A stretch of 64,000 nt of DNA from an uncultured Bdellovibrionales bacterium (GTDB taxonomy: Bacteria; Patescibacteriota; Minisyncoccia; Moranbacterales; UBA1568): NCBI GenBank assembly GCA_964384235.1, contig CAYLJX010000001.1, forward strand, positions 241,709 through 305,708. The letters are read 5' to 3'. The notes under the pieces were generated by a model, which was not told the origin of the DNA, did no database searches, and worked only from the letters and a program-made list of their open reading frames with translations. The translations under genes and the position numbers were made by a program. This document shows positions 1 to 64,000 of this stretch, piece by piece; within the stretch, counting starts at the first letter, position 1; the number at the start of each line of letters is the position of its first letter.

Positions 1-747
<747 letters not shown>

Positions 748-880
748 TTAAACTTGTTGTTACTAAATATTACGGTTAGTGATTCTTCTACGATGTATCG
801 TGTATCAGGTATTACGTATTATGTATGAATGCATGGATTTGGATTTATACATGATACTTGATACAAAATACTTGATACGC

Positions 881-1417
881 CTACTTGACTGTCACTTTCG
901 CTGGTCGGACGACTCGTTCCCCTATCTTGTACCCGTTCTGAATGATTTTTACGACTACATGCTGCTCTCCCTCCGATTCCTCGCTGCTTACCGCTTCATG
1001 GATGGTGGGATCGAACGTGTCTCCTGGTTTTACTTCGATGGTCGTGACGCCGTTCTCGCTCAAGACCTTTTCCAATTGTTTCTCGATGTACTGGATACCG
1101 ACAACCCATGGACTCGATTTCTGTTCTTCCGGTACATGCTCCGTCGCGGCGCGAAAATTGTCCATGACAGGAATGATATCAAGAACGAGCTTTTCAATGA
1201 GCATACCACGGAGTTCTTTCTGTCCTTCAGCCTGCCGCCTCTTGTAGTTTTCAAATTCTGCCTGGAGACGCTTCAGATCGTTGAGATATTCCTGCGCGAG
1301 CTCCGTGTCGGTTTTTTCGGGTACTGACGTTTCCTCCTGCTTCATTTCCTGTTCGGTTTCTTCCGGTTTTTCTTCATGTTTCTTCTGATGGGTCATATCA
1401 CAAAACGTTAATGACAA
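881..1417 (-). CDS. grpE: Nucleotide exchange factor GrpE
   Basis: 178 aa. Acidic N-terminus then coiled coil (LKRLQAEFENYKRR) and C-terminal beta domain, typical of GrpE. Sits between hrcA and dnaK. Confidence 0.85.
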   Translation of the reverse strand: MSLTFCDMTHQKKHEEKPEETEQEMKQEETSVPEKTDTELAQEYLNDLKRLQAEFENYKRRQAEGQKELRGMLIEKLVLDIIPVMDNFRAATEHVPEEQKSSPWVVGIQYIEKQLEKVLSENGVTTIEVKPGDTFDPTIHEAVSSEESEGEQHVVVKIIQNGYKIGERVVRPAKVTVK

Positions 1418-2138
1418 TGATGAGAACGAGCGACGACGAGAGGAGTTTCTTCATGTATTCGATGAGGGATTTGTTCTTGGCGTAGTCCATGCGCTTGGGA
1501 CCGATGATGGCGAGCACGCCCTTGCCTTCCGAGCTATCATAGGGCGCGACGACCATCGAGCAGTTGGATATCTCTCGGATGGGGTTCTCTTCGCCGATGA
1601 AGATGCGCGTCTCACCGTCTTTGAGCTTGAGGAGGACGGCGTCGAGCTTTTCATCGAGGGTATCGAGCGTCTCAACGAGGCGGCAGAGCTCATCCATCTC
1701 CTGGAATTCCGGTTTCTCGATGAGTTCCTTCATGCCGAAGTCGTAGAACTCGTCTTTGTCGATGAGACCCGAGACGGCGAGGTTGCCGGAGAGAGCGGAG
1801 AGGAGCTTGGTGGTGCTGCGACCCATGCGCACTTCTCTTGCTTTCATCACGAGGAGTTCTTTTTGGAGGCGACGCTGCTCTTCGCGGGAGAGTTCCTCGT
1901 CCCCCATCATTTCCTCGACGTAGAAGCGGTACCCCTGGTCGGTCGGGATGCGGCCGGCCGAGACGTGCGGCTGGTAGAGGTAGCCTTCTTCCTCGAGAGC
2001 CATCATGTCGTTTCGGAGTGTGGCCGAACTCACCGGAAACTCGAAATGTTCGAGGAGAGCCTGCGACCCTACCGGGAGCGCGGTCTTGGTATAGAGCTCG
2101 ACGATCGCCGAGAGGACTTGTTTTTGACGGGAGTTCAT
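1398..2138 (-). CDS. hrcA: Heat-inducible transcription repressor HrcA
   Basis: 246 aa. N-terminal winged-helix stretch (RQKQVLSAIVELYTKTALPVGSQAL). CIRCE operator lies upstream. Overlaps grpE start by 20 nt. Confidence 0.85.
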   Translation of the reverse strand: MNSRQKQVLSAIVELYTKTALPVGSQALLEHFEFPVSSATLRNDMMALEEEGYLYQPHVSAGRIPTDQGYRFYVEEMMGDEELSREEQRRLQKELLVMKAREVRMGRSTTKLLSALSGNLAVSGLIDKDEFYDFGMKELIEKPEFQEMDELCRLVETLDTLDEKLDAVLLKLKDGETRIFIGEENPIREISNCSMVVAPYDSSEGKGVLAIIGPKRMDYAKNKSLIEYMKKLLSSSLVLIIVINVL

Positions 2139-2142
2139 ACTC

Positions 2143-2177
2143 GAGTGAGTAGTGAGTAGTTGATAGTGAGTAGAAAA
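2143..2177 (-). repeat. Tandem heptamer array in hrcA 5' leader (TAGTGAG x5 on + strand; CTCACTA on mRNA)
   Basis: gagtgag tagtgag tagttga tagtgag tagaaaa sits immediately 5' of the hrcA ATG. No Shine-Dalgarno sequence is present. Confidence 0.6.
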
Positions 2178-2192
2178 TGCCTGACTGAATAC

Positions 2193-2221
2193 AGTATAAA
2201 AAATGATTTAGCAGTCGTCAA
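2193..2221 (-). promoter_or_regulatory. Sigma70-like promoter of hrcA operon (TTGACG-17-TATACT), overlapping CIRCE
   Basis: On the minus strand the -35 TTGACG and -10 TATACT are 17 nt apart. The -35 lies inside the CIRCE spacer and right half. Confidence 0.55.
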
Positions 2222-2234
2222 GTATGAGTGCTAA
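2208..2234 (-). promoter_or_regulatory. CIRCE operator (HrcA binding site)
   Basis: Minus strand reads TTAGCACTC-ATACTTGAC-GACTGCTAA. This is the 9-N9-9 inverted repeat matching the CIRCE consensus TTAGCACTC-N9-GAGTGCTAA with one mismatch. Confidence 0.8.
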
Positions 2235-2300
2235 CCATTCAGGGTAAACGAAAGGCTCCGGATGCGTGCTGCGCGAGCGGAGCCTAAGCGGAAGTAGGAT

Positions 2301-2588
2301 TCATTCGATATCCGGAACACTGAAGATATCGGGATAGCGCGAATCCAGAGGGCTTATGCCTTGTCGGATTGCCTCTTCCCGCAGGGCAATGAGCCTAAGA
2401 CCCTTCTCCTGAGTCCTGAAAACAGGGTGGAGTTTCCTGAGTTCCTTCCGGTGCCACTTAGCCAGTTTTTCGTTGGTGCGCAGATGCCATCCGAGATAGG
2501 ATTTCACCGCGTCCTCACCGAAAAGCCTCATGACACTGATTACCGGACCAGGCGGAAGCATGTTGTACAGCAATCTCGTAAAGAACAT
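2301..2588 (-). CDS. Hypothetical protein (~95 aa) downstream of yidD
   Basis: Internal Met (MFFTRLLYNMLPPGP...) of ORF 2301..2774. The upstream part of that ORF overlaps yidD in another frame and is probably not coding. No recognisable family. Confidence 0.3.
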   Translation of the reverse strand: MFFTRLLYNMLPPGPVISVMRLFGEDAVKSYLGWHLRTNEKLAKWHRKELRKLHPVFRTQEKGLRLIALREEAIRQGISPLDSRYPDIFSVPDIE

Positions 2589-2632
2589 CTCACTCTCCTT
2601 CCTTCGATGAAACTTCGATTGGGAAACAGCTA

Positions 2633-2869
2633 TTACGGAACAGGGTCGTAGCCGCCGTCGTTCCAGGGGTGGCAGCGGAGGATACGTCTCAGTCCCAGGT
2701 ACGAACCGCGTATAACGCCGTGCCGTTCGATGGCCTCGTACGTGTACTGCGAGCACGTCGGGTGAAAACGACAAAACCGTTCCCCGAACACCATGCCGAT
2801 GACCCCGTGATCAAACGACAGGGTCTTCTGGTAGAGGCGTATGAGAAAGAGAACTGTTTTCTTCACCAT
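2633..2869 (-). CDS. yidD: Membrane protein insertion efficiency factor YidD
   Basis: Carries the motifs [17 protein letters not shown] and [17 protein letters not shown] characteristic of the YidD/haemolytic-domain family. Start taken at MVKKTVLF within ORF 2633..2917. Confidence 0.75.
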
Positions 2870-2897
2870 TTTTTGAGGATATTCGCTTGGAAAAGCT

Positions 2898-2925
2898 TTG
2901 TCAACAGGATAACGCATGGTATACT
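2898..2925 (+). promoter_or_regulatory. Candidate sigma70 promoter of corA (TTGTCA-16-TATACT)
   Basis: Hexamers read directly from the sequence upstream of the corA ATG at 2959. Confidence 0.45.
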
Positions 2926-2958
2926 TGCATCAAAACAGAGACAAAGAAAAACGGAATC

Positions 2959-3867
2959 ATGAAGATACTCAAGCACAAAACCATCACCTGGATCGATTTC
3001 GAGAATCCAGGCCAGGATGACATCATCTACCTCCAGGAGAACTTCAACATCCATCCTCTCGCGATCGAGGAGCTCGTCACGCCGACCTACCAGCCCAAGG
3101 TCGTCCAGTATGACGGGTGCCTGTTCCTTTCTATCCACATCCCCCTCTTCGACGTGGAGCACCGCACCACCTATCCGGGCGAACTCGATATCATCCTCAC
3201 CAACGACCACCTGATCACGAGCCACAAGCAGAGCATCTATCAGCTTTCGACCTTTCTCGACGAACTCATCAAGAGCGAAGGCAAACGCCGCCTGCACCTG
3301 GAAGACTCCCCGGCCCACCTCCTCCACCGTCTCGTTGAGATTCTCCTCAATTCCTGCTTTCCCAAGCTCAACCACATCGCAGAGAAGCTCGACTTCATCG
3401 AGTCACAGGTCTTCGCCGAGAAGGAAAAAGAGATGGTTTTCGAGATTTCCGTCCTCAAGCGCGATATCCTCAACTTCCGCCGAACGCTCAAACCGCAGCG
3501 TTCCATCTTCGAGTCCATCCTCCAGAAGGATCACCCGTTCATCCCAACCGAGACCAAGATCTACTTCCAGGACCTCATCGGTACCAATATCCGCCTGTGG
3601 AACCTCCTCGAAAGCCAGAAGGAGACCATCGAGGCCCTCGAAGCGACCAACAACTCCCTCCTCTCCAACAAGCTCGACCTCACGATGAAGGTTTTGACCA
3701 TCTTTTCCGCGGTCATGCTCCCCATGACGGCCTATTCCAACATGCTCGCCATGAGCGCGCAGATTCCTTTTGCCAACGTACCCTACGCCTTTTGGATCCA
3801 CGTCGTGATCATGCTGCTCATCTCGCTTATCACCATCACGATCTTCCGGTGGAAGAAGTGGTTCTGA
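2959..3867 (+). CDS. corA: CorA-family magnesium/cobalt transporter
   Basis: Cytoplasmic domain followed by two C-terminal TM helices around a YSNMLAMS motif (a variant of the GMN loop). Start chosen at MKILKHK within ORF 2887..3867. Confidence 0.7.
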   Translation: MKILKHKTITWIDFENPGQDDIIYLQENFNIHPLAIEELVTPTYQPKVVQYDGCLFLSIHIPLFDVEHRTTYPGELDIILTNDHLITSHKQSIYQLSTFLDELIKSEGKRRLHLEDSPAHLLHRLVEILLNSCFPKLNHIAEKLDFIESQVFAEKEKEMVFEISVLKRDILNFRRTLKPQRSIFESILQKDHPFIPTETKIYFQDLIGTNIRLWNLLESQKETIEALEATNNSLLSNKLDLTMKVLTIFSAVMLPMTAYSNMLAMSAQIPFANVPYAFWIHVVIMLLISLITITIFRWKKWF

Positions 3868-3872
3868 CGGGG

Positions 3873-3978
3873 ATGTAGCATGTATCTTGTATCAAGTATC
3901 ACGTATGGCCGCGACACGTCGCGGTTTCTGTTTGCCTTAAATGGCACACTTGATACATAATACCTAATACGTACTACC
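3873..3978. repeat. Palindromic NNGTATC-heptamer element flanking the corA terminator
   Basis: Left arm atgtatcttgtatcaagtatcacgtatg. Right arm cacttgatacataatacctaatacgtac. Each arm is about 4 tandem heptamers, and the arms are mutually inverted around the terminator hairpin. Confidence 0.6.
3906..3932 (+). terminator. Intrinsic terminator after corA
   Basis: Hairpin ccgcgac-ac-gtcgcgg followed by tttctgtttg. Confidence 0.6.
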
Positions 3979-3987
3979 TCAAACGCT

Positions 3988-5397
3988 ATGCGTTTCTACA
4001 ACACCCTCACCAAGCGAAAAGACGAGTTTCAGCCGCTCCATCCGGGCAAAGTCGGCATGTATGTCTGCGGTCCGACGGTCTACGACTATATCCATATCGG
4101 CAATCTCCGCGCGTACGTGTTCGCCGACACCTTACGCCGTGTCCTCGAGGATGCCGGCTATGAGGTACGGCTCATCAAGAACGTCACCGATGTCGGTCAT
4201 CTGACGGCCGACGATATCGCCCAGGGAGACTCCGGCGAGGACAAGGTCGCCCGCAAGGCGGAGGCGGAGCACAAGACGCCCGAGGAGATCGCCGCTTTCT
4301 ATGAAAGCTATTTCCATCAGGCGGAGGACGATATGAATATTGAGCCCGCCCAGTACTTTCCCCGTGCCACCGCCCACGTCAAACAGATGATCGCGCTCAT
4401 CGAGACGCTCATCGACAAGGGGCACGCCTATGAAAAGAACGGCAATGTCTTCCTCGACGTGACGACCTTCCCTGAGTATGGAAGGCTTTCCGGCAACACC
4501 CTGGAAAACCTGCAGGTCGGCGCGCGTCTCGAGGAGCATCCGGACAAGAAGAATCCTTGGGACTTCGCCCTCTGGCTCAAGGCGCCGGAGGGTCACCTCA
4601 TGCGTTGGCCGTCCCCGTGGAGCGAAGGGTATCCCGGCTGGCACATCGAGTGTTCGGCCATGAGTATGGAATACTTAGGCGATACGCTCGATATCCATAC
4701 CGGCGGCGAGGACAATATCTTCCCCCACCATGAGGCGGAGATCGTCCAGTCGGAAGGCGTGACCGGCAAACCCTTTGTCCGATACTTCCTCCATACGCGG
4801 CATATCCTTGTGAACGGCGAAAAGATGTCCAAGTCCAAAGGGAATTTCTACACGCTCGAGGACGTGAAGAATCGCGGCTACTCGCCGATGGATTTCCGGA
4901 TGCTTCTGGTCGCTTCCCACTACCGCACGCAGATGAACTTTACCTGGGAAAGCCTGGAGCAGGCCAAGAAAAACCGTGAAACGATGCTCGCAACGTATCG
5001 GCGTGTCCAAGAGGAGGGAACGAAGCTCCCCGGTGACGCGTTTCTCGGCAAGGAATACCTGGAACGTATCCGCACTACCCTCCAGGACGATCTCAACTCT
5101 CCCGAGGCGCTCGCGGTCGCGCTCGAACTCTGCAAGAAAACCAATACACTCCTCGATGCCAAGGAAGCCGTGAACATCAAGGCGGTCGCCAAGGTTTTTG
5201 AGATCGTCTTCTTTCTCTTCGGACTGAAGATCGAAGAAGAAACCATACCCGAAGAAATCACGCGGCTGGCCGAGGCGCGGGATACCGCCCGCAAGAACAA
5301 GGACTACGCGGAATCCGATCGGCTCCGCGACGAGATCGAGGCGCACGGCTACAAAGTGGAAGACGTCGATGGCGGCTTCCGGGTGAAGAAGGGGTGA
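3988..5397 (+). CDS. cysS: Cysteinyl-tRNA synthetase
   Basis: 469 aa class I aaRS. HIGN motif (YDYIHIGNLRAY), KMSKS motif (GEKMSKSKGNF) and zinc-binding cysteines. Confidence 0.95.
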   Translation: MRFYNTLTKRKDEFQPLHPGKVGMYVCGPTVYDYIHIGNLRAYVFADTLRRVLEDAGYEVRLIKNVTDVGHLTADDIAQGDSGEDKVARKAEAEHKTPEEIAAFYESYFHQAEDDMNIEPAQYFPRATAHVKQMIALIETLIDKGHAYEKNGNVFLDVTTFPEYGRLSGNTLENLQVGARLEEHPDKKNPWDFALWLKAPEGHLMRWPSPWSEGYPGWHIECSAMSMEYLGDTLDIHTGGEDNIFPHHEAEIVQSEGVTGKPFVRYFLHTRHILVNGEKMSKSKGNFYTLEDVKNRGYSPMDFRMLLVASHYRTQMNFTWESLEQAKKNRETMLATYRRVQEEGTKLPGDAFLGKEYLERIRTTLQDDLNSPEALAVALELCKKTNTLLDAKEAVNIKAVAKVFEIVFFLFGLKIEEETIPEEITRLAEARDTARKNKDYAESDRLRDEIEAHGYKVEDVDGGFRVKKG

Positions 5398-5463
5398 AAC
5401 GGGAGGAAAGGGAAGGAAAAGAGTGAAAGAGAAGTAAAGGGAATAACAACACGCAAAAATTAC

Positions 5464-5516
5464 AAAGGCGTTCCTCGTGCATCCAGCGGATGTTTTCGAG
5501 CAACGCCTTTTTGTTG
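5464..5516. terminator. Bidirectional stem-loop terminator between cysS and the convergent small gene
   Basis: 9-bp stem aaaggcgtt / aacgccttt, followed by T-runs on both strands. Confidence 0.45.
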
Positions 5517-5531
5517 CCGTGCAGAGTAGGC

Positions 5532-5795
5532 TCACTCCGTGGTCGCGGCCTTGAAGCAGGATTTCTGCCTGCCGCATAGGCGAATCGTCTGGAGAGCGAG
5601 GTTCCAATAGAACAACGGCTCCAGATTGAGGAGATTGAATTCCTCTCCTTTCGTCAGCGGCCGCTTGTAGGTTCTCCTGAACACATCGCCACCCTTGAGT
5701 CCCGTTTCGAACTTGTTTATCGTCACGGTAGCTTCCAGGAACGATCCTTCCAGTTCCTGTCCTTCTGACAAAACAGCTTGAGTTTGGCTCATCAT
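5532..5795 (-). CDS. Hypothetical small protein (~87 aa)
   Basis: Start MMSQTQAV is preceded by a GGGAG Shine-Dalgarno (agggagaacATGATG) and followed by a terminator. No family recognised. Confidence 0.4.
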   Translation of the reverse strand: MMSQTQAVLSEGQELEGSFLEATVTINKFETGLKGGDVFRRTYKRPLTKGEEFNLLNLEPLFYWNLALQTIRLCGRQKSCFKAATTE

Positions 5796-5875
5796 GTTCT
5801 CCCTCACAAAGGAACTGCATAAAAATCGTCTTGCATCATACCCCGGACCGGGAAAAAAGTCAATCTGAGGCATGA

Positions 5876-5904
5876 TTGTCATCGGCTTCAAGTCTCGGTA
5901 TAAT
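5876..5904 (+). promoter_or_regulatory. Near-consensus sigma70 promoter upstream of dnaB (TTGTCA-17-TATAAT)
   Basis: -35 and -10 hexamers are 17 nt apart. The predicted TSS lies only ~4-6 nt before the dnaB ATG, suggesting a leaderless or very short-leader mRNA. Confidence 0.5.
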
Positions 5905-5914
5905 GTATAGACTT

Positions 5915-7270
5915 ATGGCAAAGACTCCCGACCACGTGCGCGTCCCTCCTCATAACCTCGAAGCCGAGATGTCCGTGCTCGGCTCTTTGATGCTCGACAA
6001 GGACGCCATCATCAAGGTGGCCGACCTGCTCAAGGTGGGAGATTTCTACAAGGACGATCACAACCTGATCTACGAGACGATGCTTGCCCTCTATGAGGCA
6101 CGCGAGCCGATCGACGTCCTGTCGCTCGCCAATCGTCTCGAGGAAAAGGAGCAGCTCGAGCGCGTCGGCGGATCGAGCTATCTCGCCTCGCTCGTGAACA
6201 CCGTCCCCTCCGCGACCAACGTCGTCCACTATGCCAAAGTGGTCCAGAAGAAAGCGCTCCTGCGTCGTCTCATCACGGCAGCAAGCGATATCGTCGAGAT
6301 GGGATACGATGAGTCCGAGGACGTTCAGAAAACGCTCGACGAAGCCGAACAGAAGATCTTCCAGGTGTCCGAAAAGTACATCAAGCAGGACTTCGTACCG
6401 ATCAAGTCCATCCTGGAAGTCGCCTTCAACCGTATCGACGAGCTTCACAAGAGCGATCAGACGTTCCGTGGCGTACCGACGGCCTTTCCCGATCTCGACA
6501 ACCTGCTCGCCGGTCTCCAGAAATCCGACCTTATCATCCTGGCGGCCCGTCCGTCCGTCGGTAAGACGACCTTCGCGCTCGACATCGCCCGCCAAGTCGG
6601 TGTCCATGCCAAGATCCCGGTCGGTATCTTTTCCCTGGAAATGGGTGCCGATCAGCTGGTCGACCGTATGATCGCAGCCCAGGCCGGCGTCGATCTCTGG
6701 CGCCTTCGTACCGGCAAGCTCTCGAGCGAGGGTCCGAACAACGATTTCGAACGGATCTCCGACGCCATGGGTGTCCTTTCCGAGGCCCCGATCTTCATCG
6801 ACGATACGGGCTCGCTCAACATCATGGAGATGCGCACCATGGCGAGACGTCTCCAGGCCGAACATAAGCTCGGTCTCATCATCGTCGACTACCTCCAGCT
6901 CATGGAAGGCCGCAGCCGCTCCGGTGACAACCGCGTCCAGGAGATTTCCGAGATCTCCCGCGGTCTCAAGCAGCTCGCCCGCGAGCTCAATATCCCGCTC
7001 ATCGCCCTTTCCCAGCTCTCCCGTGCCGTGGAATCGCGCCCCGACCAGATCCCCAAACTCTCCGACCTGCGCGAATCCGGTTCCATCGAACAGGATGCCG
7101 ACGTGGTGATGTTCCTCTACCGCGAGGACCGCGTGAAACCGGATACTCCCAACAAGAACATCGCCGACGTCATCATCGCCAAGCACCGCAACGGCCCCGT
7201 CGGCAAGATCTCCCTCTACTTCGAGGACAATTCCACGACTTTCAAAAGCCTGGAAAAGATCCATGGGTAA
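5915..7270 (+). CDS. dnaB: Replicative DNA helicase DnaB
   Basis: N-terminal domain (PHNLEAEMSVLGSLML), Walker A (GARPSVGKTTFAL) and the RecA-like core. Start at MAKTPDH is an internal ATG of ORF 5876..7270; an alternative start is at 5903. Confidence 0.9.
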   Translation: MAKTPDHVRVPPHNLEAEMSVLGSLMLDKDAIIKVADLLKVGDFYKDDHNLIYETMLALYEAREPIDVLSLANRLEEKEQLERVGGSSYLASLVNTVPSATNVVHYAKVVQKKALLRRLITAASDIVEMGYDESEDVQKTLDEAEQKIFQVSEKYIKQDFVPIKSILEVAFNRIDELHKSDQTFRGVPTAFPDLDNLLAGLQKSDLIILAARPSVGKTTFALDIARQVGVHAKIPVGIFSLEMGADQLVDRMIAAQAGVDLWRLRTGKLSSEGPNNDFERISDAMGVLSEAPIFIDDTGSLNIMEMRTMARRLQAEHKLGLIIVDYLQLMEGRSRSGDNRVQEISEISRGLKQLARELNIPLIALSQLSRAVESRPDQIPKLSDLRESGSIEQDADVVMFLYREDRVKPDTPNKNIADVIIAKHRNGPVGKISLYFEDNSTTFKSLEKIHG

Positions 7271-7447
7271 GAATGAGCGAAAAATGTAAGGAATTTTTGC
7301 TTTTCGGAGTCTTGAAGATCCGGAAGCGGGCATGGTTCCGACTGGCAAGGAGGAGAGCGAAGGAGCTTCAGGAGTGAGGTTGCACGCCGGGCGACCGAGC
7401 GACTCCGAAAAGTACAAAATTCCTGAAATTTACACCAACAAAAAATC

Positions 7448-8044
7448 ATGCATTATCCCAAAGCTTTCCAATCGCTCATCGCGCACTTTTCCTCTCTCCC
7501 CTCCGTCGGTCCCAAGATGGCCGAGCGTATCGTCCTCTATCTCTTTAAACAGGACGCCGAGCGCCTGCAGAACTTCGCAGAGAGTCTCGAGGGACTCCAC
7601 GCCCTCAAGAGCTGCTCGCGCTGCTTCCACATCGCCGAGGCGGACCTCTGTGAGATCTGCGCCGATCAAAAGCGCGACCACACCCTCCTCTGTCTCGTCG
7701 AGGAACCGCTCGATGTCATCGCCTTCGAGCGGGCCGGCGGTTACTCGGGAGTCTACCATGTCCTTGGCGGCGTCCTTGATGTCGGCAAGAACGACAACAG
7801 CCAGAACCTCCACATCCAGGAGCTCCTAGAACGCGTCCACGACGAGGGTATCAAGGAAGTCATCCTTGCGACCAATCCGACCACCGAGGGCGATATGACG
7901 GCCCTCTATCTCAAAAAGAAACTCGAACCGCTTCACGTGAAAATCTCCCGCATCGCCCGCGGCCTCGCGACTGGTGGAGACATCGAGTACGCCGACGAGC
8001 TCACCCTCCGCTCCGCCTTGACAAATAGGAAGGATCTGGTATAG
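7448..8044 (+). CDS. recR: Recombination protein RecR
   Basis: 198 aa. HhH motif (LPSVGPKMAERIV), C4 zinc finger (CSRCFHIAEADLCEIC) and Toprim domain. Confidence 0.9.
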   Translation: MHYPKAFQSLIAHFSSLPSVGPKMAERIVLYLFKQDAERLQNFAESLEGLHALKSCSRCFHIAEADLCEICADQKRDHTLLCLVEEPLDVIAFERAGGYSGVYHVLGGVLDVGKNDNSQNLHIQELLERVHDEGIKEVILATNPTTEGDMTALYLKKKLEPLHVKISRIARGLATGGDIEYADELTLRSALTNRKDLV

Positions 8045-8097
8045 TTGCAAGACTAGAAAAATCAGTCCTTTGTCCAATCACAATTGTCGGAGGAGAT

Positions 8098-8386
8098 CAT
8101 GGCTCGAATGGAAGTGCATATTCCACCCGGTCAGAGTTTCGCGCAGATCGAGAGGAGGTTGCTCCTGTCCTGGCTGGAATACATGGGCATACAAGCGGAG
8201 ATCGAGTTTTTCTGGGAAGGAATTGCTTCCCCGGAAGTTCTTGCGGGGAAGTATCAGCTTGTCACGGATGTGTGCAGTTACAACCCTCAGGACAGATGCT
8301 TTACCCTGAGGGTGAGAGGTTTTCGAGAGAGGGTGCGACATGGAGTACACGATTTTGCATACACCTGCTGCTTCGCTCCCCACTGA
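8098..8386 (+). CDS. Hypothetical small protein (96 aa) with Cys-rich C-terminus
   Basis: Strong GGAGG Shine-Dalgarno 5 nt upstream of the ATG at 8098 and its own terminator downstream. Sequence MARMEVHIPPGQSF...YTCCFAPH matches no known family. Confidence 0.45.
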
Positions 8387-8420
8387 CCTGTCACACCGTC
8401 ATGGATCCAGGAGAACAAGA

Positions 8421-8462
8421 GCGGGCTTAGGTAACCACTTAAGCCCGCTTTAAAATTGTTTC
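8421..8462 (+). terminator. Intrinsic terminator after the 8098-8386 gene
   Basis: Hairpin gcgggcttagg-taacca-cttaagcccgc followed by tttaaaattgttt. Confidence 0.55.
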
Positions 8463-8496
8463 AAAAAAGAAACCCTGGAGGAAATCCAGGGTTTTC
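8463..8496. terminator. Bidirectional intrinsic terminator (serves rplU on the minus strand)
   Basis: Hairpin ccctgga-ggaaa-tccaggg with A-run upstream and T-run downstream. On the minus strand it is followed by tttcttttttg. Confidence 0.6.
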
Positions 8497-8498
8497 AG

Positions 8499-8807
8499 TT
8501 AGGCGGAGATTTTGGTGATTTCTACCTCTGTGTACGGCTGACGGTGTCCGTAGCGGGTGAGTTCACGTTTCTTCGGCTTGTGCCTGATGCCCTTGACCTT
8601 CTTGCCGAGCTCCTGGGCGAGCACTTTGCCCTCTACGACGGCCTTTTCGAGGACCGGGGTGCCGACATGGGCCACCTGATCATCACCGACGAAGAGCGTC
8701 TCGAATTTCACGGTGTTGCCGATCTCTTCGGCGAGCTTCTCCACCTTCAGTTTCATGCCTTCGGAGACCTGGTATTGCTTGCCTCCGGTTCTGATAATCG
8801 CGATCAT
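8499..8807 (-). CDS. rplU: 50S ribosomal protein L21
   Basis: 102 aa MIAIIRTGGKQYQVSEGMKLKVEKL..., a clear match to L21. Confidence 0.9.
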   Translation of the reverse strand: MIAIIRTGGKQYQVSEGMKLKVEKLAEEIGNTVKFETLFVGDDQVAHVGTPVLEKAVVEGKVLAQELGKKVKGIRHKPKKRELTRYGHRQPYTEVEITKISA

Positions 8808-8837
8808 ACGCCAAAAACGAGAAATTCTTTACCTACC

Positions 8838-8866
8838 GAGTGTACATGATTTTATCGATACTGTCA
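8838..8866 (-). promoter_or_regulatory. Candidate sigma70 promoter of rplU (TTGACA-17-TACACT)
   Basis: Minus strand reads ttgacagtatcgataaaatcatgtacact, about 30 nt upstream of the rplU ATG. Confidence 0.5.
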
Positions 8867-9061
8867 AACCCGTTCCCTGAGCAACCCCATCGTCAGCAAC
8901 CTTTTCTCTTTCCTCTCAAACTCGAACCCGCTTTCGGTTACCGAAAAAAATCGCACCCGGTCAACGGCGGAAAAGCCATTTTTTCCGAACCGAAAGCGGT
9001 TCTCAGACAGTGAGATGATGCGAGAAAAGGTTCTGACGAGAGGTCGCTTATCTGCTCCCCG

Positions 9062-10831
9062 TCATTGTTCTAATACCGCTTTAATTCTTCGTACTCCAGC
9101 GGAGGAAGCTTCTTCCTTGGTGATCTTGAACCGACCGAAAGAGGCGATGTCCTTGGTGGTCGCTACGTGCGGACCGCCGCAGAGCTCGCGGGAGTAGACG
9201 GTACCGTCAGGACCTTCCACCTGATAGACTGTCACTTTTTCCGGATACTTCTCCCAGAAACTCCCCTCCACTCCGGCGGCTTTGGCGGCCTCCTTGTCCA
9301 TGACGACCGTAGTGACTCCTGCCTCGGCCTGGATCGCTTCGTTTACGTAGGCTTCCACTCTGTCGAGCACTTCGCGGGAAACCTTCTCCGGATAGGTGAA
9401 ATCAAACCGCGTGCGTTCCTCGGTGATGTTGGATCCAGCCTGATGGACATTCTCCCCCAGCTCTTTCCTGAGTGCAGCGAGCATGAGATGCGTCGAGGTA
9501 TGGAGTGCCGTCACCTTGGCACTGTGATCGGCAAGACCGCCCTTAAACTTGCCGGCGCTGGCCGTCCGGGAAAGGTCCTGGTGTTTTCGGAATTCCTGCT
9601 CGAATTCCTCCTTGTTCACCTCTATCCCTTTTTCCTTGGCGATCTCTTCGGTCATCTCGAGCGGAAAGCCGTACGTTGAGAAGAGGTCGAAGGCATCCTT
9701 GCCGGAGAGAGCTCCTGCCATCGTCCGCTTTTCCAGTTCCTTCATTCCTTTCGAAAGAGTGGATCGGAATTTCGCTTCCTCCTTATCCAGTTCCTCGAGG
9801 ATCCGTCCGGCGTTCGTCTTCACGGATTCGTAAAGATCCTCAAACTTTCCGATGAAGAGCTTGGCGATATCGGTGACGGCCGGCTGCTCGTATCCCATCT
9901 TGTAGAATTCGCGGATGGCGCGACGAATGAGACGACGAAGGATATATCCCTGATCGACATTTTTCGGCACCACGCCGTCGGCGAGCATATGCGTCGCGGC
10001 CCGCAGGTGGTCGGCGATGATACGTGCGGAGCGTTCGTCGTACCGTCCGGTACCGACGATGTTCCGTACCGCCTCGAGCACGTCGGCAAAGGCGTCCGTT
10101 TCGTAGACATTCTTCTTACCCCCAAGGATCGCGGCGGTGCGTTCCAGTCCCATACCGGTGTCGACGCAGGGTGCCGGCAGTTTCTCAAGCGTCTTTTCAT
10201 CGACACGGTTGTACTGCATGAAGACGTCGTTCCAGATCTCCATCCATTCTTTCGGATATGTGCCTTTGTTGCCTTGTGGTTCGCCTTCTCCTACCCAGTA
10301 GAAAATCTCCGTGTCGGGTCCGCAGGGTCCTGTCGGTCCGGCGGCCCACCAGTTGTCTTCGGCAGGAAGATACGCGATACGGTCTTCCGGCATTCCGAGC
10401 GATTTCCAAATACCAGCGGATTCCTCGTCGCGCGGCGCGTTCTCGTCCCCGGCAAAGACCGTCACGGAAAGCATCTTGGGATCGAGGTTCAACCACTCCT
10501 TCCCGGTGAGGAATTCCCATGACCAGCGGATGGATTCCTCTTTGAAATAGTCACCGAGGGACCAGTTGCCGAGCATCTCGAAGAAGGTGAGATGCGTATC
10601 GTCCCCCACGTCGTCGATATCGCCGGTCCGGACGCATTTTTGCACGTCAACTAGGCGTTTGCCCATGGGATGCGGTTTGCCGAGAAGGTATGGGACCAAG
10701 GGCTGCATCCCGGCGGTATTGAAGAGAACCGAAGGATCGTTCTCCGGAACGAGCGAAGCCGAAGGAATGATAGAGTGATCCTTCCCGGCAAAAAAATCCA
10801 GATAGCGTTTGCGGATATCGGCAGTCTGCAT
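9062..10831 (-). CDS. alaS: Alanyl-tRNA synthetase, short form lacking the C-terminal C-Ala domain
   Basis: About 590 aa. Class II catalytic core, tRNA-recognition domain and editing domain (HSAKVTALHTSTH...CGGPHV), ending soon after the editing domain. Start at MQTADIRKRYLDFF, an internal Met of ORF 9062..10951. Confidence 0.85.
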   Translation of the reverse strand: MQTADIRKRYLDFFAGKDHSIIPSASLVPENDPSVLFNTAGMQPLVPYLLGKPHPMGKRLVDVQKCVRTGDIDDVGDDTHLTFFEMLGNWSLGDYFKEESIRWSWEFLTGKEWLNLDPKMLSVTVFAGDENAPRDEESAGIWKSLGMPEDRIAYLPAEDNWWAAGPTGPCGPDTEIFYWVGEGEPQGNKGTYPKEWMEIWNDVFMQYNRVDEKTLEKLPAPCVDTGMGLERTAAILGGKKNVYETDAFADVLEAVRNIVGTGRYDERSARIIADHLRAATHMLADGVVPKNVDQGYILRRLIRRAIREFYKMGYEQPAVTDIAKLFIGKFEDLYESVKTNAGRILEELDKEEAKFRSTLSKGMKELEKRTMAGALSGKDAFDLFSTYGFPLEMTEEIAKEKGIEVNKEEFEQEFRKHQDLSRTASAGKFKGGLADHSAKVTALHTSTHLMLAALRKELGENVHQAGSNITEERTRFDFTYPEKVSREVLDRVEAYVNEAIQAEAGVTTVVMDKEAAKAAGVEGSFWEKYPEKVTVYQVEGPDGTVYSRELCGGPHVATTKDIASFGRFKITKEEASSAGVRRIKAVLEQ

Positions 10832-10836
10832 AGGTT

Positions 10837-11064
10837 CTAGTGGCGCGAAAGTTTCTTTTCTATCTCCTGGTAGCCGTGGCGGTCGAGGTCGTCCCCGAAA
10901 AGGTCCCGGAGGGACTCCATCGCCTTCGTGACATCGAGCGGGTCGCTGCATTCACGCGCGATGGCGTTCAGCTTGGAGAGCTGCGAATCATGAAGTTCGA
11001 CGGAGCGACTGACGACATCTTTGACGATTTTTAAGAACGTGTCTTTGGTCATATATGGAATCAA
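10837..11064 (-). CDS. Hypothetical small protein (75 aa)
   Basis: Fills the gap between the coiled-coil gene and alaS on the same strand, 5 nt from the alaS start. No family recognised. Confidence 0.35.
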   Translation of the reverse strand: MIPYMTKDTFLKIVKDVVSRSVELHDSQLSKLNAIARECSDPLDVTKAMESLRDLFGDDLDRHGYQEIEKKLSRH

Positions 11065-11333
11065 ATCAGATTGATCTGTCTCCGTACCCGGGCGATCTCA
11101 CCTTCAAGGACGGTGATCTGCCTGGAAAGATCCTGGTCCGCCCGCTCCTTGGCGTCGATATCGAGTTTGAGCCGGGACATCTCATTCTTGATCCCTCGAA
11201 GATCGGTGACGATCGCCTCGCGCTTCCCTTCGAGACGTTTCTTATCGCTTTGAAGGATGAGCAGTTCGCTTTCCAGGCGACGACTCCTGGCCTTCTTTTC
11301 GGAACTATCGTCATTCATGTCGGAGAAAGTCAT
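11061..11333 (-). CDS. Hypothetical coiled-coil protein (90 aa)
   Basis: Heptad-rich charged sequence (LESELLILQSDKKRLEGKREAIVTDLRGIKNEMSRLKLDIDAKE). Sits in an operon after the FtsA-like gene and the large membrane protein. Confidence 0.4.
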   Translation of the reverse strand: MTFSDMNDDSSEKKARSRRLESELLILQSDKKRLEGKREAIVTDLRGIKNEMSRLKLDIDAKERADQDLSRQITVLEGEIARVRRQINLI

Positions 11334-11392
11334 AGCGAAATATACGTAAAGGATACGTCAGTATAGCAGGTACCGCCCGTCCTGACAACGCG

Positions 11393-13348
11393 CTATTCGT
11401 CTTTCCCCGGTTCGACGATGACGGTTACCCGGCCGGCTGATTTGGGAATCGTAGAAGTGAAGAAATTCGGATGGAAGGACACTTCGATCTTCTCGATCTC
11501 GGGAAAGCTCCCGAGGGTTTCCCTGATACCGTCCTCGTCCTGTCCTAGGAGGGCGTCCCGTACCCGCTCGCTCTCGATGATCGACTCCAGGAGGATATCC
11601 GCATGCACCTTGAGCCGGAGCGTCCCCTTGGGGAAATCCGGCAGAGCCTCGCCGTAGCGGAGATCTATCGACTTGGGAGCGAACTTCACGCCGCGAACCT
11701 CCTTGGTGTATTCCTTGGTGATCGATTCCCGGATAGCCTGCTCCGAATACACGAATGCTTTCACGTGGTAACGCTGTCGATAGTCGAAGCTGCTTCCGAC
11801 CGTACCGACCTGAGGCAGGGCGGCCTCATTGAGCGGAGTCATCTCCATCGCTTCTTCCAGGATCTTCTCTCCGGGGTTGAGCTTCTCACTTATGGCCTTC
11901 ACGAAGGCTTCCTGGGCCTGTTTCTTCCCGTCCGTTTCGGCCTTTTCCAGATCGGCTTTGGAAATGACCAGGGTATCCGATCCGCCCTCGCCGCCGCCGG
12001 TAAAGGCCTTCACTGATTTGGCGGAGAACTTGCCATATTTGGGACTCCCCTTGAATCCGGGGATGGTGAAGGTGCTCGGGCCGACATTGTATTCCGAACC
12101 CGACTGATCGGCGACCACTGAGGCTTCTATGGCACCGGGCTCCTGTTTGCCTGCGGTCGTGGTCATCCCGGGAACGGTCACCCCTTCGGTCAGGCGGAAG
12201 ATTTTCCCGTCCGTTTCCAGGCGAGTCGTCGCCACCAGGGGTTGCGGATCGGCGGAATATTCATTGTAAATGACGACCGTACCGCGAGCCTTGTGATTGG
12301 CTGCACCAGATTTCCCGGTGGCCGCGACGGACAAGGCGACTTCCTGGTCTCCTTCCACGACTCGGACGGCGAGCCTGTCGTTCTCGAAAACGGTATCCGC
12401 GCTCTCAGTCACCGTATGGGGTGTCACGAAGATTTCCGCCTTGGGAAGGAAGAGGAAGACCCCGACACCGATCAGAGAAAGCAGGGAAATACCGCCGAGA
12501 ATGAAGATGATGGATTTGGCCTTGTGATGGACATGGGGCGGAATGGGCGCTCCTTCGGTAGGAGCCTTGTTCGGTAGTGACGGCATGGCCGGTGCTTTTT
12601 TCGGAAGAATCGCCTGTCCGTTCCCGTTGCTGAAAAAATTCTTGAGTCGTTCGCCTCGATCGCTAAGTGGTTGCTCGGCAGGACGTTCCGGCAGTCTCGT
12701 CGGCCGCTCCATGGGTTTTGCCTGGATCTCCGGCCGTACCTGCTGATACGGAGAGACGGTGTTCTGAGGAGGAACACTTGCCCGTTCCGCCTCTTGTTTT
12801 TTGGTCATTTCTTCCATGTAGCGCGTGGAATTGAGACTGGTCTGCTTGGCTGGTGAAGCGTTGCGGATACGAAGCGTCTGGGGCTGTGGAACAGAAGGAG
12901 TCATCCTTTGCTCCGGTGCCGGTTGAGTCTGTGAAGGAGATACTTCCGGGGAGGCGTAGAAGTTGGAGGAGCCGATATTCTCGGAGCGAGGGATGTACTC
13001 ACGTACGTCTTTTGTTTCTTCCGAAACGATGCGTTCGTTTCCTTCGGACGCCTGGTATGGTGAGATTTCCACCCGTTCGTTCTTCTGGGAGAAGTCCTCG
13101 GTATACTGCTCCGTCTCGATGCCAGCCTTGTCCGCTAGATTCCGTCCGATCTCATCCTGAGTGACGATCACGATCTTCTTGCCGAGCTTTTCCGCCTCGC
13201 GCTGAAAGAGGCGCAGATTGACGATGCTCTGCAGGACAAGCGCCCGTTTCGGAAAGACGAAGGTGTTTTCCTCTGAACTCGATTTGCGCAGACGGCCGAT
13301 GACCGAGATGATCTCCTCGTCGGATTCGATGTAGAAAGTCTGTGGCAT
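11393..13348 (-). CDS. Bitopic membrane protein: N-terminal cytoplasmic domain, Pro/Gln-rich linker, one TM helix, large extracytoplasmic domain
   Basis: 651 aa. TM helix IIFILGGISLLSLIGVGVFLFL near residue 270. Immediately downstream of the FtsA-like ATPase. No FtsZ motif (GGGTGTG) is present. Confidence 0.55.
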   Translation of the reverse strand: MPQTFYIESDEEIISVIGRLRKSSSEENTFVFPKRALVLQSIVNLRLFQREAEKLGKKIVIVTQDEIGRNLADKAGIETEQYTEDFSQKNERVEISPYQASEGNERIVSEETKDVREYIPRSENIGSSNFYASPEVSPSQTQPAPEQRMTPSVPQPQTLRIRNASPAKQTSLNSTRYMEEMTKKQEAERASVPPQNTVSPYQQVRPEIQAKPMERPTRLPERPAEQPLSDRGERLKNFFSNGNGQAILPKKAPAMPSLPNKAPTEGAPIPPHVHHKAKSIIFILGGISLLSLIGVGVFLFLPKAEIFVTPHTVTESADTVFENDRLAVRVVEGDQEVALSVAATGKSGAANHKARGTVVIYNEYSADPQPLVATTRLETDGKIFRLTEGVTVPGMTTTAGKQEPGAIEASVVADQSGSEYNVGPSTFTIPGFKGSPKYGKFSAKSVKAFTGGGEGGSDTLVISKADLEKAETDGKKQAQEAFVKAISEKLNPGEKILEEAMEMTPLNEAALPQVGTVGSSFDYRQRYHVKAFVYSEQAIRESITKEYTKEVRGVKFAPKSIDLRYGEALPDFPKGTLRLKVHADILLESIIESERVRDALLGQDEDGIRETLGSFPEIEKIEVSFHPNFFTSTIPKSAGRVTVIVEPGKDE

Positions 13349-13399
13349 AGCGTGCTTTTTAGTTCTCTTTCTCTTTTTTGTATTACATTCCTCCTCTAA

Positions 13400-14665
13400 T
13401 CATTTCTCGATGGATTCCATACTGCGGCGCAGTATCGAGGAAAGCATCTTTTCCTCTTCGAGATGGTCGAGCAACGCGAGATGAGCCAATCCGATCGGTG
13501 TGATGTCCTGCGGATTGCCGAGCTCTCCGGTCATATCGGTGATGCGGGCTACGTCCCGCGGCTGCAGGAAACTCACCTGTGGTGTCTTGGCAAAGGGAAG
13601 TCCGGCCGCCCACTCGGGAGACAAAAGAGACGCTTTGATCCCGGGAAGGGCCGATCCTCCGCCACAGAGGAAGATGCGCGACGGCAAGAGGTCCGTTTCG
13701 GCGAACTCCATGAGCGAGAGTTCCACACCACCGAGCCAGACACGACAGTCGTCGGCATAGATCGCGGCAATCCGGTCCACTTCATCGCTTCGTAGGCGTC
13801 CGTTGGAATAGTTTATCTTCATCTGTTCCGCCATCTCGAAGCTCAGGTTGAACTCCTGAACCAGACGTTTGGTAAAGGCACGACCGCCGAGGGCGAACAT
13901 CTTGGTTCCTTCCAATCCGCCGTTCCGTACCACGGCAATGTCCGTCGTCCCGCCGCCCACGTCGATGAAAATGGCACTGAAATCGAGCATATCCTCAACC
14001 TCTACGGAACGGGCTACCGCATACGGTTCAGCCGCGATAGAAAGCAGATCGAGATCGAGTTCGTCGGCGATGGTCTGTAGTGCCCCGAGATGGATCATCG
14101 GCGCATAGGCATTGAAGACGCTCATGGAGACGTCTCGGCCCTGAAAGTTGGTCGGGTTGGCGATATGGTATCCGTCGATACGGACGTCGACGATTGCGGC
14201 GTTTATGAGCTTCACATCGATGTCGTTTTGCCCTGTTTCCCAGGAAAGCTGCCGCTTGATACGCTCATAGGCTTTTTCCTGGACCTTTTGGATGATCATT
14301 TTGAGCTCCGGCATGCCGATATGGACTTCCGGATTGACGCGTTCGTAATGCACCGTGGTCGTCGTCCCCTTGACGAGCTCGCCAGCGATACCGATGATGC
14401 TCTTTTCGACGCGTTTCACCTTGGCCTTTTCTTTGGCGAGGGCGATGGCTTCGCGGGACGATTCGATGACGCCGCTGATATCGGCCACGGCCCCGCTCTG
14501 CATGTTGCCGGCCTTCTGGGCGGCCCGGCCGACACCGATCACGACACCGCGCTTGCCCTCCCCGTCGACGCGGAAAATGAGGGCTTTGACGACTTCGGTA
14601 CCGATATCGAGCGCCAACAGGAGATCGTTATCGGATTTCCAGGGAAGAGAGGAAAAAAGTCCCAT
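13400..14665 (-). CDS. Actin-fold ATPase of the FtsA/PilM family (cell-division FtsA-like)
   Basis: 421 aa. Phosphate-1 motif (LALDIGTEVVKALIF), FIDVGGGTTDIAV and CGGGSALPGI motifs typical of FtsA-like proteins. Confidence 0.7.
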   Translation of the reverse strand: MGLFSSLPWKSDNDLLLALDIGTEVVKALIFRVDGEGKRGVVIGVGRAAQKAGNMQSGAVADISGVIESSREAIALAKEKAKVKRVEKSIIGIAGELVKGTTTTVHYERVNPEVHIGMPELKMIIQKVQEKAYERIKRQLSWETGQNDIDVKLINAAIVDVRIDGYHIANPTNFQGRDVSMSVFNAYAPMIHLGALQTIADELDLDLLSIAAEPYAVARSVEVEDMLDFSAIFIDVGGGTTDIAVVRNGGLEGTKMFALGGRAFTKRLVQEFNLSFEMAEQMKINYSNGRLRSDEVDRIAAIYADDCRVWLGGVELSLMEFAETDLLPSRIFLCGGGSALPGIKASLLSPEWAAGLPFAKTPQVSFLQPRDVARITDMTGELGNPQDITPIGLAHLALLDHLEEEKMLSSILRRSMESIEK

Positions 14666-14670
14666 AAAGT

Positions 14671-14705
14671 CAGTGAACAGCTAACAGGAAACAGTTAACA
14701 GTATT
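14671..14705 (-). repeat. Tandem heptamer array (CAGNNAA x5 on + strand) in the leader of the FtsA-like gene
   Basis: cagtgaa cagctaa caggaaa cagttaa cagtatt lies between the pfkB stop and the FtsA-like ATG. No Shine-Dalgarno sequence. Confidence 0.55.
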
Positions 14706-14717
14706 CTCATTGTACCA

Positions 14718-15746
14718 TCAATCCAAACGTTTCGGAACGATGTGCGAGACGATTCTCTCAATCTCGTCTTTCCGGAGGAGTCCTTCGCCCGCGCCGTAGT
14801 ACCCGACGACGCTCCCGCTGTTGGCCATGCCGTAGGCGAGTGCCTCACCGAGCGTTTTCCCCAAGAGGATCGCTCCGAAAAATCCAGAACCGAAGGCATC
14901 CCCCGCCCCGGTCGAGTCTATCGCCTTACTCCGCGTATGGATGGGACAGTACCAATATTCCCGGCCATCGTAGCCCCAGGCACCGCGCTTGCCATCGGTC
15001 ATACCGATCATCTGAGCGCCGTTTCGGAAAAGAAACTCCAGAAGAAATTTCTCATCATCAAGGGATTCCCCTGAGAGCGGGGCATCCGCCTGGAGGGCAA
15101 GTTCGATGGCCTCGTCCTTGTTGAGAAGAAGGATATCGGTCTCCGCGACCACGCCGAGGACAGTGTCCGCGTCGCTTTTGATATTGTGCTGTCCCGGATT
15201 GAGTGCGAGTTTGAGATTCCCCTTTCGTTTGGCGGAAAGGATCTTCCCAATGTTGTCCTGCCAATCGCCGTTCAGGGCGCTCACGAAGAGCCACTCCGTC
15301 TCAGTGAGCTGATCTTCGAAGACTTCCAGACGCTCGTTGGCGTCACGGTTATGAAAAATGGTGCGTTCGGCGTTCTGGGTGAGGACGATGATGGCCGAGA
15401 GATCGGTCTTGATCCCCGGTTCGACGAAAAGATGCTCACGATCGACGTTTTCTTTCTTGAGGTTCTCGATGACCCATCGCCCGATGTCGTCCCCGCCCAC
15501 CTTGCTGTAGCAGGCCGCCCGGTGTCCGAGGCGCGAGAGTCCCGTGGCGACATTAGCCGCCACGCCGCCCACCGCCTCGTAGCGGTCGTCGACACGGTAC
15601 TTGCCACCCAGTTCAAAAGCGACCTTTTCCTTGGCGGTAATGTCTTCCGGAGTCTCGATGACGATACCCTCGTCGGTCGGAAAGAAGATATCCTTGGAGG
15701 TCGACCCGATGCAGATGACCCGCACCGGTTCTTTCTTGAAAAACAT
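14718..15746 (-). CDS. PfkB-family carbohydrate kinase (ribokinase-like)
   Basis: 342 aa. C-terminal motif DSTGAGDAFGSGF matches the PfkB signature. N-terminal GG motif. Confidence 0.8.
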   Translation of the reverse strand: MFFKKEPVRVICIGSTSKDIFFPTDEGIVIETPEDITAKEKVAFELGGKYRVDDRYEAVGGVAANVATGLSRLGHRAACYSKVGGDDIGRWVIENLKKENVDREHLFVEPGIKTDLSAIIVLTQNAERTIFHNRDANERLEVFEDQLTETEWLFVSALNGDWQDNIGKILSAKRKGNLKLALNPGQHNIKSDADTVLGVVAETDILLLNKDEAIELALQADAPLSGESLDDEKFLLEFLFRNGAQMIGMTDGKRGAWGYDGREYWYCPIHTRSKAIDSTGAGDAFGSGFFGAILLGKTLGEALAYGMANSGSVVGYYGAGEGLLRKDEIERIVSHIVPKRLD

Positions 15747-15766
15747 GGTTTTGTTTTTATGTGATA

Positions 15767-17044
15767 CTATTTCTCCGATTCCCAGATGGCGAGGAGGCGG
15801 TTGTATTTGGCGAGACGTTCACCGCGGGAGAGGGAGCCGGTCTTGATGAATTCCGCGCCAGTCCCGACGGCAAGATCCGCGATGAAGTCATCGATCGTCT
15901 CGCCCGAGCGGTGCGACACGACACGGTTCATGCCGTGCTTCTCGGCGAGCTTCATGCAATCGAGTGTCTCGGAAACCGTACCGATCTGATTGACCTTGAT
16001 AAGGACGGCGTTACAGGCATTTTCCGTGATGGCCTTCTCGAGACGCTTGACGTTGGTGACGAGGAGGTCGTCGCCGATAAGCATAAGTTTCTTCTTCCAG
16101 GCGGTTTCTTCTTTCTCAAGCTTTTCCTTCATCTGGGCCCAACCGGACCAGTCTTCCTCGTGGAGGCCGTCTTCGATAGAAACGACACTGTATTTTTGGA
16201 TCCAGTCGCGGTAGACATTGACGAGACTCTCGCGCGAGAGCGAGACGTTCTCGGGTTTCAGTGCGTACTGATCCTCGGTCGGTTCATAGAAAGAATTGGC
16301 TGCGACATCAAGTCCGATGAAGACCTGTTCACCCAAACGGTAGCCGGCATCCATGATGGCCTGCCCGATCATCTCAAGCGCCCGGGTGTGACTCTCGAGG
16401 CGCGGTGCGAAGCCACCCTCGTCACCCACTCCGACAGAGAACCCTTCTTTTTCGAGAAGTTTTTTGAGTGCATGAAAAATTTCGCTTCCGGCGCGGAGCT
16501 GCTCAGGATAGTCTGCGATCCCGGCGGGAACGACCTTGAACTCCTGGGCCGAGAGACCGGAGTCACTGTGTTTGCCGCCGTTCAGGATATTGAACATCGG
16601 GATAACGAATGCTTCGGATTTCTTCGTTCCATAGAGCGTTTCGATGTGTCGGTAGAGCGGGAGCTTGACGGAAAGAGCGGCGGCCCGACAGGCGGCGAGC
16701 GATATGCCGAGGATGGCATTGGCCCCGAGACGGCCCTTGTTCTCAGTCCCGTCGAGCGCGATCATCTTCTCATCGAGCGTCTTCTGGTCGTTTGCGTCCA
16801 TCCCGAGGACAGCGTCACGGAGTTCACCGTTGACATTGGAAACCGCTTTGAGGACACCGAGACCGTCGTAGCGGCTTGTGTCACCGTCACGGAGCTCCAC
16901 CGCTTCGAAGGCGCCTGTCGAAGCACCGGATGGCACGCCGGCCGTCGCAACTGTGCCGTCTTCGAGCGTAACCGTCACTTCTACCGTCGGGTTGCCACGG
17001 GAATCCAGGATCTCTCTCCCCTTCACATCCGTAATCTTGCTCAT
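15767..17044 (-). CDS. eno: Enolase
   Basis: 425 aa MSKITDVKGREILDSRGNPTVEVTV..., a clear enolase match. Confidence 0.95.
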   Translation of the reverse strand: MSKITDVKGREILDSRGNPTVEVTVTLEDGTVATAGVPSGASTGAFEAVELRDGDTSRYDGLGVLKAVSNVNGELRDAVLGMDANDQKTLDEKMIALDGTENKGRLGANAILGISLAACRAAALSVKLPLYRHIETLYGTKKSEAFVIPMFNILNGGKHSDSGLSAQEFKVVPAGIADYPEQLRAGSEIFHALKKLLEKEGFSVGVGDEGGFAPRLESHTRALEMIGQAIMDAGYRLGEQVFIGLDVAANSFYEPTEDQYALKPENVSLSRESLVNVYRDWIQKYSVVSIEDGLHEEDWSGWAQMKEKLEKEETAWKKKLMLIGDDLLVTNVKRLEKAITENACNAVLIKVNQIGTVSETLDCMKLAEKHGMNRVVSHRSGETIDDFIADLAVGTGAEFIKTGSLSRGERLAKYNRLLAIWESEK

Positions 17045-17271
17045 AAGCGTTCGGAATCAATTATTTTTATGTTCCCTCCACCTTGCTCTTTTCTCGACCC
17101 GCTCACTCACTCCCATACCATATCTGGTACCTATGTATCCTCAGTGGTCGTTTTGTTCGCTTAGTACAAATTTTGTCTTTGAGAAAAACAAAAGTCTTTC
17201 GGCACAAAATTTGTAAAATTCTCGAAAAGCCAAGGTGTTCAGGAACAAGAAATTCTTCTGTCCAGTATATC

Positions 17272-18321
17272 CTATCCTTCAAGTGCTACCAAACCAGGAA
17301 GCGTCTTGCCGCTCATATACTCGAGCATCGCGCCGCCGCCCGAAGAGACGAAGCTTATCTTATTCATGACATTAGCCGCTTCGACGACCGCGATCGATTC
17401 GCCGCCGCCGATCACTACCATCGCGTCGCTTTCCAGGAGAGCATTGAGGATGACACCGGTGCCGATGTCGTAGGGTTTCTCCTCGAACTTGCCCATCGGT
17501 CCGTTCCAGACGATGGTTTTGCCCGTCTTGATGATCTTGGCATAGTAAGCCGCCGTCTCCGGGCCGATATCGAGACGCTTGTCCGAATCGAAATCGTATG
17601 GCAGGAGCACTTTCGGCGAAAATTCGATTCCCTGATCAAGGGCTTCGTTGGCGATCTTTCCTCCTACCAGGACACAGTCATAACGCTCTTCCATGGCGCG
17701 GATGAGCGGAAGCTTGGTCTCGATCTTGGCACCGCCGATGACCGCGATGGCCGGGTGTTCCGGTGCGAGACGGACCTGATCGAGCTTCTCTATTTCCTGG
17801 AGCAATCGGAAACCGGCACAGGACGGCAGGAGCTTAGGCACCTTGGTCACGGACGCATGCTCGCGATGACAGACGCTGAAGGCCTCGTTGACGAACACCT
17901 CGAAGGGTTTGGCAAGCGCCGCCGCGAACGTCTCATCTCCTGTCTCCTCCTCGGCGTGGAAACGCACATTTTCCAGGAGAAGTATCTCTCCATCGGAAAG
18001 GTTCGAAAGTGCCGCTTCCACCGGTTCCCCGACACATTCCGGCACGAAGACCGTCTTTCTTCCCATGGCACGCTCCACCGCTGAAACGAGACGGCTGCTC
18101 GAAAAGGCCGGATCAGGTTTGCCGTCCGGACGACCGAAGTGTGTGAGAAGCGCTACCCGCGCACCGGGCTGTGAACAAAGAAAATCGACGGTCTTCTTGA
18201 CGATAACGAGACGAAAATGCTCCTCAATCCCGACGATGTCATTCATCTCGACGTTGAAGTCGACACGGACCAGCACTTTCTTTCCGGAAACATTTACTCC
18301 TTCGAGAGACCTCAACGCCAT
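17272..18321 (-). CDS. pgk: Phosphoglycerate kinase
   Basis: 349 aa. VLVRVDFNVE and LLENVRFH motifs, C-terminal Rossmann domain. Confidence 0.95.
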   Translation of the reverse strand: MALRSLEGVNVSGKKVLVRVDFNVEMNDIVGIEEHFRLVIVKKTVDFLCSQPGARVALLTHFGRPDGKPDPAFSSSRLVSAVERAMGRKTVFVPECVGEPVEAALSNLSDGEILLLENVRFHAEEETGDETFAAALAKPFEVFVNEAFSVCHREHASVTKVPKLLPSCAGFRLLQEIEKLDQVRLAPEHPAIAVIGGAKIETKLPLIRAMEERYDCVLVGGKIANEALDQGIEFSPKVLLPYDFDSDKRLDIGPETAAYYAKIIKTGKTIVWNGPMGKFEEKPYDIGTGVILNALLESDAMVVIGGGESIAVVEAANVMNKISFVSSGGGAMLEYMSGKTLPGLVALEG

Positions 18322-18343
18322 AGACCTTAGTATTTTAAACGTC

Positions 18344-19471
18344 TTAATTCAGATATTTCGAGAAATGCTTGCCCATCCCGAGAATCCCGATCATGACTCC
18401 GACGAGGGCGGTCATCGCCGTGAAGACCCAGGCGCGCATGACGATCTTGGGCTCCGGCCAACCTTTGGCCTCGAAGTGATGATGCAAGGGTGCTGCGAGG
18501 AAGAGTTTGCGTTTGAAGAATTTCTTGCTCATGAGCTGTAGCGCCACGCTCCCCGATTCGAGAACGTAGATAAACACGATGATAAACAATACCAGTGCGG
18601 AATCGGTCAGCATGGCTACCACGCCGAGCGTCGTTCCCAGGGAAATGGCACCGGTATCACCCATGAAGAAGCGCGCCGGATAGATATTGAACCAGAGGAA
18701 CGCGAGGAGCGCGCCGGAAATGGCGGCACAGAACGCCGCAAGGTCCACCCTGTTCTGAAGGAACGCGATAAGCGCGAATGATGCGAACGCGATGAGAAGT
18801 ACCCCGCCGTTCAACCCGTCGAGACCATCCGTCTCGTTAGAGGAAATGGCCGTGAAGAGGATGACAAAGAGAAAGAGCGGGATATACCACCACCCGATGG
18901 AAAAATCACCGACCGCCGGCACGTGGATCTTGTCCCAACCGAGCTTTTCATAGAACCACCAGGCACCGCCTCCCGCGATGGCAAAGAGCCACCAGAAACG
19001 GTAGGCGAACCGCATCCCGCCGCCCTTGTTGCTCCCATAGCCGCGCACGCTCATGTAGTCGTCAAGAAGCCCCAGGATACCAGCTGAAACGAGGAAAAAA
19101 AGCGGCAGCCAGACCTGGGAACGTCGCAGGAAATCCAGACGGGCGATGAAGTTGGTATCGGTCCAGGTCGCGATGATCGGAAAAAGATAGTGGGAGAGAT
19201 AGACGAGGATGAGTACCGATACCCAGACCAGGAACCCTCCCATAGTCGGCGTCCCGGACTTGCAGGCATGGAGCTTGCTCACATACGTGAGCTTCTCGCC
19301 GTTGACGTCGTTCTTCTTGATCTTGATGCCGATCTTTTTCTGATAGAGAAGATGCGTCCACAGAGGAGTCAAAAAGAATGCCAATAAAAAAGCCAGGAGC
19401 CCGGTCGTGAGCACCTTCATGACATTGATGACTTCGGGAATGTTTTGGACCTGAGCTATCTGAAACTCCAT
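18344..19471 (-). CDS. mraY: Phospho-N-acetylmuramoyl-pentapeptide transferase MraY
   Basis: 375 aa polytopic protein. CKSGTPTMGG motif and Asp-rich loops typical of MraY. Confidence 0.9.
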   Translation of the reverse strand: MEFQIAQVQNIPEVINVMKVLTTGLLAFLLAFFLTPLWTHLLYQKKIGIKIKKNDVNGEKLTYVSKLHACKSGTPTMGGFLVWVSVLILVYLSHYLFPIIATWTDTNFIARLDFLRRSQVWLPLFFLVSAGILGLLDDYMSVRGYGSNKGGGMRFAYRFWWLFAIAGGGAWWFYEKLGWDKIHVPAVGDFSIGWWYIPLFLFVILFTAISSNETDGLDGLNGGVLLIAFASFALIAFLQNRVDLAAFCAAISGALLAFLWFNIYPARFFMGDTGAISLGTTLGVVAMLTDSALVLFIIVFIYVLESGSVALQLMSKKFFKRKLFLAAPLHHHFEAKGWPEPKIVMRAWVFTAMTALVGVMIGILGMGKHFSKYLN

Positions 19472-19472
19472 A

Positions 19473-20498
19473 TCATTTCCAAGAAAAGGTCTGGAAACTC
19501 CAATTGAACATCGATCGCACGCTCTCCCACCGGTATTGATCGTCGAGCACCACGGCGACTACCTTGTGCTCCCGGGAAGGATCGGCGGCAACAGCCAAGA
19601 GCGACCGTCCCGCGAGCGGGGTGAACCCGGTCTTCGTCCCGATCAGGTTCGGCATCTGTCCCAAGAGCTCATCCGTATTGAAAATCTCGTGGCTGTAGCG
19701 ACCGTCTATCGAATAGATGTTCTGCTTCTCCATCCGCATCATATCCCAAAGAGTATCGTGCTTCAAGGCTTCGGCGGTGATTCGCGCGATATCGCGGGCG
19801 GACGAATAGCACTCATGCTCGCGACCGTCCGGCTCGAGACCGGAGGGTGTACAGAAGTGCGAATTCTCCAGACCGAGCTCCTTGGCGCGGTCGTTCATGA
19901 TCCTGGCGAAGCCCTCCTGCGTCCTCCCGAGGTGCTTGCCGAGAGCGATCGCCGCGTCATTGGCGCTGTTCATGAGCGCCGCCTTGAGGAGGTCGCGGAC
20001 CGTGAGACGTTCCCCGACCTTGAGGCGTTCGCCGTTGCAGAATCCGGAACGCGGACAGCCGACACGTGTCCCCTCGGCATAGACCGCCTCCTCATCAATG
20101 GTGACGGCCTCATCGAGGTTCCCGATCTGCTCCATGACGATAGTCGCCGTGAAGATCTTGGTGAGTGAAGCGATCTGGCGCCGGTCGTCGGCGTTGTGTC
20201 CATACAGGAGACGCCCCGAATCCGTATCCAGGATGGCCGAGGCATGGGCAGTCGGAACAGCAAAACCGGAAGTCGGATATTTCGGTACCGGCTGGAACGC
20301 TGTCGCCATCTCGCGGCTTTCCGCCACGAACGGCAGGAGTTTTTCCTCCTTCGGTCCATCAAAGCGCCTGGTTTCATCGCTCTCACCCGAAAGCAATGAA
20401 AAAATACCGGCACCGCGCGCTTTCAGTGCGCCGCCGTTCTCCATGACGAACCATCCGAGAACACCAAGGACGATAGTGATACCGAGAAATACTCTCAT
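19473..20498 (-). CDS. dacA: D-alanyl-D-alanine carboxypeptidase (S11 peptidase, PBP5/6-like)
   Basis: Active-site SxxK (ASLTKIF), SxN (SANDAA) and KTG motifs. N-terminal signal/TM segment. Confidence 0.8.
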   Translation of the reverse strand: MRVFLGITIVLGVLGWFVMENGGALKARGAGIFSLLSGESDETRRFDGPKEEKLLPFVAESREMATAFQPVPKYPTSGFAVPTAHASAILDTDSGRLLYGHNADDRRQIASLTKIFTATIVMEQIGNLDEAVTIDEEAVYAEGTRVGCPRSGFCNGERLKVGERLTVRDLLKAALMNSANDAAIALGKHLGRTQEGFARIMNDRAKELGLENSHFCTPSGLEPDGREHECYSSARDIARITAEALKHDTLWDMMRMEKQNIYSIDGRYSHEIFNTDELLGQMPNLIGTKTGFTPLAGRSLLAVAADPSREHKVVAVVLDDQYRWESVRSMFNWSFQTFSWK

Positions 20499-20499
20499 A

Positions 20500-21132
20500 T
20501 CATTCTTTTTCCGTTTCCTTTATCTCTTGCACGCTGTCGACACTTTTTCCTGTCTCCGGATGAGATTCACCGGAAACCTCCTCCACTCCCTCCAGGATGA
20601 CCTTGAGCCGTTCATCCTGGGAAAGCGTCTCATACTCAGGCAGGTCTTTCGTTCCGGAAAGTCCGAGCACCTGGAGCAGACGAAAGGACGGCTGATAGAC
20701 ATACCCGCGGGCATCATGAGGATTCCCCTGACGCTCGATGAGGTCACGGAGGAGGAGGTTTCGGAGCGTGAAGCTGCAGTTCACGCCACGGATTGCCTCG
20801 ATCTCGGAGCGGGTGATGGGCGCACGATAGGCGATGATGGCGAGCACTTCGAGACCGGCTTTGCTCAAGTTTTCCGAAAGCGTCGACTTGGTGAGATCCT
20901 CGACCGCCGCAGCATTCTCCGGCTTGGTCGCGAGCATCACCTGATCGCCCTTCTCCATGAGCATGAGTCCCCGTTCCTCGTCGGCGGCATATTTCTCCTT
21001 GAGCGCACCGACCGCCTCGCGCAGCTCGCTCTCAGGGATGCGAAGCGTCTTCATGAGACGCGTGAACGAGAGCGCTTCGCCGCTCACGAAGAGAAGCGCT
21101 TCCAAGGATGAGAGAAGGTGTTTTTTTTCCAT
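20500..21132 (-). CDS. scpB: Segregation and condensation protein B
   Basis: 210 aa tandem winged-helix protein (LEALLFVSGEAL..., SRSEIEAIRGVN). Confidence 0.8.
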   Translation of the reverse strand: MEKKHLLSSLEALLFVSGEALSFTRLMKTLRIPESELREAVGALKEKYAADEERGLMLMEKGDQVMLATKPENAAAVEDLTKSTLSENLSKAGLEVLAIIAYRAPITRSEIEAIRGVNCSFTLRNLLLRDLIERQGNPHDARGYVYQPSFRLLQVLGLSGTKDLPEYETLSQDERLKVILEGVEEVSGESHPETGKSVDSVQEIKETEKE

Positions 21133-21143
21133 AGGGGGAGATT

Positions 21144-21899
21144 TCAGACGTTCGCTTTTTCAGGACGCTTGAGGATGATGTCTGCGAAAAAATGCTTCTG
21201 TTCGACGAAGATGAACCGCTGCTTGACGAGCTCCAGGACCGCGAGGAACGAAACGATGATGTCTACGGTGTTCTCGGCGCCCTTGGTAAGTTCCGAAAAG
21301 GACGTCTCGATCCGATCGGCGAGCGTGCCCTGAAGCGTCAGGATCTTTTCTTCCAGGGTGATGACACGTTCCAGTTCCTTTTCCGGCAGTTCCTCAAACA
21401 CCGGTATCTCGCCGAGCACATCGAGGAAGTGTCCCTTGAGGGACTCTGCCGTCAGATCCTTGGGCGGATAGAAGACGACCTGCGTCCCGAGAAAACTCTC
21501 CCGGGCGAAAGCACCCCGCGAACGAAGCATCTCAATCCCCATCTTCTGCGCCGCCTCCCGGAAATACTTGTACAGTTTGAGTCTGGTCTCGAGATCATCC
21601 ATCGCCTCTTCCTCGTCGTCGCTGAATTCCAGGACCGGCAGAAGTGCGCGTGATTTGATCAGGATGAGGCGCGCCGCGATGGAGAGAAACGAGGCGAGAC
21701 TCTCCAGGGAGATGGACCGTTCCTCCTCGATGTACTTGAGATACTGGTCGGCCACCTGCGCCAGACTCACCTGGGTGATATCGAGCTTTTCCTTTTCGAT
21801 AAGCGAAAGCAGAAGGTCGAGCGGCCCTTCGAACTGATCAAGACGGAAATGGTAAGGCATAGCAAAAAAAGACACCGGATGTCTTTTGTAGTGTACCAT
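21144..21899 (-). CDS. scpA: Segregation and condensation protein A
   Basis: FEGPLDLLLSLIEKEKLDITQVSLAQVADQY, the ScpA/kleisin N-terminal signature. Immediately upstream of scpB. Confidence 0.8.
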   Translation of the reverse strand: MVHYKRHPVSFFAMPYHFRLDQFEGPLDLLLSLIEKEKLDITQVSLAQVADQYLKYIEEERSISLESLASFLSIAARLILIKSRALLPVLEFSDDEEEAMDDLETRLKLYKYFREAAQKMGIEMLRSRGAFARESFLGTQVVFYPPKDLTAESLKGHFLDVLGEIPVFEELPEKELERVITLEEKILTLQGTLADRIETSFSELTKGAENTVDIIVSFLAVLELVKQRFIFVEQKHFFADIILKRPEKANV

Positions 21900-21907
21900 T
21901 TTTCTTG

Positions 21908-23092
21908 TTACGAAGCCAATTCCCGTTCACTCTCCGTGTCCTCGAGGGCGAAAGCAGAAAGGAGAGAAAAGGAGAGCATGAGCGCCACGATGAAGAAAAG
22001 CCCCTGGACCGGCAGGAAGACAAGGAAAACGGCCGATACCAGAGCACCGACGATATTTGCCACCGGGCGGGCGGTCCGGAAGAAGGCGATGACATCCATG
22101 TCGTTCCCGTCGATCTGCTTGTAGAAATACGAGTCGCGCAGGATCTCGATGCCGGCGATACCGACACGCGTGAGAAAGAGCGCCCCGCCCCACACGAAGA
22201 GACTGGTCGAATCCAAGAATCCGAGCACAGCCGTCGCCCCCAGGACGATACAGAGACTCCCGATGATGAGCTCCTTTTCTCCGAAGCGTTTGTCCGCCAA
22301 GACACCGAGCGGGTACTGCAGGAACACGAACGGCAGAAGCATGATGGTGAAGATGATACCGATGTCGTGCCACGCGAAATCCAGGGATCGCAGGTAGATC
22401 GGCATGTAGACGATCATGATGGCATAGAAGAACTCCATGCCGAAGGAGACATGGTAGATCCGAAGGAGATTTTTCTCCCGGAGCATCTTGGTCAGGGTCT
22501 CGCGCAGACGAAGCCGCTCCTGGAACACGGCGTTGTCCCGCCGGAACCCCAAGAGCGTGATGAGAAACACGACGATGTACCCCAGCACAAGGAAAAAGAA
22601 TATCCCCGAGTACCCGTACCGCTCCAGCGCCACCGTCGAGAGGAACGGTGAGAGCAGGAGTCCGGCATTCATGATGGTGAGGTAGAGACCGCGGATACGT
22701 CCGGAAAGTTGGTCTTTGGAAAAGCTCTCCAAGAGGATGTCGAGCGCCACCCAGGTTGTGTTGGAGACGATGATGAAAACGAGCATGACCACGATGCCTG
22801 TCCATGCGACGGAGAGATGAGACAGGAGCGTGCTCGCCATGATAAGAAGCGCGAGGCAGAAGAGTAGGATCCGGACCTTGCCCACGCTCCGGATGAGCGG
22901 CTGGAGGAAGAAGAGCGTCATGAGGACGCCGCCGTAAGCGATGAGATAGAACACCCCGACGTTCTCGCTCCCGGACGCTTCCGCGAAATACGTCGAGAGA
23001 ACGTAGATGAGAAAGGCGTCCAAGAAACCAAAAAGAGACGATACCAGGCTTACCAATCGTACCTTGTTCTTGTTGAAATTCTCGGAATGCAT
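21908..23092 (-). CDS. MFS transporter
   Basis: 394 aa with 12 predicted TM helices and MFS-like loop motifs. Confidence 0.75.
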   Translation of the reverse strand: MHSENFNKNKVRLVSLVSSLFGFLDAFLIYVLSTYFAEASGSENVGVFYLIAYGGVLMTLFFLQPLIRSVGKVRILLFCLALLIMASTLLSHLSVAWTGIVVMLVFIIVSNTTWVALDILLESFSKDQLSGRIRGLYLTIMNAGLLLSPFLSTVALERYGYSGIFFFLVLGYIVVFLITLLGFRRDNAVFQERLRLRETLTKMLREKNLLRIYHVSFGMEFFYAIMIVYMPIYLRSLDFAWHDIGIIFTIMLLPFVFLQYPLGVLADKRFGEKELIIGSLCIVLGATAVLGFLDSTSLFVWGGALFLTRVGIAGIEILRDSYFYKQIDGNDMDVIAFFRTARPVANIVGALVSAVFLVFLPVQGLFFIVALMLSFSLLSAFALEDTESERELAS

Positions 23093-23134
23093 TTTTGTTT
23101 TTCTAAAAAGCTAAGAAGCTAACGAAGCTACAAG
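23093..23134 (-). repeat. Tandem TAGCTTn repeats in the MFS-gene leader
   Basis: Minus strand reads caaatagcttgtagcttcgttagcttcttagctttttag directly before the MFS ATG. Confidence 0.45.
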
Positions 23135-23575
23135 CTATTTGAGGCATCCAGCCTTGTATCCTCGCTTCTCGGCGTCTTCTTTGGCTGCGAAACACACTCT
23201 GTTCTCCGGTTTGATCCGCTTGGCGCAGGAACTGCTCGGGAGGTGGTACTTGTCGGAATTACGACTGCCGACGAACGCGCACTGTCCCTGCTTCGAAGCC
23301 GTCTCCGTGCCCGACTTCACGACTCCGGAAGAAAGATCTCTTGTCGGATTTTCTGATCCCTGACCCCTCACACCTGACCCCTGTTCAGGAGCGCTCGGGA
23401 TCTCGATCAGGAGCGGCTTGGTTTCCGTTCCCTTTCCTTGGATGAATCCCCCGCCGAATGACAAAGCACCTACCGCCAGAAGGCCAAAAAACAGGAATAT
23501 CCTGTCTTTTCTCTCGGACAGCCACTGTTTCACCCGAAACAGCCTTTCTTTCATTCTTTCGTACAGGTCTTTCAT
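23135..23575 (-). CDS. Membrane-anchored protein with C-terminal Ada-like Zn-binding domain
   Basis: N-terminal TM helix (IFLFFGLLAVGALSF). C-terminus CAFVGSRNSDKYHLPSSSCAKRIKPENRVCFAAKEDAEKRGYKAGC matches the Ada_Zn_binding pattern (YH.psC...eN..fF...eeA...Gy..C). Confidence 0.5.
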   Translation of the reverse strand: MKDLYERMKERLFRVKQWLSERKDRIFLFFGLLAVGALSFGGGFIQGKGTETKPLLIEIPSAPEQGSGVRGQGSENPTRDLSSGVVKSGTETASKQGQCAFVGSRNSDKYHLPSSSCAKRIKPENRVCFAAKEDAEKRGYKAGCLK

Positions 23576-23591
23576 ACCGGAGAGAAGCGGA

Positions 23592-23619
23592 ATTGACAGA
23601 GTGGCGGAATATGCTATAC
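23592..23619 (+). promoter_or_regulatory. Candidate sigma70 promoter of rpmA (TTGACA-16-TATACT)
   Basis: Plus strand reads attgacagagtggcggaatatgctatact, about 40 nt upstream of the ATG. Confidence 0.5.
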
Positions 23620-23657
23620 TTTTCCAGTATACAGAAGTTCAATAAGGTGTAAATACT

Positions 23658-23939
23658 ATGGCAACCAGAAAAGCAGGCGGTTCTACCAGTCTCGGCCGTG
23701 ATTCGATTTCCAAGCGTCTCGGAGTCAAGATCTACGGCAACCAGCTCGCGGAAAGCGGCAATATCCTCGTCCGTCAGCGCGGGACCAAGTTCCACGCGGG
23801 CAAGAACGTGAGCCGTGGCGAAGACGACACCCTTTTCGCGCTCATTTCCGGAGTCGTCGAGTTCCAGACCCGCAAGGTCAAGGACTTCACTGGCAAGCTC
23901 GTCTCCCGCACCTTCGTGAACGTCCTTCCGAAGAAGTAG
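23658..23939 (+). CDS. rpmA: 50S ribosomal protein L27
   Basis: [29 protein letters not shown]...[14 protein letters not shown] matches L27. Confidence 0.95.
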
Positions 23940-23943
23940 AGAT

Positions 23944-24037
23944 CAGTATTGTGTATTTTGTATCAGGTATCTTGTCAAAAAACCGGCCTCAGCCGGTTTT
24001 TTGTTTCTGCAATACGTAATACTTGATACAAGATACA
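23944..24037. repeat. Palindromic NNGTATC-heptamer element flanking the rpmA/pyrG convergent terminator
   Basis: Left arm tattgtgtattttgtatcaggtatcttgtc. Right arm aatacgtaatacttgatacaagatacatcatg, close to the reverse complement of the left arm. The terminator hairpin sits between the arms. Confidence 0.6.
23975..24005. terminator. Bidirectional intrinsic terminator (rpmA + / pyrG -)
   Basis: aaaaaa-accggc-ctca-gccggt-tttttg. Confidence 0.65.
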
Positions 24038-25687
24038 TCATGCCTTTCTCCCACAGGCTTTGAGGAAAGCGACGAAGAGTGGGTGCGGTCTCAAGAGGGA
24101 AGACTGGAACTCCGGATGGAACTGAGTCGCGAGAAAGAAGGGGTGTTTCCCTCGCGGGAGCTCGGCTACCTCCATGAGGATGCCGCTCGGTGACACGGCC
24201 GAGAAGGTAAGTCCCGCTTCCTCGAGCATCTTCACATATTCCGGATTGACCTCGTAGCGATGACGGTGACGCTCCAAGACGGACGACTTGCCATAGGCTT
24301 CCGCCGCGAGAGTGTCCGGCCGGATGAGCGCCTCGTAGTGACCGAGCCGCATGGTGGCACCGTAGTTCTTTTTCCGCAGGTTCTCTTTCTGCTCCGGCAT
24401 GATGTCGATGACCGGATGACCGGTCTTTTTGTCGACTTCAGTGGTATGGGCGCCACGCAGTCCCAGGACATGTCGCGCATATTCGATCACCATGAGCTGC
24501 ATGCCGTAGCAGAGTCCGAAATACGGGATCCCGTTCTCCCGACAGAAACGGATCGCCGAAATCTTTCCCTCGATGCCACGACTGCCGAAACCCCCAGGAA
24601 TCAGCACGCCGTCGAATTTTTTCAACTCTTCCAGTTTCTTCGGGTCTTCCTCGTACTCCGTGCTGTCGATCCAGGTGAGTACGGGCTTGCGTCCCACTTC
24701 GCAGGCGGCATGTTTGAGCGCCTCGATGACGCTGATGTAGGCGTCGGAGAGAACGAAATCCCCGGTCTTGAAATATTTGCCGACGACCCCGATACGGACC
24801 TCATGCTTGGCGTTATGAATACGCCGGACGCGTTTCTCCCATTCGCCGAGATCATGCTTCTTGGCCTTGAGATTGAGCTTTTTGAGAATGATGCGTCCGA
24901 GATCGTCTTTCTCGAAATTGACCGGCACGTCGTAGATACTCTCGACATCCGGCGCGCTCACGACGTCTTCTGTCCGCACGTTGCAGAAGACAGCGATCTT
25001 TTCCTTGCGCTTCTCATCGAGCGGTCGGTCGGCCCGGGCGATGACGATGTCGGGTTGGATACCGGTACCATTGAGCGTCCGGACCGCATGTTGGGTCGGC
25101 TTGGTCTTCATCTCACCCACCTTGGACGGCGTCGGCACATAGCTTACGATGGCGGTGATGACGTTGTCGGGTTCCTCGATCTTCATCATTCGGACCGCCT
25201 CGAGAAAGAGAATGTTTTCGTACTCCCCGACCGTCCCGCCGATCTCGATGATGGCGATATCAGCCTTGGCCTGCTCGGCGGCTTTTCGGATGCGACCGAT
25301 GACCTCCATCGGGATATGCGGCACCACCTGGACGCATTTTCCCTGGTATTCGAGGTTGCGTTCCTTTTCGATCACGGTCTTGTAGACGAGACCGGTCGTC
25401 ATGTAGTTGTCACGGGTGAGCTCGACTCCGAGGAAGCGCTCGTAGTTTCCCATGTCCTGGTCCGTCTCATAGCCATCCTTGAGGACGAAAACCTCACCGT
25501 GCTCCGTCGGATTCATCGTACCGGCATCGACGTTGATGTAAGGGTCGATCTTGAGAGCCGTAACGTTGAGCCCCTTGGACTGGAGGATTTTGCCGATGGA
25601 GGAGACCGCGATACCCTTGCCGACGCCGCTCATCACCCCTCCGACGACAAATATATATTTGGTTTTTCCTGATTTTTTTTTGGCCAT
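24038..25687 (-). CDS. pyrG: CTP synthase
   Basis: 549 aa. N-terminal synthetase domain (YIFVVGGVMSGVGKGIAVSSIG) and C-terminal glutamine amidotransferase domain (GLCYGMQL). Confidence 0.95.
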   Translation of the reverse strand: MAKKKSGKTKYIFVVGGVMSGVGKGIAVSSIGKILQSKGLNVTALKIDPYINVDAGTMNPTEHGEVFVLKDGYETDQDMGNYERFLGVELTRDNYMTTGLVYKTVIEKERNLEYQGKCVQVVPHIPMEVIGRIRKAAEQAKADIAIIEIGGTVGEYENILFLEAVRMMKIEEPDNVITAIVSYVPTPSKVGEMKTKPTQHAVRTLNGTGIQPDIVIARADRPLDEKRKEKIAVFCNVRTEDVVSAPDVESIYDVPVNFEKDDLGRIILKKLNLKAKKHDLGEWEKRVRRIHNAKHEVRIGVVGKYFKTGDFVLSDAYISVIEALKHAACEVGRKPVLTWIDSTEYEEDPKKLEELKKFDGVLIPGGFGSRGIEGKISAIRFCRENGIPYFGLCYGMQLMVIEYARHVLGLRGAHTTEVDKKTGHPVIDIMPEQKENLRKKNYGATMRLGHYEALIRPDTLAAEAYGKSSVLERHRHRYEVNPEYVKMLEEAGLTFSAVSPSGILMEVAELPRGKHPFFLATQFHPEFQSSLLRPHPLFVAFLKACGRKA

Positions 25688-25697
25688 ATTTTTACAT

Positions 25698-25740
25698 TTA
25701 AAGCGAAAGAGCCGCTGCTTCGGTAAAGAAGAGACGGCTC
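25698..25740 (-). terminator. Intrinsic terminator after rplI
   Basis: Minus strand hairpin gagccg ... cggctc followed by tttcgcttt. Confidence 0.4.
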
Positions 25741-25769
25741 CTTGTGAAGATACCTGGATGGATCTGAGA

Positions 25770-26210
25770 CTATTCGGCCTCGATCGTGACTTCGAACTTG
25801 GCTTTGATATCGTTTCCGAAATGAGCTTCCACCGCGAACGTCCCGACTTCCTTGAGCGGTTTTTCCAGGGCGATGTGCCTGGCTTCGATCTCTGTTCCTG
25901 TCGCGCTCACAGCGGCCGCGATCTCGTCGGCACCGACGGAACCGAAGAGCTTGCCTTTCTCAGCCTTGGTCTTGATCGTGATCGTCTTGCCATTGATAGC
26001 CTCGGCCTTGGCTTTCGATTCCGCTGTCGCTTGGGCGGCATCTGTCTTTTTCTTGGCGATAATCTTCTCGGCCTGCTTGATCGCGCCCGGCGTCGCGAGC
26101 TCTACCAATCCCTCGGGCAGCAGAAAATTGAATCCGTATCCGCTTCGGACTTCTTTCACTTCGCCGGCCTTGCCGAGCTTGGGAATATCTTGCAAAAGGA
26201 TGACTTTCAT
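25770..26210 (-). CDS. rplI: 50S ribosomal protein L9
   Basis: MKVILLQDIPKLGKAGEVKEVRSGYGFNFLLP matches the L9 N-terminal domain. Start at an internal Met of ORF 25770..26300. Confidence 0.85.
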   Translation of the reverse strand: MKVILLQDIPKLGKAGEVKEVRSGYGFNFLLPEGLVELATPGAIKQAEKIIAKKKTDAAQATAESKAKAEAINGKTITIKTKAEKGKLFGSVGADEIAAAVSATGTEIEARHIALEKPLKEVGTFAVEAHFGNDIKAKFEVTIEAE

Positions 26211-26416
26211 ACGGGAACCACTGTGACTTTTTACTCGTTTCAGGATACCGCATCCCGGCCATTCTGGCAAGCCCGCGCGGCGACTATGTTCCGGAACCAC
26301 GGGGCTTTACAAAATCCGAAAATCGTGTTTAATTGAATCGATGTCCCTTAACAAACGGCCGATAGTAACCGGAGCTAAGGGTGTATCACGCTTTGTTCAC
26401 TTAAAAATTCGGAGCT

Positions 26417-26908
26417 TTGCACAATATGAACACAACCACCTTTAACATAAGAATGGCGGCCCATAATGCCGGCCAGTCCGTTGGGTCCTTTATCGAAGGA
26501 CTGAACATCACCTCTATCGGCGAGGCAACACAAGCTGTCAAGAACGCCCCGTCCCAACTCAAAGCGAACGATTCCCCGATGCTCGCCATGATGGTGCTCC
26601 GTAAGTGGCTGCTCACGGTCATCAAGGACAACCAGTACGGCCTTGACGCATCCCTGATTCGACAGCTCGACGGAAAACCGACGGAGGATATCGTCATCGT
26701 CCTCACCCTGCATGCCAGACGCACAAGGAAGGGATCGGCTGAACAGCTGGTATGGGAAATCCACCATTTCATCTGCTCGCACGGTCTGAAGCAGTCGTTC
26801 GGTGACGCGATCCATGCCATTACCGGCCAACTTGATGCGATCGATGCCAGACCGGAATCGACCAAACAAAAGAAGACTGGACGGCACTTCGGTCAACAGC
26901 ATCTCTAG
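26417..26908 (+). CDS. Hypothetical protein (~160 aa)
   Basis: Followed by a strong intrinsic terminator. The overlapping minus-strand ORF has Arg/Gly/His-rich composition typical of a spurious antisense frame. No family recognised. Confidence 0.4.
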   Translation: MHNMNTTTFNIRMAAHNAGQSVGSFIEGLNITSIGEATQAVKNAPSQLKANDSPMLAMMVLRKWLLTVIKDNQYGLDASLIRQLDGKPTEDIVIVLTLHARRTRKGSAEQLVWEIHHFICSHGLKQSFGDAIHAITGQLDAIDARPESTKQKKTGRHFGQQHL

Positions 26909-26933
26909 CCTTCCCCATCGTGGGAAGCGAAAA

Positions 26934-26971
26934 GCCCTGGTCACGTGCTACGTGCCAGGGCGTTCTTTTTT
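26934..26971. terminator. Bidirectional intrinsic terminator
   Basis: gccctgg-tcacgtgctacgtg-ccagggc followed by gttctttttt. Confidence 0.55.
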
Positions 26972-26985
26972 CTTAACGAAGGAGT

Positions 26986-27732
26986 TCAGGTCGGCAGGAT
27001 CGTATCCTCGATCACTTCCGCCATCGTCGTGACGAAATTGACACCTTGCGACAGCATGCCTTTCCCGATCACGATACAGCCACCAGCCTGATCGACTGTA
27101 CTCGAGAGAACATGGCCGTTCCGGCTTCTGACGTGTTCGCAGTATCGCCGGGTAGCCGTGCCGGTCACGAGATACTGGAACCCTTCCCGGTTGAATGACT
27201 TCAGCTGAAGATGGCATCCTTGGAACTGGAACAGCGCAGCGTCACAGATGACTCCTCCGAGTCCTATCCGTCGGACGAAATCCAGCGTTTCCTGGAGTTT
27301 CCCCGTCGGAAAGAGCCTGGTACCGTCCGGTTCAAGATTGACCAAGACGGCCTTCCCCAACATCTGGAACACTTCCCAGACTTCCCGGTCACGGAAATTC
27401 ACCCGCCAGTCGACGGTAATCTGGTCACCATCGGCCAACTGGAAGCTCCCGAGTGCCCGCTCCAGCGTCGGTGCGTTCCCATTGGCACGCAGATCATAGA
27501 GCATCCGTCCATGGGAATAGCGGATGCCCTCGATGAGGGGTCCGATGGATTGGTCGGATCCGCCGTTCTTGAGACGGACCTTCCTGACACCGTACTTAAA
27601 AGCTGTGTGTATGAGACGCTGCCGTTCCTCAAAGCTCTGACCGTCGCTCATATCGATACTGAGACACATCTTTTCCGCGACCGCTTCGTGAAAGAATTCT
27701 TGTTGGGAGAACATACCGACGACATCTGCCAT
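26986..27732 (-). CDS. Hypothetical protein (~249 aa)
   Basis: Start MADVVGMF has an AAGGAG Shine-Dalgarno 6 nt upstream. The longer ORF 26986..28200 would overlap queA. A TTGACG-17-TATAAT promoter lies upstream. Family not recognised. Confidence 0.5.
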   Translation of the reverse strand: MADVVGMFSQQEFFHEAVAEKMCLSIDMSDGQSFEERQRLIHTAFKYGVRKVRLKNGGSDQSIGPLIEGIRYSHGRMLYDLRANGNAPTLERALGSFQLADGDQITVDWRVNFRDREVWEVFQMLGKAVLVNLEPDGTRLFPTGKLQETLDFVRRIGLGGVICDAALFQFQGCHLQLKSFNREGFQYLVTGTATRRYCEHVRSRNGHVLSSTVDQAGGCIVIGKGMLSQGVNFVTTMAEVIEDTILPT

Positions 27733-27799
27733 TTTTGACTCCTTGTCTGGTTTTGCAATGAACATATGGGTGCTTCCACCCGGCTGAAAACAGGTATCC

Positions 27800-27828
27800 A
27801 TTATAGCAGAAAAAAGCCTTGACGTCAA
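27800..27828 (-). promoter_or_regulatory. Near-consensus sigma70 promoter (TTGACG-17-TATAAT) for the 26986-27732 gene
   Basis: Minus strand reads cttgacgtcaaggcttttttctgctataatgg. The -35 is part of the palindrome TTGACGTCAA. Confidence 0.55.
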
Positions 27829-27859
27829 GACGAACGCCGGATTTTCCCTTTTACAGGAC

Positions 27860-28924
27860 CTACAGGATGAGCATGCTGTCGCCGAAGGAATAGAAGGCGA
27901 AGCGATTCTCGATGGCGATCCGATAGAGATCGACGACGTTCTTCTTTGCCTGTTTGTCACGAAGGAACGCATCCACGAGGAGCATGAGCGACGTCTGAGG
28001 AAGGTGAAAGTTGGTGATGAGATGGTCGACCGCCAGGAACCGGTATGGCGGTAAGATAAAAATATCGGTTTTTCCGGTGTATGGTGTGAGCACTCCACCT
28101 CTTGAAAGAGATTCCAGCGTGCGCGTGGTCGTCGTGCCGACAGAAACGATTTTCCTCCCCTCTCGTTTTGCCGTGCTGATACGCTGCACCGTTTTTTCAC
28201 TCACCTCGACATATTCCGGATGGAGTTTTCCTGTGGAAAAATTCTCCTCCCGAAGCGGGGCGAATGTCCCAAGACCGACATTGAGTGTCACGTGCGCGAT
28301 ATCGATATCTTTCTCATCGAGCGATCGGAAGACCTCGTCGGTGAAATGAAGCGAGGCGGTCGGGGCCGCGACCGATGCCTTCCCTTTGGTACCCTGGGCG
28401 AAGATCGTCTGGTAACGCCGGCGCAGCTCGTCCTCGGGTGTCTCTGCACCCTCGAGATAGTGCGGGAGCGGCGTCTCACCGAACGTTTCCAGAAGCGAAA
28501 AGAGATCGTGTCCCGACGCGGTCGAAAGTGTCACGGAAAAAACGTTTTCTTCCTGACCGATCACTTCGAAAAAATCCCCGTTCGGGAAAAACAATTTCTG
28601 TCCGATCGCCGTCTTGCGATCGACGATGATGGGGATATGACGTTCGTCCTCGATCTGGTTGGCCAGGACCAGGACCTCGATCTTGCCCCCGGTTTCCTTT
28701 TTGAGCCAGAGCCTCGCCGGAAGGACGCGGGTATCATTGAGCACCATGAGCGACTCTTTGGGCAGATAATTCGAAAGGTTGCGAAAGGTATCGAACGTCA
28801 CCGTATCGGTCGCCGTGTCATAGACAAAGAGCCGCGCGCTATCTCGCGGTTCCACCCCCTGCCGCCGGATGAGTTCTGGCGGAAGGAAATAGTCGTATTG
28901 TTGGAGTTCGGAAAAACCCTGCAT
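27860..28924 (-). CDS. queA: S-adenosylmethionine:tRNA ribosyltransferase-isomerase
   Basis: Begins MQGFSELQQYDYFLPPELIRRQGVEPRDSARLFVYD, matching the QueA N-terminal signature. About 355 aa. Confidence 0.9.
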   Translation of the reverse strand: MQGFSELQQYDYFLPPELIRRQGVEPRDSARLFVYDTATDTVTFDTFRNLSNYLPKESLMVLNDTRVLPARLWLKKETGGKIEVLVLANQIEDERHIPIIVDRKTAIGQKLFFPNGDFFEVIGQEENVFSVTLSTASGHDLFSLLETFGETPLPHYLEGAETPEDELRRRYQTIFAQGTKGKASVAAPTASLHFTDEVFRSLDEKDIDIAHVTLNVGLGTFAPLREENFSTGKLHPEYVEVSEKTVQRISTAKREGRKIVSVGTTTTRTLESLSRGGVLTPYTGKTDIFILPPYRFLAVDHLITNFHLPQTSLMLLVDAFLRDKQAKKNVVDLYRIAIENRFAFYSFGDSMLIL

Positions 28925-29111
28925 AAAAGGAAAAACCAATGTCTGCGACTCAAAAATCATAGCACCCTTGACAAATACTTGACAATGGTGTTGATTTTAT
29001 TGTCGGACAGGTACATACTGAAAGCGTAAATACGGGTGTACTTGCGATGCGAAACCACGCGACGCAGGTGCGGTTCTTTTTTGCAGTTCAATTCATGGGA
29101 AGGGGAAAACC

Positions 29112-29486
29112 ATGAAGACAAGCAAATTGCTCCATCCGAAGAATAGTCAAGAATTGATCGCTTACTGGCTGCTGTTCCATAAGCACGCCACAAGCATACT
29201 CGACGAAGAATGTCTCGTTCTCGGTCAGAGAAACATGGTTCAATGGTCGCTGTTCGAGGAGTATCGCCAACGGCGCATATGTCCGGCACAAGGCATCCCG
29301 GTTCCCACAACGGATCCGGATACGACCGATACCGAACTCAATATCCTGTTCATTGAGTGGTCGTCAAAGTTCGGCGAGACCATCGAGAAGCTTTTCGATG
29401 TACACCCGGAGTGGCGGAAAACATCCCTCACTCCTGAAGAAAGGGAAGAGATTGTTGACATCCTCGTGATGTGCACCAGTCACTGA
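29112..29486 (+). CDS. Hypothetical protein (124 aa), lower GC than neighbours
   Basis: Followed by an intrinsic terminator at ~29521-29560. No family recognised. Confidence 0.4.
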   Translation: MKTSKLLHPKNSQELIAYWLLFHKHATSILDEECLVLGQRNMVQWSLFEEYRQRRICPAQGIPVPTTDPDTTDTELNILFIEWSSKFGETIEKLFDVHPEWRKTSLTPEEREEIVDILVMCTSH

Positions 29487-29520
29487 CCCCCCTGCCAACT
29501 GACAGAGTCTCCTTTGCCCC

Positions 29521-29560
29521 GAAGTCGTCACGCACGGCTCTCGGGGCGATCTTTTTTTAA
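29521..29560 (+). terminator. Intrinsic terminator after the 29112-29486 gene
   Basis: Hairpin ccccgaag...ctctcgggg followed by cgatcttttttt. Confidence 0.5.
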
Positions 29561-29750
29561 GAGCCTGTCTGTAAATCCTCTTTCGTCGCGAAATTTCAAA
29601 ATTTTGAGCGAAAGACGTGAAGGCGGAGGAGGGCTACTCGAAGGGTAACCCGACGAAACATGAACGTTTTGCAGCCAAAATTTTGAAATTGCAGCAGAAT
29701 ACGGGGTTTACAGACAGGCTCTCAAGAAGAAAAGCCCGCCACCGAATGTC
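29549..29750. repeat. ~200-nt long imperfect palindrome (MITE-like element or structured RNA)
   Basis: Outer arms ttaagagcctgtctgtaaa and tttacagacaggctctcaag. Inner arms gaaatttcaaaattttgagc and gccaaaattttgaaattgc. The central ~70 nt is non-palindromic. Confidence 0.4.
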
Positions 29751-29798
29751 GGCAACGGGCCTGTCGGAATGGGTTCCCAGGGAACTTGTCCCGGAACC

Positions 29799-30452
29799 CT
29801 AGAACTTCCATCCGTATGTCAGGGTCGTGATGTTGTGTTCGTCCCGCAGCGGATCGAACAGGGTGCGGATTTCCCGATTGGGACGACTGACATAAGTCAG
29901 CGCCACTTCCCCGTCATCTCCCAGACGCCATCGGAAACCGGCCGAGACCCCTCTCGAGATGCCGAGATACGCGGACACGTCCTCGTTCCATCGGTACTGT
30001 GCTCCGACAAAGAACTTGTCGCTCCCGCCGAACCGACCGCGATCGATGATCGGCGACCTGTCCCTCCGCAGATATTCCACCGCCACGGTCCACGATCCTA
30101 CCTCAAAGGCCACTCCCATGGCCGGCCGGGATTTCGCCCACTCCGGTTTCCGCTCCTTCGGAACCGGGAACGGTTCGAAGAAATGCACCGAATGGAGCTT
30201 GAACCCCTGCCGTCCGAAAGACAACACCTGCGAAACGGACCCACCAGGCGGATCCAGACCGGAGACGTCCTGCGGCAATTCGACAAGGAAAGAGGCTCCC
30301 CGACCGACATGGGCGACGCCGAGAAGCGGCGGGGATTCCGCCCCGACAGGACTGGAAAAAGCGGCCAACGACAGGCCGACACAACAAAAAAGAACGGTTC
30401 GCATAACCACCCTCCTCTGGTGAACAGGCATTTGCCTGAGGATAGTATTCAC
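29799..30452 (-). CDS. Putative outer-membrane beta-barrel protein (OmpW/OmpA-like small barrel)
   Basis: Signal peptide MRTVLFCCVGLSLAAFSSPVGA. Alternating amphipathic beta-strand pattern. C-terminal ...LTYGWKF ends in an aromatic residue, as in OMP barrels. Confidence 0.45.
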   Translation of the reverse strand: MNTILRQMPVHQRRVVMRTVLFCCVGLSLAAFSSPVGAESPPLLGVAHVGRGASFLVELPQDVSGLDPPGGSVSQVLSFGRQGFKLHSVHFFEPFPVPKERKPEWAKSRPAMGVAFEVGSWTVAVEYLRRDRSPIIDRGRFGGSDKFFVGAQYRWNEDVSAYLGISRGVSAGFRWRLGDDGEVALTYVSRPNREIRTLFDPLRDEHNITTLTYGWKF

Positions 30453-30486
30453 CGTCCCAAAAAGAAAGTCAATCTGCTCCTACTCC

Positions 30487-30509
30487 TTACCAGCCGTTCG
30501 ATTCTCCTC
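30487..30509 (+). repeat. Inverted partial copy of the tRNA-Ala 3' end
   Basis: cgttcgattctcctcaggtc is the reverse complement of plus positions ~30565-30585 inside the tRNA gene, so it forms an inverted repeat around the terminator. Confidence 0.5.
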
Positions 30510-30520
30510 AGGTCATAAAT

Positions 30521-30554
30521 CAAAACTCCTCTGTAAAAAAACAGAGGAGTTTTG
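30521..30554. terminator. Strong stem-loop terminator downstream of tRNA-Ala
   Basis: Perfect hairpin aaaactcctctg-taaaaaaa-cagaggagtttt. Confidence 0.65.
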
Positions 30555-30563
30555 ATTTAGATG

Positions 30564-30634
30564 TGGACCTGAGGAGAATCGAACTCCTGCCTCTGCAATG
30601 CGAATGCAGCGTTGTACCACTTAACTACAGGCCC
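30564..30634 (-). tRNA. Candidate tRNA-Ala (CGC), folded by hand
   Basis: Proposed minus-strand sequence GGGCCTGTAGTTAAGTGGTACAACGCTGCATTCGCATTGCAGAGGCAGGAGTTCGATTCTCCTCAGGTCCA. Acceptor stem carries the G3:U70 alanine identity pair. Anticodon loop TTCGCAT gives anticodon CGC. T-arm GGAGTTCGATTCTCC. The D-stem could not be paired cleanly and the CCA end is not encoded, so this is a candidate that needs a tRNA search. Confidence 0.55.
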
Positions 30635-30653
30635 TTCTCACGTAGATTCGATT

Positions 30654-31163
30654 CTAGCGTTGTTTTCCGAAAAAATCAAGCTGGTGGTCGGACAGTCTCT
30701 CGGTCTCTACGGTCCTGATATCCTGTTCCAGGACGCTGTCGCCTTCGCCGAAGAGGAACTTGGTCCGGAGCTTCTTGCCTTCGAGAAAGAGCGGGAACCA
30801 ATGGATGTCGTCCGGCCACATCGTGTCGTACGGGATCTCGTCGAATCCGAACCATTGCGGTTTCATCTCATCCGTTTCCATCGGCTCGCCGGAAAACGTA
30901 TCCACCCGGAACACATGCACCTCGAGGATCTCGCCGCGGTTTTTCTCAAACTCGAATTCATGGACGCCGACCTCTTCCATTGTCTTGATCTCGACCCCAC
31001 ATTCCTCCTGCATCTCACGCTTGGCCGCCTCCTCGATCGTCTCACCGTCCTCCACCTTGCCCCCGAACCCATTCCATCTCCCCGCCCCGAATCCGCGTTT
31101 TTTCATCCCGAGGAGTACTTTGCCATCTTGTATCGCGAGGCACAACGTCAGGATTTTTCTCAT
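30654..31163 (-). CDS. NUDIX hydrolase (MutT-like)
   Basis: Nudix box GGKVEDGETIEEAAKREMQEECGV. 169 aa. Confidence 0.85.
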   Translation of the reverse strand: MRKILTLCLAIQDGKVLLGMKKRGFGAGRWNGFGGKVEDGETIEEAAKREMQEECGVEIKTMEEVGVHEFEFEKNRGEILEVHVFRVDTFSGEPMETDEMKPQWFGFDEIPYDTMWPDDIHWFPLFLEGKKLRTKFLFGEGDSVLEQDIRTVETERLSDHQLDFFGKQR

Positions 31164-31170
31164 ATATTCA

Positions 31171-31200
31171 TTGACTTTTCCTAATATTTATGACTAATAT
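31171..31200 (+). promoter_or_regulatory. Candidate promoter (TTGACT-18-TAATAT) for the 31229 gene
   Basis: ttgacttttcctaatatttatgactaatat, followed by a GGAGGG Shine-Dalgarno 8 nt before the ATG. Confidence 0.4.
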
Positions 31201-31228
31201 ACCGCAGTTCATTTTGGAGGGTTTTCCC

Positions 31229-31513
31229 ATGTGTATCCATATCACCCTGATCGGGCCCGGCGAAAAGTACGGCTATTCCAAAGGCGATATCCTGATCGAG
31301 CTCTCTCCGACAGGCTGCTGTTCCATAGAAGAAGATCGGCAGTTCTGGAAGGAAGCCGGCGAGTCCCCGGATATCGTGGCCGGACACTTGATACTGAGTG
31401 TTTCGGAAGAAATCGGGAACTACATCGAGGAACTTCGGGAACGCGATGGTCCGGAGATGATAGAGACCATCCTAACCGCCGCTTTCAATCTCGGAAGAGC
31501 CTATCAGGAGTAG
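31229..31513 (+). CDS. Hypothetical small protein (~95 aa)
   Basis: GGAGGG Shine-Dalgarno before the ATG (MCIHITLIGPGEKYGYSKGD...) and an upstream promoter. No family recognised. Confidence 0.4.
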   Translation: MCIHITLIGPGEKYGYSKGDILIELSPTGCCSIEEDRQFWKEAGESPDIVAGHLILSVSEEIGNYIEELRERDGPEMIETILTAAFNLGRAYQE

Positions 31514-31701
31514 GTACTTTTGTCCGAAACCATTTCCTGTAGTATACTCCAAGTGCGAGGAATTGGGGATTTTGAGGGAGCCGGTATCCGCTTGGATACC
31601 ATTACAACATCACGAAACAACGCTTTCACCTCATCCCCTCCTCGCTCTCCCTTCTGCATCGCAGAGACCTCACACGGCGCCGATCACTCGATCAGCGCTT
31701 T

Positions 31702-32295
31702 TCAATTTCCCTCGAAAATTTCTTTTTCGTTTTCCTTGAGAATCGCCACGAGTTCGTTCCAGTATGGTTCGATTTCCGGTGAGAGCGCGACCTTGCCTTG
31801 TTTGTGTGCGACGAGCATGTCGAGCGTAACGTTCTTTTCTCTCCACATGCGGCCACCATGGTCGAGATAGATATGGATGACCGGTTGGATCTTGTCGAGC
31901 GCGTAGACGAAACGACTCTCGTGATCCTCCCGTCTTTCGTATTGTTCTACCAGCGAAAATATATCTTTACCTGAAGGAAATTCCTGTTTCAGGCGTTCCA
32001 GCGCTTCGTGCTCACGGACAATCTTGGATTCCAGATAGTCCTTGTCGTCGGAGTAGATATAGGTATCGCCGGCGTATACTTCGGCCAGATCATGAATAAG
32101 CGCGTACCGGATGACGAGATCCTTGTCGAGATCGAGCTTTTCCGTATCCACGATATACCACGCGAGCATGGCGAGATTGTACGAATGCTCGCTGTCATTT
32201 TCCAGCCGATCGGTACCGTTCGCGTACATGACCCGCTCCACCCGTCGGAACGCATTCTGTATCTCGACAAATTTGATGATTTCGTCCAGGTTCAT
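31702..32295 (-). CDS. HD-domain phosphohydrolase (YfbR-like 5'-deoxynucleotidase family)
   Basis: H..DSEHSY and HDLAE motifs are present, as is a DK...H motif. Confidence 0.75.
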   Translation of the reverse strand: MNLDEIIKFVEIQNAFRRVERVMYANGTDRLENDSEHSYNLAMLAWYIVDTEKLDLDKDLVIRYALIHDLAEVYAGDTYIYSDDKDYLESKIVREHEALERLKQEFPSGKDIFSLVEQYERREDHESRFVYALDKIQPVIHIYLDHGGRMWREKNVTLDMLVAHKQGKVALSPEIEPYWNELVAILKENEKEIFEGN

Positions 32296-32322
32296 ACGGT
32301 CAATTTTCCTTGCGATGCACTC

Positions 32323-32706
32323 CTATTCCTTCCAATCGAGCTGGTCGTCGGGGATGCCGATGGTCTGGCCGAAGGCGATCGCTTCGGCGCGCGCGGCCTG
32401 GTCGCCTTTCTGATAATGGAAGACTCGGTTGGGAAAAATGACGAAGATGTCCTTGTCACTGAGGAGCGTCGTGTACCAACCCTTCGGTTTGAGCGCGTGG
32501 CTCAGCTTCTGTGCCGTCTCCTGGACCGTCGGCTCCTGTGCCTCGAAATAGATGGCGGCCCACTGCGGCGGCTGGATCTGCGCGTTGTTGGAAACCGCCC
32601 ACGTCTCCGTCTTGGTGATGTTCAGCCCGTCAAGGATGGAGACATCCTCCAGGCTCTCCTTGAGGAGCACCCCCTTGTACACCTGCTCCCACGCCGTGTT
32701 GTTCAT
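32323..32706 (-). CDS. Hypothetical protein (127 aa)
   Basis: Sits between secA and the HD gene on the same strand. No family recognised. Confidence 0.4.
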   Translation of the reverse strand: MNNTAWEQVYKGVLLKESLEDVSILDGLNITKTETWAVSNNAQIQPPQWAAIYFEAQEPTVQETAQKLSHALKPKGWYTTLLSDKDIFVIFPNRVFHYQKGDQAARAEAIAFGQTIGIPDDQLDWKE

Positions 32707-32723
32707 AGTATGCGATTAAATAG

Positions 32724-35408
<2,685 letters not shown>

Positions 35409-35419
35409 AGCATTGAAGG

Positions 35420-35461
35420 AATAGAGAATATTGAATAAAGAATGAGGAATAAGGAATAAGG
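35420..35461 (-). repeat. Six tandem heptamers (CYTYATT on mRNA; AATNNNG on + strand) filling the secA 5' leader
   Basis: Minus strand reads ccttatt ccttatt cctcatt ctttatt caatatt ctctatt and ends 8 nt before the secA ATG. No Shine-Dalgarno sequence. Confidence 0.65.
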
Positions 35462-35500
35462 AAAAAATCCCTTTCCTGGGCCGTTATATTTTATAGAATA

Positions 35501-35529
35501 CCAAGGAAAACGGCTCCAGTAAAGGAGCC
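35501..35529 (-). terminator. Intrinsic terminator after hpf
   Basis: Minus strand reads ggctcc-tttact-ggagcc-gttttcc. Confidence 0.55.
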
Positions 35530-35565
35530 GAATCATTATTCGATATTCAAGATTCCTTTCTCCAC

Positions 35566-35922
35566 TCAAAATCTCGCTGAGCCGTCGACCACCATCTTTT
35601 TCTTGATGGAACGCTGCCCACGGAGCTTGAGATCGCGATGCTTGTCTTTTTTCTTGTCGATCTGGGCCTCGAGCTCGTCGATGGCGATGTCGGTCGACCC
35701 TTCAATGCTTTCCGTCGTGTCTTCGGCACGGTAGAGGTTATGAGGCGTCTTGACCATGATTTCGACACGGAATTTCCCCTTTTTGTCCTTCTCGATCTCT
35801 ATCTCGAACTGCGAGACGGGATCGACGAGCTTCTCTATCCGTTCCAGGCGCTTGAGGATATAGTCCCGGGTACGTTCGTCGATATCCACACCTTGAAACA
35901 GGAAACGCGTGTTGGCGTTCAT
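35566..35922 (-). CDS. hpf: Ribosome hibernation promoting factor (HPF/RaiA family)
   Basis: 118 aa MNANTRFLFQGVDIDERTRDYILKRLERIEKL... with the beta-alpha-beta-beta-beta-alpha fold pattern of YfiA/HPF. Confidence 0.8.
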   Translation of the reverse strand: MNANTRFLFQGVDIDERTRDYILKRLERIEKLVDPVSQFEIEIEKDKKGKFRVEIMVKTPHNLYRAEDTTESIEGSTDIAIDELEAQIDKKKDKHRDLKLRGQRSIKKKMVVDGSARF

Positions 35923-35996
35923 ATGCTCTTTCTTAAAGGATTAATCCTTTCAAGTATACCATCGGAGGAAAAGAACAAGAAGCCGGTTTTTTGCCG

Positions 35997-36209
35997 TCAA
36001 ATACCGGTGACCGAGGAAAGGGTGCTGAGAAAGAACGGGATGACGAACAGGAGACCGATGAGCGGCAAGAGGAAGAAAACCAGCGAAAGAATGAGTGTCC
36101 AAAGGAAGTATCGTCGCGTCTTTTCCACCGAAGCATAAATCGCATCGAGCTTCTTCTCCTGTTCCGCAAGCTTCTGTAGTAATACACTGTCCTCCATAAA
36201 TTTCTTCAC
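35997..36209 (-). CDS. Hypothetical small membrane protein (70 aa)
   Basis: Two hydrophobic helices. Lies between groES and hpf. Confidence 0.3.
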   Translation of the reverse strand: MKKFMEDSVLLQKLAEQEKKLDAIYASVEKTRRYFLWTLILSLVFFLLPLIGLLFVIPFFLSTLSSVTGI

Positions 36210-36484
36210 TATCCAACGACAGCAAGCACGTCTTTGTAGTTGGTAATCAGATATTCCTCGCCGTCAATCTTGACTTCCGTACCGCCGTAGCGGTTGAAGA
36301 TCACATGCTGACCCTTTTTCACCTTGATCTTGTCGCTGTCACCCACCGCCACCACTTTTCCCTGCTGGGGGCGCTCCTGACTGGCGGTTTCGGGGAGATA
36401 GAGGCCACCAGAGGTCTTTTGTTCGGGCTTTTCGGGAACAATGAGAATGTTTTCACCGAGCGGCGTCACGTTGACTTTTGCCAT
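36209..36484 (-). CDS. groES: Co-chaperonin GroES
   Basis: 91 aa MAKVNVTPLGENILIVPEKPEQKTSGGLYLP. No groEL follows. Confidence 0.95.
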   Translation of the reverse strand: MAKVNVTPLGENILIVPEKPEQKTSGGLYLPETASQERPQQGKVVAVGDSDKIKVKKGQHVIFNRYGGTEVKIDGEEYLITNYKDVLAVVG

Positions 36485-36513
36485 AGTGTTTTCGATTAGA
36501 TCGTTACGTCTTC

Positions 36514-36542
36514 AGTGTAAAAAATATTAGCACCCAGGTCAA
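36514..36542 (-). promoter_or_regulatory. Sigma70-like promoter of groES (TTGACC-17-TACACT) overlapping CIRCE
   Basis: Same architecture as the hrcA promoter: the -35 lies in the CIRCE spacer. Confidence 0.5.
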
Positions 36543-36553
36543 GTGAGTGCTAA
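36527..36553 (-). promoter_or_regulatory. CIRCE operator upstream of groES
   Basis: Minus strand reads TTAGCACTC-ACTTGACCT-GGGTGCTAA, matching the 9-N9-9 CIRCE consensus with one mismatch. Confidence 0.8.
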
Positions 36554-36562
36554 TACTTTCTG

Positions 36563-37858
36563 TCAGAGCTTTTCTTTCACGATCTCGAGGGCCTTGTCGA
36601 GCTGGGGATCGCGCTTGTTCTTGACATCGTCGGCCGAGAGCGAGACTTCCGTATCGGGAGCGATGCCGACATTGTTAATCTGTGAACCCTTGGGCGTGAG
36701 CCACCGGGCCACCGTGATCTTGACCGAGGTGTCCTTGGTCACGGGGACGAGCTCCTGAACCGATCCCTTGCCGAAGGACTTCTTGCCGACGAGCGTCACG
36801 TTGTCACGGTTGTCACGGAGCGCTCCCGCGAGGATTTCCGAGGCACTGGCGCTCCCCTCATTGATGAGGACGACGGTCGGCAAACGACTGAGCACGTCAC
36901 CGCCTCGCGCCTTGAGCTCCTTGCGTTCGCCTGTGGCGTTCTCTTCCATCACCACGACCTTTCCGGCAGGCAGCATCAGACTGCCGAGATTCACCGCCGT
37001 CTCCAGGAATCCTCCCGGGTCATTCCGCAGATCGATGATCAGCCCCTTGGCTTGATTCCTCTGGATCTCTTTGACGGCCGCATTGAATTCCCGTTCGGTA
37101 TCCTCACCGAAGCGGCTGATGCGGACATAGGCGATACTGCCCTCTTTCATCTCGAAACGGACGCTTTTGACGAGAATGGTGTCGCGCTTCACCGCGATAT
37201 CACGGGTCTCCTCCTCGCCGCTCCGGAAAATCGTGAGGGTCACTTCCGTACCTTTCTTGCCACGGATCTTACCCACGGCCTCCTCAAGCGAGAGGTTCGT
37301 GGTCGTCTCCCCGTTTATCTTGACCACCTTGTCACCGGCCATGAGTCCGGCCTTTTCCGCCGGCATCCCTTCGAGCGGCGCGATGATGGTGAGCACCTCG
37401 TCCTTGATACCCATTTCCGCCCCGATACCCTCGAACGTCCCGGAAATATCCTCCTGGAACTCCTTGTTCTCCTTGGGATCGAAGAAGGTGGTATAGGGAT
37501 CGCCGGTCGCCGCGAGCATCCCGTCGATCGCCCCGTAGAAGAGCTCGTTGGCGTTGAGCGCGGCACGATCCACGTACTTGTCCTTCAGGAGTCCCCAGAC
37601 CTTCCAGAACAGGGAGAAATCGATCGTCTTGTCCTGGGAATCCTTGTTGAGGAAAATCGCCTCTTCCGGTGAGAGCTTCCCGATCGTTCCGCTTCCGGCC
37701 CTCTCGTCTTCGCGACCGCGCTCGTACCCGGACCAGAAGGCGCCCCCGATCAGGAACACGACCAGGAAAAAGAGGAACGCGCGACGAAACGTCCGCTGGC
37801 CCCGCTGCTCGAAGGATTCCGGCGCCTGAGGAGGAGTCTGAAGAGAAGAAACATCCAT
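36563..37858 (-). CDS. ctpA: Carboxyl-terminal processing protease (S41 family) with PDZ domain
   Basis: PDZ domain followed by an S41 catalytic region (GLIIDLRNDPGG, S..K). Start at MDVSSLQTPP, an internal Met of ORF 36563..37936, which avoids overlapping the GT2 gene. Confidence 0.8.
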   Translation of the reverse strand: MDVSSLQTPPQAPESFEQRGQRTFRRAFLFFLVVFLIGGAFWSGYERGREDERAGSGTIGKLSPEEAIFLNKDSQDKTIDFSLFWKVWGLLKDKYVDRAALNANELFYGAIDGMLAATGDPYTTFFDPKENKEFQEDISGTFEGIGAEMGIKDEVLTIIAPLEGMPAEKAGLMAGDKVVKINGETTTNLSLEEAVGKIRGKKGTEVTLTIFRSGEEETRDIAVKRDTILVKSVRFEMKEGSIAYVRISRFGEDTEREFNAAVKEIQRNQAKGLIIDLRNDPGGFLETAVNLGSLMLPAGKVVVMEENATGERKELKARGGDVLSRLPTVVLINEGSASASEILAGALRDNRDNVTLVGKKSFGKGSVQELVPVTKDTSVKITVARWLTPKGSQINNVGIAPDTEVSLSADDVKNKRDPQLDKALEIVKEKL

Positions 37859-37863
37859 AGCTT

Positions 37864-38703
37864 TTATTTGGTGTTCGGCAAAGGTTTGCCGAAATACTTG
37901 AAAAAATATTTTATGGCGCTCTCGATATGGTACCATGTCAGCCGGTTGAAGAGGAGCGAACCGAGGAATCCGCCCCGGGCGCTGCCCTTAGCATGATAGT
38001 GGTAGACCTCCGCTTCCGGGTAGTACGTGACCTTGAGCCCGTTCTCCCAGAACCGCCGGCACCAATCGACATCTTCCATGTACATGAAGAACCGCCGGTC
38101 CATCTCCCCGATACGGAGCGCGTTCTCCCGCGAGACGAGCATCGCCGATCCGATCACCCAGTCGACGTCTCTGACCGTCTCGTGGTCATAGTCCTCCATG
38201 GTGAACCAGGCGAGGTGTCTTTTCCCGAAGGGAAGCTTCCCCAGCCAGGTACGTCGATAGAGAATGGTCTGCGGTCGATAGAAACGGTAACAGCTCTGCT
38301 GGAGCGTCCCGTTGAAATTCTTCTGCTTGGGCGCGAGGATGCCGATCTCCGGATGTGTCTGGAGATACCCGAGAAGCTTCGGGACGGTTCCTTGCATCAG
38401 GACGATATCGCTGTTGATGAGAAAGACATATCGCCCATGAGCTTCCTGGATGGAAACATTGACGAGCGTCTTGAACCCGACGTTTTCCTGGAAGGGAAAG
38501 AACCGCACCTGCGGAAATTCCTCCCGCATGAGCATGGCGGTATCCTCCTCGGTGGCGCTGTCGGTCACGATCACCTCGTAGTCGATGCCGGTTCCCGCCA
38601 TCTCCTTGGCGATGGACGAGAGGCACAGGCGGAGCAGTTCCGGACTGCGGTAGCCGTTGACAGCGATCGTGAGCTCTTTCGTTTCCGTACGAGCGGTATT
38701 CAT
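37864..38703 (-). CDS. Glycosyltransferase family 2
   Basis: 279 aa with GT-A fold motifs (DSATEED, DxD-like INSD, and the ED motif). Confidence 0.75.
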   Translation of the reverse strand: MNTARTETKELTIAVNGYRSPELLRLCLSSIAKEMAGTGIDYEVIVTDSATEEDTAMLMREEFPQVRFFPFQENVGFKTLVNVSIQEAHGRYVFLINSDIVLMQGTVPKLLGYLQTHPEIGILAPKQKNFNGTLQQSCYRFYRPQTILYRRTWLGKLPFGKRHLAWFTMEDYDHETVRDVDWVIGSAMLVSRENALRIGEMDRRFFMYMEDVDWCRRFWENGLKVTYYPEAEVYHYHAKGSARGGFLGSLLFNRLTWYHIESAIKYFFKYFGKPLPNTK

Positions 38704-38715
38704 CCCCGTTTCAGG

Positions 38716-39984
38716 CTATTTCAACGAGTTCTGAAACAGCTCGCGTATCTTGTCGTAGTTGTCGCCTCGCGGCAGGAGGATGTATCCGGCATTGCCGGTC
38801 TCCGTCGGGGCGTAGAGGAGTCCCTCCTCGGAGTTCTCGAGGACCTTCTGGTTCGGATTGACGTCGCCGATCTTCTGGTAAAGCGTGAAGAGGCGCTTCA
38901 TCTCCCAGGCTTCCATGTTGGTCGAGACGTTGTTGCCGAGACTGTCGAGCATGGCGTTCACCTTGGAGAAATCCGTGAGCGTTCCGGCGGAGAGCGCCTT
39001 CTTCTTGATCTCCTGGATCACCTGCTGCTGACGCTTGGCGCGCTCAAAGTCGTTGGAGGTATAGCGGGCGCGGGCATAGCAGAGGGCGGTCTTGCCGTCG
39101 AGCTGACTGTCACCGGCCGGCAGGCTGAAGTTGCCACCGCATTCGGAGTTCTTGTTGTAGCAGAGGGGATACTGGGCCATCACCTTGTACACGCGGGTCA
39201 AATCTCTCGGCTTGTTCTGGCAGAGCGGATACGGATCGTACTTCGGCGCGTAGAGGATGCTCGAGCGTGGCTTCTGACTGAACTTGCACTCATACATCTG
39301 CTGACCCTTCTCGTTCTTCATTGGATCGGTGAAGACAAGCGTGTCGCAGACGTGCGGCTCATGGAACTGCTGGGACTCGTTGAACGGCTCCGTCAGGCTG
39401 ACCGTCACCCCGCCCATGGCGTCCACCAGGTCGACGAACCCCTTGAAGTTGATCGTCACCGCGTACGGGATATCGAGACCGGTCACCTCGCCGACGATCG
39501 TTCGCATGTCTTCGATGCCGCCCTTGTGGTATTCGCGTTCCTCACCGAGGGCATAGACGGCGTTGATCTTGCGCTGTTCGTCGCGGCCCGGCACCTTGAC
39601 GTAGAGGTCGCGGGGAATGGAAATGAGAGAAGCCTTGCTTGCGTCCCCTTCGCCGTTCGATGGATGGATGGAGAGCACCATGATGGTGTCGGCCAGGAGT
39701 CCCCCGCCTTCGACACCCTCACCGCGCATTCCGAGAAGGAGGATATTGATACGGCCTTCTTCCTCACCCTTCACCTTCTGATCCACGCCCGGAAGCGATT
39801 TCACGAGGCTCTTGAAGATGTTGGCATTGCCGCCGGAAACCTTGTCGAGGATGAATCCCGTCTTCCAGATGAACGCTCCTGCCACGATGAGCAGGACCAC
39901 GCCGACAATCAGGGCGATTTTCCAGTAACGCTTTTTCTTGGGAACGTTTCCGGGTTCCGAGGATTGAAATTGGTTCAACGCCAT
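38716..39984 (-). CDS. LytR-CpsA-Psr (LCP) family protein
   Basis: N-terminal TM helix then the LCP domain (RINILLLGMRGEG...ADTIMVLSI...ISIPRDLYV). Confidence 0.75.
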   Translation of the reverse strand: MALNQFQSSEPGNVPKKKRYWKIALIVGVVLLIVAGAFIWKTGFILDKVSGGNANIFKSLVKSLPGVDQKVKGEEEGRINILLLGMRGEGVEGGGLLADTIMVLSIHPSNGEGDASKASLISIPRDLYVKVPGRDEQRKINAVYALGEEREYHKGGIEDMRTIVGEVTGLDIPYAVTINFKGFVDLVDAMGGVTVSLTEPFNESQQFHEPHVCDTLVFTDPMKNEKGQQMYECKFSQKPRSSILYAPKYDPYPLCQNKPRDLTRVYKVMAQYPLCYNKNSECGGNFSLPAGDSQLDGKTALCYARARYTSNDFERAKRQQQVIQEIKKKALSAGTLTDFSKVNAMLDSLGNNVSTNMEAWEMKRLFTLYQKIGDVNPNQKVLENSEEGLLYAPTETGNAGYILLPRGDNYDKIRELFQNSLK

Positions 39985-40020
39985 AACGAAAAACGCAAAA
40001 AAAATTACAACGAGACTCTT

Positions 40021-41166
40021 TCAGGAGAGCTGTTCGAAATGCGATAGAAGAAGCTCGGCACTCTTGTCCCAGGAGAAGGCTTGGAGGCGCGATTTCCCGC
40101 GCGTCAGACACATCTTCCTCGCTTCCTCATCAGTGCACACACTATACAATATATTTTCACAAGCGACAAGGTTCTTCGGATCGAAGTACAGCGCCGCATC
40201 CTCTCCCGTCTCCCGCAGGCTCGGGATATCCGATGCCGCCACCGGCACCCCGACCGCAAAAGCCTCCAGAAGCGGAATCCCGAATCCCTCGTACAGACTG
40301 GGGAACACGAACCCCCTGGAGAGCTTCATGAGCACGGCCAAGTCCTTCTGATCGACAAACCCAGGAAAGATGACGTCTTCCCTGATTTGAGTACGATCGA
40401 TCACGTCGTCGAGACGCGTATCGGCGTGGTGTCCCTGACGGTTGCCGACGAGCACGAGCTTCATCCCGGGCACGCGTTCCTTGAGACGCGCGAAAGCCTC
40501 GATCAAAAACGGGATGTTCTTGCGCGGCTGAAGCGTACCGACGGAGAGAAGAAACTCTTTGGGAAGCGAATACTTCTCACGGACCATGGCGTTTCTTTCC
40601 GTATCATCACTTTCCACGACGAAATCTTCTCCCAGGGCATTAGGCACGACCGCGATCTTCTCCGGATCAGTCCCGTAATACTTCACGATCTCGTCCTTGG
40701 TGAACCGTGACGGCGCGATGACAAGCGCTGCCCGACGAAGCGAGGGCGGGATGAGGAGATCAAGGAAAAATCTGTCCTTCCGGCCGATGAGCTCCGGATA
40801 CGCGGCAAAAGACACATCGTGGATATGTGTCGCGACTTTGGTTCGTCTCGGGACAAAGAATGGCAGTATGTACTGCGTGTGAAAAACATCGACATGGTGA
40901 CGGAACAGAAACCACGGCAGCGTCACGAAGTTCCACACGAAACGGTTGCGCCCGCGAAGCGACACGATCTCCACGTTTTCCTGTCCGACACAACCGAGCG
41001 TACCGTAGAGTGCGGCGACCTTTTCCGGCTCCCGTTCGTTAGTCATGAGGAGGTAGCGGTTCTTCTTGTCGAGCCGCAGGAGCGCCTTGGTCAGGTTGAA
41101 CACCACCGCCTCATCGCCGGTGCGCTTTTTGCCAAGCAGTCTGATGTCGATCGCAAAGGTTTTCAT
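40021..41166 (-). CDS. Glycosyltransferase family 1 (GT4-type)
   Basis: C-terminal EGFGIPLLEAFAVGVPV motif and the RKN motif. 381 aa. Confidence 0.8.
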   Translation of the reverse strand: MKTFAIDIRLLGKKRTGDEAVVFNLTKALLRLDKKNRYLLMTNEREPEKVAALYGTLGCVGQENVEIVSLRGRNRFVWNFVTLPWFLFRHHVDVFHTQYILPFFVPRRTKVATHIHDVSFAAYPELIGRKDRFFLDLLIPPSLRRAALVIAPSRFTKDEIVKYYGTDPEKIAVVPNALGEDFVVESDDTERNAMVREKYSLPKEFLLSVGTLQPRKNIPFLIEAFARLKERVPGMKLVLVGNRQGHHADTRLDDVIDRTQIREDVIFPGFVDQKDLAVLMKLSRGFVFPSLYEGFGIPLLEAFAVGVPVAASDIPSLRETGEDAALYFDPKNLVACENILYSVCTDEEARKMCLTRGKSRLQAFSWDKSAELLLSHFEQLS

Positions 41167-42752
41167 GACGGATTTCTATCATTTTCCATCATCAACGTTC
41201 CCAAAGCAAGAAACAGGAAAAAGAATCCCAGAAGGATACCGGAGTTGAACATGTTGAACACCGTGATGCCTGCCCAGACGGAAGCGACGAAAAGAAAGAG
41301 CGGCCGCATGTTTTCCTCTCCGCGAAACCATCCGTACACCGCCGCCGCGATCACCGAGAACCAGAAAACGACAAACGCGACCAGTCCGATGAGTCCGCTC
41401 CCGAGCCAAATCTCCAAGAACATATTGCTCGCGTTGAGTCCCGCACCGCGCTCATCAGAACCAAGGAAAGCCGCCGCGCTCCCCCATCCGATACCCAGGA
41501 GAGGGTGTTCCCGTATCAGGCCCCAGACTTTTCCATAGATTTCCTTGCGGATCGAGACGTTGGGGTCGTCACGGACGATTTCCTTCACGAAGTGCCCGGC
41601 AACTTTCTCCGCCTCGATATCCTCCAGATCGATGTGTCGGCAACCGAAAGCGGCAAGCTCCGAGACGTCACCGATCTTTTCCGGGAGCGCGACATCCTGC
41701 CCGCACGAGACCGTGATTCTCTGCAGTCCTGACCCGACACTCTGCACGCGGTTCCCAAGTTGGAACGACGTGAGGTGCAGACCCCATACCAACCCGAGTG
41801 CGATGACAAACGAAACAGCGACCGTCCCGACAAACACCATTCCCTCCCTGATCCGCCGCGAGAGGAGAAGTAATCCAGCAAACGTTACGGCACCGATGAC
41901 CGCCCCCAGCCACGCGCTCCTCGCCACGGTGATGATGAGAACGACAAACGAGAGGATAAGCATGACAGCCATGAGCCATGCCTTCGCATCCCGCATTTTC
42001 CGCATGATACATGATACATGATACATGATACTTCCCTGTTCTTTGGAGAAGAACGTCTGATACGCCAAAACATACATCACACCCAAGACTACGATAACGA
42101 AAAGTCCCAGCCAATCCGCCTCGCTGAACGTGGCGTTCGGCCGTCCGGCCATCACCTGAAAGCTTTCCTGCCCCGCGAGGAACCGCACATTCTGCCACAG
42201 GGCATAGCCAAAAACGACGAGCGAAGAACCGAGAAAAAACGGCAGCACCTGCCTGACATCCTCATACGATCGCAGATAGAGACGGGAGAGGAGATAGATC
42301 AGTCCGAACGACGAAAGTACCAGCGCCTGCTTGAACGCGAGCGCCAGGGACGGAGCGTTGAGACTCGCGAAGAACGCCCCGATCGGCACGAACGCGAGAC
42401 AAAAATCGAACCAGCGGAGACGAAGCGGCGCAAGCGACAGTCTCCCCATGACCAGGCGCACCGCGAGAGCGAGCGAGAGGAGCACGGCGATCCACTGATA
42501 CGGCCGAAGCATCATCCCGAAACCTTCCGGAAGGAGATTGACCGTCTCATAAGGAAGCATCCCGATGAGAAAGAGAAATACCCACCCCGGCCGATAGAGA
42601 GCAAAAAGAAAAGCAACGAATGAAAAGAAAAGAAAATTGACCGGATCAAGCGGCACCACACCAGTGTTTGCGAGCACGATCAACACGACGCCAAGGAAGA
42701 TATTCCCCAGGACAAGCATCAGTTTGTTCTGACTCCACCCGAAAAAATTCAT
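41163..42752 (-). CDS. O-antigen ligase/polymerase-like membrane protein (Wzy_C domain)
   Basis: About 12 TM helices and a periplasmic loop with the Wzy_C pattern (AGLNASNMFLEIWLGSGLIGL). Start overlaps the upstream GT4 stop (ATGA). Contains an in-frame (ATGATAC)x4 tract. Confidence 0.65.
   Translation of the reverse strand: MNFFGWSQNKLMLVLGNIFLGVVLIVLANTGVVPLDPVNFLFFSFVAFLFALYRPGWVFLFLIGMLPYETVNLLPEGFGMMLRPYQWIAVLLSLALAVRLVMGRLSLAPLRLRWFDFCLAFVPIGAFFASLNAPSLALAFKQALVLSSFGLIYLLSRLYLRSYEDVRQVLPFFLGSSLVVFGYALWQNVRFLAGQESFQVMAGRPNATFSEADWLGLFVIVVLGVMYVLAYQTFFSKEQGSIMYHVSCIMRKMRDAKAWLMAVMLILSFVVLIITVARSAWLGAVIGAVTFAGLLLLSRRIREGMVFVGTVAVSFVIALGLVWGLHLTSFQLGNRVQSVGSGLQRITVSCGQDVALPEKIGDVSELAAFGCRHIDLEDIEAEKVAGHFVKEIVRDDPNVSIRKEIYGKVWGLIREHPLLGIGWGSAAAFLGSDERGAGLNASNMFLEIWLGSGLIGLVAFVVFWFSVIAAAVYGWFRGEENMRPLFLFVASVWAGITVFNMFNSGILLGFFFLFLALGTLMMENDRNPS
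42004..42031 (-). repeat. Perfect (ATGATAC)x4 heptamer tract inside the Wzy-like CDS
   Basis: Encodes the peptide ...IMYHVSCIM.... The 28-nt tract sits in frame in an otherwise intact ORF. Changing the copy number by one unit would shift the frame. Confidence 0.7.
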
Positions 42753-43978
42753 ATCGTCATTTCCGAAAAAATCTTCTCCACGAACTTGTCCCAACTGAAT
42801 TGTACAATCTGGGCATGAGATCGGGCAACGAGCCTCTCCCGGAGTGCTTCATCACCGAGCAACCGCTCCATCCCCATGACGATCGAATCAGTATCGTGAG
42901 GATCGCAGTACTGTACCGCTTCACCCCCCACTTCCGGAAGTGATGAATTGTTCGAAGCAAGTACCGGCGTTCCCTTACACATCGCCTCCAAGACCGGCAG
43001 ACCGAACCCCTCGTAAAGCGACGGATAGACAAAGAACACCGCGCCGCGATACAGCGCCAGCAGATCTTCTTCCGGGACGAACCCCAGAAGCTTCACTTTT
43101 TCTTCCAATCCTAATTCCTTCACCAACCCCTCTACATCAGTCGCCAACTTATTTTCTTTCGAAAAAATTTTTCCAGAAATAACAAGAGGTGGGATATCGG
43201 CATTTTTTTGTATCTTGTATCTTGTATCTTGTATCTTTGCTTGAAGCATTGCATATGCTTCAAGCAGTGTCTTGGCATTCTTCCTCACTTCCAATCCCCC
43301 ACCATGATAAATGTAGCCCTGTTCGAGGCCGTACTTTTTCAAAACCGTGTCCACTGTCTCATCAGAGATAACTTCACGGAAACGCGGACTGACATCCGGA
43401 TACGCCACAACGATCCGTTCTTCCGAAAGACCGAGATGCTTCACAAGGTCTTGCTTCGTGGCTTCGGACACCGCGACGATCTGGTCTGCACTTCGGATGC
43501 CCCCCTCCACTGCCTTCCAGTGAAGCCTCTGTGACATCTTGCCTAAATATTCCGGAAACAATTTTGGGATGACATCATGTACGACCATTACATGTTTCAG
43601 CTTGTAGCTGGTAGCTGGTAGCTTGTAGCTTTCAAAAGAAGTTGAAGACTGGTAAAGAGAAAGGAAGACGTCACAGCCGTCGGCAGCGGCGCGCTTGGCG
43701 AGCTCGCGCTCCCAGAGCCACTTCCTCGGCACATCATCACGCTTCCACCACTTCGGGAGAAAACTCTTCACTTCAAAGTTCGCTGGAAGATCAATATTGA
43801 TGGGTTCTTCGGTATACAAAATGTATCTTGTATCTTGTATTTTGTATTTTGTATTCCCTTGATACGTAATACCGGATACATGATACTCGGTTAACTTTTG
43901 TAAAAAGTTAGCCGTTACTTGCCCGATACCGGTTCCGGGCTTTCTCAAAAATGACGCGTTGATACCTATTTTTTTCAT
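42749..43978 (-). CDS. Glycosyltransferase family 1 (GT4-type) carrying three in-frame heptamer-repeat insertions
   Basis: N-terminus MKKIGINASFLRKPGTGIGQVTANF and C-terminus EGFGLPVLEAMCKGTPV. Repeat-encoded segments are YHVSGITYQGNTKYKIQDTRYILY, YKLPATSYKLK and KIQDTRYKIQ. Confidence 0.75.
   Translation of the reverse strand: MKKIGINASFLRKPGTGIGQVTANFLQKLTEYHVSGITYQGNTKYKIQDTRYILYTEEPINIDLPANFEVKSFLPKWWKRDDVPRKWLWERELAKRAAADGCDVFLSLYQSSTSFESYKLPATSYKLKHVMVVHDVIPKLFPEYLGKMSQRLHWKAVEGGIRSADQIVAVSEATKQDLVKHLGLSEERIVVAYPDVSPRFREVISDETVDTVLKKYGLEQGYIYHGGGLEVRKNAKTLLEAYAMLQAKIQDTRYKIQKNADIPPLVISGKIFSKENKLATDVEGLVKELGLEEKVKLLGFVPEEDLLALYRGAVFFVYPSLYEGFGLPVLEAMCKGTPVLASNNSSLPEVGGEAVQYCDPHDTDSIVMGMERLLGDEALRERLVARSHAQIVQFSWDKFVEKIFSEMTI
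43209..43236 (-). repeat. (TGTATCT)x4 tract inside the GT4 CDS
   Basis: Four perfect tandem heptamers that encode KIQDTRYKIQ. Confidence 0.7.
43603..43630 (-). repeat. (KGTAGCT)x4 tract inside the GT4 CDS
   Basis: tgtagct ggtagct ggtagct tgtagct, encoding YKLPATSYKL. Confidence 0.65.
43822..43856 (-). repeat. (TGTATYT)x5 tract inside the GT4 CDS, near the N-terminus
   Basis: tgtatct tgtatct tgtattt tgtattt tgtattc, followed by gatacgtaataccggatacatgatac. Confidence 0.65.
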
Positions 43979-44004
43979 TCTTCTATTGTATCAAGGAAAA
44001 GAAA

Positions 44005-44046
44005 AGTTGAGAAAAGAAAAGCGCCCCCAAGGAAACCTCAGGGGCG
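44005..44046 (-). terminator. Intrinsic terminator ending the minus-strand transcript at 44.05-44.73 kb
   Basis: Minus strand hairpin gcgcccc-13 nt loop-ggggcgc followed by ttttcttttctc. Confidence 0.55.
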
Positions 44047-44413
44047 CGGTGTGTCTACGATGTAGGCGGGCGGACGATCGTCACCGATCAGTCGTGTCGG
44101 CCGGTACACAGATCTCAGCCGTGTAGTACCGACACCGTCGATGGTCGCGATCGTCGAGGGGTTGCGATGTTTCCATGCTTCCTCCTCGGTTGTGCGCGAT
44201 AGGCGGATGGCGCGGCGCTTCCCGACGTTGGGAGGGGCCGATGCCACTGGAGAAGTGCTCCCGGTGGCCTACGCGCGATTCGATGATACTACTTCTCTGC
44301 CGAGACGACCTCGGGGTCCAAAGGACAGGTGGTGAGCTCCAGTCAGCCTTTAGGCAAACTTCCGGAAACCGGACGCACACAGGCGAGACGTTCGCTCCCT
44401 TCCGACAGCAAAG
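44047..44413 (-). ncRNA. Candidate structured RNA (~360 nt), or structured 3' UTR of the 106-aa gene; family unassigned
   Basis: GC-rich (~65%) with no plausible ORF in any frame. Dense in stem-loops such as cttccgac..gtcggaag and gtgtcgg..ccgacac. Bounded by its own terminator and preceded by a strong promoter at 44766-44793. Not tmRNA, RNase P or SRP RNA by motif inspection. Confidence 0.3.
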
Positions 44414-44734
44414 CTATCCGGTCGGAAGCAGGCGCTCCCAAAAGGCCCAGTAGCAGCGGAGCCGCCACATGAAGAATCGGACTTGCCACGACCCCATGAG
44501 TCCCCAGGCGAAGTCCCGCTGTTTCGGGTCTTCGGGAATAGGGAGGATCTGAAAGAGGTTGAGGACAGCCCCATACAGCCCGCCGAAGCCCATGTAGTAC
44601 GCGGCCTTACGAAAAGCGTCACGACGCATCATGGGAGAAAAGCTGCTATTGAGACCATCCTGGATGCAAAGAACCGCTTTGCGGATAGCCACGTCATCGC
44701 TATCCGGACAAACAAGTACCGGTTTCTGTTTCAT
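44414..44734 (-). CDS. Hypothetical small protein (106 aa), Trp-rich C-terminus
   Basis: GGAGGA Shine-Dalgarno 8 nt before the ATG and a TTGCAA-16-TATACT promoter upstream. One hydrophobic segment. No family recognised. Confidence 0.4.
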   Translation of the reverse strand: MKQKPVLVCPDSDDVAIRKAVLCIQDGLNSSFSPMMRRDAFRKAAYYMGFGGLYGAVLNLFQILPIPEDPKQRDFAWGLMGSWQVRFFMWRLRCYWAFWERLLPTG

Positions 44735-44765
44735 CGGAGCTTCCTCCAGAAGGAACTTGCCCTAC

Positions 44766-44793
44766 AGTATACCGCCCGGGAAAATATTTGCAA
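44766..44793 (-). promoter_or_regulatory. Candidate sigma70 promoter (TTGCAA-16-TATACT)
   Basis: Minus strand reads ttgcaaatattttcccgggcggtatact. It drives the 106-aa ORF and the downstream structured region. Confidence 0.5.
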
Positions 44794-44797
44794 ACAC

Positions 44798-45676
44798 CTA
44801 CCGGAACCAGACGATGAGCATGGAGCCTGAGACGAGGAGTGCCGTGCCGATGACGTGGCGCCTCGTCACCTGTTCCCCGAACATCATGATCCCGAGAACC
44901 AGCGCGAAGAACGGCATGACCCGCTTGATGGCAAAGACTTCGCTCGCTTTGGCACTCTCCAGGGCGACCGTCGCCGGGCCGTTTTCGAGGAACGCGATGA
45001 CGAGACCCGCGAGAACCATCACGCCGAGTACTTTGCTCCACTGCCCGCTCATCCGGAGTTCCCGGATCGTCTGTCGTTCGTTGGTAAAAAGCACCAAGAG
45101 GAGAAACCCAAAAGCGATCCCGACATGAAACACTGCCGCCGAGAAAAGACCCGAACCGGACTCCGCCACAGCCACTCCCATGAAGACCGACGTGAAGGAA
45201 TATGAGACGACCGTGACGGCGAAATATCCCGTGACCGCGAGCGCCTCGCGTGACAGCTTCTCCTTGGCCGAAAAGAGGATGGCACCCGCCACGACCACCG
45301 CGATACCGACGATCTGCATCATGGTCGGGAGTGTCCCCCGCACGACGTATTCAAGCGGGACGATGAGGAGCGCCGTGAGCGAGATGAAGGGCATCAGTTT
45401 GGACAGGGCCGCCTTGTCGAGGGCGCGGTAGGCCGTCCAGGCGGCGAGCACGTTGAGGACGATGACCATCGCAGAGGCGAAGAAAAACCTGTTTGAAAGA
45501 TGCCCGACGCTCTCCCCGGACATACCATACCCGACCGCGAGCGCGATCCCTGCCACGGCAAAAGACACGAGACCGAGCGTGTTGTTGACACCCTTCTTCT
45601 CGAGCGACTTCTTCTTGAGCGCCCATCCGAACGCCTGCCCGAACGCGGACAAGAGTGAGAGAAATATCCAACTCAT
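44798..45676 (-). CDS. EamA/DMT-family transporter
   Basis: 292 aa with 10 TM helices and duplicated EamA domains. Confidence 0.75.
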   Translation of the reverse strand: MSWIFLSLLSAFGQAFGWALKKKSLEKKGVNNTLGLVSFAVAGIALAVGYGMSGESVGHLSNRFFFASAMVIVLNVLAAWTAYRALDKAALSKLMPFISLTALLIVPLEYVVRGTLPTMMQIVGIAVVVAGAILFSAKEKLSREALAVTGYFAVTVVSYSFTSVFMGVAVAESGSGLFSAAVFHVGIAFGFLLLVLFTNERQTIRELRMSGQWSKVLGVMVLAGLVIAFLENGPATVALESAKASEVFAIKRVMPFFALVLGIMMFGEQVTRRHVIGTALLVSGSMLIVWFR

Positions 45677-45787
45677 ATAATACTTTTCCTCAGCATATCA
45701 CCCCGACAGACAAAAGAAAAAGGAGAGGTCGGCGTTCCGTTGTTTTGGAACGCGTTCCTCTCCCTGCGAGGGTCGATGCCCTCTGAA

Positions 45788-46564
45788 TCAGACCTTCTTC
45801 GGCATGAACTTGGCAAGCATCATGCCGTGGACGTTGGCCGCGTTGGCCTGCAAGATCAGCTTGTCCGGCGTGCGGTTCGGCGAATGGCCGAAGCACTCCA
45901 GATAGGCTGCCTTGATGCGCGCACCCGTGCCGACGGCGATCAGATGGATCATCACGCCGTGGAGGCCCCACCGCGGAAACGACTCAGTCGTATTCTTGGC
46001 GAAGAACTCCTGGTAGCGCTCGAAGAACACCAGCGCATTCTCGACACGATGCCGTTGGTGGAGGTTGTAGCCCGGCGACTGGATGTAGAACATCCCGTCG
46101 ACACCGGCCATGGCCGCCTGCATGCCACCCCAGAAACGCATCATGTTGCGGTCGTTGTGGTTGGCATCGTGATCGGGAAAGATGATGCTCCCCACCACAC
46201 CGTCGCACTCGCCGCGCTCGATCATGCCGAGATGGCGGATCATGGCGTAGGGTGAGTGTTCGCCGTCGGCGTCCATGCACCCGACCACATCGGCGTCCGA
46301 GTCGGCTCCCCACCTGTAACCGGCGAGAATGTTGCCGGCGTTGCTGAGGTTCTTGGCGTTGTGGCGGACCGTGATCCAGGAGTACACCTCGCTGGCCTGG
46401 TCGAGCACTTCGCGCGTACCGTCGGTCGAGTTGTCGTTGATCAACAGGACCTCCAACTGGTGATCGTGTTGGTCCAAGATGATCTGCACATCGGCGAGCT
46501 CGTTGACGAGACGTTCCGCCGCTTGCGCGACGTTATACGCGGACGAGAAGATGCGGATCTTCAT
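45788..46564 (-). CDS. Glycosyltransferase family 2, DPM1-like soluble polyprenyl-phosphate glycosyltransferase
   Basis: 258 aa GT-A fold (LINDNSTDGT, DADGEH). No C-terminal TM helices. Confidence 0.7.
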   Translation of the reverse strand: MKIRIFSSAYNVAQAAERLVNELADVQIILDQHDHQLEVLLINDNSTDGTREVLDQASEVYSWITVRHNAKNLSNAGNILAGYRWGADSDADVVGCMDADGEHSPYAMIRHLGMIERGECDGVVGSIIFPDHDANHNDRNMMRFWGGMQAAMAGVDGMFYIQSPGYNLHQRHRVENALVFFERYQEFFAKNTTESFPRWGLHGVMIHLIAVGTGARIKAAYLECFGHSPNRTPDKLILQANAANVHGMMLAKFMPKKV

Positions 46565-46642
46565 TTCATGCCCTTCTCCCCTCTAAAGGGGTAAGTAAGT
46601 TGTTCGAGAACTGCTGCCAACACTCATTCATGTTGACCATAT

Positions 46643-46671
46643 AGTATAGCACTTTTTTGATAAAAAGTCAA
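46643..46671 (-). promoter_or_regulatory. Candidate sigma70 promoter for the GT2 gene at 45788-46564 (TTGACT-17-TATACT)
   Basis: Minus strand reads ttgactttttatcaaaaaagtgctatact. Partly palindromic with the plus-strand ttgacc. Confidence 0.5.
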
Positions 46672-46691
46672 TATCAGTCGGAGAGCTTGGT

Positions 46692-46720
46692 TTGCTAATT
46701 TTCGCTCTTTTTCGTACAAT
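46692..46720 (+). promoter_or_regulatory. Candidate sigma70 promoter for the + strand glycan operon (TTGCTA-17-TACAAT)
   Basis: AT-rich island upstream of the dehydrogenase gene; tttgctaattttcgctctttttcgtacaat. Confidence 0.45.
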
Positions 46721-46747
46721 AGAAGCAATATTCTCTAAGGTTTCTCT

Positions 46748-48037
46748 ATGACACAATCAACTCAGAAGACGGTATGCGTGGTCGGTCTCGGGTATGTGGG
46801 TTTGCCTTTGGCTGTCCGTGCCCGGGAACGCGGCTATCGCGTCATCGGCTTCGATACGAACGAGGAAAAGATCACCCTCATCAACGAGGGCAAGAGCCCG
46901 ATCATGGAAGAGTTCCTGGAAACGCGCATAGGACAGTTCCACCCGGAAGCGACCAGCGACCCGGCCATGATCAAGGAAGCCGACATCGTCCTCATCTGCG
47001 TCCCCACTCCGGTCGACGAGATGCGCAATCCCGACTACGGTCCGGTGGAAGACGCCTCGCGTCTCATCGCTTCCAATCTCAAGAAAGGCGCCCTCGTCGT
47101 CCTCGAATCGACCGTCAACCCTGGCGTAAGCGAAGAGATCGTCGCCCCTATCTTCGAAGCGGCCGGTCATACGGTCAGTACCGATGTCTACCTCGCCCAC
47201 TGCCCGGAGCGCATCAATCCCGGTGACAAGAAGTGGAACGTGACCAACATCCCGCGCGTCCTCGGTTCTTTCGACGAAAAGGGGCTCTCGATCGGATTGG
47301 AATTCTACCGCTCCATCGTCGATGCCGAAATCCGCCCGATGAAATCCATCCGCGAAGCCGAAGCGGTCAAGATCCTCGAAAACTCCTTCCGTAACGTGAA
47401 CATCGCTTTCGTCAATGAGCTGGCGCGCTCCTTCGCAAGGCTCGATATCGACGTCAAGGACGTCATCGACGGTGCTGCTACCAAACCGTTTGCCTTCATG
47501 GCCCACTATCCGTCCTGCGGTATCGGCGGCCACTGCATCCCGGTCGATCCGTACTATCTCGTCGAATACGCGAGGAAGACCTCCGACTTCGACCACAAAT
47601 TCCTCTCGCTCGCCCTCGAGATCAACCGCGACATGCCGGTCTATACCGTCGAACTCCTGCAGGATGCGCTGAACGAAGTGAGGCTCCCGATGAACGGCAC
47701 GAAAGTCGCCGTACTCGGTATTGCCTACAAGGCGAACGTCGACGACTCGCGCGAATCGCCGGCGTTCGAGATCATCAAGCATTTGAAAAAGCATCACTGC
47801 CAGGTAGAGACATACGACCCGTACATCCTCAGGGAATCCACCATGAAGAACCTCGATGAGATCCTCGCTGCCTGCGACGCCGCCGTCCTCGTCACCAACC
47901 ACAAGGATTTCGTGGAGAGCGTCACTCCTGAGCTTCTCAAGAAGCACGATATCAAGGTCATCATCGACGGCAAGAACTGCCTCGACAAAGAAGCTTTCAA
48001 ACAGTCAGGGATCGTCTATCACGGGATAGGACGGTGA
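46748..48037 (+). CDS. UDP-sugar (UDP-GlcNAc/UDP-ManNAc) 6-dehydrogenase family
   Basis: 429 aa. N-terminal Rossmann fold (VCVVGLGYVGLPLA), catalytic Cys region and C-terminal domain motif AYKANVDDSRESPA. Confidence 0.85.
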   Translation: MTQSTQKTVCVVGLGYVGLPLAVRARERGYRVIGFDTNEEKITLINEGKSPIMEEFLETRIGQFHPEATSDPAMIKEADIVLICVPTPVDEMRNPDYGPVEDASRLIASNLKKGALVVLESTVNPGVSEEIVAPIFEAAGHTVSTDVYLAHCPERINPGDKKWNVTNIPRVLGSFDEKGLSIGLEFYRSIVDAEIRPMKSIREAEAVKILENSFRNVNIAFVNELARSFARLDIDVKDVIDGAATKPFAFMAHYPSCGIGGHCIPVDPYYLVEYARKTSDFDHKFLSLALEINRDMPVYTVELLQDALNEVRLPMNGTKVAVLGIAYKANVDDSRESPAFEIIKHLKKHHCQVETYDPYILRESTMKNLDEILAACDAAVLVTNHKDFVESVTPELLKKHDIKVIIDGKNCLDKEAFKQSGIVYHGIGR

Positions 48038-48039
48038 TT

Positions 48040-48130
48040 CAGTTGTCCAGCTAACGGGTTAAAAAGTTAACGGGTTAAAGAATACCGATCGGAACTCGTT
48101 AACCCGTGAACCCGTTAACGGAAAAACAGA
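48040..48130. repeat. GTTAAC-containing palindromic element (8-nt periodic arms)
   Basis: Left arm gttaacgg gttaaaaa gttaacgg gttaaag. Right arm cgttaacc cgtgaacc cgttaacg. A second copy follows the small gene at 48381-48472. Confidence 0.55.
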
Positions 48131-48134
48131 ACGT

Positions 48135-48380
48135 ATGTTCGGCATCATCAAGCTCATCATCTGGATCGCGGGGGTGGCGGCTATCGCCTATTTCGCGTTG
48201 CCCTACTTCGGCTATGAGGTGAACCTCAACTATTGGAACGAGCGCAAGGCGGCGTGTCAGGAGAAACTCCAGCAGTGCCAAAAGGATCTCATCAAGACCG
48301 GTCTCGACGGCGCCAAAGAGAAGTGCAATATCCAGTGCGTCGACCCGCAACTGCTGATACGGAAATCCGAAGACAATTAA
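48135..48380 (+). CDS. Hypothetical small membrane protein (81 aa) with 4 Cys in the C-terminal half
   Basis: N-terminal TM helix. Flanked on both sides by copies of the GTTAAC element. Confidence 0.35.
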   Translation: MFGIIKLIIWIAGVAAIAYFALPYFGYEVNLNYWNERKAACQEKLQQCQKDLIKTGLDGAKEKCNIQCVDPQLLIRKSEDN

Positions 48381-48472
48381 TCAGTTAACGAGTTAAAAAG
48401 TTAACGAGTTCGGATACGGAATCCCGGTTTCAACCCGTTAACCCGTGAACCTTTTAACCGTATAACAGAAAA
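48381..48472. repeat. Second copy of the GTTAAC-containing palindromic element
   Basis: cagttaacgagttaaaaagttaacgagtt ... aacccgttaacccgtgaaccttttaaccg. Confidence 0.55.
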
Positions 48473-48475
48473 AAT

Positions 48476-49444
48476 ATGCGCCTCATCGTCAACCTGCCGG
48501 CTTACAATGAAGAAGAGAAGCTCGGAGAAACCATCCACAGGATCCCCCGCCAGTTCGACGGCATCGACGAGGTGCTCGTCCAGGTGATCGATGACGGATC
48601 GCAGGACCGCACCATGGAAGTCGCGAAACAAGCGGGGGCCGATTTTGTCTACACGAACGGCGTCAACCGCGGCATCGGCAAGACGTTCCGTCACGCCGCC
48701 TTCCGTGCGCTCGAGAACGGCGCCGACATCATGGTCAATATCGACGCTGACGGCCAGTTCGATCCACAGGATATTTCCAAGCTCATCGCCCCGATCCTCG
48801 CAAACGAAGTCGACATGGTGAGCGCCGACCGATTCGATCACCTCAAGGCCAAGAACATCCCCTGGGTCAAGGACACGCTGAACCGCCTGGCTGCCAAGCT
48901 CATCGGCAGTTTCATGAACGTCAATATCAAGGACCTCACCTGTGGATTCCGCGCCTATTCTCGCGAGACGCTTCTCAAGCTCAACCTCCCCGGCGACTTC
49001 ACCTACACGCAGGAAACCATCATCGACGCCCTCGGCAAGGATCTCAAGATCCTCTGGGTCCCCGTCGAGGTCACCTATTTCGCCGAGCGCAAGTCGCGCG
49101 TGGTGCGAAGCGTCTGGAAGTACGTCTCTAACAGCTTCCGTCTGATCCTCAAGACCGTCCGCGACGTGCGACCCATGAAGTTCTTCGGCGTGCCGGGACT
49201 CGCCCTCGTCACGCTCGGGGTCACCGTCTTCATCGTCTTCCTCTTTCTCTACTTCCAGGAGTTCAAGATCACCCCGTATCGCAACTACCTCTGGTTTGCG
49301 TCCGTCACCTTCCTCATCGGGCTGCAGTTCCTCATCTTCGCCTTCATCGCCGACATGATCAAGTCGAGCCGCAAGCTGACGGAAGACATGATGTACCAGT
49401 TCAAGAAAGACAAATACAAAAAACAGTCAACAATTAACAGTTAA
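48476..49444 (+). CDS. Glycosyltransferase family 2 with C-terminal TM helices (GtrB/ArnC-like polyprenyl-phosphate glycosyltransferase)
   Basis: GT-A domain (VIDDGSQDRT, DADGQ) plus two C-terminal TM helices, the architecture of bactoprenol-phosphate sugar transferases. Confidence 0.8.
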   Translation: MRLIVNLPAYNEEEKLGETIHRIPRQFDGIDEVLVQVIDDGSQDRTMEVAKQAGADFVYTNGVNRGIGKTFRHAAFRALENGADIMVNIDADGQFDPQDISKLIAPILANEVDMVSADRFDHLKAKNIPWVKDTLNRLAAKLIGSFMNVNIKDLTCGFRAYSRETLLKLNLPGDFTYTQETIIDALGKDLKILWVPVEVTYFAERKSRVVRSVWKYVSNSFRLILKTVRDVRPMKFFGVPGLALVTLGVTVFIVFLFLYFQEFKITPYRNYLWFASVTFLIGLQFLIFAFIADMIKSSRKLTEDMMYQFKKDKYKKQSTINS

Positions 49445-49461
49445 CTTCGGGTCCACGCCTT

Positions 49462-49492
49462 TGTTCTCTGTTTACTGTTAGCTGTTAACTGT
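49462..49492 (+). repeat. Tandem heptamers (CTGTTNN x4) immediately upstream of the GT4 ATG
   Basis: ctgttta ctgttag ctgttaa ctgttat then ATG. No Shine-Dalgarno sequence. The same motif family occurs in the FtsA-like leader. Confidence 0.55.
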
Positions 49493-49493
49493 T

Positions 49494-50582
49494 ATGAAGA
49501 TTCTTTTCATATCGAGAGCGTATCCCCCTGTGGTAGGTGGCATCGAGAACCAGAACTACGAGCTCTCGGTGTGGCTCCCGAAACTCGCAGAGACCAGGAC
49601 GATCGCCAATACGCGCGGGAAACCTTTTCTCCCTTTTTTTACCCCTTACGCCCTTTTGAGGGCCATTTTTCTCGTGCCGCGTTACGACGTGCTTCTTCTC
49701 GGTGACGGCGTCCTCGGCATCGTCGGCTGGTTCGTGAAATTTTTCTATCCGAAGAAAACCGTCGTCTCGGTCGTCCACGGTCTCGATCTCACGTTCACGA
49801 GCGGTATTTACCAACGCTTCTGGGTACGGAAATTCCTGCCCGCGCTCGACGGACTGATAGCCGTCGGAAATGAGACCATCCGTCAGGGTGTCGCCCGCGG
49901 CATCCCGGAAGACAAATTCTTCTTCGTCCCTAACGGCGTGGACACGGAGAAATATTTCGGCAGACACGATCGCAAGGAACTGGAAAAGATTCTCGGCCTC
50001 CCGCTCGAAGGCAAACGTGTCCTCCTCACATCCGGCCGCCTCGCGAAACGAAAGGGTGTCGCCTGGTTCATCCGCTCTGTCATGCCGAAACTTCCGGAGA
50101 ACATCCTCTACGTCGTCGCCGGTGACGGGGCCGACCGGGAAAACATCAATCGAGCGGTGCAGGAAACCGGCCTCGCCTCGCGCGTGAAACTCCTCGGCTA
50201 TGTTTCGGACGAAGTACGAAACGTCCTCCTCAACACCAGCGACCTCTTCATCCAGCCCAATATCCGGGTCAAGGGGGACATGGAAGGCTTCGGTATCTCC
50301 GTCATCGAGGCCGCTTCATGCGAACTCCCCGTCATCGCCTCGCGCCTCGAAGGTCTCCAGGACGCCATCCAGGACGGCGAGAACGGCCTCCTGGTAGAAA
50401 CGGAAGATGCCGACGGATATGTCTCCGCTATCACAGGACTCCTCGATGATCTCGCCCGTCTCAGTGACTTCAAATCAGAAGTCCGACGCTACACAGTGGA
50501 ACATTTCTCCTGGGAACACATAGCCTCGCGCTACATCGCCGTGCTGGAAAAAATCGCTGAAATGGGGCATAATGGGAAGTAA
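49494..50582 (+). CDS. Glycosyltransferase family 1 (GT4-type)
   Basis: 362 aa. EGFGISVIEAASCELPVIAS motif and N-terminal GT-B domain. Confidence 0.8.
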   Translation: MKILFISRAYPPVVGGIENQNYELSVWLPKLAETRTIANTRGKPFLPFFTPYALLRAIFLVPRYDVLLLGDGVLGIVGWFVKFFYPKKTVVSVVHGLDLTFTSGIYQRFWVRKFLPALDGLIAVGNETIRQGVARGIPEDKFFFVPNGVDTEKYFGRHDRKELEKILGLPLEGKRVLLTSGRLAKRKGVAWFIRSVMPKLPENILYVVAGDGADRENINRAVQETGLASRVKLLGYVSDEVRNVLLNTSDLFIQPNIRVKGDMEGFGISVIEAASCELPVIASRLEGLQDAIQDGENGLLVETEDADGYVSAITGLLDDLARLSDFKSEVRRYTVEHFSWEHIASRYIAVLEKIAEMGHNGK

Positions 50583-52486
50583 TGACCTCCCTTTTGTATC
50601 CAATCTTGTTTCTTCTGGCGCTGCCCCTGGTACTCTTTCTGCCGGGGTGGGCATTCGTCGCTTTCCTCGAACGGAAAGGTGATATTTTTACCGCACTGGA
50701 ACGGGCCGTACTCGCCGTGGCCATGAGCCTCGTATCCGTGGATGCGATCTTTCTCATCCTCGATCGTCTGCATGTCCCGCTTCGCACCGCGACGATTCTT
50801 CCTGTCATTGTCATATTCAGCCTCATATTCTTTTTTCTTGGAAAGAAGAAAATCCCGCAGGAAAAGACCGGACCGACGAAAACGGTTCCCATCGCTTTCC
50901 TCGTCATTCTCGCCGCGATCGTCGCCATCAAGACGGTCTATTTCCTCCCCTCCGTCATCCCGAACTCGACCGACCTCGGCCACCACATGTACTGGGTCAA
51001 GCAGCTCGTGACCGAACAGTCGATCCCGGAATACGCCGAACGTGAGATCATCCAGAAAGACGGGAAATATGTCATCGGTGAACCCGAGCCGATCTCCGAT
51101 TTCATCGTCGGCGAACACCTCGTCCTCTCGGCCATCCAGATGCTCTCCGGCATGGAGTTCGACTCTGTCTATCCGTCGCTCACGCTCTTTTTCATCCACC
51201 TTTTCACGGCCATCGCTCTCTACGTCCTGGCGCTCCGTCTCTTCGCCGGAACGAAATACCAGGAAAAAATCGCCCTCACGGCCCTTCTCCTCATCGGCCT
51301 CCTCTATTCCTTCTCACCGCCGGAGATGAAGTACATCCTCGGAGGCGTAGTCGGAAACACGTTCGGGAACCTCCTCATCCCTGCGATCTTTCTCCTCCTT
51401 GTCATCGCCCTCCGCCTGCGACGCCCAGACCTTCTCGCCACGGCTGTCCTCCTCATGTTCGGCCTCGCCTACACGCACCACCTCTCGACCCTCCTCTTTG
51501 CCATCGTCCTTGTCTCGGTCGCTTTCTTTCTCATTCTCCTCAACCGACGCTTCGTCCGAGACAACATCCTCCCTCTCGTTTTTTCAAGAAACGTCCTTTC
51601 GGTCTTCACGCTCTGTCTCATCTTTTTCTTTCTTGTCTGGACGCCTTCCTACATCCGAAACAGCGCCGTGAACACCGTCATCGGAGCGCCCACTGCGAGC
51701 GAACACCTCGGCTTCTCCTTTTCCCAGCTCAAATTCGCCGTCGGTGAACCCCGCATGATGTTCGGTCTCCTCGGTATCATTCTCCTTCTCGCCTCCAAGA
51801 AACTGCGGACTTCCGAGACGGCCGCCCTCCTTCTCGGCTGGACCCTGCCGCTCATCCTCCTCGTCATGGAACCGGATCTCACCCGCATCGATCTCCCTTC
51901 GGGTCGGGTCGCCAATTATGCCATCTTTCCCCTCGTGCTCCTCGCCTCCTTCGCCCTGGTGTGGGTCCTGGAAAAGATGAAGAAGCAGTCTTTTCTCCCG
52001 GTCTTTCTCAGGAATGGTGTCTTCTTCCTGCTCTTCCTCCTCATCATGCACAACGGCTTTTTCGACAACAGCTTCTATCAGAGAGGTAAAAACGAAGGCG
52101 CCCGAAAAATGCTCTCGCTTCGGGATGCCTCGCAGTACCTCGGAGAGACGCTTCCCCCGGAAGCCGCCGCCGTCCATGACCACATCAACATCCTCGGTGA
52201 TTCCTGGATCAAACTTTCCTTCATGCGCGATTACAACTTCCCCTTTTACCGCGCCAATCTCTTCCGATATGAGCGCATCACCGACAAGCAGGAGAAGTGC
52301 ACGCTCTACATGATCAGCCAGCCGAACTCCGCCGACGCTACCAAATGTCTCCAAGACCTCGATGTAAAAGCCATCCTCGTGAATGAGTCCATAGACGGGC
52401 CGCAGTTCCGGCACTTCCGCAATTTCTCCCTCACGTATAATGGCCCGTATTATTCGACGTACTGGCACGCTCCTCTGAAAAAGTAA
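50582..52486 (+). CDS. Polytopic membrane protein, possible GT-C-type glycosyltransferase or polymerase
   Basis: 634 aa with about 13 N-terminal TM helices and a C-terminal soluble domain. No DE motif. Start overlaps the upstream stop (TAATG). Confidence 0.5.
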   Translation: MTSLLYPILFLLALPLVLFLPGWAFVAFLERKGDIFTALERAVLAVAMSLVSVDAIFLILDRLHVPLRTATILPVIVIFSLIFFFLGKKKIPQEKTGPTKTVPIAFLVILAAIVAIKTVYFLPSVIPNSTDLGHHMYWVKQLVTEQSIPEYAEREIIQKDGKYVIGEPEPISDFIVGEHLVLSAIQMLSGMEFDSVYPSLTLFFIHLFTAIALYVLALRLFAGTKYQEKIALTALLLIGLLYSFSPPEMKYILGGVVGNTFGNLLIPAIFLLLVIALRLRRPDLLATAVLLMFGLAYTHHLSTLLFAIVLVSVAFFLILLNRRFVRDNILPLVFSRNVLSVFTLCLIFFFLVWTPSYIRNSAVNTVIGAPTASEHLGFSFSQLKFAVGEPRMMFGLLGIILLLASKKLRTSETAALLLGWTLPLILLVMEPDLTRIDLPSGRVANYAIFPLVLLASFALVWVLEKMKKQSFLPVFLRNGVFFLLFLLIMHNGFFDNSFYQRGKNEGARKMLSLRDASQYLGETLPPEAAAVHDHINILGDSWIKLSFMRDYNFPFYRANLFRYERITDKQEKCTLYMISQPNSADATKCLQDLDVKAILVNESIDGPQFRHFRNFSLTYNGPYYSTYWHAPLKK

Positions 52487-52488
52487 CT

Positions 52489-52869
52489 ATGCAGACAATG
52501 ACTGAAAAAACGACTCTTTGGATCACGGGAGGTATCATCCTTCTCTCCTTCGCCGTGCTCCTCATCGCCGGGGAACGCGCGGTGCGGACACCCTCTGACG
52601 GACTCTGGGCGGTCTCCTTTTCCGATCCGGAAAGCCGGGAGTTTTCCTTCGATGTGAAAAACTTCGCCGGCCCTGACGCACATTTCCGCTGGTCTCTCCT
52701 TCAGGAAGGCAGGAAAGAAGAGGAAGAGATCGTCTCCGGCGCCTCTGACGTGGTAAGCAAAGCATCACTTCGCATCTCTCCAGAAACCGGGAAACTCTCC
52801 GGCAAAGTGATCATCCGCGTGACTGACGAAGCCGGCGTCACGAGAGAGCTCTACAAGATACTTCCTTAA
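52489..52869 (+). CDS. Hypothetical membrane-anchored small protein (126 aa)
   Basis: N-terminal TM helix. Lies directly after the polytopic protein. Confidence 0.35.
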   Translation: MQTMTEKTTLWITGGIILLSFAVLLIAGERAVRTPSDGLWAVSFSDPESREFSFDVKNFAGPDAHFRWSLLQEGRKEEEEIVSGASDVVSKASLRISPETGKLSGKVIIRVTDEAGVTRELYKILP

Positions 52870-52879
52870 CCCTGCCTCT

Positions 52880-54328
52880 ATGCCTACTCTTGCCCGTTCG
52901 ATTTTCTGGCTTTTCTTCGCGGAATTCGCCTTCTACATCTCCGGCTACCTCGTCCAGATGGGAGCCGGCCGGATCCTGGGACCAGCCGACTACGGCCGCT
53001 TCGGTCTGGTCGTCACGCTCACCCTCCTCGTCGCCAATCTCATCGGGAACGGCGTCCCCATCGCCATGAGCAAGTACCTGAGCGAAGCCGCCACCGTGAA
53101 ACCAGAACTCCTCGCTTCCATCAAGAGAAGAGGAGCACTCATCCAGGCACTCTTCATGGGGGCAGTGACCGTCCTGTTCTTCCTCTTCGCTCCGGGATTC
53201 TCACGCCTCATCGGCGATCCCGCGCTCGCGCCGTTCTTCACGCTCTCCGCGTTCATCATTCCCTGTTTCGCCGCGGACGCCTTTTACTTCTACTACTATT
53301 CCGGCACCAAACGCTTCAATATCCAGTCCTTCCTCAAGATCTCACGCGCTGTCATGCGCATCACCATCATCCTCGGGCTCGCCTACGCCTTCCAGCTCAA
53401 GGGCATCATCGCCGGATACATCTTCGTGCCGCTCTCCGTCTTCCTCATCGCCCTCGCCATCGATATCTTCTCCCGGAAGAATACTGAGACGAAACCCGTC
53501 GAAGCCTCCTTCCCGATCCGAAAGATCGCCCTCCTCGCCCTGCCTGTCACCGTCTTCCTCGTCCTCTCCGAGACCTTCATCTCGTTCGACATCTACCTCC
53601 TCAAATACTTCTTTCATGACGATAAGCTCGCCGGCTTCTACAACGCGGCCCTGAACGTCGCCCGCATCCCCTCCTACCTCTTCTACGCCCTCACCCTCAT
53701 CCTCCTTCCCGTGATCGCCGAATCCTCCTCGACGAACGACGTCAAGAAAATGAGCGGGATGGTGACTTTGGCGCTCCGTTTCATGCTTCTTCTCTCCTTT
53801 CCTTTCATCGTCTTTTCGACGGTTTATCCCGAGACCGTCATCGGCCTCCTCTTCGGCCACGCCTTCACTTCGGCCGCCTCGTTCCTGCCTCTCCTCTCGG
53901 TCGGCACCAGTCTCATCGCTATCTTTTATGTCCTCGCTTTCGCCTACAAAGGGATCGATCGCATCGGTATTCCGCTTCTCTTCATGGGAGCGGGGATTTT
54001 CCTTAACGTCCTCCTCGACCTTTCCCTCTTCCCTCTCATCCGGGCCGATGCCGTGCCGCTCGCCAAGGCGCTCTCCGGTCTCGTCCTCCTGCCGTTTTTT
54101 CTTGTCTCATTGAGGCGGACTTTCCAGGCCACCGTCAGTCTCGGATCATTCTCGCGGATGCTCCTCGCCGCCGCCATCCTCTTCCTCGCGGCGCGCTTCT
54201 TCGACGACTCACTCACGAGCCTCCTCATCATCGCCCCGCTTCTCACGGCCGGGTACGTCGCCATCCTCTTCTTTCTCGGAGAGATCAAAAAAGAGGACTT
54301 CGCAGTCCTCAGTCATTCTTCCAAATGA
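52880..54328 (+). CDS. Polysaccharide biosynthesis flippase (Wzx/MOP superfamily)
   Basis: 482 aa with about 14 TM helices and the N-terminal pattern of Polysacc_synt proteins. Confidence 0.75.
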   Translation: MPTLARSIFWLFFAEFAFYISGYLVQMGAGRILGPADYGRFGLVVTLTLLVANLIGNGVPIAMSKYLSEAATVKPELLASIKRRGALIQALFMGAVTVLFFLFAPGFSRLIGDPALAPFFTLSAFIIPCFAADAFYFYYYSGTKRFNIQSFLKISRAVMRITIILGLAYAFQLKGIIAGYIFVPLSVFLIALAIDIFSRKNTETKPVEASFPIRKIALLALPVTVFLVLSETFISFDIYLLKYFFHDDKLAGFYNAALNVARIPSYLFYALTLILLPVIAESSSTNDVKKMSGMVTLALRFMLLLSFPFIVFSTVYPETVIGLLFGHAFTSAASFLPLLSVGTSLIAIFYVLAFAYKGIDRIGIPLLFMGAGIFLNVLLDLSLFPLIRADAVPLAKALSGLVLLPFFLVSLRRTFQATVSLGSFSRMLLAAAILFLAARFFDDSLTSLLIIAPLLTAGYVAILFFLGEIKKEDFAVLSHSSK

Positions 54329-54371
54329 CGGAATTCGATCCGAATTTACCGTCATTGATCCTGAAACAAGT

Positions 54372-56315
54372 TCAGGATGACAAATCAGAAGTGGGATCGG
54401 ATGTAGCATCTTCCGTTTCCGGATCGTTTTGTATGTCGTTCTCCGAAGGTGCCGGGGCTTCCGGACGGCCATCGGAGGGACGGGCTCGGTAGATCTGCAC
54501 ATAGTTCTTCTCGCGGCCGTCGATGTTGAGCGTCCAAAACGGTTCCTCCTCTATCGCTTCCTGCTTCTTGAGGTCGCTCCAGATACCCTTGTTGAGGATC
54601 GAACCACGGCGTGTCTTCACGAAGTATCCTACTTCGCTTCCGGCGTATTGTTTCTTGAGATGCTTCTTGATGGTGCTCCCGGAGAGGCACTTGCCAACGA
54701 AGAAGCGGCAGAATCCGTCGTAGTCGGACCATGCGACGAGACTCTTGGCATCGGGAAGAGCATTGAGCACCGCCGCGGCCTCGTACCCGCCGTAGCCCCA
54801 CGCGCTCGAGACGATCTGCTTCTTCGGGAGAAGGTCGTTGGTATAGTTGAAATAGAACGGCACGGTCAGGGAGAGGCTGAGGAGCGATACAAGAAGGACG
54901 ACCAATGGAGCGCCATACTCGGATACCGGTTTTTCCGGAAGCTTGGAAAAAAGAACACGAAGCCCGATAGCGGCGAGCACGGCCATCGCCGGATAGAGGA
55001 GGATGCCGTAGCGGATGGTGAGAAGCACGTCCTGCATGAGCACGGCCACGTAGAAGAGCGTGATGAAGGCCCCGAGAAGAAAAGCAAGACGGTGATGTTC
55101 AAGGCGCTTCCACGGCGCGAGAAACAGCGCAAGAAGCGCCGAAAAAAGCACGAGCGGCGTGACGGAGAAAGGAAGGGTTTTCACTTCCAACTGCATCTTT
55201 TCAAAGAGAGTCAATCCGAAGGCGTCCTTGAACCGTCCGAGATCGAGCGTCACGCTCGGAACCTTGAAAAGGTTACCGCCCATCCAGTTGATGAGCGAAT
55301 AGACGAGCAGGCCGGCGATGACCCAGGTAAACAAGACGATCAGAGGCCGTTCCAAAAACGCGATCCGTCGAAGGAGTACGTAAATCGTCCGACCTCGGAG
55401 CAAGACCATGTCGAGGAGGACACCGAGCATGAGCGCTCCGACCAGGGAGATGAGCGGGAGCAGTCCCACGGACATGCGGAAGCCGATAGTGCCGGAATAG
55501 AAGTACTGAGGATGGACGAGTGCCGCCGGCATGAGGATCGCGAACACCGAAAACACGATTCCAAGGAAGGCGAAGTAGCCAAGGACTGCCTGTTTGAACT
55601 CCTGAAAGAACGTTTCCTGATCGGTTTCCGCCGCCCGGGACAGGAACCGGGCTCCGATCGCGAACGCGACGAAGAGGAGAATGAACGTCGCACTGTACTT
55701 GCTCGCGAGCGCCAAACCGCCAAGCACCCCCGCCAGGATCGCGTAGCGCCAAAACTTCGTCCGGAGAAACACGAGAAAAGAGAGGAGTGAAGCGAACCCG
55801 AACGACCACATGGTCGCGTCAGGATTGACGATCTGCGAGATCCCGAGAAGTACCGGAGAAAGAGAAATGAGTATGACAGCAAACAACGCGAGCCGTTCGT
55901 CATCGGTCACGCGGTACAGAAGGAAGAACATCAGGAGGATGAGGAGACCGTTCACGATGAGGATCGGCAGACGGTAGAAAAAGACCGTCCGCTCGTACAT
56001 CTCCGTATCGTAGATCTTCACGTACGGACTGAGACGCTCCTTGATCTTGCCTTCCGGGTGGGTATCGACGGCAAGACCGACCAGGCCGGAGACGAGCGCC
56101 GTCGTCACGCCGGGCTTGTCATTGATACGCGTCCTTTCCCAGTCCCCTGCCGACATCGCCGCGAAATACGCATGGATGCGGCCGGTCACGGGATCGGCGA
56201 ACCAGAGATCCTCATCCGCCGTGGAGAACTTCCCCAAGTGATACAGACCGAACGCGAAATACAGGGCGAGCGACAGCCCGAGAAACAGCTTGGTGCTCCG
56301 CTTCAACGTCTTCAT
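54372..56315 (-). CDS. GT-C glycosyltransferase, ArnT/PMT-like (family 39/83)
   Basis: DE motif in the first extracytoplasmic loop (FSTADEDLWFADP), about 11 TM helices, and a C-terminal soluble domain with an acidic tail. Confidence 0.7.
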   Translation of the reverse strand: MKTLKRSTKLFLGLSLALYFAFGLYHLGKFSTADEDLWFADPVTGRIHAYFAAMSAGDWERTRINDKPGVTTALVSGLVGLAVDTHPEGKIKERLSPYVKIYDTEMYERTVFFYRLPILIVNGLLILLMFFLLYRVTDDERLALFAVILISLSPVLLGISQIVNPDATMWSFGFASLLSFLVFLRTKFWRYAILAGVLGGLALASKYSATFILLFVAFAIGARFLSRAAETDQETFFQEFKQAVLGYFAFLGIVFSVFAILMPAALVHPQYFYSGTIGFRMSVGLLPLISLVGALMLGVLLDMVLLRGRTIYVLLRRIAFLERPLIVLFTWVIAGLLVYSLINWMGGNLFKVPSVTLDLGRFKDAFGLTLFEKMQLEVKTLPFSVTPLVLFSALLALFLAPWKRLEHHRLAFLLGAFITLFYVAVLMQDVLLTIRYGILLYPAMAVLAAIGLRVLFSKLPEKPVSEYGAPLVVLLVSLLSLSLTVPFYFNYTNDLLPKKQIVSSAWGYGGYEAAAVLNALPDAKSLVAWSDYDGFCRFFVGKCLSGSTIKKHLKKQYAGSEVGYFVKTRRGSILNKGIWSDLKKQEAIEEEPFWTLNIDGREKNYVQIYRARPSDGRPEAPAPSENDIQNDPETEDATSDPTSDLSS

Positions 56316-58444
56316 AGGGTCTCGTCGGTATCAGGTTCGGCCGGTTCTTCCTCAGCTTTCTTGGCATCACGCTTGGCGGCCTCCTGCCGGTAGTATTTTT
56401 CCTCCGCAGCTACGGGATCGTTTTTATAGATCTTCATGAAGTTCTTGGTCCGGCCGTCGATCACGTACTGCCACTCGGTGCCGACCTTCTCATACGGGAA
56501 CTTCGGATTGAGCGATCCGCCGTAGGACTGGAAGATATAGTCTACCTTGTACTTGGTCACGTCGACCTTGGTCTTGTGGATACACTTCCCCACGAAGAAC
56601 TCGCAGACGCCGTGCGTGTCCGTCCAGAGCGTGAGCTCCTTGGCATTCGGCTTCTGGTTGAGGTGTTCGGCGATCTCATACCCGCCGTAGCCCCAGGAAT
56701 GCATGATGAGGTATTTCTTTGGCAGGAAATCGTTCACATAGACGAAGAAGTGCGGGGAAGCCTGGATGAGGAACACGATTCCCGATCCGAGGATGACAAA
56801 GGAAAGAAACGTCGTCCCAATACGCGTGAAGACCGGATGTTTCGCGACATATCGTACGACCAGTCTGCCGATGAAAAAGCTGAAGACCGCCACCGCTATG
56901 ACACCCGACGCCACGAGAAACCAATACTGATCGGAAAAGTCCTTCCACCAGGTGATCTGCTTGCGGGTGAGCTGCTGATGCCAGAAGAACGCGGCGACCG
57001 AGACCGGCACGAACAGCACCGCGAGCGTCGAGAGGAGCGTGACCGCGCGACGTTTCCCGAGATCCGAGGCAGTGTCCTCTTTCCTGAGATAGGCAGAGAG
57101 ACCGATCGCGGCCAGCGTGAGCGCGACAGGGAACAGGATGATACTGTAGCGGGCCGTGACGAGGAGCCCCTGCTCGATGACCGCCAGGTAGAAGACCAGC
57201 ATGAACCCGGAGAGTGTCATCGCAAGCAGTCGCTCCCGAAACCCGACGAAGATACCGTAGACGAAGGAGGCGATCAGGAGGAACAAGGAGAGCGGCGTCA
57301 GCGAAAACGTGAGCGCGACGAACTCGACGGCGAAACGCGCCAGGAACGGATTTTCCGTCGTAAAGGTCTCCTTGGTCTTGGCATCGAACGGGATGTCGGA
57401 GAGATCGTAAAGGTTGTTCCCGAGCATCCAATTGAAGAGGACGAATACGACCGCGAGACAGAGGATCGCGTAGAGCGCCTGTTCGACAGGCCGTCTCAAC
57501 ACGACGAGCGCCCCCAGTACCCGTGTCAGCAGACGACCCTTAAAGAAAAACACGTCGGCAAGCAGGAGCATGTGACTCGCGACGACCGCGAGAAAGATCG
57601 GCCACATACCGCCGAAGCCGATGGTGCTCTCAAAGAAAAGCTCCGGGTCGGTGAAGACCGCCGGCATAAGGACCGCGAAGATCGTCCCGCCGCCGAGAAG
57701 TACCGTCCAATAGGACAGAACGTCCCGTTTCACGGCACGGGCGAGCATTCCTTCCTCCGCCGAGTACTCCTCGAAACGGTAGAAGTAATCCAAGAGCATC
57801 ATGACGAAAAAGAACGGGATGAAGATCACGGCGACGTACTTGCTCGCAAGCGCCAAACCGAAGAACAGCGTGGCAAGGACGACATACCGCCACTCCCGGA
57901 ATTTCAGGGTCGCGAAGAACGTACAAAGGGTCGCGAATCCGAACGTCCAGAAGAGCGTATCCGGATTGACGATCTGCGAGATGCCGAGAAGCACCGGCGA
58001 GAGGTACATGAGCATCGATGCCCAGGCCGCGACCCACTCGTCCGCGACGATCTTCCGGAGAATCCAGAAGAAGTAGAGGATCATCAGACCATTGAGCAGG
58101 AAGAGCGGGAGACGGAAACGGAAATTGATAGCCTTGGTCTTCTCGGGATCGAACATCTTGAAAGTGCCGTCGTGTGAGACGAGCTGCTCGCGGATGAGAT
58201 CCTGCGAAAAGGGAAGCGCGATACCGGAGACGTAGGCGAGCGTGATACCGGGCTTATCATTGATACGGGTGTCCTCCCAGTCGCGATCGGCTACGGCTTC
58301 CCAATAATCCTGGATGCGCTCCGTACCGTAATTGGGCAGCCAGAAATGCTCGTCCGCCGTGACAAAGTTCGAGAGCGTCGAAAGACCGAAGGAAAGATAC
58401 GTGAGAAACGCCAAAAAGACAAAAAAAATCGGCTTTTTCAGCAT
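56312..58444 (-). CDS. GT-C glycosyltransferase, ArnT/PMT-like paralog
   Basis: FVTADEHFWLPNYG DE motif. Same architecture and a similar C-terminal domain (HSWGYGGYE..., ...FFVGKC) as the neighbouring paralog. Start at MLKKPIFF, an internal Met of ORF 56312..58579. Confidence 0.65.
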   Translation of the reverse strand: MLKKPIFFVFLAFLTYLSFGLSTLSNFVTADEHFWLPNYGTERIQDYWEAVADRDWEDTRINDKPGITLAYVSGIALPFSQDLIREQLVSHDGTFKMFDPEKTKAINFRFRLPLFLLNGLMILYFFWILRKIVADEWVAAWASMLMYLSPVLLGISQIVNPDTLFWTFGFATLCTFFATLKFREWRYVVLATLFFGLALASKYVAVIFIPFFFVMMLLDYFYRFEEYSAEEGMLARAVKRDVLSYWTVLLGGGTIFAVLMPAVFTDPELFFESTIGFGGMWPIFLAVVASHMLLLADVFFFKGRLLTRVLGALVVLRRPVEQALYAILCLAVVFVLFNWMLGNNLYDLSDIPFDAKTKETFTTENPFLARFAVEFVALTFSLTPLSLFLLIASFVYGIFVGFRERLLAMTLSGFMLVFYLAVIEQGLLVTARYSIILFPVALTLAAIGLSAYLRKEDTASDLGKRRAVTLLSTLAVLFVPVSVAAFFWHQQLTRKQITWWKDFSDQYWFLVASGVIAVAVFSFFIGRLVVRYVAKHPVFTRIGTTFLSFVILGSGIVFLIQASPHFFVYVNDFLPKKYLIMHSWGYGGYEIAEHLNQKPNAKELTLWTDTHGVCEFFVGKCIHKTKVDVTKYKVDYIFQSYGGSLNPKFPYEKVGTEWQYVIDGRTKNFMKIYKNDPVAAEEKYYRQEAAKRDAKKAEEEPAEPDTDETL

Positions 58445-58520
58445 ATTTTGAGACAATTCGATAGCTCCAGTGTAGCAAAAAATCACCCTCTTTGTCCACC
58501 AGGGTGCTATACTGAATCCG

Positions 58521-59951
58521 ATGGACCAACAACCCCAAAAAAAGAGTTTCCGTCTTGAACAGATCATCGGGTATCTCAAGAAGCTTGTTCAGACCGTCCC
58601 GAATGAGAAACAGCGGTTCCGGGCTGTCATTTTCTTCCTTACCGTGGCTGTCCTCCTGACCGCCCTGCACCTTTCCCGCTACCCCGTCGCGAGTTTCTTC
58701 GAGAAAAAGATTCTCTACTATTCCATCCTCTCTTCCGTGCAGCCGCCGACGTTTCCTGACCGGCGCTGCGTCATCTCCGACTACGGTGCCGTCCCCGGTG
58801 GCAAGACGAAAAATACCGAGGCGTTCAGGGCGGCCTTCGAGGATTGCTCCCGAAACGGCGGAGGACACGTCATCGTTCCCGAAGGGCTGTGGCTTACCGG
58901 AGCCATCCACTTCCGGGACAACATCGACTTCCATCTCGAGGAAGGCTCCGAGATCATCTGGAGCGACAAGCGAAGCGACTATCTCCCGGTCGTCTTCTCC
59001 CGTTTCCAGGGCATGGAATACTACAATTACTCTCCCCTTTTGTACGGAAACGGCGTCCGCAACGTGGCGATCACCGGCGAAGGGACGCTTAACGGCGACG
59101 GCGACAAGTGGCTCGATTGGGACGATGACGACAGAGGAAGGGATCGGCTGTACAAGATGGCCGAGCAGGGCGTACCCGTCGAGGAACGGGTGTTCGGCGA
59201 AAGGGACAACATGCGGCCGTCTTTCATCCAGTTCATCAACAGTCAGAACCTCCTCATAGAAAATATCCACATCAAGAACAGTCCTTTCTGGACTATCCAC
59301 CCCATCTATTCCGAGAACATCATTATCCGAAACATCACCCTCGAGAATGACGGACAGAACACGGACGGCGTCGATATCGATTCTTCCCGTAATGTCCTCA
59401 TCGAGAACTCGCACTTCTCCGCCGACGATGACAGCATCGCCATCAAGTCCGGCCTGGAAAAAGACGGCTGGCGCGTGAACAAGCCGTCGGAAAACATCCT
59501 CATCAGAAACTCCACCATGACCAAGGGGCACTCCGGCGTCGCCATCGGGAGTGAGATGTCAGGCGGCGTCCGGAACGTCATCATCACGGACAATACCTTC
59601 ATCGATACCGACGGCGGGTTCAAGATCAAGTCGCTCCCCGGACGGGGCGGAGTGGTGGAAAATATCTGGCTCTCCGATACCGAGATGTCGCTGGTTCCGA
59701 TCGGTATCTCGTTTGATATGGCCTATGCCTCCGGTATCCGGGGAAAGAACGACGACGAGCCGGTCTTTCGCAACATCCTCATTTCCGATATCCGGATGAG
59801 CGGCGTGACGAGGTACAGCCTCTTCGTCCACGCCCTCGGCAACGAGTCGGTCTCCGGTATCGATGTCACCAACCTCCGGTCGGACTACCCCAAGGCATCC
59901 ATCCGGAAAACCGACGGTGTCCGCATCACCCGCTCCACTATCGATCAGTGA
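58521..59951 (+). CDS. Glycoside hydrolase family 28-like beta-helix protein (polygalacturonase-like) with N-terminal membrane anchor
   Basis: NTDGVDIDSSRNVLIENSHFSADDDSIAIKSG and GHSGVAIGSE motifs match the GH28 active-site region. TM helix near residue 35. Confidence 0.7.
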   Translation: MDQQPQKKSFRLEQIIGYLKKLVQTVPNEKQRFRAVIFFLTVAVLLTALHLSRYPVASFFEKKILYYSILSSVQPPTFPDRRCVISDYGAVPGGKTKNTEAFRAAFEDCSRNGGGHVIVPEGLWLTGAIHFRDNIDFHLEEGSEIIWSDKRSDYLPVVFSRFQGMEYYNYSPLLYGNGVRNVAITGEGTLNGDGDKWLDWDDDDRGRDRLYKMAEQGVPVEERVFGERDNMRPSFIQFINSQNLLIENIHIKNSPFWTIHPIYSENIIIRNITLENDGQNTDGVDIDSSRNVLIENSHFSADDDSIAIKSGLEKDGWRVNKPSENILIRNSTMTKGHSGVAIGSEMSGGVRNVIITDNTFIDTDGGFKIKSLPGRGGVVENIWLSDTEMSLVPIGISFDMAYASGIRGKNDDEPVFRNILISDIRMSGVTRYSLFVHALGNESVSGIDVTNLRSDYPKASIRKTDGVRITRSTIDQ

Positions 59952-59965
59952 ATCAAATAAAAGTT

Positions 59966-61525
59966 TTACCAGCGGTAGGCTTTGGCTGCCCCACGTATAG
60001 CGCTCACGTCCGTTTCCTGCATATTTTCCTTTATGTAAGAAAGCGTTTCCTTGGTCAGGAACTGCTGATCGTTGTCGAAGAGGACCACCCAGCCGCTCGG
60101 GTACTCGTTCATGAGCGCCTGCAACTCGGAGAGTCGGACATCATGATCGGCCCGCTCGCCGCCGAAGTCATACACCTTGAGACGGGCATCTTTGAGATAA
60201 AAATTCCTGAAGTTTCGCGTCACGATGAGGTCGTCTTTCGCAGCATGTTTCTTCACATAGGCGAGCGCCTTGCGGTAATCAGCGATCTCGCTGTTGCCGC
60301 GGTGATACGTCGTGTCCTCCTCGGTGAAAAAGTACCCATACTGGGGAAGAAACAGGAGCAACAAGAAAAGCGATCCGGCAAACGCGTGTTTGGAAAAATG
60401 TTTCAGGTTTTCCTCAAAGAACTTCCCCACGGCATAGATACCGACAGAAACGAGGATGATGAGGAATGATTGGATGAAGAACACGTACTGGATCCCCTGG
60501 GTGCGCTTCCAGAGGAACGCCGCCATGAGGAGCGGTACGAAAAAGGAGAGACTGAGCCACCAGGCTTCTTTTGATCGGCCTTCCCGAACGGCGAGGAAAC
60601 GTATTCCTGTGACGAGAAGAAGCACCCCGAGGAGCGGGTGGGAATAGTCACGAAACGCCCGGAGGAGATACTCCTGGTTGTCGATGAAAAATTTGAGCGA
60701 GGCGGTGAACAGTTCAATCATCTGCGGGGCCACGACCCACAGACCGACCGCTCCGAGGACGGAAAGACCCAAGAATACGACGTATTTGTTCGAGAATGAT
60801 CGGTGTTTCCGAAAAAGAACCGCCGCCATTACCAGCACGTATATGAAAAAGACCGGGGCCAGATTGACGGTCAGGAGCTGCAGATGGTAACTGAGCGCCG
60901 CAAGCGGAAGCAAAAGAAAAATCAGGAGCGGCTGCACGCCTGTCTGTTTGGAAAGCTTCCGAAGCCACGTCACGCTCCCCTCGTATTTCCCTTCCAAAAA
61001 CCGGAAGAGTGCCCAGGACAACGCCAGATACACCGGATAGAACATCGCGTACATGCGCAGTTTCCGGTCGAACTCGATGCCGGTGATACTCACCGCAAAG
61101 AGAAACGCGCCAATGAGAGCGATGATCCTGTTCCCCGTAAACGAGCGCGTGACGAAGTACATGAGGACGATCGCTATGAGACCCCACAATGCGCTCACGG
61201 AGCGCCCGACTGTTTCGTTCACACCGAAGTATTGGAAGAATGTGGCGACTTGCAACCGATAGAACCACGAACGTTCGTCCCGTGGCGGATAGACATCAAT
61301 CGCATCAGGAGCACCCTGATTGAAATCCCAGGCCTGCCAATGACTGGTCTGTGCGTATCCGTAGGAGGCATTGAGATCGATGAATTCGTCCGCAACGAAG
61401 GAGTTGCTGTCGAGATCCCAAAAACGCAAACCAGCCCCGACCAAGACGATCAGGACAAGCGTCACCGCCACCGTCAGTTTCTTCTTCTCCAACCAGAAAA
61501 GCACTTCTTTCAATCGCCGCATCAT
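59966..61525 (-). CDS. GT-C glycosyltransferase, ArnT/PMT-like third paralog
   Basis: RFWDLDSNSFVADEFIDLN DE motif, about 11 TM helices and a C-terminal soluble domain. Confidence 0.65.
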   Translation of the reverse strand: MMRRLKEVLFWLEKKKLTVAVTLVLIVLVGAGLRFWDLDSNSFVADEFIDLNASYGYAQTSHWQAWDFNQGAPDAIDVYPPRDERSWFYRLQVATFFQYFGVNETVGRSVSALWGLIAIVLMYFVTRSFTGNRIIALIGAFLFAVSITGIEFDRKLRMYAMFYPVYLALSWALFRFLEGKYEGSVTWLRKLSKQTGVQPLLIFLLLPLAALSYHLQLLTVNLAPVFFIYVLVMAAVLFRKHRSFSNKYVVFLGLSVLGAVGLWVVAPQMIELFTASLKFFIDNQEYLLRAFRDYSHPLLGVLLLVTGIRFLAVREGRSKEAWWLSLSFFVPLLMAAFLWKRTQGIQYVFFIQSFLIILVSVGIYAVGKFFEENLKHFSKHAFAGSLFLLLLFLPQYGYFFTEEDTTYHRGNSEIADYRKALAYVKKHAAKDDLIVTRNFRNFYLKDARLKVYDFGGERADHDVRLSELQALMNEYPSGWVVLFDNDQQFLTKETLSYIKENMQETDVSAIRGAAKAYRW

Positions 61526-61637
61526 ACGTGTTTCATATCATCCTTTCTCCCCTATTATACACAAAAACCGTCATACAAAGAAGTTGTCCGTAGCCGAAAA
61601 AAACGGTACAATACCACCGTAACAGAGCTTTCTTTTC

Positions 61638-62972
61638 ATGCTTGATCTCACCAAAAATCTCTCTCTGGAAGCCTCATCCAGAAAAGCATATCGGGTACTT
61701 CGCGTCGTCTTGTACGTCGTTCTGGTAGCCGCGGCGGTCGCGGTGACCATTCGTTTCATCTTTCCCGACCGTGACAAATACTTCGACTTCCGCATCTATT
61801 TCGGACCGAAAAACACCATCGCCGATCCCCGGTTCGCGACCACCGGAAAACCCGTAGAAAAAGGTGTCGTTCCCGAACAACAGACGATGTTCTTCAACGC
61901 TTCCGTTCTCGGTTCCTTTTCGACCATCCAGGTCGATATGGCCGTATCGGACCAGGTGACGCCCGCAGAAAACGGCACCCTTTCCGTCATCCGGGCCTAC
62001 CGGGCCTTTCTCTATCCCGACGGCGAACCGGTCACCTTTCGCGACGGTACACTCCTCACCGACGGCTCGCGTTTCCTCATCAAATCAGGCGATACGCTCC
62101 GACCCTTCGTGTCGTGGAATATCGCCGAGCAGATGGGCTTCAGACAGGAACAGTTCCTCTCCGTGGAACCCGCCGAACTGATCCGTGAAACCCCTGGTAC
62201 CCCCGTCACCGATCCCGGAGAAACACTTGAGGATATCGTATTCACGGTCCAAGGAAACTATTATCAGATCAGAGACAATCGATCGGTACCGTTCGTGAGC
62301 GAGCGCGCGTATTTCTCCCGATTCAAGGAAGGAAACGCTTTGGAAACAGACGAATCGATACTCTCTCGATTCCCCGTGAGTGATACGATGACCGGTTTCC
62401 TTGACGGCACACTTCTTTCCTACGGCGAGTCCGTCTACGTCGTCGAGGGAGAGACACTGCGACCCATCGACAGTGTCGATACCTTCCTCATCAAAGGCTA
62501 CCAGTGGCCCTCCGTCATCGCGGCCACCGGTGAAGAATTCGGCATGTACACGCGCGGCAAACTCTACACCCTCCAGCAGCCCCATCCAAACGGCACCCTG
62601 TTCCACCTCAAGGACAGCAACCGATATTACCTCGTTGAGAACGGAACAAAAAGAGAGGTTTCTGGGAACGATCTCTCAACTCAATACGCCGCCATCACAC
62701 CCGTCGATATCGAAACTTCACCTGAACCGGAAACCTGCACGCTCGTCCTTCGTCGTTTCCTTCTGTCAAAGTCGTATGGATGCGAGATTCCCCTGCAGAG
62801 ATTCGGAAACACGACGATCAACGAATATCAGTTCACCCTCACCCCGGACAAGCAGATGACACTCCAGGACCTCACGACGAATTTCGTGAGTCATGTGAAC
62901 CGCGAAAACTATCAATACTTCATGAACGAACTGAAAACCAAGCTCCTCACCCGCTACGGAACCACCCCCTAG
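61638..62972 (+). CDS. Hypothetical signal-anchored extracytoplasmic protein (444 aa)
   Basis: One N-terminal TM helix. No family recognised. Confidence 0.45.
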   Translation: MLDLTKNLSLEASSRKAYRVLRVVLYVVLVAAAVAVTIRFIFPDRDKYFDFRIYFGPKNTIADPRFATTGKPVEKGVVPEQQTMFFNASVLGSFSTIQVDMAVSDQVTPAENGTLSVIRAYRAFLYPDGEPVTFRDGTLLTDGSRFLIKSGDTLRPFVSWNIAEQMGFRQEQFLSVEPAELIRETPGTPVTDPGETLEDIVFTVQGNYYQIRDNRSVPFVSERAYFSRFKEGNALETDESILSRFPVSDTMTGFLDGTLLSYGESVYVVEGETLRPIDSVDTFLIKGYQWPSVIAATGEEFGMYTRGKLYTLQQPHPNGTLFHLKDSNRYYLVENGTKREVSGNDLSTQYAAITPVDIETSPEPETCTLVLRRFLLSKSYGCEIPLQRFGNTTINEYQFTLTPDKQMTLQDLTTNFVSHVNRENYQYFMNELKTKLLTRYGTTP

Positions 62973-62975
62973 CCT

Positions 62976-63395
62976 ATGCGATTCGACCGATCCATCATGA
63001 GACAATCCGCCGTCATCACCTACAAGCTCGTCGCCGAAGTCCTGTTTTGGGTGCTCGTGGCGACCGCCCTCTTCTTCGTCGCGGAGGCCGTTCTTCCCGG
63101 CTTCGTCTCCAGCCGGATCAACTTCTCGACGTTCTACCTCGTCCTCATCGCCACGATACTCCCGCTCATCCTCCTCCGACCGCTTCTTCCTGAGACAGAA
63201 AAAGAGCTTTCGGAAAACCAGACGTGGAGCAACAAAACGGTATTGATCGTAAGTCTCCTCGTCACGCTTCTCCTCGCAAACGACATGCACGGCCTCTCCC
63301 TCCTTGCAAGCACCGCCTCGCTCCTCTCCATATTCTTCGTCACGTTCTTTCTTCTTTCCTTCCTCTTTTCCAGGAACGAAAAAAGCACCTGGTAG
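62976..63395 (+). CDS. Hypothetical small membrane protein (139 aa)
   Basis: Three to four hydrophobic helices. Confidence 0.35.
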   Translation: MRFDRSIMRQSAVITYKLVAEVLFWVLVATALFFVAEAVLPGFVSSRINFSTFYLVLIATILPLILLRPLLPETEKELSENQTWSNKTVLIVSLLVTLLLANDMHGLSLLASTASLLSIFFVTFFLLSFLFSRNEKSTW

Positions 63396-63434
63396 GGCGC
63401 TCCATATAGTGAGACCAGAACACGGATACCTTTC

Positions 63435-64000
63435 CTAAACCGTGTCCTTCTCCTCGTAGTTCTCGATCTTTTCCAGTTCCGCTTCTTCGGCTTTGATGGC
63501 TTCGGCGGTTTGGAGGTCCTTTTTCTCGCGGAAGAAGAAGGGTGCGCCGAAAAGACTCGCGAACATCTGGAGGAACCGCCCAAGGAGCGCTACGGCGAGC
63601 GCCGCTTCCGGACTGATGCCGATAGTTGGGAAAAATGTCAGATAGGCCCACTCCTTGAGACCGATATTGTTGATCGAAACCGGGAGACTCGAGACGATGG
63701 AGAGGAGAAATACAACGGAAAGGAACGGTATGACCGGAACCGACTCATGGAACGCCGTGAAGAGCGTCAGGTTGAAGAGGCCGACACCGACGAAGGTAAA
63801 GAGGAGCGAGACCAGGAAACTCTCGAACACGAACCGCTTGTCCGTATAGCCGCTCATCTCGGAAAAGAAATTCTGCAGTTTCTCAGGAAACAAAGAAAAC
63901 AGTTTCTGGATCCACGCGCGATCGGAAAAGACCGTGAACAAAACATCGATGATCAGGAACGCCGCGAGACCGACAGCGAAGGGAACGAAAATCGGCTGCG
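63435..64000 (-). CDS. Polytopic membrane protein, partial (runs off the window end)
   Basis: The frame stays open and hydrophobic to position 64000 (..PIFVPFAVGLAAFLIIDV..). C-terminal charged tail. May be a flippase-like or MprF-like TM domain. Confidence 0.45.
   Translation of the reverse strand, partial: QPIFVPFAVGLAAFLIIDVLFTVFSDRAWIQKLFSLFPEKLQNFFSEMSGYTDKRFVFESFLVSLLFTFVGVGLFNLTLFTAFHESVPVIPFLSVVFLLSIVSSLPVSINNIGLKEWAYLTFFPTIGISPEAALAVALLGRFLQMFASLFGAPFFFREKKDLQTAEAIKAEEAELEKIENYEEKDTV

Follow-up and report, generated by a model that had tools for sequence, protein, structure and literature searches.

Convergent and direct arrays of an NNGTATY heptanucleotide at gene ends and within envelope genes of a Moranbacteria-like (CPR) chromosome

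The closest known system to the one described here is that of the GGGAATC (GGGNATC) heptamers of Xanthomonas, of which 70-75 convergent pairs on opposite strands are found per genome, mainly in intergenic positions; whether a site carries a pair or a single array is usually preserved between species, the lengths vary and the function is unexplained (Rehm et al., 2015, PMC4692102). More generally, heptanucleotides are the commonest class of longer simple sequence repeats (SSRs) in many bacterial genomes, and polymerase slippage has been proposed for them (Mrazek et al., 2007, as excerpted in PMC4679880). TAACTGA direct repeats, present in 2-6 copies at gene boundaries in marine Beggiatoaceae, cyanobacteria and Bacteroidetes, in some cases lie in frame and encode peripheral protein segments, and S1, Csp or CsrA has been proposed as their binder (MacGregor, 2015, PMC4679880). 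The experimentally characterised precedent is omega/ParB, the ribbon-helix-helix (RHH) protein of pSM19035, with WATCACW heptads made of a 5-bp core and degenerate edges and one dimer per heptad; direct and inverted heptads both work, and at least four contiguous ones are needed for full function (PMC9499535).

We have analysed a window of 64,000 nucleotides (64 kb) of the chromosome of an uncultured Moranbacteria-like (CPR) bacterium and conclude with high confidence that it carries a lineage-expanded family of heptanucleotide arrays with the unit NN-GTAT-Y and 4-5 units per array. These arrays are a further example of the heptamer repeats already known from Xanthomonas and cyanobacteria, where their function is poorly understood. 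They share with the Xanthomonas repeats the short tandem 7-nt arrays and the convergent pairs lying close together. However, the GTATY core is not G-rich, with one G per unit, and forms no G-quadruplex, which is a feature of the Xanthomonas and Nostoc units and not of the architecture; besides, the host is a CPR bacterium, there are also in-frame copies within genes, and our count covers 64 kb. With the general heptanucleotide SSRs and the heptamers of Calothrix and Nostoc, as described in the excerpted literature, they have in common the 7-nt period, a sporadic phylogenetic distribution and slippage as a proposed origin, but unlike the general SSRs they are short and combine an invariant core with heterogeneous spacers. 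The TAACTGA repeats are nearly always direct and upstream of start codons, whereas the GTATY arrays come after stop codons, mostly as convergent pairs. A TTAACTG unit, near-identical to TAACTGA, lies directly upstream of two start codons in the window.

Arrays of at least three units were found 11 times in the window against 0.23 expected from shuffles, and GTATCNNGTATC, with at most one mismatch allowed, matched 31 times against 2.2 expected. Across 37 units the GTAT core is near-invariant, deviating at 3 of its 148 positions; the seventh position of the unit is occupied by C or T, and the first two vary. An earlier note on this DNA had described the repeats at three intergenic sites as a family, inverted in symmetry and internally periodic at 7 nt, and we could confirm both the family and the sites with their gene context, the third ending in our reading at 24038. 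Three copies was, however, an underestimate. There are seven sites with 7-nt units across the 64 kb, three of them intergenic (E1 to E3, with 4-5 NNGTATY heptamers per arm) and four intragenic, namely a fourth inverted element (E4, 43821-43888) and direct arrays at 42003-42031, 43208-43237 and 43599-43631, so that the arms do recur beyond the original three loci, within the window. A convergent pattern of two plus two units matches E1-E4 only (0 expected) and its divergent counterpart had 0 matches in the window; in other words, all four inverted elements have the orientation 5'-(NNGTATY)n...(RATACNN)n-3'.

The intergenic elements fit tightly between their neighbours. E1 (793-880; arms 793-827 and 846-880, centre 828-845) has a left arm reading ATGTATC GTGTATC AGGTATT ACGTATT ATGTATG and comes directly after the stop codon (881-883, minus strand) of grpE (881-1417, minus strand), followed by a 51-nt spacer to dnaK (start 741, minus strand). 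In relatives the grpE-dnaK spacer is only 47-59 nt long and resembles the non-element part of the spacer in the window, E1 being an apparent 88-nt addition, missing in relatives, to an otherwise conserved spacer. E2 (3873-3978; arms 3873-3907 and 3944-3978) begins 5 nt past the corA stop codon (corA 2887-3867, plus strand) and ends 9 nt before the ATG of cysS (3988-5397, plus strand). Between its arms, a hairpin at 3907-3926 resembles a terminator, its T-rich tail running to 3936, and a second, small hairpin is also present. E3 (23944-24038) lies between the convergent rpmA (ribosomal protein L27; 23658-23939, plus strand) and pyrG (24038-25687, minus strand), with one array on the rpmA side (23944-23971) and one on the pyrG side (24011-24038) that shares 1 nt with the pyrG stop codon. 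Its centre, A6-CCGGC-CTCA-GCCGG-T6 (23977-24002), gives a 12-bp hairpin on both strands, that is, a bidirectional terminator, even if it was missed by a simple terminator scan, and each of the two genes runs through its own sense-strand GTATY array into this common terminator. The centres of E2 and E3 are thus G+C-rich hairpins followed by a U-tract, as in intrinsic terminators, and those of E1 and E4 are not; the earlier count of two terminators among the three intergenic centres was correct. We conclude, again with high confidence, that the arrays are placed flush with stop codons or inside permissive loops of envelope genes.

These envelope genes are a GT4 glycosyltransferase gene (42749-43978, minus strand) and its neighbour, a Wzy/O-antigen-ligase-like gene (41163-42752, minus strand). 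E4 (arms 43821-43855 and 43861-43888, with a 5-nt centre) is in frame within the 5' part of the GT4 gene and encodes EYHVSGITYQGNTKYKIQDTRYI. It is abutted by a separate repeat family, represented by HP1 (43888-43914, minus strand), a 12-bp perfect palindrome of the GTTAAC type within the GT4 coding sequence, and together they form one conserved structured block. The GT4 gene also holds two direct arrays, a perfect (TTGTATC) x4.3 (43208-43237, plus strand) in the interdomain linker, read as KIQDTRYKIQ on the minus strand, and AGCTTGT x4.7 (43599-43631, plus strand) with the variant unit GTAGC, corresponding to SYKLPATSYKL. The Wzy-like gene carries a perfect (GTATCAT) x4 (42003-42031, minus strand).

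The three direct in-gene arrays are reminiscent of contingency loci, in which surface-glycan genes contain perfect tandem repeats whose unit length is not a multiple of three. It is possible, although we consider it doubtful, that the perfect direct arrays in the GT4 and Wzy-like genes act as contingency switches, the gain or loss of one 7-nt unit shifting the frame and turning these envelope-glycan genes off or on, an idea restricted to these arrays and compatible with the other readings discussed below. The perfect four-unit tracts in surface-polysaccharide genes speak for it, and so does the presence of arrays with different units at the same sites in relatives. Two of the five Logan contig ends in a 9-kb region, from different runs, fall in or at these two arrays (at 43234 and 42005; p ~6e-4), and the 43208-43237 array is a candidate slippage tract. 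However, no alternative tract length was seen, the break points misfit a simple polymorphism of plus or minus one unit at k = 31, four units are short for high slippage rates, and another assembly (P0121) encodes an identical full-length protein. The assemblies run cleanly across E1-E4, the degenerate inverted elements, which show no obvious hypermutability.

Several of the sites could be compared with relatives. E4 is retained at the orthologous site in five relatives (L139, L140, L221, L222 and L223) at ca. 65% protein identity. Where the amino acid is conserved in all six lineages, a single codon is used in 6 of 9 columns within E4 against ca. 10% in the rest of the gene, and residues of two-fold degeneracy keep the same codon in 5 of 8 cases within E4 against 7 of 62 elsewhere in the GT4 gene (p = 0.003). 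In a further relative, L344 (12118-12150), one array and a non-homologous terminator stand directly after the rpmA stop codon; compared with the rpmA array of the window the core is identical at 16 of 16 positions and the spacers at 2-3 of 8, in a sequence where GTATY arrays are otherwise scarce (2 in ca. 43 kb). This relative has only one arm and a terminator, and the conserved unit is the single heptad array. Along similar lines, the orthologue of the Wzy site in L139 (11927-11955) is (GTATATC) x4, with the same GTAT core but direct and non-foldable. At the 43208-43237 site the orthologues have a four-unit heptamer array with a different unit in every lineage, and at the 43599-43631 site (ACAAGCT) x4.3 is found in L221 and other heptamers in L140 and L222. 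Judging from these alignments, the heptamer arrays look selectively maintained, and such retention at orthologous sites points to constraint and not to mere hypermutability.

The opposite view would be that the arrays are a non-functional by-product, heptanucleotide slippage being the dominant insertion mutation of the lineage, with arrays piling up wherever they are tolerated and template switching at hairpins making or symmetrising the inverted copies. Slippage is after all the explanation proposed for this most abundant class of long SSRs, and period 7 is dominant among the short tandem repeats of the window (13 of 42 TRF rows) as well as in close relatives, in both cases with many unrelated units. 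Other heptamer families of the same 5+2 design (AACAG/CTGTT, GAATA, CTGAC and TGTTG) are found in the same genome, some arrays are perfect and coincide with contig breaks, the heptamer of the GT4 linker changes from lineage to lineage, the elements occupy entire intergenic gaps and the relatives lack E1. We nevertheless regard this explanation as unlikely. Slippage would homogenise the units and neutral decay would hit all positions, whereas here heterogeneous, frozen spacers coexist with intact cores; neither the long-term retention at orthologous sites, with constraint at synonymous positions, nor the orientation bias described below is expected from it, and viral contigs with such arrays never show inverted partners.

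The other obvious reading is a hairpin. E1-E4 form long interrupted hairpins, as anticipated, with folding energies of -18 to -42 kcal/mol that lie far below those of shuffled sequences (z -4.0 to -9.3); E1 RNA gives -20.9 kcal/mol (z -4.0) on the sense, minus strand and -35.6 (z -7.1) on the plus strand, the two strands of E2 give -36.2 and -41.2 kcal/mol, and the fold of E3 has 20 contiguous pairs, spacers included. The right arm had been taken as the reverse complement of the left, which turned out not to be so: the arms are 58-71% Watson-Crick complementary (at most 83% counting G-T), mainly at core positions, the complementarity of the 2-nt spacers is at chance level, and arms of one element are no more alike than they are to arms of other elements. 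The right arm is an inverted array. We have high confidence that the basic module is the direct heptamer array, and that the 'palindrome' is two such arrays face to face across a short centre or terminator.

A REP/BIME-like hairpin, with arms pairing as RNA or ssDNA in 5-bp helices separated by 2x2 internal loops and the heptad period as a relic, seems to us rather unlikely, and the roles it might have (stronger termination, a block to 3' exonucleases or a processing site) are jointly no more probable. Besides the folds, pairing within E4 is kept in 94.7% of cells across six lineages, where three pairs have had both partners replaced (as in GTATT:AATAC to GTAGT:ACTAC), and the neighbouring HP1 covaries strongly (both partners replaced in 6 of its 12 pairs and a single partner in none, pairing kept in 97% of cells, values reached by 0 of 500 shuffles). 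However, the covariation of E4 by itself is marginal, matched by 18 of 500 shuffles, and the intermediates are equally G.U and C.A (4 vs 4). The antisense RNA folds better than the sense RNA in all three unidirectionally transcribed copies. Single arms, as after rpmA in L344, and direct arrays with the GTAT core are conserved too, and neither the chance-level spacers nor the lack of preference for the own partner arm is what a hairpin would require. Moreover, as can be inferred from the anatomy of E2 and E3, an RNA ended at the central terminator would not include the distal arm, which makes a simple 3'-end stabilising hairpin unlikely there and rules out the long RNA hairpin once suggested as a general mechanism for stabilising 3' ends. 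Arm-arm pairing is regarded as possible, yet secondary.

REP units are imperfect palindromes, each 20-40 nt long and with a GTAG-type 5' tetranucleotide, and they are linked to RAYT, a Y1 transposase. Like REP/BIME elements, ours are intergenic, at 3' ends, in inverted pairs, capable of forming stem-loops and often beside terminators. However, each arm here consists of directly repeated heptamers and a palindrome arises only from the pair, there is no GTAG-type 5' motif (GTAGC is an occasional variant of the core, at 3875-3879 and 43604-43629, and not a terminal motif) and no RAYT was seen among the ORFs of the window. On the criteria tested, the REP/BIME resemblance suggested by the earlier note does not hold. 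Its MITE-like alternative fared no better. In a MITE-like or foldback mobile element the terminal inverted repeats would be heptamer arrays bound by a transposase encoded elsewhere, and we find this very improbable. The arms do always face inward, E1 resembles an insertion into a conserved spacer, in-frame presence in genes recalls the Rickettsia palindromic elements, and a unit order ATGTATC-TTGTATC-AAGTATY-ACGTATK is weakly common to arms of different elements (permutation p = 0.018). Against this, the flanks of E1-E4 show no target-site duplications or defined termini, the copies are far from identical, with centres, spacers and overall sizes differing from one to another, single arms and direct arrays occur, E4 and the rpmA array are old and have stayed in place, and the window has no transposase.

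Convergent NNGTATY arrays are not restricted to this chromosome, as they also occur in Gemmatimonadota, Bacteroidota, Gammaproteobacteria, Acidobacteriota, Calditrichota, Saccharibacteria and Moranbacteria. Array pairs in other phyla were convergent in 16 cases and not in 3, with matching arm lengths and centres mostly of at most 30 nt, both of which would also suit a hairpin; together with the four of the window this makes 20:3 (p = 0.0005). As the duplex is the same in either orientation, hairpin thermodynamics cannot explain the bias. Inverted partner arrays were found at 19 of 120 bacterial loci and at 0 of 119 viral loci, a contrast that does agree with a hairpin. A rule by which the sense array follows the stop codon was not significant across phyla (22 vs 12, p = 0.12), and Rfam covariance models matched only tRNAs, both in the window and at the 16 convergent loci from other phyla.

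The explanation that we tentatively prefer, short of even confidence, is that the heptad arrays were born by slippage and have been kept as phased sites recognised by a putative factor. Replication slippage would create and resize the arrays, as proposed for heptanucleotide SSRs generally. At fixed loci, purifying selection keeps the 4-5-nt core in strict 7-nt phase and the 2-nt spacers drift, the pattern expected of phased recognition sites and hence of a putative binding factor, although the contrast between core and spacers is partly one of ascertainment, since the arrays are recognised by their cores. Each heptad might be bound by one subunit of a sequence-specific nucleic-acid-binding factor, ca. 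four contiguous heptads making the functional unit, or alternatively (NNGUAUY)n might be bound by an RNA-binding OB-fold or TRAP-like protein. Arrays facing inward between stop codon and terminator would then serve as marks or insulators of gene ends and influence how 3' ends are formed.

The omega heptads share with these arrays the 7-bp unit, the conserved core, the at least four contiguous units and the direct or inverted arrangement, but they are contiguous, at promoters of a plasmid partition and copy-control operon, with the protein encoded adjacent, whereas ours are chromosomal, at gene ends or in genes, split by a centre and without an RHH gene in the window. Among the ORFs of the window we found no RHH domain (small ORFs included, at E <= 0.1), transposase or RAYT. 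Of the possibilities raised before, the binding array fits best as regards the invariant core, the free spacers and the orientation. Several points count against a binder: the window yielded no candidate protein, operators do not usually lie in coding sequence or at 3' ends, gaps of 5-60 nt part the arms, unlike contiguous omega heptads, and the elements do fold well, with a few pair-preserving double changes in E4. The several 5+2 heptamer families in the genome, each needing its own factor, also weaken the binder reading and favour a general mutational process. A bolder version, in which convergent NNGTATY arrays are a cross-phylum gene-boundary element whose 7-nt phase is read by a widespread putative heptad-binding protein or enzyme, with the core under purifying selection even in coding sequence and the orientation reflecting the polarity of the factor, appears decidedly unlikely to us.

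To our knowledge, nobody knows whether heptanucleotide repeats do anything. The invariant core at 7-nt phase, orthologous arrays and synonymous constraint included, offers a handle on whether they are slippage noise, the orientation rule beyond hairpin stability a second one, and the GTATY architecture, present in distant phyla but without convergent pairs in viral contigs, a third. The question of whether heptamer arrays are just slippage noise thereby becomes a set of testable ones, to be addressed by searching for a binder, mapping 3' ends and phylogenetic profiling. CPR bacteria are thought to live attached to host cells, and the direct arrays point to envelope-glycan genes of one of them that slippage might switch.

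Inverted pairs of NNGTATY heptamer arrays, each formed by two arms of four or five units around a centre, occur at four places in the window. E1 (793-880) lies in the minus-strand order hrcA-grpE-E1-dnaK and consists of a left arm (ATGTATC GTGTATC AGGTATT ACGTATT ATGTATG), an 18-nt centre and an inverted array with a GATACGC end. E2 (3873-3978), in the plus-strand order corA-E2-cysS, has a left arm reading ATGTAGC ATGTATC TTGTATC AAGTATC ACGTATG, a centre and an inverted array, and E3 (23944-24038), amid the convergent rpmA (L27) and pyrG, has four units, a centre and four inverted units. These are the three intergenic copies of an earlier note, which had read the sequence at these places correctly and had the right gene labels (grpE/dnaK, corA/cysS, rpmA/pyrG). 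The family extends beyond them to a fourth inverted element, E4 (43821-43888), embedded in frame within a GT4 glycosyltransferase gene (42749-43978, minus strand), in its 5' part, and to direct arrays. In the window, GTATCNNGTATC with at most one mismatch was found 31 times against 2.2 expected, arrays of at least three phased units 11 times against 0.23 in dinucleotide shuffles, and the pattern of two units, a gap and two inverted units matched E1-E4 only, with 0 expected. All four are convergent (5'-GTATY...RATAC-3'); the opposite, divergent order had no match in the window. None of the elements matched an Rfam family, and we found nothing specific in the literature on GTATC heptads or CPR repeats.

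The gene content of the window is housekeeping and envelope biogenesis, with no transposase, RAYT or ribbon-helix-helix protein among its ORFs, and no target-site duplications surround the elements there. The likeness to REP/BIME or MITE that had been proposed is not supported, as the elements fail the tested defining features of both, and we regard a MITE origin as very improbable. A strong Pfam match to NAD-GH (PF10712) in a 266-aa ORF (28-828, plus strand) was rejected as spurious because it is on the opposite strand to the HSP70 reading frame of dnaK.

The units themselves (n = 37) have an essentially invariant GTAT at positions 3-6 (3 deviations in 148 positions), followed by C (19) or T (14) at position 7, while positions 1 and 2 are variable, mostly A and mostly T, respectively. 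The unit order ATGTATC-TTGTATC-AAGTATY-ACGTATK is weakly common to arms of different elements (permutation p = 0.018), which hints that the arms share common descent. At the variable positions the two arms of one element are no more alike (mean score 5.0) than arms of different elements (6.9), and spacer complementarity between arms, ca. 13 of 36 by our own count, is at the chance level for such composition. The right arm is an inverted array, as had been claimed, but is only 58-71% complementary to the left in Watson-Crick pairs (at most 83% once G-T is allowed), and the cores supply essentially all of the match.

Could the elements act as long RNA hairpins stabilizing 3' ends? In favour of this reading, all four can indeed fold, far better than shuffled sequences, into long interrupted stems (-18 to -42 kcal/mol, z -4.0 to -9.3). 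In E1, E2 and E4, the copies with unidirectional transcription, the antisense RNA folds better than the sense in every case. The centre of E2 holds a terminator-like hairpin (3907-3926) with a T-rich tail, and that of E3, A6-CCGGC-CTCA-GCCGG-T6, folds on each strand into a hairpin of 12 bp; a simple terminator scan of the window did not list the latter, so that this call rests on the fold. With a terminator and its U-tract between the arms, the terminated RNA of E2 and E3 would, judging from this anatomy, carry the proximal arm alone and leave out the distal one, against what the hairpin reading needs. A promoter-like site within E2 (3932-3961) is within chance (4 found, 2.4 expected).

For GrpE, GT4 and PyrG alike, the closest named homologues are proteins of “Candidatus Moranbacteria/Moraniibacteriota” MAGs, and it is by these names that the organism of the window is assigned. 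In relatives with a GrpE 64-71% identical, grpE and dnaK lie only 47-59 nt apart, with a spacer that resembles the 51 nt outside the element in the window, and GTATY arrays are absent from ca. 57 kb of their sequence; the 88 nt of E1 are therefore a lineage-specific addition, flush with the grpE stop codon. Downstream of rpmA, locus L344 (in the genome that also carries L139; PyrG 83% identical) has AAGTATC ACGTATT TCGTATC ATGTATC AAGTATA directly after the stop codon and then a terminator hairpin differing from that of the window, with no partner array on the far side of this terminator and none at pyrG. Between this arm and the window's, the cores are identical at 16 of 16 positions and the spacers at 2-3 of 8. 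What is conserved after rpmA is a single arm, a second point against hairpins. Logan contig L002 (98% identical) was considered as a source of strain variation for E2 and discarded, with 51 of 51 differences in its last 220 nt, within dnaB. These follow 2.7 kb of identity and lie at ca. 2680-2902 of L002 (window 6022-6240), 44 of them at third codon positions, which indicates a strain mosaic or recombination boundary, or a chimeric assembly. A low-GC Moraniibacteriota MAG (UBA12142; L071) carries two convergent GTATT/GTATC heptamer arrays, but ca. 380 nt apart (185-217, plus strand; 594-626, minus strand).

E4 is found at the same place in all five relatives that keep the syntenic GT4-Wzy-GT4-LytR-GT2-CtpB-Cpn10 cluster (GT4 ca. 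65% identical). Within it, 6 of the 9 columns with a conserved amino acid use the identical codon in all six lineages, against ca. 10% of such columns outside it; when only two-fold-degenerate residues are counted, a single codon in all lineages is found in 5 of 8 against 7 of 62 (p = 0.003). These figures indicate that E4 is under constraint at the nucleotide level. RNAalifold gave 5-bp helices of the cores only, with 2x2 loops between them; 94.7% of the alignment cells are paired, with both sides altered at three pairs. Covariation was rejected as proof of pairing between the arms, as for E4 alone it is marginal (matched or exceeded in 18 of 500 shuffles; G.U against C.A intermediates 4 to 4) and significant only when pooled with HP1, the palindrome abutting E4 (43888-43914, minus strand), to which the strong pooled signal is due. 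In a metagenome search, the GT4 alignment brought up nothing but generic GT4 homologues, none more than 47% identical.

HP1, unrelated to E4, is a 12-bp-stem palindrome of the type CCGTTAAC TTTT-ACA-AAAA GTTAACGG, encoding T-A/V-N-F-L-Q-K-L-T, and is near-perfect in Watson-Crick terms in six lineages. Half of its 12 pairs are compensated, several of them via paired synonymous changes, none is changed on one side only, and not one of 500 shuffles attains this. No G.U intermediates appear among the six lineages, and the absence of such wobble states suggests that the symmetry is kept less as an RNA helix than at the DNA level, through template-switch correction or as a protein site.

Direct arrays also lie here: (TTGTATC) x4.3 at 43208-43237 and a GTAGC variant at 43599-43631, both in the GT4 gene, and (GTATCAT) x4 at 42003-42031 in the adjacent Wzy/O-antigen-ligase-like gene, where L139 has an orthologous (GTATATC) x4. 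Such arrays cannot fold, and yet hold the same core at orthologous sites. Taken with the terminators between arms and the single rpmA arm, this argues against the hairpin explanation, which we consider rather doubtful. At the GT4 interdomain linker (window 43208-43237; L139 10725-10757; L221 3022-3044; L222 1612-1642; also L140), every orthologue has a heptamer array of about four units, the unit differing between lineages (AAGATAC, GAACAGN, AACAGNN, AACTAAC, GAATCAG), and the second site (43599-43631) likewise conserves the presence of an array and not its sequence. The GT4 homologue P0150 has a long linker insert reading ...SGLDPESRKSNLDSRLRGNDK... (alignment columns ca. 295-315), an insert that resembles the peptides from translated intergenic repeat elements and is another sign that this linker tolerates repeat insertions. 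By definition, the perfect in-gene arrays qualify as simple-sequence contingency tracts of envelope genes. Logan contigs from two independent runs (L136 and L138) end in or at them, at 43234 and 42005, which is unlikely to be chance (p ~6e-4). The degenerate E1 and E2, in contrast, are spanned unbroken, a difference suggesting that the perfect tracts are heterogeneous or lose coverage. No alternative tract length was seen among the Logan contigs at the broken arrays, and the break points misfit a simple one-unit polymorphism, so phase variation is a lead and not a finding.

Is the pairing of arrays particular to this lineage? A search of one genome per bacterial species for four phased GTATY units gave at least 120 loci in many phyla. 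An inverted partner within 200 nt was present in 19 of those listed, 16 convergent and 3 divergent (p = 0.004), or 20 against 3 with the window's four (p = 0.0005). Among the matches listed, the convergent elements of other phyla look like those of the window, none of the 16 matched Rfam, and 9 are not spanned by a long stop-free frame, several of these starting or ending 0-12 nt from one. As a rule across phyla, the placement of a sense array behind a stop codon was not significant among the same matches (22 against 12). Both orders give the same duplex, so that helix stability cannot account for the convergent bias, another point against hairpins. The same search of viral contigs found no inverted partner among the at least 119 loci listed (p ~2e-6 against bacteria), and pairing is therefore a property of bacterial chromosomes and not an automatic consequence of having arrays.

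The window contains other short-period families with the same build of five conserved bases and two free ones. Period 7 is the commonest of its tandem periods (13 of 42 TRF rows; 54 of 397 in 572 kb of unrelated metagenome contigs). CTGTT/AACAG (CTGTT+NN, TTAACTG-like) arrays at 14671-14702 (minus strand) and 49430-49494 (plus strand), the latter itself an inverted pair, end ca. 5 nt or less from the start codons of an FtsA-like and a GT4-family gene, respectively. Their unit, also found in L140 (4591-4619), is one base off the TAACTGA repeats reported to precede start codons in Beggiatoaceae, cyanobacteria and Bacteroidetes (PMC4679880). Two palindromic elements of inverted octamers (GTTAACGR; GTTAACGG/GTTAACGA), at 48038-48131 and 48383-48459 in the UDP-glucose dehydrogenase/GT2 region, each end just 5' of an ATG, and L139 has an array of this type (6481-6509). 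There are also (GAATA+NN) x7 directly upstream of secA (35419-35467), (AGTGAGT) x4 directly upstream of hrcA (2144-2173), (TGTTG+NN) x4 in the C-terminal linker of SecA (32866-32895), (CTGAC+NN) x4 (23353-23383), and an octamer AAGCTAAG array between two minus-strand genes (23103-23130). Unrelated in sequence to the heptamers is a long inverted repeat (29554-29728; 65-nt arms 74% complementary, 45-nt centre) within a 282-nt intergenic gap. A tRNA gene (30564-30634, minus strand) has a 24-nt inverted partial self-copy, 92% complementary (30491-30514), with a perfect 19-bp hairpin (30516-30559) between the two, an arrangement (30491-30634) that may be an integration-site remnant or a terminator.

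Broadly, GTATY arrays are heptanucleotide long simple-sequence repeats. In the account of Mrazek (2007), as relayed in PMC4692102 and PMC4679880, no class of long repeat is more abundant in many genomes, with polymerase slippage blamed. The several other 5+2 families coexisting in this genome pull toward such a general mutational explanation, although that the arrays are a neutral by-product seems to us unlikely. We place first, as a tentative reading, that slippage gives rise to heptad arrays, which are then kept at gene ends because they would serve a putative heptad-reading factor as phased recognition sites. The core of 4-5 nt at strict 7-nt phase, the free spacers, the blocks of about four units and the polarity seen here are the signature of such sites, and this ranking follows from that pattern and from how long the phased core has been held. 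The same pattern fits the binding arrays for a repeat-recognizing protein that had been suggested, but the window encodes no ribbon-helix-helix candidate. A well-studied precedent for phased recognition sites is omega, the ribbon-helix-helix ParB of pSM19035: a single dimer binds each 7-bp WATCACW heptad, the heptads may be direct or inverted, and full activity takes a contiguous run of four or more (PMC9499535); for TAACTGA heptamers, RNA-binding OB-fold proteins were proposed (PMC4679880).

The closest described system is the GGGAATC family of Xanthomonas, in which each genome has ca. 185 mostly intergenic arrays and 70-75 of these form convergent inverted pairs; their paired or single state is kept between species and their function is unexplained (PMC4692102). 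The GTATY family differs from known heptamer repeats in its core, without G-quadruplex potential, its CPR host, its conserved in-gene copies, the documented contrast of core against spacer, and the recurrence of the same core across phyla. The first observation is thus confirmed and extended and its interpretation partly supported, for a class of arrays already known though functionally unexplained. What is gained for this known class is evidence of constraint and of an orientation rule, which makes an old question about heptamer repeats testable.

Follow-up and report, generated by a model that had tools for sequence, protein, structure and literature searches.

Heptanucleotide arrays across the window

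The window, meaning the whole 64-kb stretch of DNA analysed here, carries genes for HrcA, CysS, SecA, an FtsA-like protein, an MFS protein and GT4 proteins, identities assigned by Pfam that bear out the gene names of the original prediction. The source lineage is an uncultured Candidatus Moranbacteria (Patescibacteria), from wastewater-type metagenomes. A sliding self-match scan over periods of 4-15 nt, with 16 or more matches in 21 positions required of a strong array, detects 13 strong arrays of period 7 and 0-3 at each other period, the harmonic 14 excepted (8 arrays). Local shuffles of the window give 0.1 period-7 arrays, and 1.8 per 64 kb are expected from 1.49 Mb of unrelated bacterial loci (Poisson P = 7e-8 for the observed 13). 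The period-7 arrays are real and are specific to that period.

About 18 arrays are distributed over three kinds of site, with 6-7 lying directly 5' of start codons, ~6 directly 3' of stop codons and 6 in frame within genes (the SecA linker, three GT4 loops, Wzy and orf146). Among 66 arrays in the clade, those adjacent to stop codons are at least as frequent as those adjacent to starts. The original prediction described such arrays as a feature of leaders, and Tandem Repeats Finder (TRF) does find period-7 arrays where it placed them for hrcA, secA, the FtsA-like gene, GT4 and cysS, but equal numbers lie 3' of stop codons and inside coding sequence. Its observation was partly confirmed and its interpretation partly supported, one face of the arrays having been seen. 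Gene ends in the window also bear arrays of period 8, 10 and 5 nt.

Mirror-image pairs and intergenic hairpins

Eight of the 12 intergenic arrays are the arms of four mirror-image pairs, each of which folds into a hairpin; two further pairs have a period of 8 nt.

844..880, minus strand: grpE-dnaK pair, 5' arm, GTATCnn x5 in mRNA sense, beginning 2-3 nt past the grpE stop codon
792..830, minus strand: grpE-dnaK pair, 3' arm, nnGATAC x5 in mRNA sense, ending ~50 nt 5' of the dnaK ATG (739-741)
3870..3906, plus strand: corA/cysS pair, left arm, GTAgC/GTATCnn x5, beginning 6 nt past the corA stop codon
3907..3934, plus strand: corA intrinsic terminator in the loop of the corA/cysS pair (stem 3907-3926 plus T tail)
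3945..3981, plus strand: corA/cysS pair, right arm, nnGATAC x4-5 (TRF 3953-3979 x3.9), ending 6 nt 5' of the cysS ATG
23943..23975, plus strand: rpmA/pyrG pair, left arm, nnGTATy x4, directly 3' of the rpmA (L27) stop codon
23976..24007, no strand assigned: bidirectional intrinsic terminator AAAAAACCGGCctcaGCCGGTTTTTT in the loop of the rpmA/pyrG pair, between convergent rpmA and pyrG
24008..24037, plus strand: rpmA/pyrG pair, right arm, nnrATAC x4, directly adjacent to the pyrG stop codon
48038..48131, plus strand: period-8 GTTAACnn mirror pair, from the UDP-glucose dehydrogenase stop to the orf81 ATG (TRF; z = -3.7)
48381..48470, plus strand: second GTTAACnn mirror pair, from the orf81 stop to the GT2 ATG (TRF; z = -3.1)
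49412..49445, plus strand: GT2/GT4 pair, left arm, AACAGnn, overlapping the GT2 3' end and stop codon
49458..49493, plus strand: GT2/GT4 pair, right arm, CTGTTnn x4 (TRF 49468-49494 CTGTTAA x3.9), ending at the GT4 ATG (49494)

The dnaK arm had been placed directly before its ATG, which its position contradicts. The ORF at 28-828(+) is an antisense-dnaK artefact (PF10712). A predicted cysS -10 box (CATAAT, 3956-3961) falls within the right arm of the corA/cysS pair, and relatives possess terminators orthologous to the one between rpmA and pyrG.

An unlikely but not negligible explanation is that the pairs are functional RNA hairpins acting as intercistronic stabilisers, processing sites or terminator extensions, or that they couple the translation of cistrons, in which case the stem base would join the upstream stop to the downstream start and the terminating ribosome would melt the stem and free or reach the next AUG. 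Duplication of heptamers would then be the easiest route to lengthening both arms. Each of the six pairs folds more stably than shuffled sequence, z running from -2.7 (GT2/GT4), -3.0 (grpE-dnaK) and -3.5 (corA/cysS) to -8.7 for the 20-bp stem of rpmA/pyrG on the plus strand (-5.7 on the minus strand), although inverted repeats fold well by construction. The variable unit positions of the rpmA/pyrG pair are complementary between the arms, all three differences being G-U-compatible on the plus strand, and in the relative L188 the corA/cysS pair has 10 of 40 positions changed in one arm at a folding energy of -39.3 versus -39.2 kcal/mol, a stability matched by 5% of random 10-substitution variants (p about 0.05). 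At all but one of the five same-direction junctions the arms lie 0-14 nt from stop or start codons; the exception is the grpE-dnaK 3' arm, which counts against the explanation. Relatives and other phyla show the same layout built from unrelated units. However, two pairs hold a canonical terminator in the loop, so that normal transcripts would contain one arm only; close relatives have no pair at the orthologous junctions; and the unpaired leader arrays and the coding arrays are left unexplained.

Unit families, fixed cores and turnover among relatives

The unit families in the window are GTATC/GATAC, AACAG/CTGTT, TAGCTTG/CAAGCTA, GGAATAA and AGTGAGT. Variation within arrays clusters in 2-3 adjacent positions and a 4-5-nt core is fixed, GTA being invariant in 27 GTATC-type units; clade-wide, this split between core and variable positions reaches z = 3.2 when compared with a null that takes detection bias into account. 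The GTAT/ATAC core is common to 9 of the ~18 arrays in 64 kb and recurs in relatives, which implies either that the motif has been copied from locus to locus or that it is under selection. A functional role is kept open by the cores common to loci together with the stability of the L188 hairpin after ten one-arm changes.

HutP reads UAG-N4 x3, and a HutP-like ring protein, or a cold-shock-domain or S1-type protein, could be the multimeric nucleic-acid-binding partner for which the arrays would serve as platforms, a short core being read at a 7-nt register in a post-transcriptional regulon. The period of exactly 7, the invariant core with its variable spacer, the use of one core at many loci of one genome and the arrays near start codons all fit this proposal, which resembles those made for the Beggiatoaceae TAACTGA repeats, for which S1, Csp and CsrA were proposed as binders (PMC4679880). 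It is nevertheless quite improbable, as at least five unrelated cores occur in the same 64 kb and arrays run in either orientation and are also found within coding loops and 3' of stop codons. Moreover, relatives of 89-95% identity differ in the core present at orthologous sites, and many close relatives lack the arrays. The hrcA leader unit is CTACTCA in the window, TTGTTnn in L194 and GATACAT in L196 (L194-L196 all carry other units), the cysS leader has three unit types, and the junction between the FtsA-like gene and its neighbour has unlike units in L114 and L088 despite 89% nucleotide identity. The hrcA array is absent from L188-L192, which are about 95% identical in the flanking genes and have a leaderless-type hrcA; the FtsA-like leader array is absent from L086/L114 (87% FtsA-like identity); and many 21-kb loci of relatives are entirely array-free.

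Leader arrays and translation starts

The leaders outside the mirror-image pairs contain the following features.

2144-2173, minus strand: hrcA leader array, unpaired, TRF AGTGAGT x4.3, sense CTACTCA x about 4 with one unit deviant
2193..2233, minus strand: hrcA promoter TTGACG-17-TATACT, read from the sequence, overlapping a CIRCE-like operator and conserved in relatives
14671..14704, minus strand: FtsA-like leader array, unpaired, sense CTGTTnn x4.6 (TRF 14671-14702 x4.6), filling the 5' UTR
23093..23134, minus strand: MFS leader array (TRF), TAGCTTn x4 with units of 7-9 nt
35416..35470, minus strand: secA 5' UTR array, unpaired, sense CCTTATT-like x7-8 (TRF 35419-35467 x7.0), ending 7 nt before the ATG

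The hrcA array lies 5 nt 5' of the ATG and 3' of the promoter and CIRCE operator, and the FtsA-like array follows an extended -10 box (TGgTACAAT) and precedes the ATG. Since a promoter is recognisable upstream of both, these two arrays lie within the predicted 5' UTR, as had been supposed. The distance from array end to ATG is 0-7 nt for hrcA, cysS, the FtsA-like gene, secA and GT4; the MFS array stops 14 nt short of its ATG (TTAGAAAAACAAAA), at a site that in relatives is occupied by a promoter and a short A-rich leader. The MFS array is not strictly heptameric as first described, having units of 7, 9, 8 and 8 nt and a TRF period of 8, and the copy numbers of 4-6 given earlier were slightly overstated, as at hrcA.

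Could the arrays be dedicated standby or enhancer leaders that depend on S1 and take the place of the Shine-Dalgarno (SD) sequence, the first of two readings in the original prediction? Their place in predicted 5' UTRs close to the ATG would suit such a role, as would their composition (about 10% G in sense) and their weak folding when taken alone (-4.5 to -10.9 kcal/mol, z about 0), and the proposed binding of S1 to the TAACTGA repeats provides a precedent hypothesis (PMC4679880). The leaders were described as unstructured, which holds for leaders folded alone, but at cysS and GT4-49494 the start-proximal arm is predicted to pair with its partner, and paired arrays would sequester the start region. 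The leaders of hrcA, cysS, FtsA-like, secA, GT4 and MFS all lack an SD core, as claimed; a 4-nt core is, however, present at only 8 of 54 predicted starts, versus 18% of random 17-nt windows, and the scarcity extends to externally called genes. The absence of SD is thus the norm across the genome, with or without arrays, and is not tied to them as proposed, while the five genes said to have an SD (8098, 31229, 44734, 27732 and 5795) all genuinely do. Close relatives have the same genes on leaderless or short leaders free of arrays: orthologous FtsA-like, MFS and hrcA leaders have a promoter 8-30 nt from the ATG and no SD, and in most FtsA-like orthologues a TATAAT box precedes the ATG by 10-25 nt. 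The relatives' promoters are mostly near-leaderless. About two thirds of the arrays lie outside leaders, at terminators, after stops and in proteins, and start-proximal arrays in L083 are U/G-rich rather than C/U-rich, so that leader arrays have no common composition. Such a dedicated role is very unlikely.

In-frame arrays and copy number

Six arrays lie in frame within genes.

23350..23386, minus strand: orf146 array (TRF), CTGACCC x5 on the plus strand
32864..32896, minus strand: secA array (TRF), encoding GNQQSTTNSQQG, which lies in the variable linker preceding the SEC-C zinc motif
41996..42041, minus strand: Wzy_C (O-antigen-ligase-like) array (TRF), perfect CATGATA x4
43200..43244, minus strand: GT4 (42749-43978) array 1, perfect TTGTATC x4.3, encoding KIQDTRYKIQ in a variable loop
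43588..43637, minus strand: GT4 array 2, AGCTTGT x4.7, encoding SYKLPATSYKL, with an orthologous array in L084
43813..43862, minus strand: GT4 array 3, TGTATyT x4.9, encoding KYKIQDTRY

The orf146 gene is conserved and is called in L121. The coding arrays are insertions of 9-11 amino acids at length-variable loops of GT4 homologues and at the SecA linker, and they are kept as peptides across species sharing 54-68% identity; the loop of GT4 array 3 holds an ATAC-core array in L083 and L084. Only Wzy_C and GT4 contain perfect arrays (100% match, about 4 units).

Copy-number change was sought in seven arrays across 11 near-identical contigs from independent samples, which share 97-100% identity overall and have essentially not diverged in the immediate surroundings of the arrays, and none was seen; the sole array difference seen among strains was the presence or absence of a whole array. 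It is hardly credible, then, that changes in unit number tune or switch expression (the second original reading, here extended from leader spacers to frameshift switches in GT4 and Wzy), even though Wzy_C and GT4 are typical phase-variation targets, a one-unit change would shift the frame (7 not being a multiple of 3) and H. influenzae hmw promoters, tuned by 7-bp repeats, offer a parallel, since the intergenic arrays consist of just 4-5 degenerate units, the coding arrays are in frame with conserved peptides, and housekeeping genes (hrcA, secA, cysS) are among the targets.

Origin of the arrays

The arrays are a new example of a known bacterial heptanucleotide-repeat phenomenon rather than a special substitute for the ribosome-binding site. 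The explanation that we favour, with a modest degree of confidence, is that heptanucleotide simple-sequence repeats have proliferated in this particular lineage and survive where the sequence is unconstrained. Local amplification, probably through strand slippage or template switching during replication in steps of 7 nt, would yield short arrays of 3.5-8 units belonging to a few unit families per genome; that leaders were built by amplification of 7-nt units was part of the original prediction and is supported. The arrays would last only in freely varying sequence, namely between transcription start and ATG, between stop codon and terminator and, in frame, in disordered protein loops, and mirror-image pairs would persist as longer hairpins spanning intergenic spacers. 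The lineage appears to initiate translation mostly without an SD, often from leaderless or very short leaders, and there would therefore be no ATG-adjacent element for an insertion to destroy. Leader arrays would extend the 5' UTR by 30-50 nt of weakly structured RNA poor in G, an addition that would be tolerated and perhaps mildly helpful without being a dedicated signal.

The period excess, the spectrum of locations, the SD-less norm, dispensability, the recurrent turnover at permissive sites, the match of coding arrays to length-variable loops and the sporadic occurrence in unrelated phyla tip the balance slightly towards proliferation; comparison of relatives shows that the arrays are dispensable and turn over fast. 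Other observations run against proliferation. Pure slippage with random decay does not predict fixed cores, nor does the slippage model explain the choice of 7 nt as the step, and the GTAT/ATAC core common to loci, the L188 arm changes with preserved folding energy and the close approach of arms to stop and start codons point the same way.

The nearest precedents are the cyanobacterial STRR, the Beggiatoaceae TAACTGA and the Xanthomonas GGGAATC repeats. Heptanucleotide repeats have been described as the most abundant class of 5-11-nt repeats in bacteria, for which polymerase slippage has been hypothesised (Mrazek 2007, as cited in PMC4679880 and PMC4692102). Period-7 arrays also occur sporadically in unrelated phyla, at loci of Hydrogenedentota (L029), Peribacteria (L055) and Holophagae (L068).

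Genome Context and Reality of the Arrays

The window contains about 18 arrays (short tandem runs of 7-nt units), a genuine and statistically solid feature that falls within a class of repeats already known from bacteria and is new for the Patescibacteria. Tandem Repeats Finder called period 7 at every position where the original prediction had placed a heptamer array, and several further arrays came to light. In a scan of self-similarity at lags 4-15 (threshold at least 16 of 21 matches), lag 7 gave 13 arrays, its harmonic lag 14 gave 8 and the other lags 0-3 each. Local shuffles of the window gave 0.1 arrays, and the density in 1.49 Mb of unrelated bacterial loci (0.028 arrays per kb) leads to an expectation of 1.8 in 64 kb (P = 7e-8). 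A looser threshold (15 of 21 matches) gave 17 arrays, plus that of the MFS gene, where a repeat is indeed present but does not keep the strict 7-nt period attributed to it, its units being 7, 9, 8, and 8 nt. At least five unit families coexist in the window, two of which (CTGTT and TAGCTTG) are each represented at two or more unrelated loci and span coding and non-coding sites. Gene ends also bear tandem arrays with other periods, 8 (GTTAACnn), 10, and 5 nt, among them about five copies of (GAAAGGGAAG) directly 3' of the cysS stop codon (5396-5443) and (CTTTT) x5, in sense, in the leader of the glycosyltransferase (GT4) gene 42749-43978 (43996-44021).

Independent metagenome assemblies (ENA MUNK22, YANG21, and several Logan runs) yield contigs that are identical to the window or 95-99.8% identical, and hence the arrays are not an assembly artefact. 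The best identity among the matches listed in a SecA-anchored contig search was 65%, from distant relatives. GC content of the window is ∼55%, and the homologues of its GT4 and HrcA proteins carry the names Candidatus Moranbacteria/Moraniibacteriota or Patescibacteria. Pfam upheld the gene names used previously (HrcA, CysS, SecA, FtsA/PilM-like, MFS transporter, GT2, and GT4). The sole Pfam match of ORF 28-828 (+) is PF10712 (NAD-GH), which we take to be an antisense-of-dnaK artefact; the true gene at this site is dnaK on the minus strand (1-741, ATG at 739-741), so that the window begins at its left end with a classical hrcA-grpE-dnaK operon (-). Both hrcA and groES are preceded by inverted repeats of the CIRCE type (like TTAGCACTC-N9-GAGTGCTAA; 2207-2233 and 36521-36559, respectively), and a classical HrcA regulon is therefore present. 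The right half-site of the hrcA CIRCE is degenerate in the window and perfect in the strain contig L188.

Placement of the Arrays

The arrays had been described as filling the 5' leaders of genes, and such specificity was not found, as they divide among start-proximal, stop-proximal, and intragenic sites. Six or seven adjoin start codons (hrcA, cysS, FtsA-like, MFS, secA, GT4-49494, and, loosely, dnaK, where the arm ends ∼50 nt from the ATG and not directly before it as thought), about six adjoin or overlap stop codons (grpE, corA, rpmA, pyrG, GT2, and pfkB), and six are in frame within genes (the SecA linker, the Wzy_C gene, orf146, and three sites in the GT4 gene 42749-43978). Twelve of the ∼18 are thus intergenic, which is a non-coding bias given that spacers make up an estimated ∼15% of the window on a rough gene map. 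Among 66 arrays from the clade, located on a crude ORF map that makes the classification noisy, ends were typically found between -6 and +12 nt of an ATG or between -16 and +16 nt of a stop codon. The translated arrays whose peptides are discussed here are as follows.

secA: in-frame array in the linker preceding the SEC-C motif, encoding GNQQSTTNSQQG
GT4 gene 42749-43978: in-frame arrays at three sites, encoding KYKIQDTRY, SYKLPATSYKL, and KIQDTRYKIQ

In an alignment of 26 GT4 homologues the three array sites are exactly the three length-variable loops, and the homologues carry other heptamer-derived peptides in these loops, such as TVNSQQST, the translation of (CAACAGT)n. The orthologous loops of the related loci L083 and L084 bear arrays at the DNA level, some of which share the ATAC or ACAAGCT core of the window while others have a different one. 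Just two heptamer arrays are perfect (100%), and both are within surface-glycan genes, Wzy_C (41996-42041) and GT4 (43200-43244), where a change by one unit would shift the reading frame.

Translation Starts, Promoters, and Leaders

Absence of a Shine-Dalgarno (SD) sequence had been tied to the arrays. None of the seven array leaders has an SD core, and the five SD-bearing genes cited as their counterparts are genuine, but SD sequences are rare genome-wide: a 4-nt SD core at -20 to -4 is present at 8 of 54 predicted starts, as compared with 18% of random 17-nt windows, and gene calls of the source databases are similarly SD-poor (genome-wide rate about 15-35%). As SD-independent, near-leaderless starts are the norm of the lineage, 0/7 is not a meaningful contrast. 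No SD occurs in the 30 FtsA-like orthologues, whose ATG is in most cases preceded at only 10-30 nt by an extended -10 box (TGgTATAAT); the leaders of MFS and hrcA orthologues resemble them in being SD-less with a promoter near the ATG. The occurrence of TATAAT 10-25 nt before the ATG in many orthologous genes suggests that near-leaderless mRNAs are widespread in the clade. Near-leaderless, SD-poor starts are typical of these Patescibacteria, which bears on gene calling and on ideas of translation start.

The leader arrays are predicted to be transcribed. A putative hrcA promoter (TTGACG-17-TATACT), which overlaps the CIRCE operator, lies upstream of the array, as does a predicted TGgTACAAT of the FtsA-like gene (array 14671-14704, minus strand) that is homologous to the -10 box of its orthologues. 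The predicted cysS -10 box (CATAAT) falls inside the array, so that only about two units would be in the cysS leader. That the arrays are themselves promoters was rejected, as the consensus scan places the hrcA promoter upstream and only the cysS -10 box is within an array. A shared sense-strand composition of the start-proximal arrays was also rejected, these being C/U-rich in the window and U/G-rich in L083. The leaders had been expected to be unstructured, and unpaired arrays do fold weakly, but no more weakly than shuffled sequences, and paired arrays are predicted to base-pair with their partners.

Mirror Pairs at Gene Junctions

Eight of the 12 intergenic period-7 arrays form four mirror pairs, in which two inverted arrays could be the arms of a hairpin, and two more pairs have period 8.

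grpE/dnaK, corA/cysS, and rpmA/pyrG: GTATCnn...nnGATAC
GT2/GT4: AACAGnn...CTGTTnn
48038-48131 and 48381-48470, either side of the small orf81: GTTAACnn, period 8

Each of the six gives a more stable fold than its shuffled versions (z from -2.7 to -8.7), and the arms take up the space from the coding ends to the central loop. A canonical intrinsic terminator is found within the loop of the rpmA/pyrG and corA/cysS pairs. The rpmA and pyrG genes are convergent, and this pair is therefore unconnected with any 5' leader. In the L188 strain contig, 10 of 40 positions in the left arm of the corA/cysS pair are changed and the right arm is identical, yet the pair keeps its predicted energy (-39.3 vs. 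-39.2 kcal/mol). When 10 substitutions are drawn at random the energy is -32.3 ± 3.7 kcal/mol, and 5% of such sets match L188. A search of Rfam at the gathering threshold returned tRNA-Ala alone and no known RNA family for the arrays. GTTAACnn units also flank a 23S_rRNA_IVP (PF05635) gene that is inserted between grpE and dnaK in the genome represented by the loci L083 and L196 (L196 5282-5976).

Turnover Among Relatives and Strains

Among 35 loci of relatives with 67-88% FtsA-like identity, about 10 have arrays and more than 15 do not, many 21-kb loci being array-free. L001 and L002 lack arrays as well. L083 and L084 (63-66% GT4 identity) have four strong arrays each per 21 kb, of period 7 only. 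At several sites that are occupied in more than one relative, the units differ.

FtsA-like leader: window, CTGTTnn; L109/L118, pair AAAGTTn/AACTTTn; L115, pair CATGGAA/TTCCATG; L111, pair CACAGAA/TTCTGTG; L105, pair TCAAAAT/ATTTTGA
hrcA leader: window, CTACTCA; L194, TTGTTnn; L196, GATACAT/AATACCG

Most other relatives have an array-free FtsA-like leader, and the cysS leader has three different unit types among relatives. At the junction of the FtsA-like gene with the next gene, L114 and L088 (89% nucleotide identity) bear mirror pairs of unrelated units, and the window and L086 have no mirror pair.

Among close strains, the unit number expected to vary if the arrays were length-variable spacers did not do so: seven arrays (within 23093-24041 and 41996-43862) showed no indel across eleven near-identical contigs (L081, L082, and L121-L129), and the perfect Wzy_C and GT4 arrays were unvaried in two strain contigs. 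These contigs do not show the difference in unit number among strains that marks phase-variable contingency repeats. One difference in the presence of a whole array was found, in L188-L192 (about 95% identical in flanking genes), where hrcA has no array and CIRCE, TTGACA, and TATACT are followed by 8 nt to the ATG, a leaderless-type arrangement. The surrounding yidD-hrcA region (window 2130-2630) is different too, with orf95 in the window type only, and either state is possibly ancestral.

Strain divergence is a mosaic of dense tracts (up to 5-9%, chiefly at third codon positions) alternating with long identical stretches (window 19658-27939, 218-4664, and 42599-46988 vs. L081, L122, L124, and L188), which indicates frequent homologous recombination within the population. 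Because this divergence lies in recombination tracts within genes, the strain comparison was rejected as a test of purifying selection; zero array changes mean a stable copy number and not constraint.

Relation to Known Repeats

In many bacteria heptanucleotides are described as outnumbering the other simple repeats of 5-11 nt, and slippage linked to the polymerase footprint is their proposed origin (Mrazek, Guo & Shah, 2007, as cited in PMC4679880 and PMC4692102). As far as that class, which includes the cyanobacterial STRR of Calothrix and Nostoc, is described there, the window arrays are like it in having few 7-nt copies, a strong intergenic bias, a sporadic phylogenetic distribution, and genome-specific units, with slippage as a hypothetical origin; they differ in their patescibacterial host, several coexisting families, frequent mirror pairs, and 4-8 units rather than tens. 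No report of heptamer repeats in Patescibacteria was found in the literature that could be searched. Dense heptamer arrays with mirror pairs were also found in unrelated control loci, L029 (a Hydrogenedentota MAG, 11 arrays in 13 kb), L055 (Peribacteria), and L068 (Holophagae), so the phenomenon is sporadic across phyla. The (CTGTTGA)n of the window is the reverse complement of CAACAGT, presumably STRR3. A scan of viral contigs for GTATCnn x4 gave 58 scattered matches.

A marine Beggiatoaceae genome has 169 sets of TAACTGA x2-6, most ending within a few nt of SD-less starts, for which S1, Csp, or CsrA were proposed as readers (MacGregor, 2015, PMC4679880), and this is essentially the idea of the original prediction, in which S1-dependent standby or enhancer leaders were envisaged. 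Like the window arrays, some TAACTGA copies lie over upstream stop codons or at protein termini. The downstream genes favor no particular functional class, and an SD is rare in leaders with the repeat, just as the array leaders of the window lack an SD core; the CTGTTAA unit of the window, read as TAACTGT, is one base off TAACTGA. However, one heptamer dominates in Beggiatoaceae, with 132 of 170 sets forward-oriented upstream of starts and a single inverted pair (PMC4679880), whereas the window has at least five families, about one third of its arrays near starts, and two thirds of its intergenic arrays (8 of 12) in mirror pairs. The GGGAATC and GGGGAYT heptamers of Xanthomonas and Nostoc, respectively, are intergenic, near ORF starts or ends, with ∼4 units preferred and some inverted pairs. 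In related species they turn up at the same intergenic positions but with another length and sequence, and no regulatory role was found for them (Rehm et al., 2015, PMC4692102). They are built of G-rich, quadruplex-forming units (PMC4692102). The A/T-rich units of the window have no more than 1-2 G and are unable to form G4.

Origin and Possible Function

The likeliest account of the arrays, and one we favor with modest confidence, is that heptamer repeats have proliferated and persist where sequence is unconstrained. We infer that replication slippage is their generator, and the leaderless, SD-poor biology of the lineage would make the region next to the ATG permissive for them.

A purely neutral model does not predict four of the signals, namely invariant cores, clustered mismatches, cores shared between loci, and the retained energy of the corA/cysS pair. 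The six GTATC-type arrays comprise 27 units in which T is the fourth base in 25 and the remaining three positions vary freely, and a test for a core-plus-spacer (TRAP/HutP-like) arrangement gave an invariant GTA (27/27) and clustering of mismatches, with several different cores coexisting. This clustering was measured in 31 imperfect clade arrays, where mismatches gather in a run of three columns (observed 0.79, expected 0.72; z = 3.2) against a null that reproduces the array-detection step; an excess of fully invariant columns in clade arrays was not significant (p = 0.13). A GTAT/ATAC core is common to 9 of the ∼18 arrays, and ATAC recurs in the related loci L083, L084, L110, L111, and L115. 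These signals leave three options: copying between loci, selection on the hairpins, or a reader protein.

That the mirror-pair hairpins are functional is possible though unlikely, and much the same can be said of a protein that binds in a 7-nt register. A broader reading, which we consider improbable, is that the arrays, above all the stop-to-start mirror pairs, are a functional device of a translation system that is mostly SD-less and dominated by leaderless mRNAs. The arrays could then attract a reader protein that recognizes 4-5-nt cores at a 7-nt spacing, or the fold could hand terminating ribosomes directly to the next AUG, and unit sequences could be replaced provided that register and pairing were kept. 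The functional reading first proposed is not supported in that form: the arrays are neither leader-specific, nor SD-linked beyond the genome norm, nor variable in length among strains. They are not an SD substitute, and for that claim the outcome is deflationary.

The REP/BIME of enterobacteria and the Rickettsia palindromic elements form hairpins in intercistronic and 3' regions, the latter also inserting in frame into protein genes at tolerant sites, and both are multi-copy with the full-length sequence conserved. In the window, by contrast, the common sequence is limited to a 4-5-nt core. Mobile palindromes of the REP/BIME or MITE kind were rejected, as each of the three GTATC pairs has a loop unlike the others and the hrcA insert is unique, with no second copy in the window or in the 196 loci searched.

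Among the longer simple repeats of bacteria, those with heptanucleotide units are the commonest. This lineage is an unusually tractable comparative system, with small genomes, many related metagenome assemblies, a clear mirror-pair architecture, arrays fixed in frame in protein loops, and gain, loss, and replacement of arrays at the same few sites over 5-15% divergence.

Other Features of the Window

Three further stretches were noted.

29554-29728: large inverted repeat with 65-nt arms (74% complementary) and a 45-nt loop, with no confident gene, a candidate for a structured RNA or small palindromic element
30491-30589: 3' part of tRNA-Ala repeated in inverted orientation (24 nt, 92%), plus a perfect 19-bp hairpin, beside the tRNA-Ala gene (30563-30634), which could be an integration scar or a terminator
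44000-44400: GC-rich stretch between GT4-409 and orf106, with no confident ORF and no Rfam match at the gathering threshold, which could be a divergent structured RNA

Follow-up and report, generated by a model that had tools for sequence, protein, structure and literature searches.

A probable envelope-glycopolymer supercluster with four GT-C-fold proteins in a Moranbacteria-like candidate-phyla-radiation bacterium

Genes of the Wzx/Wzy type, polyprenyl-phosphate glycose synthases, and GT-C membrane enzymes lie together at this locus, which raises the question of what surface molecule they build and to which acceptor the sugars are transferred. The cluster spans at least 32 kb and is conserved among Moranbacteria-type candidate-phyla-radiation (CPR) bacteria. 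The organism belongs to the Patescibacteria (CPR), near Moraniibacteriota and Paceibacteria. The locus is probably an envelope-glycopolymer supercluster with two modules, in each of which glycosylation takes place both in the cytoplasm and outside it. The product is most likely a peptidoglycan-linked, uronic-acid-containing polymer that is made by a Wzx/Wzy route and then lengthened on the outer side of the membrane with sugars carried by polyprenyl phosphate. The pathway type is already known; several of its member enzymes are without prior characterisation. Within the window (the whole stretch of 64,000 nucleotides that was analysed), Module A occupies 36.5-54.3 kb, and Module B runs from 54.4 kb to approx. 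68.4 kb, beyond the window end. The preliminary description had confined the locus to 37864-64000; however, a contig identical to the window end (L165; 0 mismatches over 11,025 nt) carries five further genes up to approx. 68.4 kb, and thus the locus does not end at position 64000.

The first operon of Module A, on the minus strand, consists of the genes for GT4b, a Wzy-like protein, GT4a, LCP, GT2a, and an S41 protease. The last of these, a CtpA-like S41 peptidase with a PDZ domain (36563-37858; Pfam Peptidase_S41, 1e-48; start codon taken from the gene call on an identical contig), is the final gene of the operon and holds the same position in 7 related loci. GT2a (37864-38703; Glycos_transf_2 1.3e-14, Glyco_tranf_2_3) is a soluble family-2 glycosyltransferase in which TM prediction finds no TM helix. 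The LCP (LytR-CpsA-Psr) glycopolymer-to-peptidoglycan ligase (38716-39984; LytR_cpsA_psr 1.6e-33; NCBIfam LCP domain 94.8 bits, cut-off 62.3; TagU-like 3e-35) is anchored N-terminally by a TM helix at residues 21-39. At higher coordinates lie GT4a (40021-41166; Glycos_transf_1 4e-32, Glyco_transf_4), a polytopic Wzy_C-family membrane protein of the polymerase or ligase type (41163-42752; 65 bits, cut-off 31.7; approx. 12 predicted TM helices), and GT4b (42749-43978; Glycos_transf_1 1.7e-27), and stop/start overlaps couple GT4a, Wzy, and GT4b. The Wzy-like gene contains a perfect 7-nt repeat in four copies (42003-42031), and one independent assembly breaks off at 42005; GT4b contains three 7-nt repeat tracts (43208-43237, 43599-43631, and 43822-43855), and one assembly stops at 43234. 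These perfect tracts suggest that both genes may be subject to phase variation.

Two accessory genes come next, also on the minus strand; of 80 related loci, only 4-5 have both of them here. One encodes a 10-TM EamA/DMT transporter (44798-45676; EamA 4.9e-17), a candidate flippase or sugar-nucleotide carrier; the other encodes GT2b (45788-46564; Glycos_transf_2 2.5e-19), which had been described as DPM1-like. GT2b is indeed a soluble GT2, but its likeness to DPM1 is weak: the family match is generic, and the sole PDB match, DPMS 5mlz (E 0.008), covers only residues 2-126, the N-terminal half.

The second operon of Module A lies on the plus strand, facing the LCP operon, and begins with an NDP-sugar 6-dehydrogenase, UGDH1 (46748-48037), with all three UDPG_MGDP_dh domains (TIGR03026 398.8 bits, cut-off 189.8). 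Its nearest relatives are UDP-ManNAc/UDP-GlcNAc dehydrogenases (UDP-ManNAc dehydrogenase 305 bits versus 181 for UDP-Glc dehydrogenase); judged by these scores, it looks more like a UDP-HexNAc than a UDP-Glc dehydrogenase, which counts against the preferred reading. An 81-aa, Cys-rich, one-TM ORF called on identical contigs (48135-48380; no match in a family search) is flanked on both sides by long hairpins (-30.8 and -24.7 kcal/mol; z -4.7 and -3.3). The next gene encodes GT2c (48476-49444; GT2 2.6e-21), a polyprenyl-phosphate glycose synthase of the GtrB/DPMS/AglJ/ArnC type, with family matches to AglJ (4e-34), PpgS (2e-22), and ArnC (3e-13) and best PDB matches to Pyrococcus DPMS (3e-16), ArnC (1e-11), and GtrB (6e-5). 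It has a DAD motif and C-terminal TM helices at 242-260 and 274-292, in agreement with its earlier assignment as a GtrB/ArnC-like membrane GT2. GT4c (49494-50582; Glycos_transf_1 8e-32), the 634-aa protein TM13 (50582-52486), a small one-TM protein (52498-52869; no match in family searches), and a Wzx-type (MOP) flippase (52880-54328; Polysacc_synt 2.9e-17, Polysacc_synt_3) complete the operon, and stop/start overlaps couple these four genes. All members of the Wzy/Wzx-type set proposed previously (GT2, LCP, GT4, Wzy-like, GT4, dehydrogenase, GT4, and Wzx) were thus identified by Pfam/NCBIfam. An initiating phosphoglycosyltransferase is absent from the locus and its 4.8-kb extension, and the one family-4 enzyme that the window encodes is a genuine MraY (197.8 bits, cut-off 192.05). 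Neither a Wzz/PCP protein nor a GtrA-type flippase was found; these absences count against the preferred reading. The locus does encode two further candidate flippases, the EamA/DMT protein and an LPG_synthase_TM-like protein from 63435.

Module B comprises an ArnC/GtrB-like GT2, a UDP-glucose dehydrogenase, a GT4, a flippase-like LPG_synthase_TM protein, and the GT-C proteins GTC3, GTC2, and GTC1. GTC2 (56312-58444, minus strand; PMT_2 39.7 bits, PMT 32.3 bits) is the long and GTC1 (54372-56315, minus strand; PMT_2 41.1 bits, PMT 37.4 bits) the short member of a pair whose genes overlap by 4 nt between stop and start; both proteins exceed the Pfam gathering cut-offs (PMT_2 26.1 bits, PMT 22.7 bits). 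They are paralogs (36% identity, E 1e-82), and the long gene precedes the short one in 40 of 46 GTC1/2 tandem arrays. Tandem paralogs with divergent soluble domains had been envisaged, but the two share one C-terminal domain (33% identity, with conserved WGYGGYE and a Cys pair). GTC3 (59966-61525, minus strand), described as a third paralog, shows no similarity to GTC1/GTC2 by BLASTP (profile-profile probability 3.9%) and scores below the PMT_2 cut-off (20.6 bits). It represents a third family, an orphan by sequence, with a predicted GT-C fold (AF2 pLDDT 88.5; Foldseek STT3/AglB 1e-7, ArnT 5e-6). The predicted DE motifs are present: an acidic motif follows TM1 in GTC1, GTC2, and GTC3, including invariant D34-E35 in GTC1 and D46-E47-x-x-D50 in GTC3.

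These features bear on protein O-glycosylation, which had been put forward as a possible function. In such a pathway, modelled on actinobacterial Pmt/Ppm1 or streptococcal GtrB-PgtC2/Pgf, GT2d and GT2c would make polyprenyl-P-hexose, and GTC1/GTC2 (and GTC3) would attach the sugar to Ser/Thr residues in pilins or in secreted or S-layer proteins. The PMT and PMT_2 scores of GTC1/2, their conserved DE motif, and the similarity of GT2d to S. mutans PgfS (154 bits) agree with this idea, as does the GH28-GTC2-GTC1 trio located apart from LCP/Wzy genes in one complete genome; moreover, in streptococci, such GT2 and GT-C pairs act on Ser/Thr-rich protein regions (PMC12041528). However, the Pfam matches of GTC1/2 span only approx. 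120 residues, a TM core common to the GT-C superfamily, and neither a profile match to any solved PMT nor a MIR domain was found. The window encodes no Ser/Thr-rich candidate acceptor, the genes sit with LCP and Wzy_C, and their usual neighbours (sugar dehydrogenase, GT4, lipid flippase-like protein, and glycosidase) better suit glycan or glycolipid building. Having gained no specific support, O-glycosylation is considered unlikely.

The remainder of Module B includes X444, an extracytoplasmic protein with one predicted TM helix (61638-62972, plus strand; no match in Pfam or NCBIfam) that a few loci likewise carry next to GT-C arrays, and X139, a small protein with 4-5 predicted TM helices (62976-63395, plus strand; family searches without match). 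The C-terminal part of the LPG_synthase_TM or 'flippase-like domain' protein occupies 63435-64000 on the minus strand (LPG_synthase_TM 8.6e-30; TIGR00374 79.7 bits, cut-off 43.2), and its gene extends to 64436 on L165. Beyond it lie GT4d, a four-helix-bundle gene, the TuaD-like UDP-Glc dehydrogenase UGDH2 (TuaD 558 bits), and the ArnC/GtrB-like GT2d (ArnC 177 bits). GT2c and GT2d share the defining features of GtrB/DPMS/ArnC-type polyprenyl-phosphate glycose synthases: a GT-A domain with a DxD motif and a pair of C-terminal TM helices. Among 78 metagenome loci collected with a GTC1/2 profile, the recurrent order is GT2d>UGDH2>GT4d>LPG_synthase_TM>GTC2>GTC1(>GTC1)>GTC3; in those of at least 10 kb (n=42), LPG_synthase_TM occurs in 17, GT4d in 18, and UGDH2 in 16.

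The recurrent five-gene unit GT2d-UGDH2-GT4d-LPG_synthase_TM-GTC would also suit a membrane-anchored lipomannan/LAM-type lipoglycan or a lipoteichoic-acid substitute. GT4d would glycosylate a membrane lipid, possibly with GlcA supplied through the UDP-Glc dehydrogenase, the LPG_synthase_TM protein would flip it, and the tandem GT-C enzymes would elongate it from the GT2d polyprenyl-P-sugar. PF03706/TIGR00374 is a lipid-flippase-type domain, and GT4c/GT4d weakly match glycolipid synthases such as Mgs, IagA/BgsA, and GlcNAc-PG synthase. The GT2, GT4, and GT-C set also resembles mycobacterial Ppm1, PimA/B, and PimE/Mpt, which form the same combination. However, the GT4 matches are generic and do not tell lipid from polyprenyl-PP acceptors, and in this genome, as in many others, Module B and the LCP/Wzy/Wzx module form one physical unit; a lipoglycan is therefore an improbable product.

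Inserted among the Module B genes is a GH28 exo-alpha-galacturonidase-like hydrolase (58521-59951, plus strand; Glyco_hydro_28 1.9e-34), correctly recognised beforehand as a GH28 glycosidase. It matches BT4155-type alpha-D-galacturonidase (1.4e-99) and Thermotoga exo-poly-alpha-galacturonosidase 3JUR (3e-93), retains the catalytic NTD/DD/GH motifs, and has an N-terminal TM anchor at residues 33-51. The GH28 match, together with the two sugar 6-dehydrogenases, points to a uronic-acid glycan; the link from dehydrogenase to a GalA-specific GH28 is incomplete because no UDP-GlcA 4-epimerase was seen at the locus. The strong similarity to catabolic exo-polygalacturonases of Thermotoga and Bacteroides, and the fact that most related loci lack GH28 (it is present in 6/82 of the TM13 set and 7/78 of the GTC1/2 set), could instead indicate a nutritional pectin or galacturonide hydrolase that neighbours the GT-C genes by chance. 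This is quite unlikely: a GT-C gene is the nearest recognised neighbour of 14 of 15 GH28 genes from divergent genomes with differing arrangements, the protein is membrane-anchored rather than secreted, and uronate catabolism or uptake genes are absent next to it.

The conserved core of the locus is TM13 and not the PMT-like GTC1/GTC2 pair. In a TM13-profile set of 80 species-level genomes, almost all Moraniibacteriota/Parcubacteria, the order GT2a<LCP<GT4a<Wzy<GT4b<...UGDH>GT2c>GT4c>TM13>(small)>Wzx> recurs, with a GT4 as the immediate upstream neighbour of the TM13 homolog in 60/72 loci, a GtrB-like GT2 upstream in 61/67, the divergent Wzy operon in 37/51, and the small protein downstream in at least 27/82; GT4c lies directly between GT2c and TM13 in nearly all related genomes. 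TM13 had been listed as a further 13-TM protein, and it is polytopic; according to its AF2 model (pLDDT 88.6, pTM 0.91) and Foldseek (STT3/AglB 7e-8 to 3e-6, AftA 3.5e-7, ArnT 6e-5), this plus-strand gene product also has a predicted GT-C fold and is hence the fourth GT-C. It belongs to a DUF6541/DUF1616-like orphan family: the sole Pfam match, DUF1616 (29.2 bits), falls under the cut-off of 31.6, and homologs carry PF20176. TDLGHH, GEH, HHLS, and a Cys pair in the C-terminal domain are invariant. No acidic motif directly follows TM1 in TM13, and its TDLGHH/GEH is placed, atypically, in a loop after the fourth helix; both features count against the preferred reading. The significant PDB neighbours (E <= 1e-3) of TM13 and GTC3 are GT-C proteins only (STT3, AglB, PglB, ArnT, DPY19, AftA, and ALG9), and the OST and ArnT scores of both differ by no more than one to three orders of magnitude. 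At sequence level, no GT-C protein here matches STT3 or YfhO models, the assignments named previously as contrary evidence. The four GT-C enzymes come from three unrelated sequence families: GTC1 with GTC2, GTC3, and TM13.

In an archaeal-style en-bloc transfer, an oligosaccharide begun on polyprenyl monophosphate by an AglJ-like GT2c and lengthened by GT4c would be flipped by Wzx; TM13, as a divergent oligosaccharyltransferase or true polymerase, would then pass it intact to an acceptor, either protein or wall. Although AglJ is the best NCBIfam match of GT2c (118 bits, full length), GT2c-GT4c-TM13 is the most invariant trio, STT3/AglB head the TM13 fold matches, its C-terminal domain weakly resembles that of AglB (3vu0, probability 0.98 but E 0.4), and its N-terminus weakly matches archaeal DUF1616, this is very unlikely, as TM13 has no STT3 Pfam match, WWDYG motif, or sequence/profile match to any OST, its ArnT and AftA fold scores are near those for OSTs, every AglJ-type score of GT2c is far under the equivalog cut-off, and a separate Wzy_C protein is already the polymerase candidate.

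The peptidoglycan-linked polymer is thus the preferred product, and from the genes above we infer its lipid donors, sugar identities, acceptor, and order of steps; gene families, folds, motifs, topology cues, and conserved gene order were established directly. In Module A, soluble GT2a, GT4a, GT4b, and GT4c, together with the UDP-HexNAc-type dehydrogenase, would put together, on a polyprenyl carrier, a unit that contains uronic acid; Wzx would move this unit across the membrane, the Wzy_C protein would polymerise it, and the LCP enzyme would join the polymer to peptidoglycan. In parallel, GT2c would make a polyprenyl-monophosphate sugar, with which TM13 may extend or branch the polymer outside the membrane. 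In Module B, GT2d and the UDP-glucose dehydrogenase would supply another sugar in lipid-linked form, for which a hexuronic acid is plausible; GT4d would take part as a glycosyltransferase, the LPG_synthase_TM-type protein would flip the lipid intermediate, the GTC2/GTC1 long-short pair and GTC3 would pass sugars to the surface glycan, and the membrane-anchored GH28 may trim or remodel the product. The earlier proposal, in which polyprenyl phosphate receives its sugars on the cytoplasmic side and GT-C enzymes pass them on outside the membrane, fits the family-level evidence, namely two GtrB/ArnC/DPMS-type GT2 enzymes, candidate flippases, four GT-C-fold proteins, and conserved gene order. The GT-C genes would be just as compatible with a protein or a glycolipid as acceptor, which counts against the preferred reading; the LCP ligase and the Wzy_C protein encoded with them point to a glycopolymer linked to peptidoglycan. 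The same logic has been reported for streptococcal GacI/J/K/L plus LCP (bioRxiv 10.1101/180810) and for three-component systems in general (PMC11127046).

Genes of a probable surface-glycan assembly pathway occupy the locus from 36.5 kb onward, whereas only housekeeping genes (SecA, CTP synthase, enolase, PGK, AlaRS, ScpAB, MraY) lie upstream. Almost every gene named in the preliminary description was upheld by the ORF listing and by scans with Pfam and NCBIfam models. On the minus strand, the first module encodes an S41 peptidase (36563-37858), the soluble GT2 enzyme GT2a (37864-38703), an LCP ligase (38716-39984), the GT4 enzyme GT4a (40021-41166), a Wzy_C protein (41163-42752), and GT4b (42749-43978). 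A terminator and a promoter separate GT4b from a further minus-strand pair, an EamA/DMT transporter (44798-45676) and the soluble GT2b (45788-46564). The plus-strand operon of this module consists of an NDP-sugar dehydrogenase, UGDH1 (46748-48037), an 81-aa Cys-rich ORF located between UGDH1 and GT2c, GT2c itself (48476-49444), GT4c (49494-50582), the 634-aa membrane protein TM13 (50582-52486), a small one-TM protein (52498-52869), and Wzx (52880-54328). The second module comprises the membrane proteins GTC1 (54372-56315, minus), GTC2 (56312-58444, minus), and GTC3 (59966-61525, minus), a GH28 protein (58521-59951, plus), and two plus-strand membrane proteins without a known family, X444 (61638-62972) and X139 (62976-63395). 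It also includes a minus-strand LPG_synthase_TM or 'flippase-like domain' protein (63435-64436; PF03706, 8.6e-30; TIGR00374 above the cut-off), whose gene crosses the window end. For the S41, Wzy, and small-protein genes, the start codons adopted are those called on public contigs identical to the window. Stop/start overlaps of 1-4 nt join GT4b-Wzy-GT4a, GT4c-TM13, and GTC2-GTC1.

A Logan contig, which agrees with the window at every position over 11,025 nt (0 mismatches), extends the locus by five more minus-strand genes. They include GT4d, located beyond the LPG_synthase_TM gene; UGDH2, a TuaD-like UDP-glucose 6-dehydrogenase (558 bits); and GT2d, an ArnC/PgfS/GtrB-like GT2 enzyme whose C-terminus bears two TM helices and which scores 177 bits against ArnC, all encoded on the minus strand outside the window. 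The GT2d-UGDH2-GT4d operon is interrupted by a minus-strand gene for a four-helix-bundle protein ('23S rRNA intervening sequence', IVP; TIGR02436, 117.6 bits) at 12645-13019 of contig L165, equivalent to window positions 65620-65994; the same family occurs in three other related loci. Named homologs of GTC1, GTC3, and TM13 belong to Candidatus Moranbacteria/Moraniibacteriota, Parcubacteria, or Paceibacteria, all within the Patescibacteria group.

The components of a polymerization pathway are well recognized by their family models. Wzx scores 63.4 bits against Polysacc_synt (cut-off 28.2) and the Wzy_C protein 65 bits (cut-off 31.7), both in Pfam. The LCP protein scores 116.5 bits against LytR_cpsA_psr (cut-off 24.6) and has a TM anchor at residues 21-39 behind a positively charged N-terminus. 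Family scans found neither a priming phosphoglycosyltransferase nor Wzz among all mapped genes from 36.5 to 68.4 kb or among the ORFs of 43979-44797. A family-4 enzyme at 18344-19471 was considered as the missing priming enzyme and was ruled out, as it is MraY. Three proteins of the locus are flippase candidates, namely Wzx, the LPG_synthase_TM/flippase-like protein, and the EamA/DMT protein; no GtrA or SMR flippase was found in the locus. The EamA/DMT and GT2b genes (44798-46564) form an accessory insertion that only 4-5 of 80 related genomes carry at this position. The EamA/DMT protein has a weak match to TPT (sugar-phosphate/nucleotide-sugar transporter), which raises the idea that it might take up sugar nucleotides instead of flipping lipids.

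Four membrane proteins of the locus have been assigned to the GT-C class, although they are not all related to one another. GTC1 and GTC2 share 36% identity across the TM core and 33% across a common C-terminal domain, which carries WGYGGYE and a conserved Cys pair; judged by sequence, they are true paralogs. Both exceed the PMT_2 gathering threshold and the PMT cut-off of 22.7 bits (GTC1, 37.4; GTC2, 32.3), the PMT match covering only approx. 120 residues of the TM core. In an alignment of 30 sequences of this pair's family, Asp34-Glu35, directly after TM1, is invariant. Pfam detects no MIR domain in either protein, and the Cys-containing C-terminal domain has no match in Pfam, NCBIfam, or the sequences of the PDB. 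GTC3 had previously been counted as a third paralog; however, it belongs to an unrelated sequence family, with no detectable kinship to GTC1/2 (BLASTP E 1.5; hhalign probability 3.9%), no PMT match, and a PMT_2 score under the threshold, and its acidic motif after TM1 is Asp46-Glu47. TM13 is unrelated to both families by sequence and profile comparison. The reading of the GT-C proteins as three paralogs was thus rejected, as profile-profile probabilities among the three families are only 1-4%.

TM13 itself matches only DUF1616, at a sub-threshold score, while its homologs carry DUF6541. Its invariant polar residues (T130-D131-x-G-H134-H135, D173, G-E178-H179, H299-H300, and D533-H534) are concentrated in the C-terminal domain and in a large loop that follows helix four, and there is no acidic motif right after TM1, a placement that appears unusual for a GT-C enzyme. 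PDB searches with single sequences and with profiles of 30-31 sequences found no meaningful sequence relatives of any of the four proteins, so that GTC3 and TM13 were assigned from their predicted folds. In particular, neither the sequences nor the 30-sequence profile of GTC1/2 matched any PDB entry, solved PMTs included, at E <= 1, no profile matched chains of the oligosaccharyltransferase (OST), and ArnT was matched by neither sequence nor profile, its likeness to GTC3 and TM13 being at the fold level only. AlphaFold models built from 31-sequence alignments reached a pLDDT of 88.5 and a pTM of 0.86 for GTC3, and 88.6 and 0.91 for TM13. All significant Foldseek matches of both models in the PDB (E <= 1e-3) are GT-C enzymes. 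STT3/AglB comes first (E ~1e-7, TM ~0.5), at 1e-7 for GTC3 (PglB 4e-6) and 7e-8 to 3e-6 for TM13. Close behind are ArnT (GTC3, 5e-6; TM13, 6e-5), DPY19 (5e-5; 7.5e-6), and AftA, which is listed for TM13 only (3.5e-7); ALG9 is matched by GTC3 at 8e-5 and by TM13 at a non-significant 1.7e-2. The ranking of these modeled folds cannot tell an OST-like from an ArnT-like enzyme. The fold matches and the failed cross-family comparisons therefore indicate four GT-C enzymes of three sequence-unrelated families. None of the four matches the STT3 model of Pfam, Pfam scans gave no YfhO match, and WWDYG is absent from the conserved columns of TM13 and GTC3; on these grounds, their sequences do not place the proteins in the OST or YfhO families, the placement that the preliminary description had named as contrary to its own.

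The enzymes that might supply these GT-C proteins with donors are GT2c and GT2d. GT2c has a GT-A domain with a DAD motif and TM helices at 242-260 and 274-292, and GT2d has the same architecture, with a DGD motif and helices at 236-254 and 270-288. GT2c matches the models of AglJ (4e-34), PpgS, and ArnC and, in the PDB, DPMS (3e-16), ArnC (1e-11), and GtrB (6e-5); GT2d also matches the DPMS, ArnC, and GtrB class and resembles PgfS. Both thus bear the defining features of polyprenyl-phosphate glycose synthases. The label 'DPM1-like', formerly applied to GT2b, proved weak, since this protein is a generic GT2 match that aligns with DPMS at E 0.008 over its N-terminal half only. The two dehydrogenases differ in type: UGDH1, of the NDP-sugar dehydrogenase subfamily, scores 305, 240, and 236 bits against UDP-ManNAc/UDP-GlcNAc dehydrogenases versus approx. 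180 bits against UDP-Glc dehydrogenases, whereas UGDH2 is of the UDP-Glc dehydrogenase type. No UDP-GlcA 4-epimerase was seen in the locus. The GH28 protein scores 119.6 bits against its Pfam model (cut-off 22.9) and matches the Thermotoga exo-poly-alpha-D-galacturonosidase 3JUR at 3e-93 over approx. 390 residues, with NTDG, DDDS, GHSG, and FKIK in register with the catalytic NTD, DD, G-H-G, and R-I-K motifs. Its catalytic domain is predicted to face outward because positive charges precede an N-terminal TM anchor. Together, UGDH1, UGDH2, and GH28 point to an acidic surface glycan that probably contains uronic acids.

Gene order around these proteins is conserved. With a TM13 profile, 244 GTDB species genomes yielded relatives, and the best 80 were analyzed with 10-kb flanks; nearly all of these 80 loci are from Moraniibacteriota/Parcubacteria. 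The ORFs of these loci were classified by phmmer against the window proteins. The recurrent order consists of the minus-strand genes GT2a, LCP, GT4a, Wzy, and GT4b, optionally preceded by S41 and followed by EamA and GT2b, and then of the plus-strand genes UGDH, GT2c, GT4c, TM13, and Wzx, with the small-protein gene and a GT4 gene as optional members between the last two. Wzx is followed by a variable set composed of GTC3 (1-3 copies), GTC2 with GTC1, and GH28. Among loci with enough flank, a GT4 gene lies directly 5' of TM13 in 60 of 72 and a GtrB-like GT2 gene upstream of it in 61 of 67; 37 of 51 carry the divergent Wzy operon and 26 of 49 another GT-C family. An exhaustive HMM search returned 1369 TM13 relatives at E <= 1e-3 and 121 clusters at E <= 1e-30, a family of modest size. 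Its distant members carry no informative annotation (at best sub-threshold DUF1616) and, where named, are from CPR bacteria.

The profile of GTC1/2 identified 78 metagenome loci, 58 of which hold 2-5 copies, mostly in tandem. The commonest neighborhood reads, on one strand, GT2d, UGDH2, GT4d, LPG_synthase_TM, GTC2, GTC1 (sometimes with a second GTC1), and GTC3. Of 46 complete arrays, 40 begin with the long form, and GTC2 precedes GTC1 33 times, as against a single case of the reverse. So constant a long-short order suggests that the duplication is old and that each copy has a fixed role, and GTC2 and GTC1 possibly form a heteromer, by analogy with Pmt1-Pmt2 or EmbA-EmbB. GH28 genes are occasional; in 14 of 15 copies, the nearest recognized neighbor is a GT-C gene, and one complete genome carries GH28-GTC2-GTC1 apart from the rest of the locus.

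Several less familiar genes and gaps were also noted. The small protein (52498-52869), which is extracytoplasmic and has no family, is encoded downstream of TM13 homologs in at least 27 loci, and X444 (61638-62972), an extracytoplasmic protein with one TM helix and no family, recurs beside GT-C genes in other genomes; both could be subunits, chain-length factors, or acceptors. In many related genomes, the TM13 homolog and Wzx are approx. 3.5-4.4 kb apart. In the only such locus examined (L013, 13833-15329 region), the gap contains a small ORF, an extra GT4, an RtcB RNA ligase, and a small kinase, and the operon therefore tolerates insertions.

Tandem 7-nt tracts of 4-5 units, perfect or near-perfect, are found in the Wzy-like gene (42003-42031) and in GT4b (43208-43237, 43599-43631, and 43822-43855). 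They are now in frame, and the gain or loss of one unit would cause a frameshift, which makes them candidates for phase variation. For the same strain, two public assemblies made independently stop exactly at two such tracts (42005 and 43234), the outcome expected from repeat-number heterogeneity. Less perfect tracts of 4-7 units start at 847, 2144, 3953, 14671, 23353, 32866, 35419, and 49468, several of them directly upstream of gene starts (35419-35467 before SecA, 49468-49494 before GT4c). The 81-aa Cys-rich ORF is flanked by hairpins at 48052-48119 and 48383-48459 (-30.8 and -24.7 kcal/mol; z -4.7 and -3.3), both built of tandem 8-nt units, TAACGGGT / AACCCGTT, that contain GTTAAC; as a genome-wide motif, GTTAAC was rejected, as it is not enriched in the window (10 found vs 12 expected). 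Moreover, a GC-rich stretch of approx. 780 nt on the minus strand (44015-44800), bounded by the stop codon of EamA and a strong terminator (44047-44021), has a folding energy far below that of shuffled controls (z = -5.5). It matches no protein or Rfam family, and no similar DNA occurs in approx. 170 related loci; a structured RNA specific to the lineage and a decayed gene are both conceivable.

From the component families, folds, motifs, membrane anchors, and gene order, the following can be inferred as the most likely mechanism. Soluble GT2 and GT4 enzymes would assemble a uronic-acid-containing unit on a polyprenyl carrier in the cytoplasm; Wzx would flip the unit, the Wzy_C protein polymerize it, and LCP ligate the polymer to peptidoglycan. 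In parallel, GT2c and GT2d would charge polyprenyl phosphate with single sugars, and Wzx, the LPG_synthase_TM-like protein, or perhaps EamA would flip these lipid-linked sugars. Outside the membrane, TM13, GTC2/GTC1, and GTC3 would extend or branch the glycan from these donors, and GH28 would trim it. Mycobacterial wall glycans follow the same logic.

Other, less likely readings would account for parts of the locus. The pairing of a GT4 with a lipid-flippase-like protein in the second module fits the synthesis of a glycolipid-anchored lipoglycan. En-bloc transfer in the archaeal style, in which TM13 would serve as a divergent oligosaccharyltransferase, also fits, since the best match of GT2c is AglJ-like and STT3 comes first in the fold ranking; however, the OST sequence signatures are missing. 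Protein O-glycosylation by GTC1/2 is possible, given their PMT matches and DE motif, the PgfS-like GT2d, and a streptococcal precedent (PMC12041528), but gene context lends it no positive support and no convincing Ser/Thr-rich acceptor candidates were seen within the window. A broader proposal, considered quite improbable, would make TM13 (DUF6541) the founder of a new glycosyltransferase family restricted to CPR bacteria and the chief assembling enzyme outside the membrane, either a polymerase or an en-bloc transferase, with an oligosaccharide begun on polyprenyl monophosphate by the AglJ-like GT2 and extended by a GT4, GTC2/GTC1 as a heteromeric uronic-acid transferase, and 7-nt slippage in the Wzy-like gene and GT4b toggling the entire surface glycan; if true, an archaeal-style monophosphate-linked pathway would operate in bacteria. 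Finally, consistent adjacency to GT-C genes and a membrane anchor argue against GH28 being a mere nutritional enzyme.

The genomes of CPR/Patescibacteria measure approx. 1 Mb, many of these bacteria are thought to live attached to other cells, and their envelope chemistry is, to our knowledge, essentially unknown. This lineage spends at least 32 kb on one conserved glycan locus whose gene order is kept across many species, which marks the product as central to the envelope and as likely to influence host contact and recognition by phages. Three enzyme families can be put to the test: the DUF6541-type GT-C proteins (TM13), the GTC3 family, and the PMT_2-like pair of a long and a short member, which has a C-terminal domain of its own. 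TM13 and GTC3 could found new CAZy GT families because they have no curated family and no solved relative. A tie between the GH28 galacturonidase and the transfer of uronic acid from a lipid carrier can likewise be tested, and variation of the 7-nt tracts, if confirmed, would be evidence of phase-variable surface glycans in CPR bacteria. A literature search found nothing specific on DUF6541, on the function of DUF1616, or on Moranbacteria glycosyltransferases, and no paper describing this system.

In general, three-component systems follow the logic proposed for the single sugars: a GT2 with a TM hairpin forms the polyprenyl-phosphate sugar, which is flipped and then transferred externally by a GT-C enzyme (PMC11127046). 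In the group A carbohydrate, these roles belong to GacI (GT2), GacJ (a small membrane protein), GacK (a Wzx-type flippase), and GacL (GT-C), with attachment by LCP (bioRxiv 10.1101/180810). The closest known systems of this kind are GtrA/B/C of Shigella and Salmonella, GacI/J/K/L of Streptococcus pyogenes, and CsbB-GtcA-YfhO of Bacillus and Listeria. The present locus likewise has hairpin-bearing GT2 enzymes, candidate flippases, GT-C proteins, a small membrane protein, and an LCP enzyme. In contrast to these systems, it has a GT4 within each GT2/GT-C module, four GT-C proteins of three unrelated families, none of the YfhO or GtrC type, an LPG_synthase_TM-type protein in the expected place of a flippase instead of GtrA, a GH28 hydrolase linked to the GT-C genes, and TM13 as a core gene rather than an accessory decoration gene; this combination is unusual.

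The tua operon of Bacillus subtilis shares with the locus Wzx (TuaB), GT4 enzymes (TuaC-like, 3.5e-20 and 5e-28), a UDP-Glc dehydrogenase, a Wzy_C protein (TuaE type), GT2 enzymes (weak TuaG matches), and LCP-dependent wall attachment. The equivalog scores all fall under their cut-offs (TuaD-like, 558 bits against 700; TuaC-like, 72-98 against 550; TuaG-like, 22-29 against 400), no TuaA-type priming transferase or TuaF was found in the locus, and tua itself, unlike the locus, lacks GT-C enzymes, a polyprenyl-phosphate sugar synthase, and a glycosidase. The resemblance is thus one of component types only. The Haloferax volcanii N-glycosylation pathway involves AglJ, AglM, AglR, AglS, and AglB, and the locus has corresponding elements: an AglJ-like GT2, a sugar dehydrogenase, a Wzx-like flippase, a PMT_2-like GT-C, and an STT3-fold GT-C. 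However, it lacks the STT3 signature motifs, its scores are all under the equivalog cut-offs, and it is bacterial, with LCP and Wzy_C.

Pmt1 and Pmt2 form heterodimers, which the conserved long-short pair GTC2/GTC1 recalls. Like the PMT/GT39 enzymes and streptococcal GtrB-PgtC2/Pgf, a precedent for protein glycosylation (PMC12041528), GTC1/2 match both PMT and PMT_2 and retain the DE motif of loop 1, and GT2d resembles PgfS; GTC1/2 nevertheless lack the MIR domain that eukaryotic PMTs have in loop 5, match in the TM core only, and have their own C-terminal Cys domain. With ArnC/ArnT, which act on Ara4N of lipid A, and RgtE/RgtA-D of Rhizobium, which use dodecaprenyl-phosphate-GalA, the locus shares a sugar 6-dehydrogenase, an ArnC-like GT2, and ArnT-like GT-C paralogs. 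The Rhizobium enzymes move galacturonic acid from the lipid carrier, and a transfer of this type would fit the GH28 galacturonidase. In these systems, however, the acceptor is lipid A or the LPS core, whereas the locus has a monoderm-type wall context with LCP and no LPS genes, lacks ArnA/B/D and ArnE/F, and shows no sequence match to ArnT. Mycobacterial and corynebacterial arabinogalactan and LM/LAM synthesis (Ppm1, PpgS/Rv3779, PimA/B, PimE, Mpt, Emb, Aft) has GT2, GT4, and GT-C enzymes in common with the locus. In the mycobacterial systems, GT-C enzymes of several families take polyprenyl-phosphate sugars outside the membrane to construct, rather than just modify, glycans that are lipid-anchored or attached by LCP. 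The fold matches include AftA, AftD, and Emb, and PpgS is one of the family-model matches of GT2c; however, there is no sequence-level kinship to the mycobacterial GT-C families, the phylum is different, and the locus lacks decaprenyl-phosphoribose genes. In sum, the kind of system is known, its members are new, and its architecture, conserved across a CPR lineage, is a variant of a known scheme.
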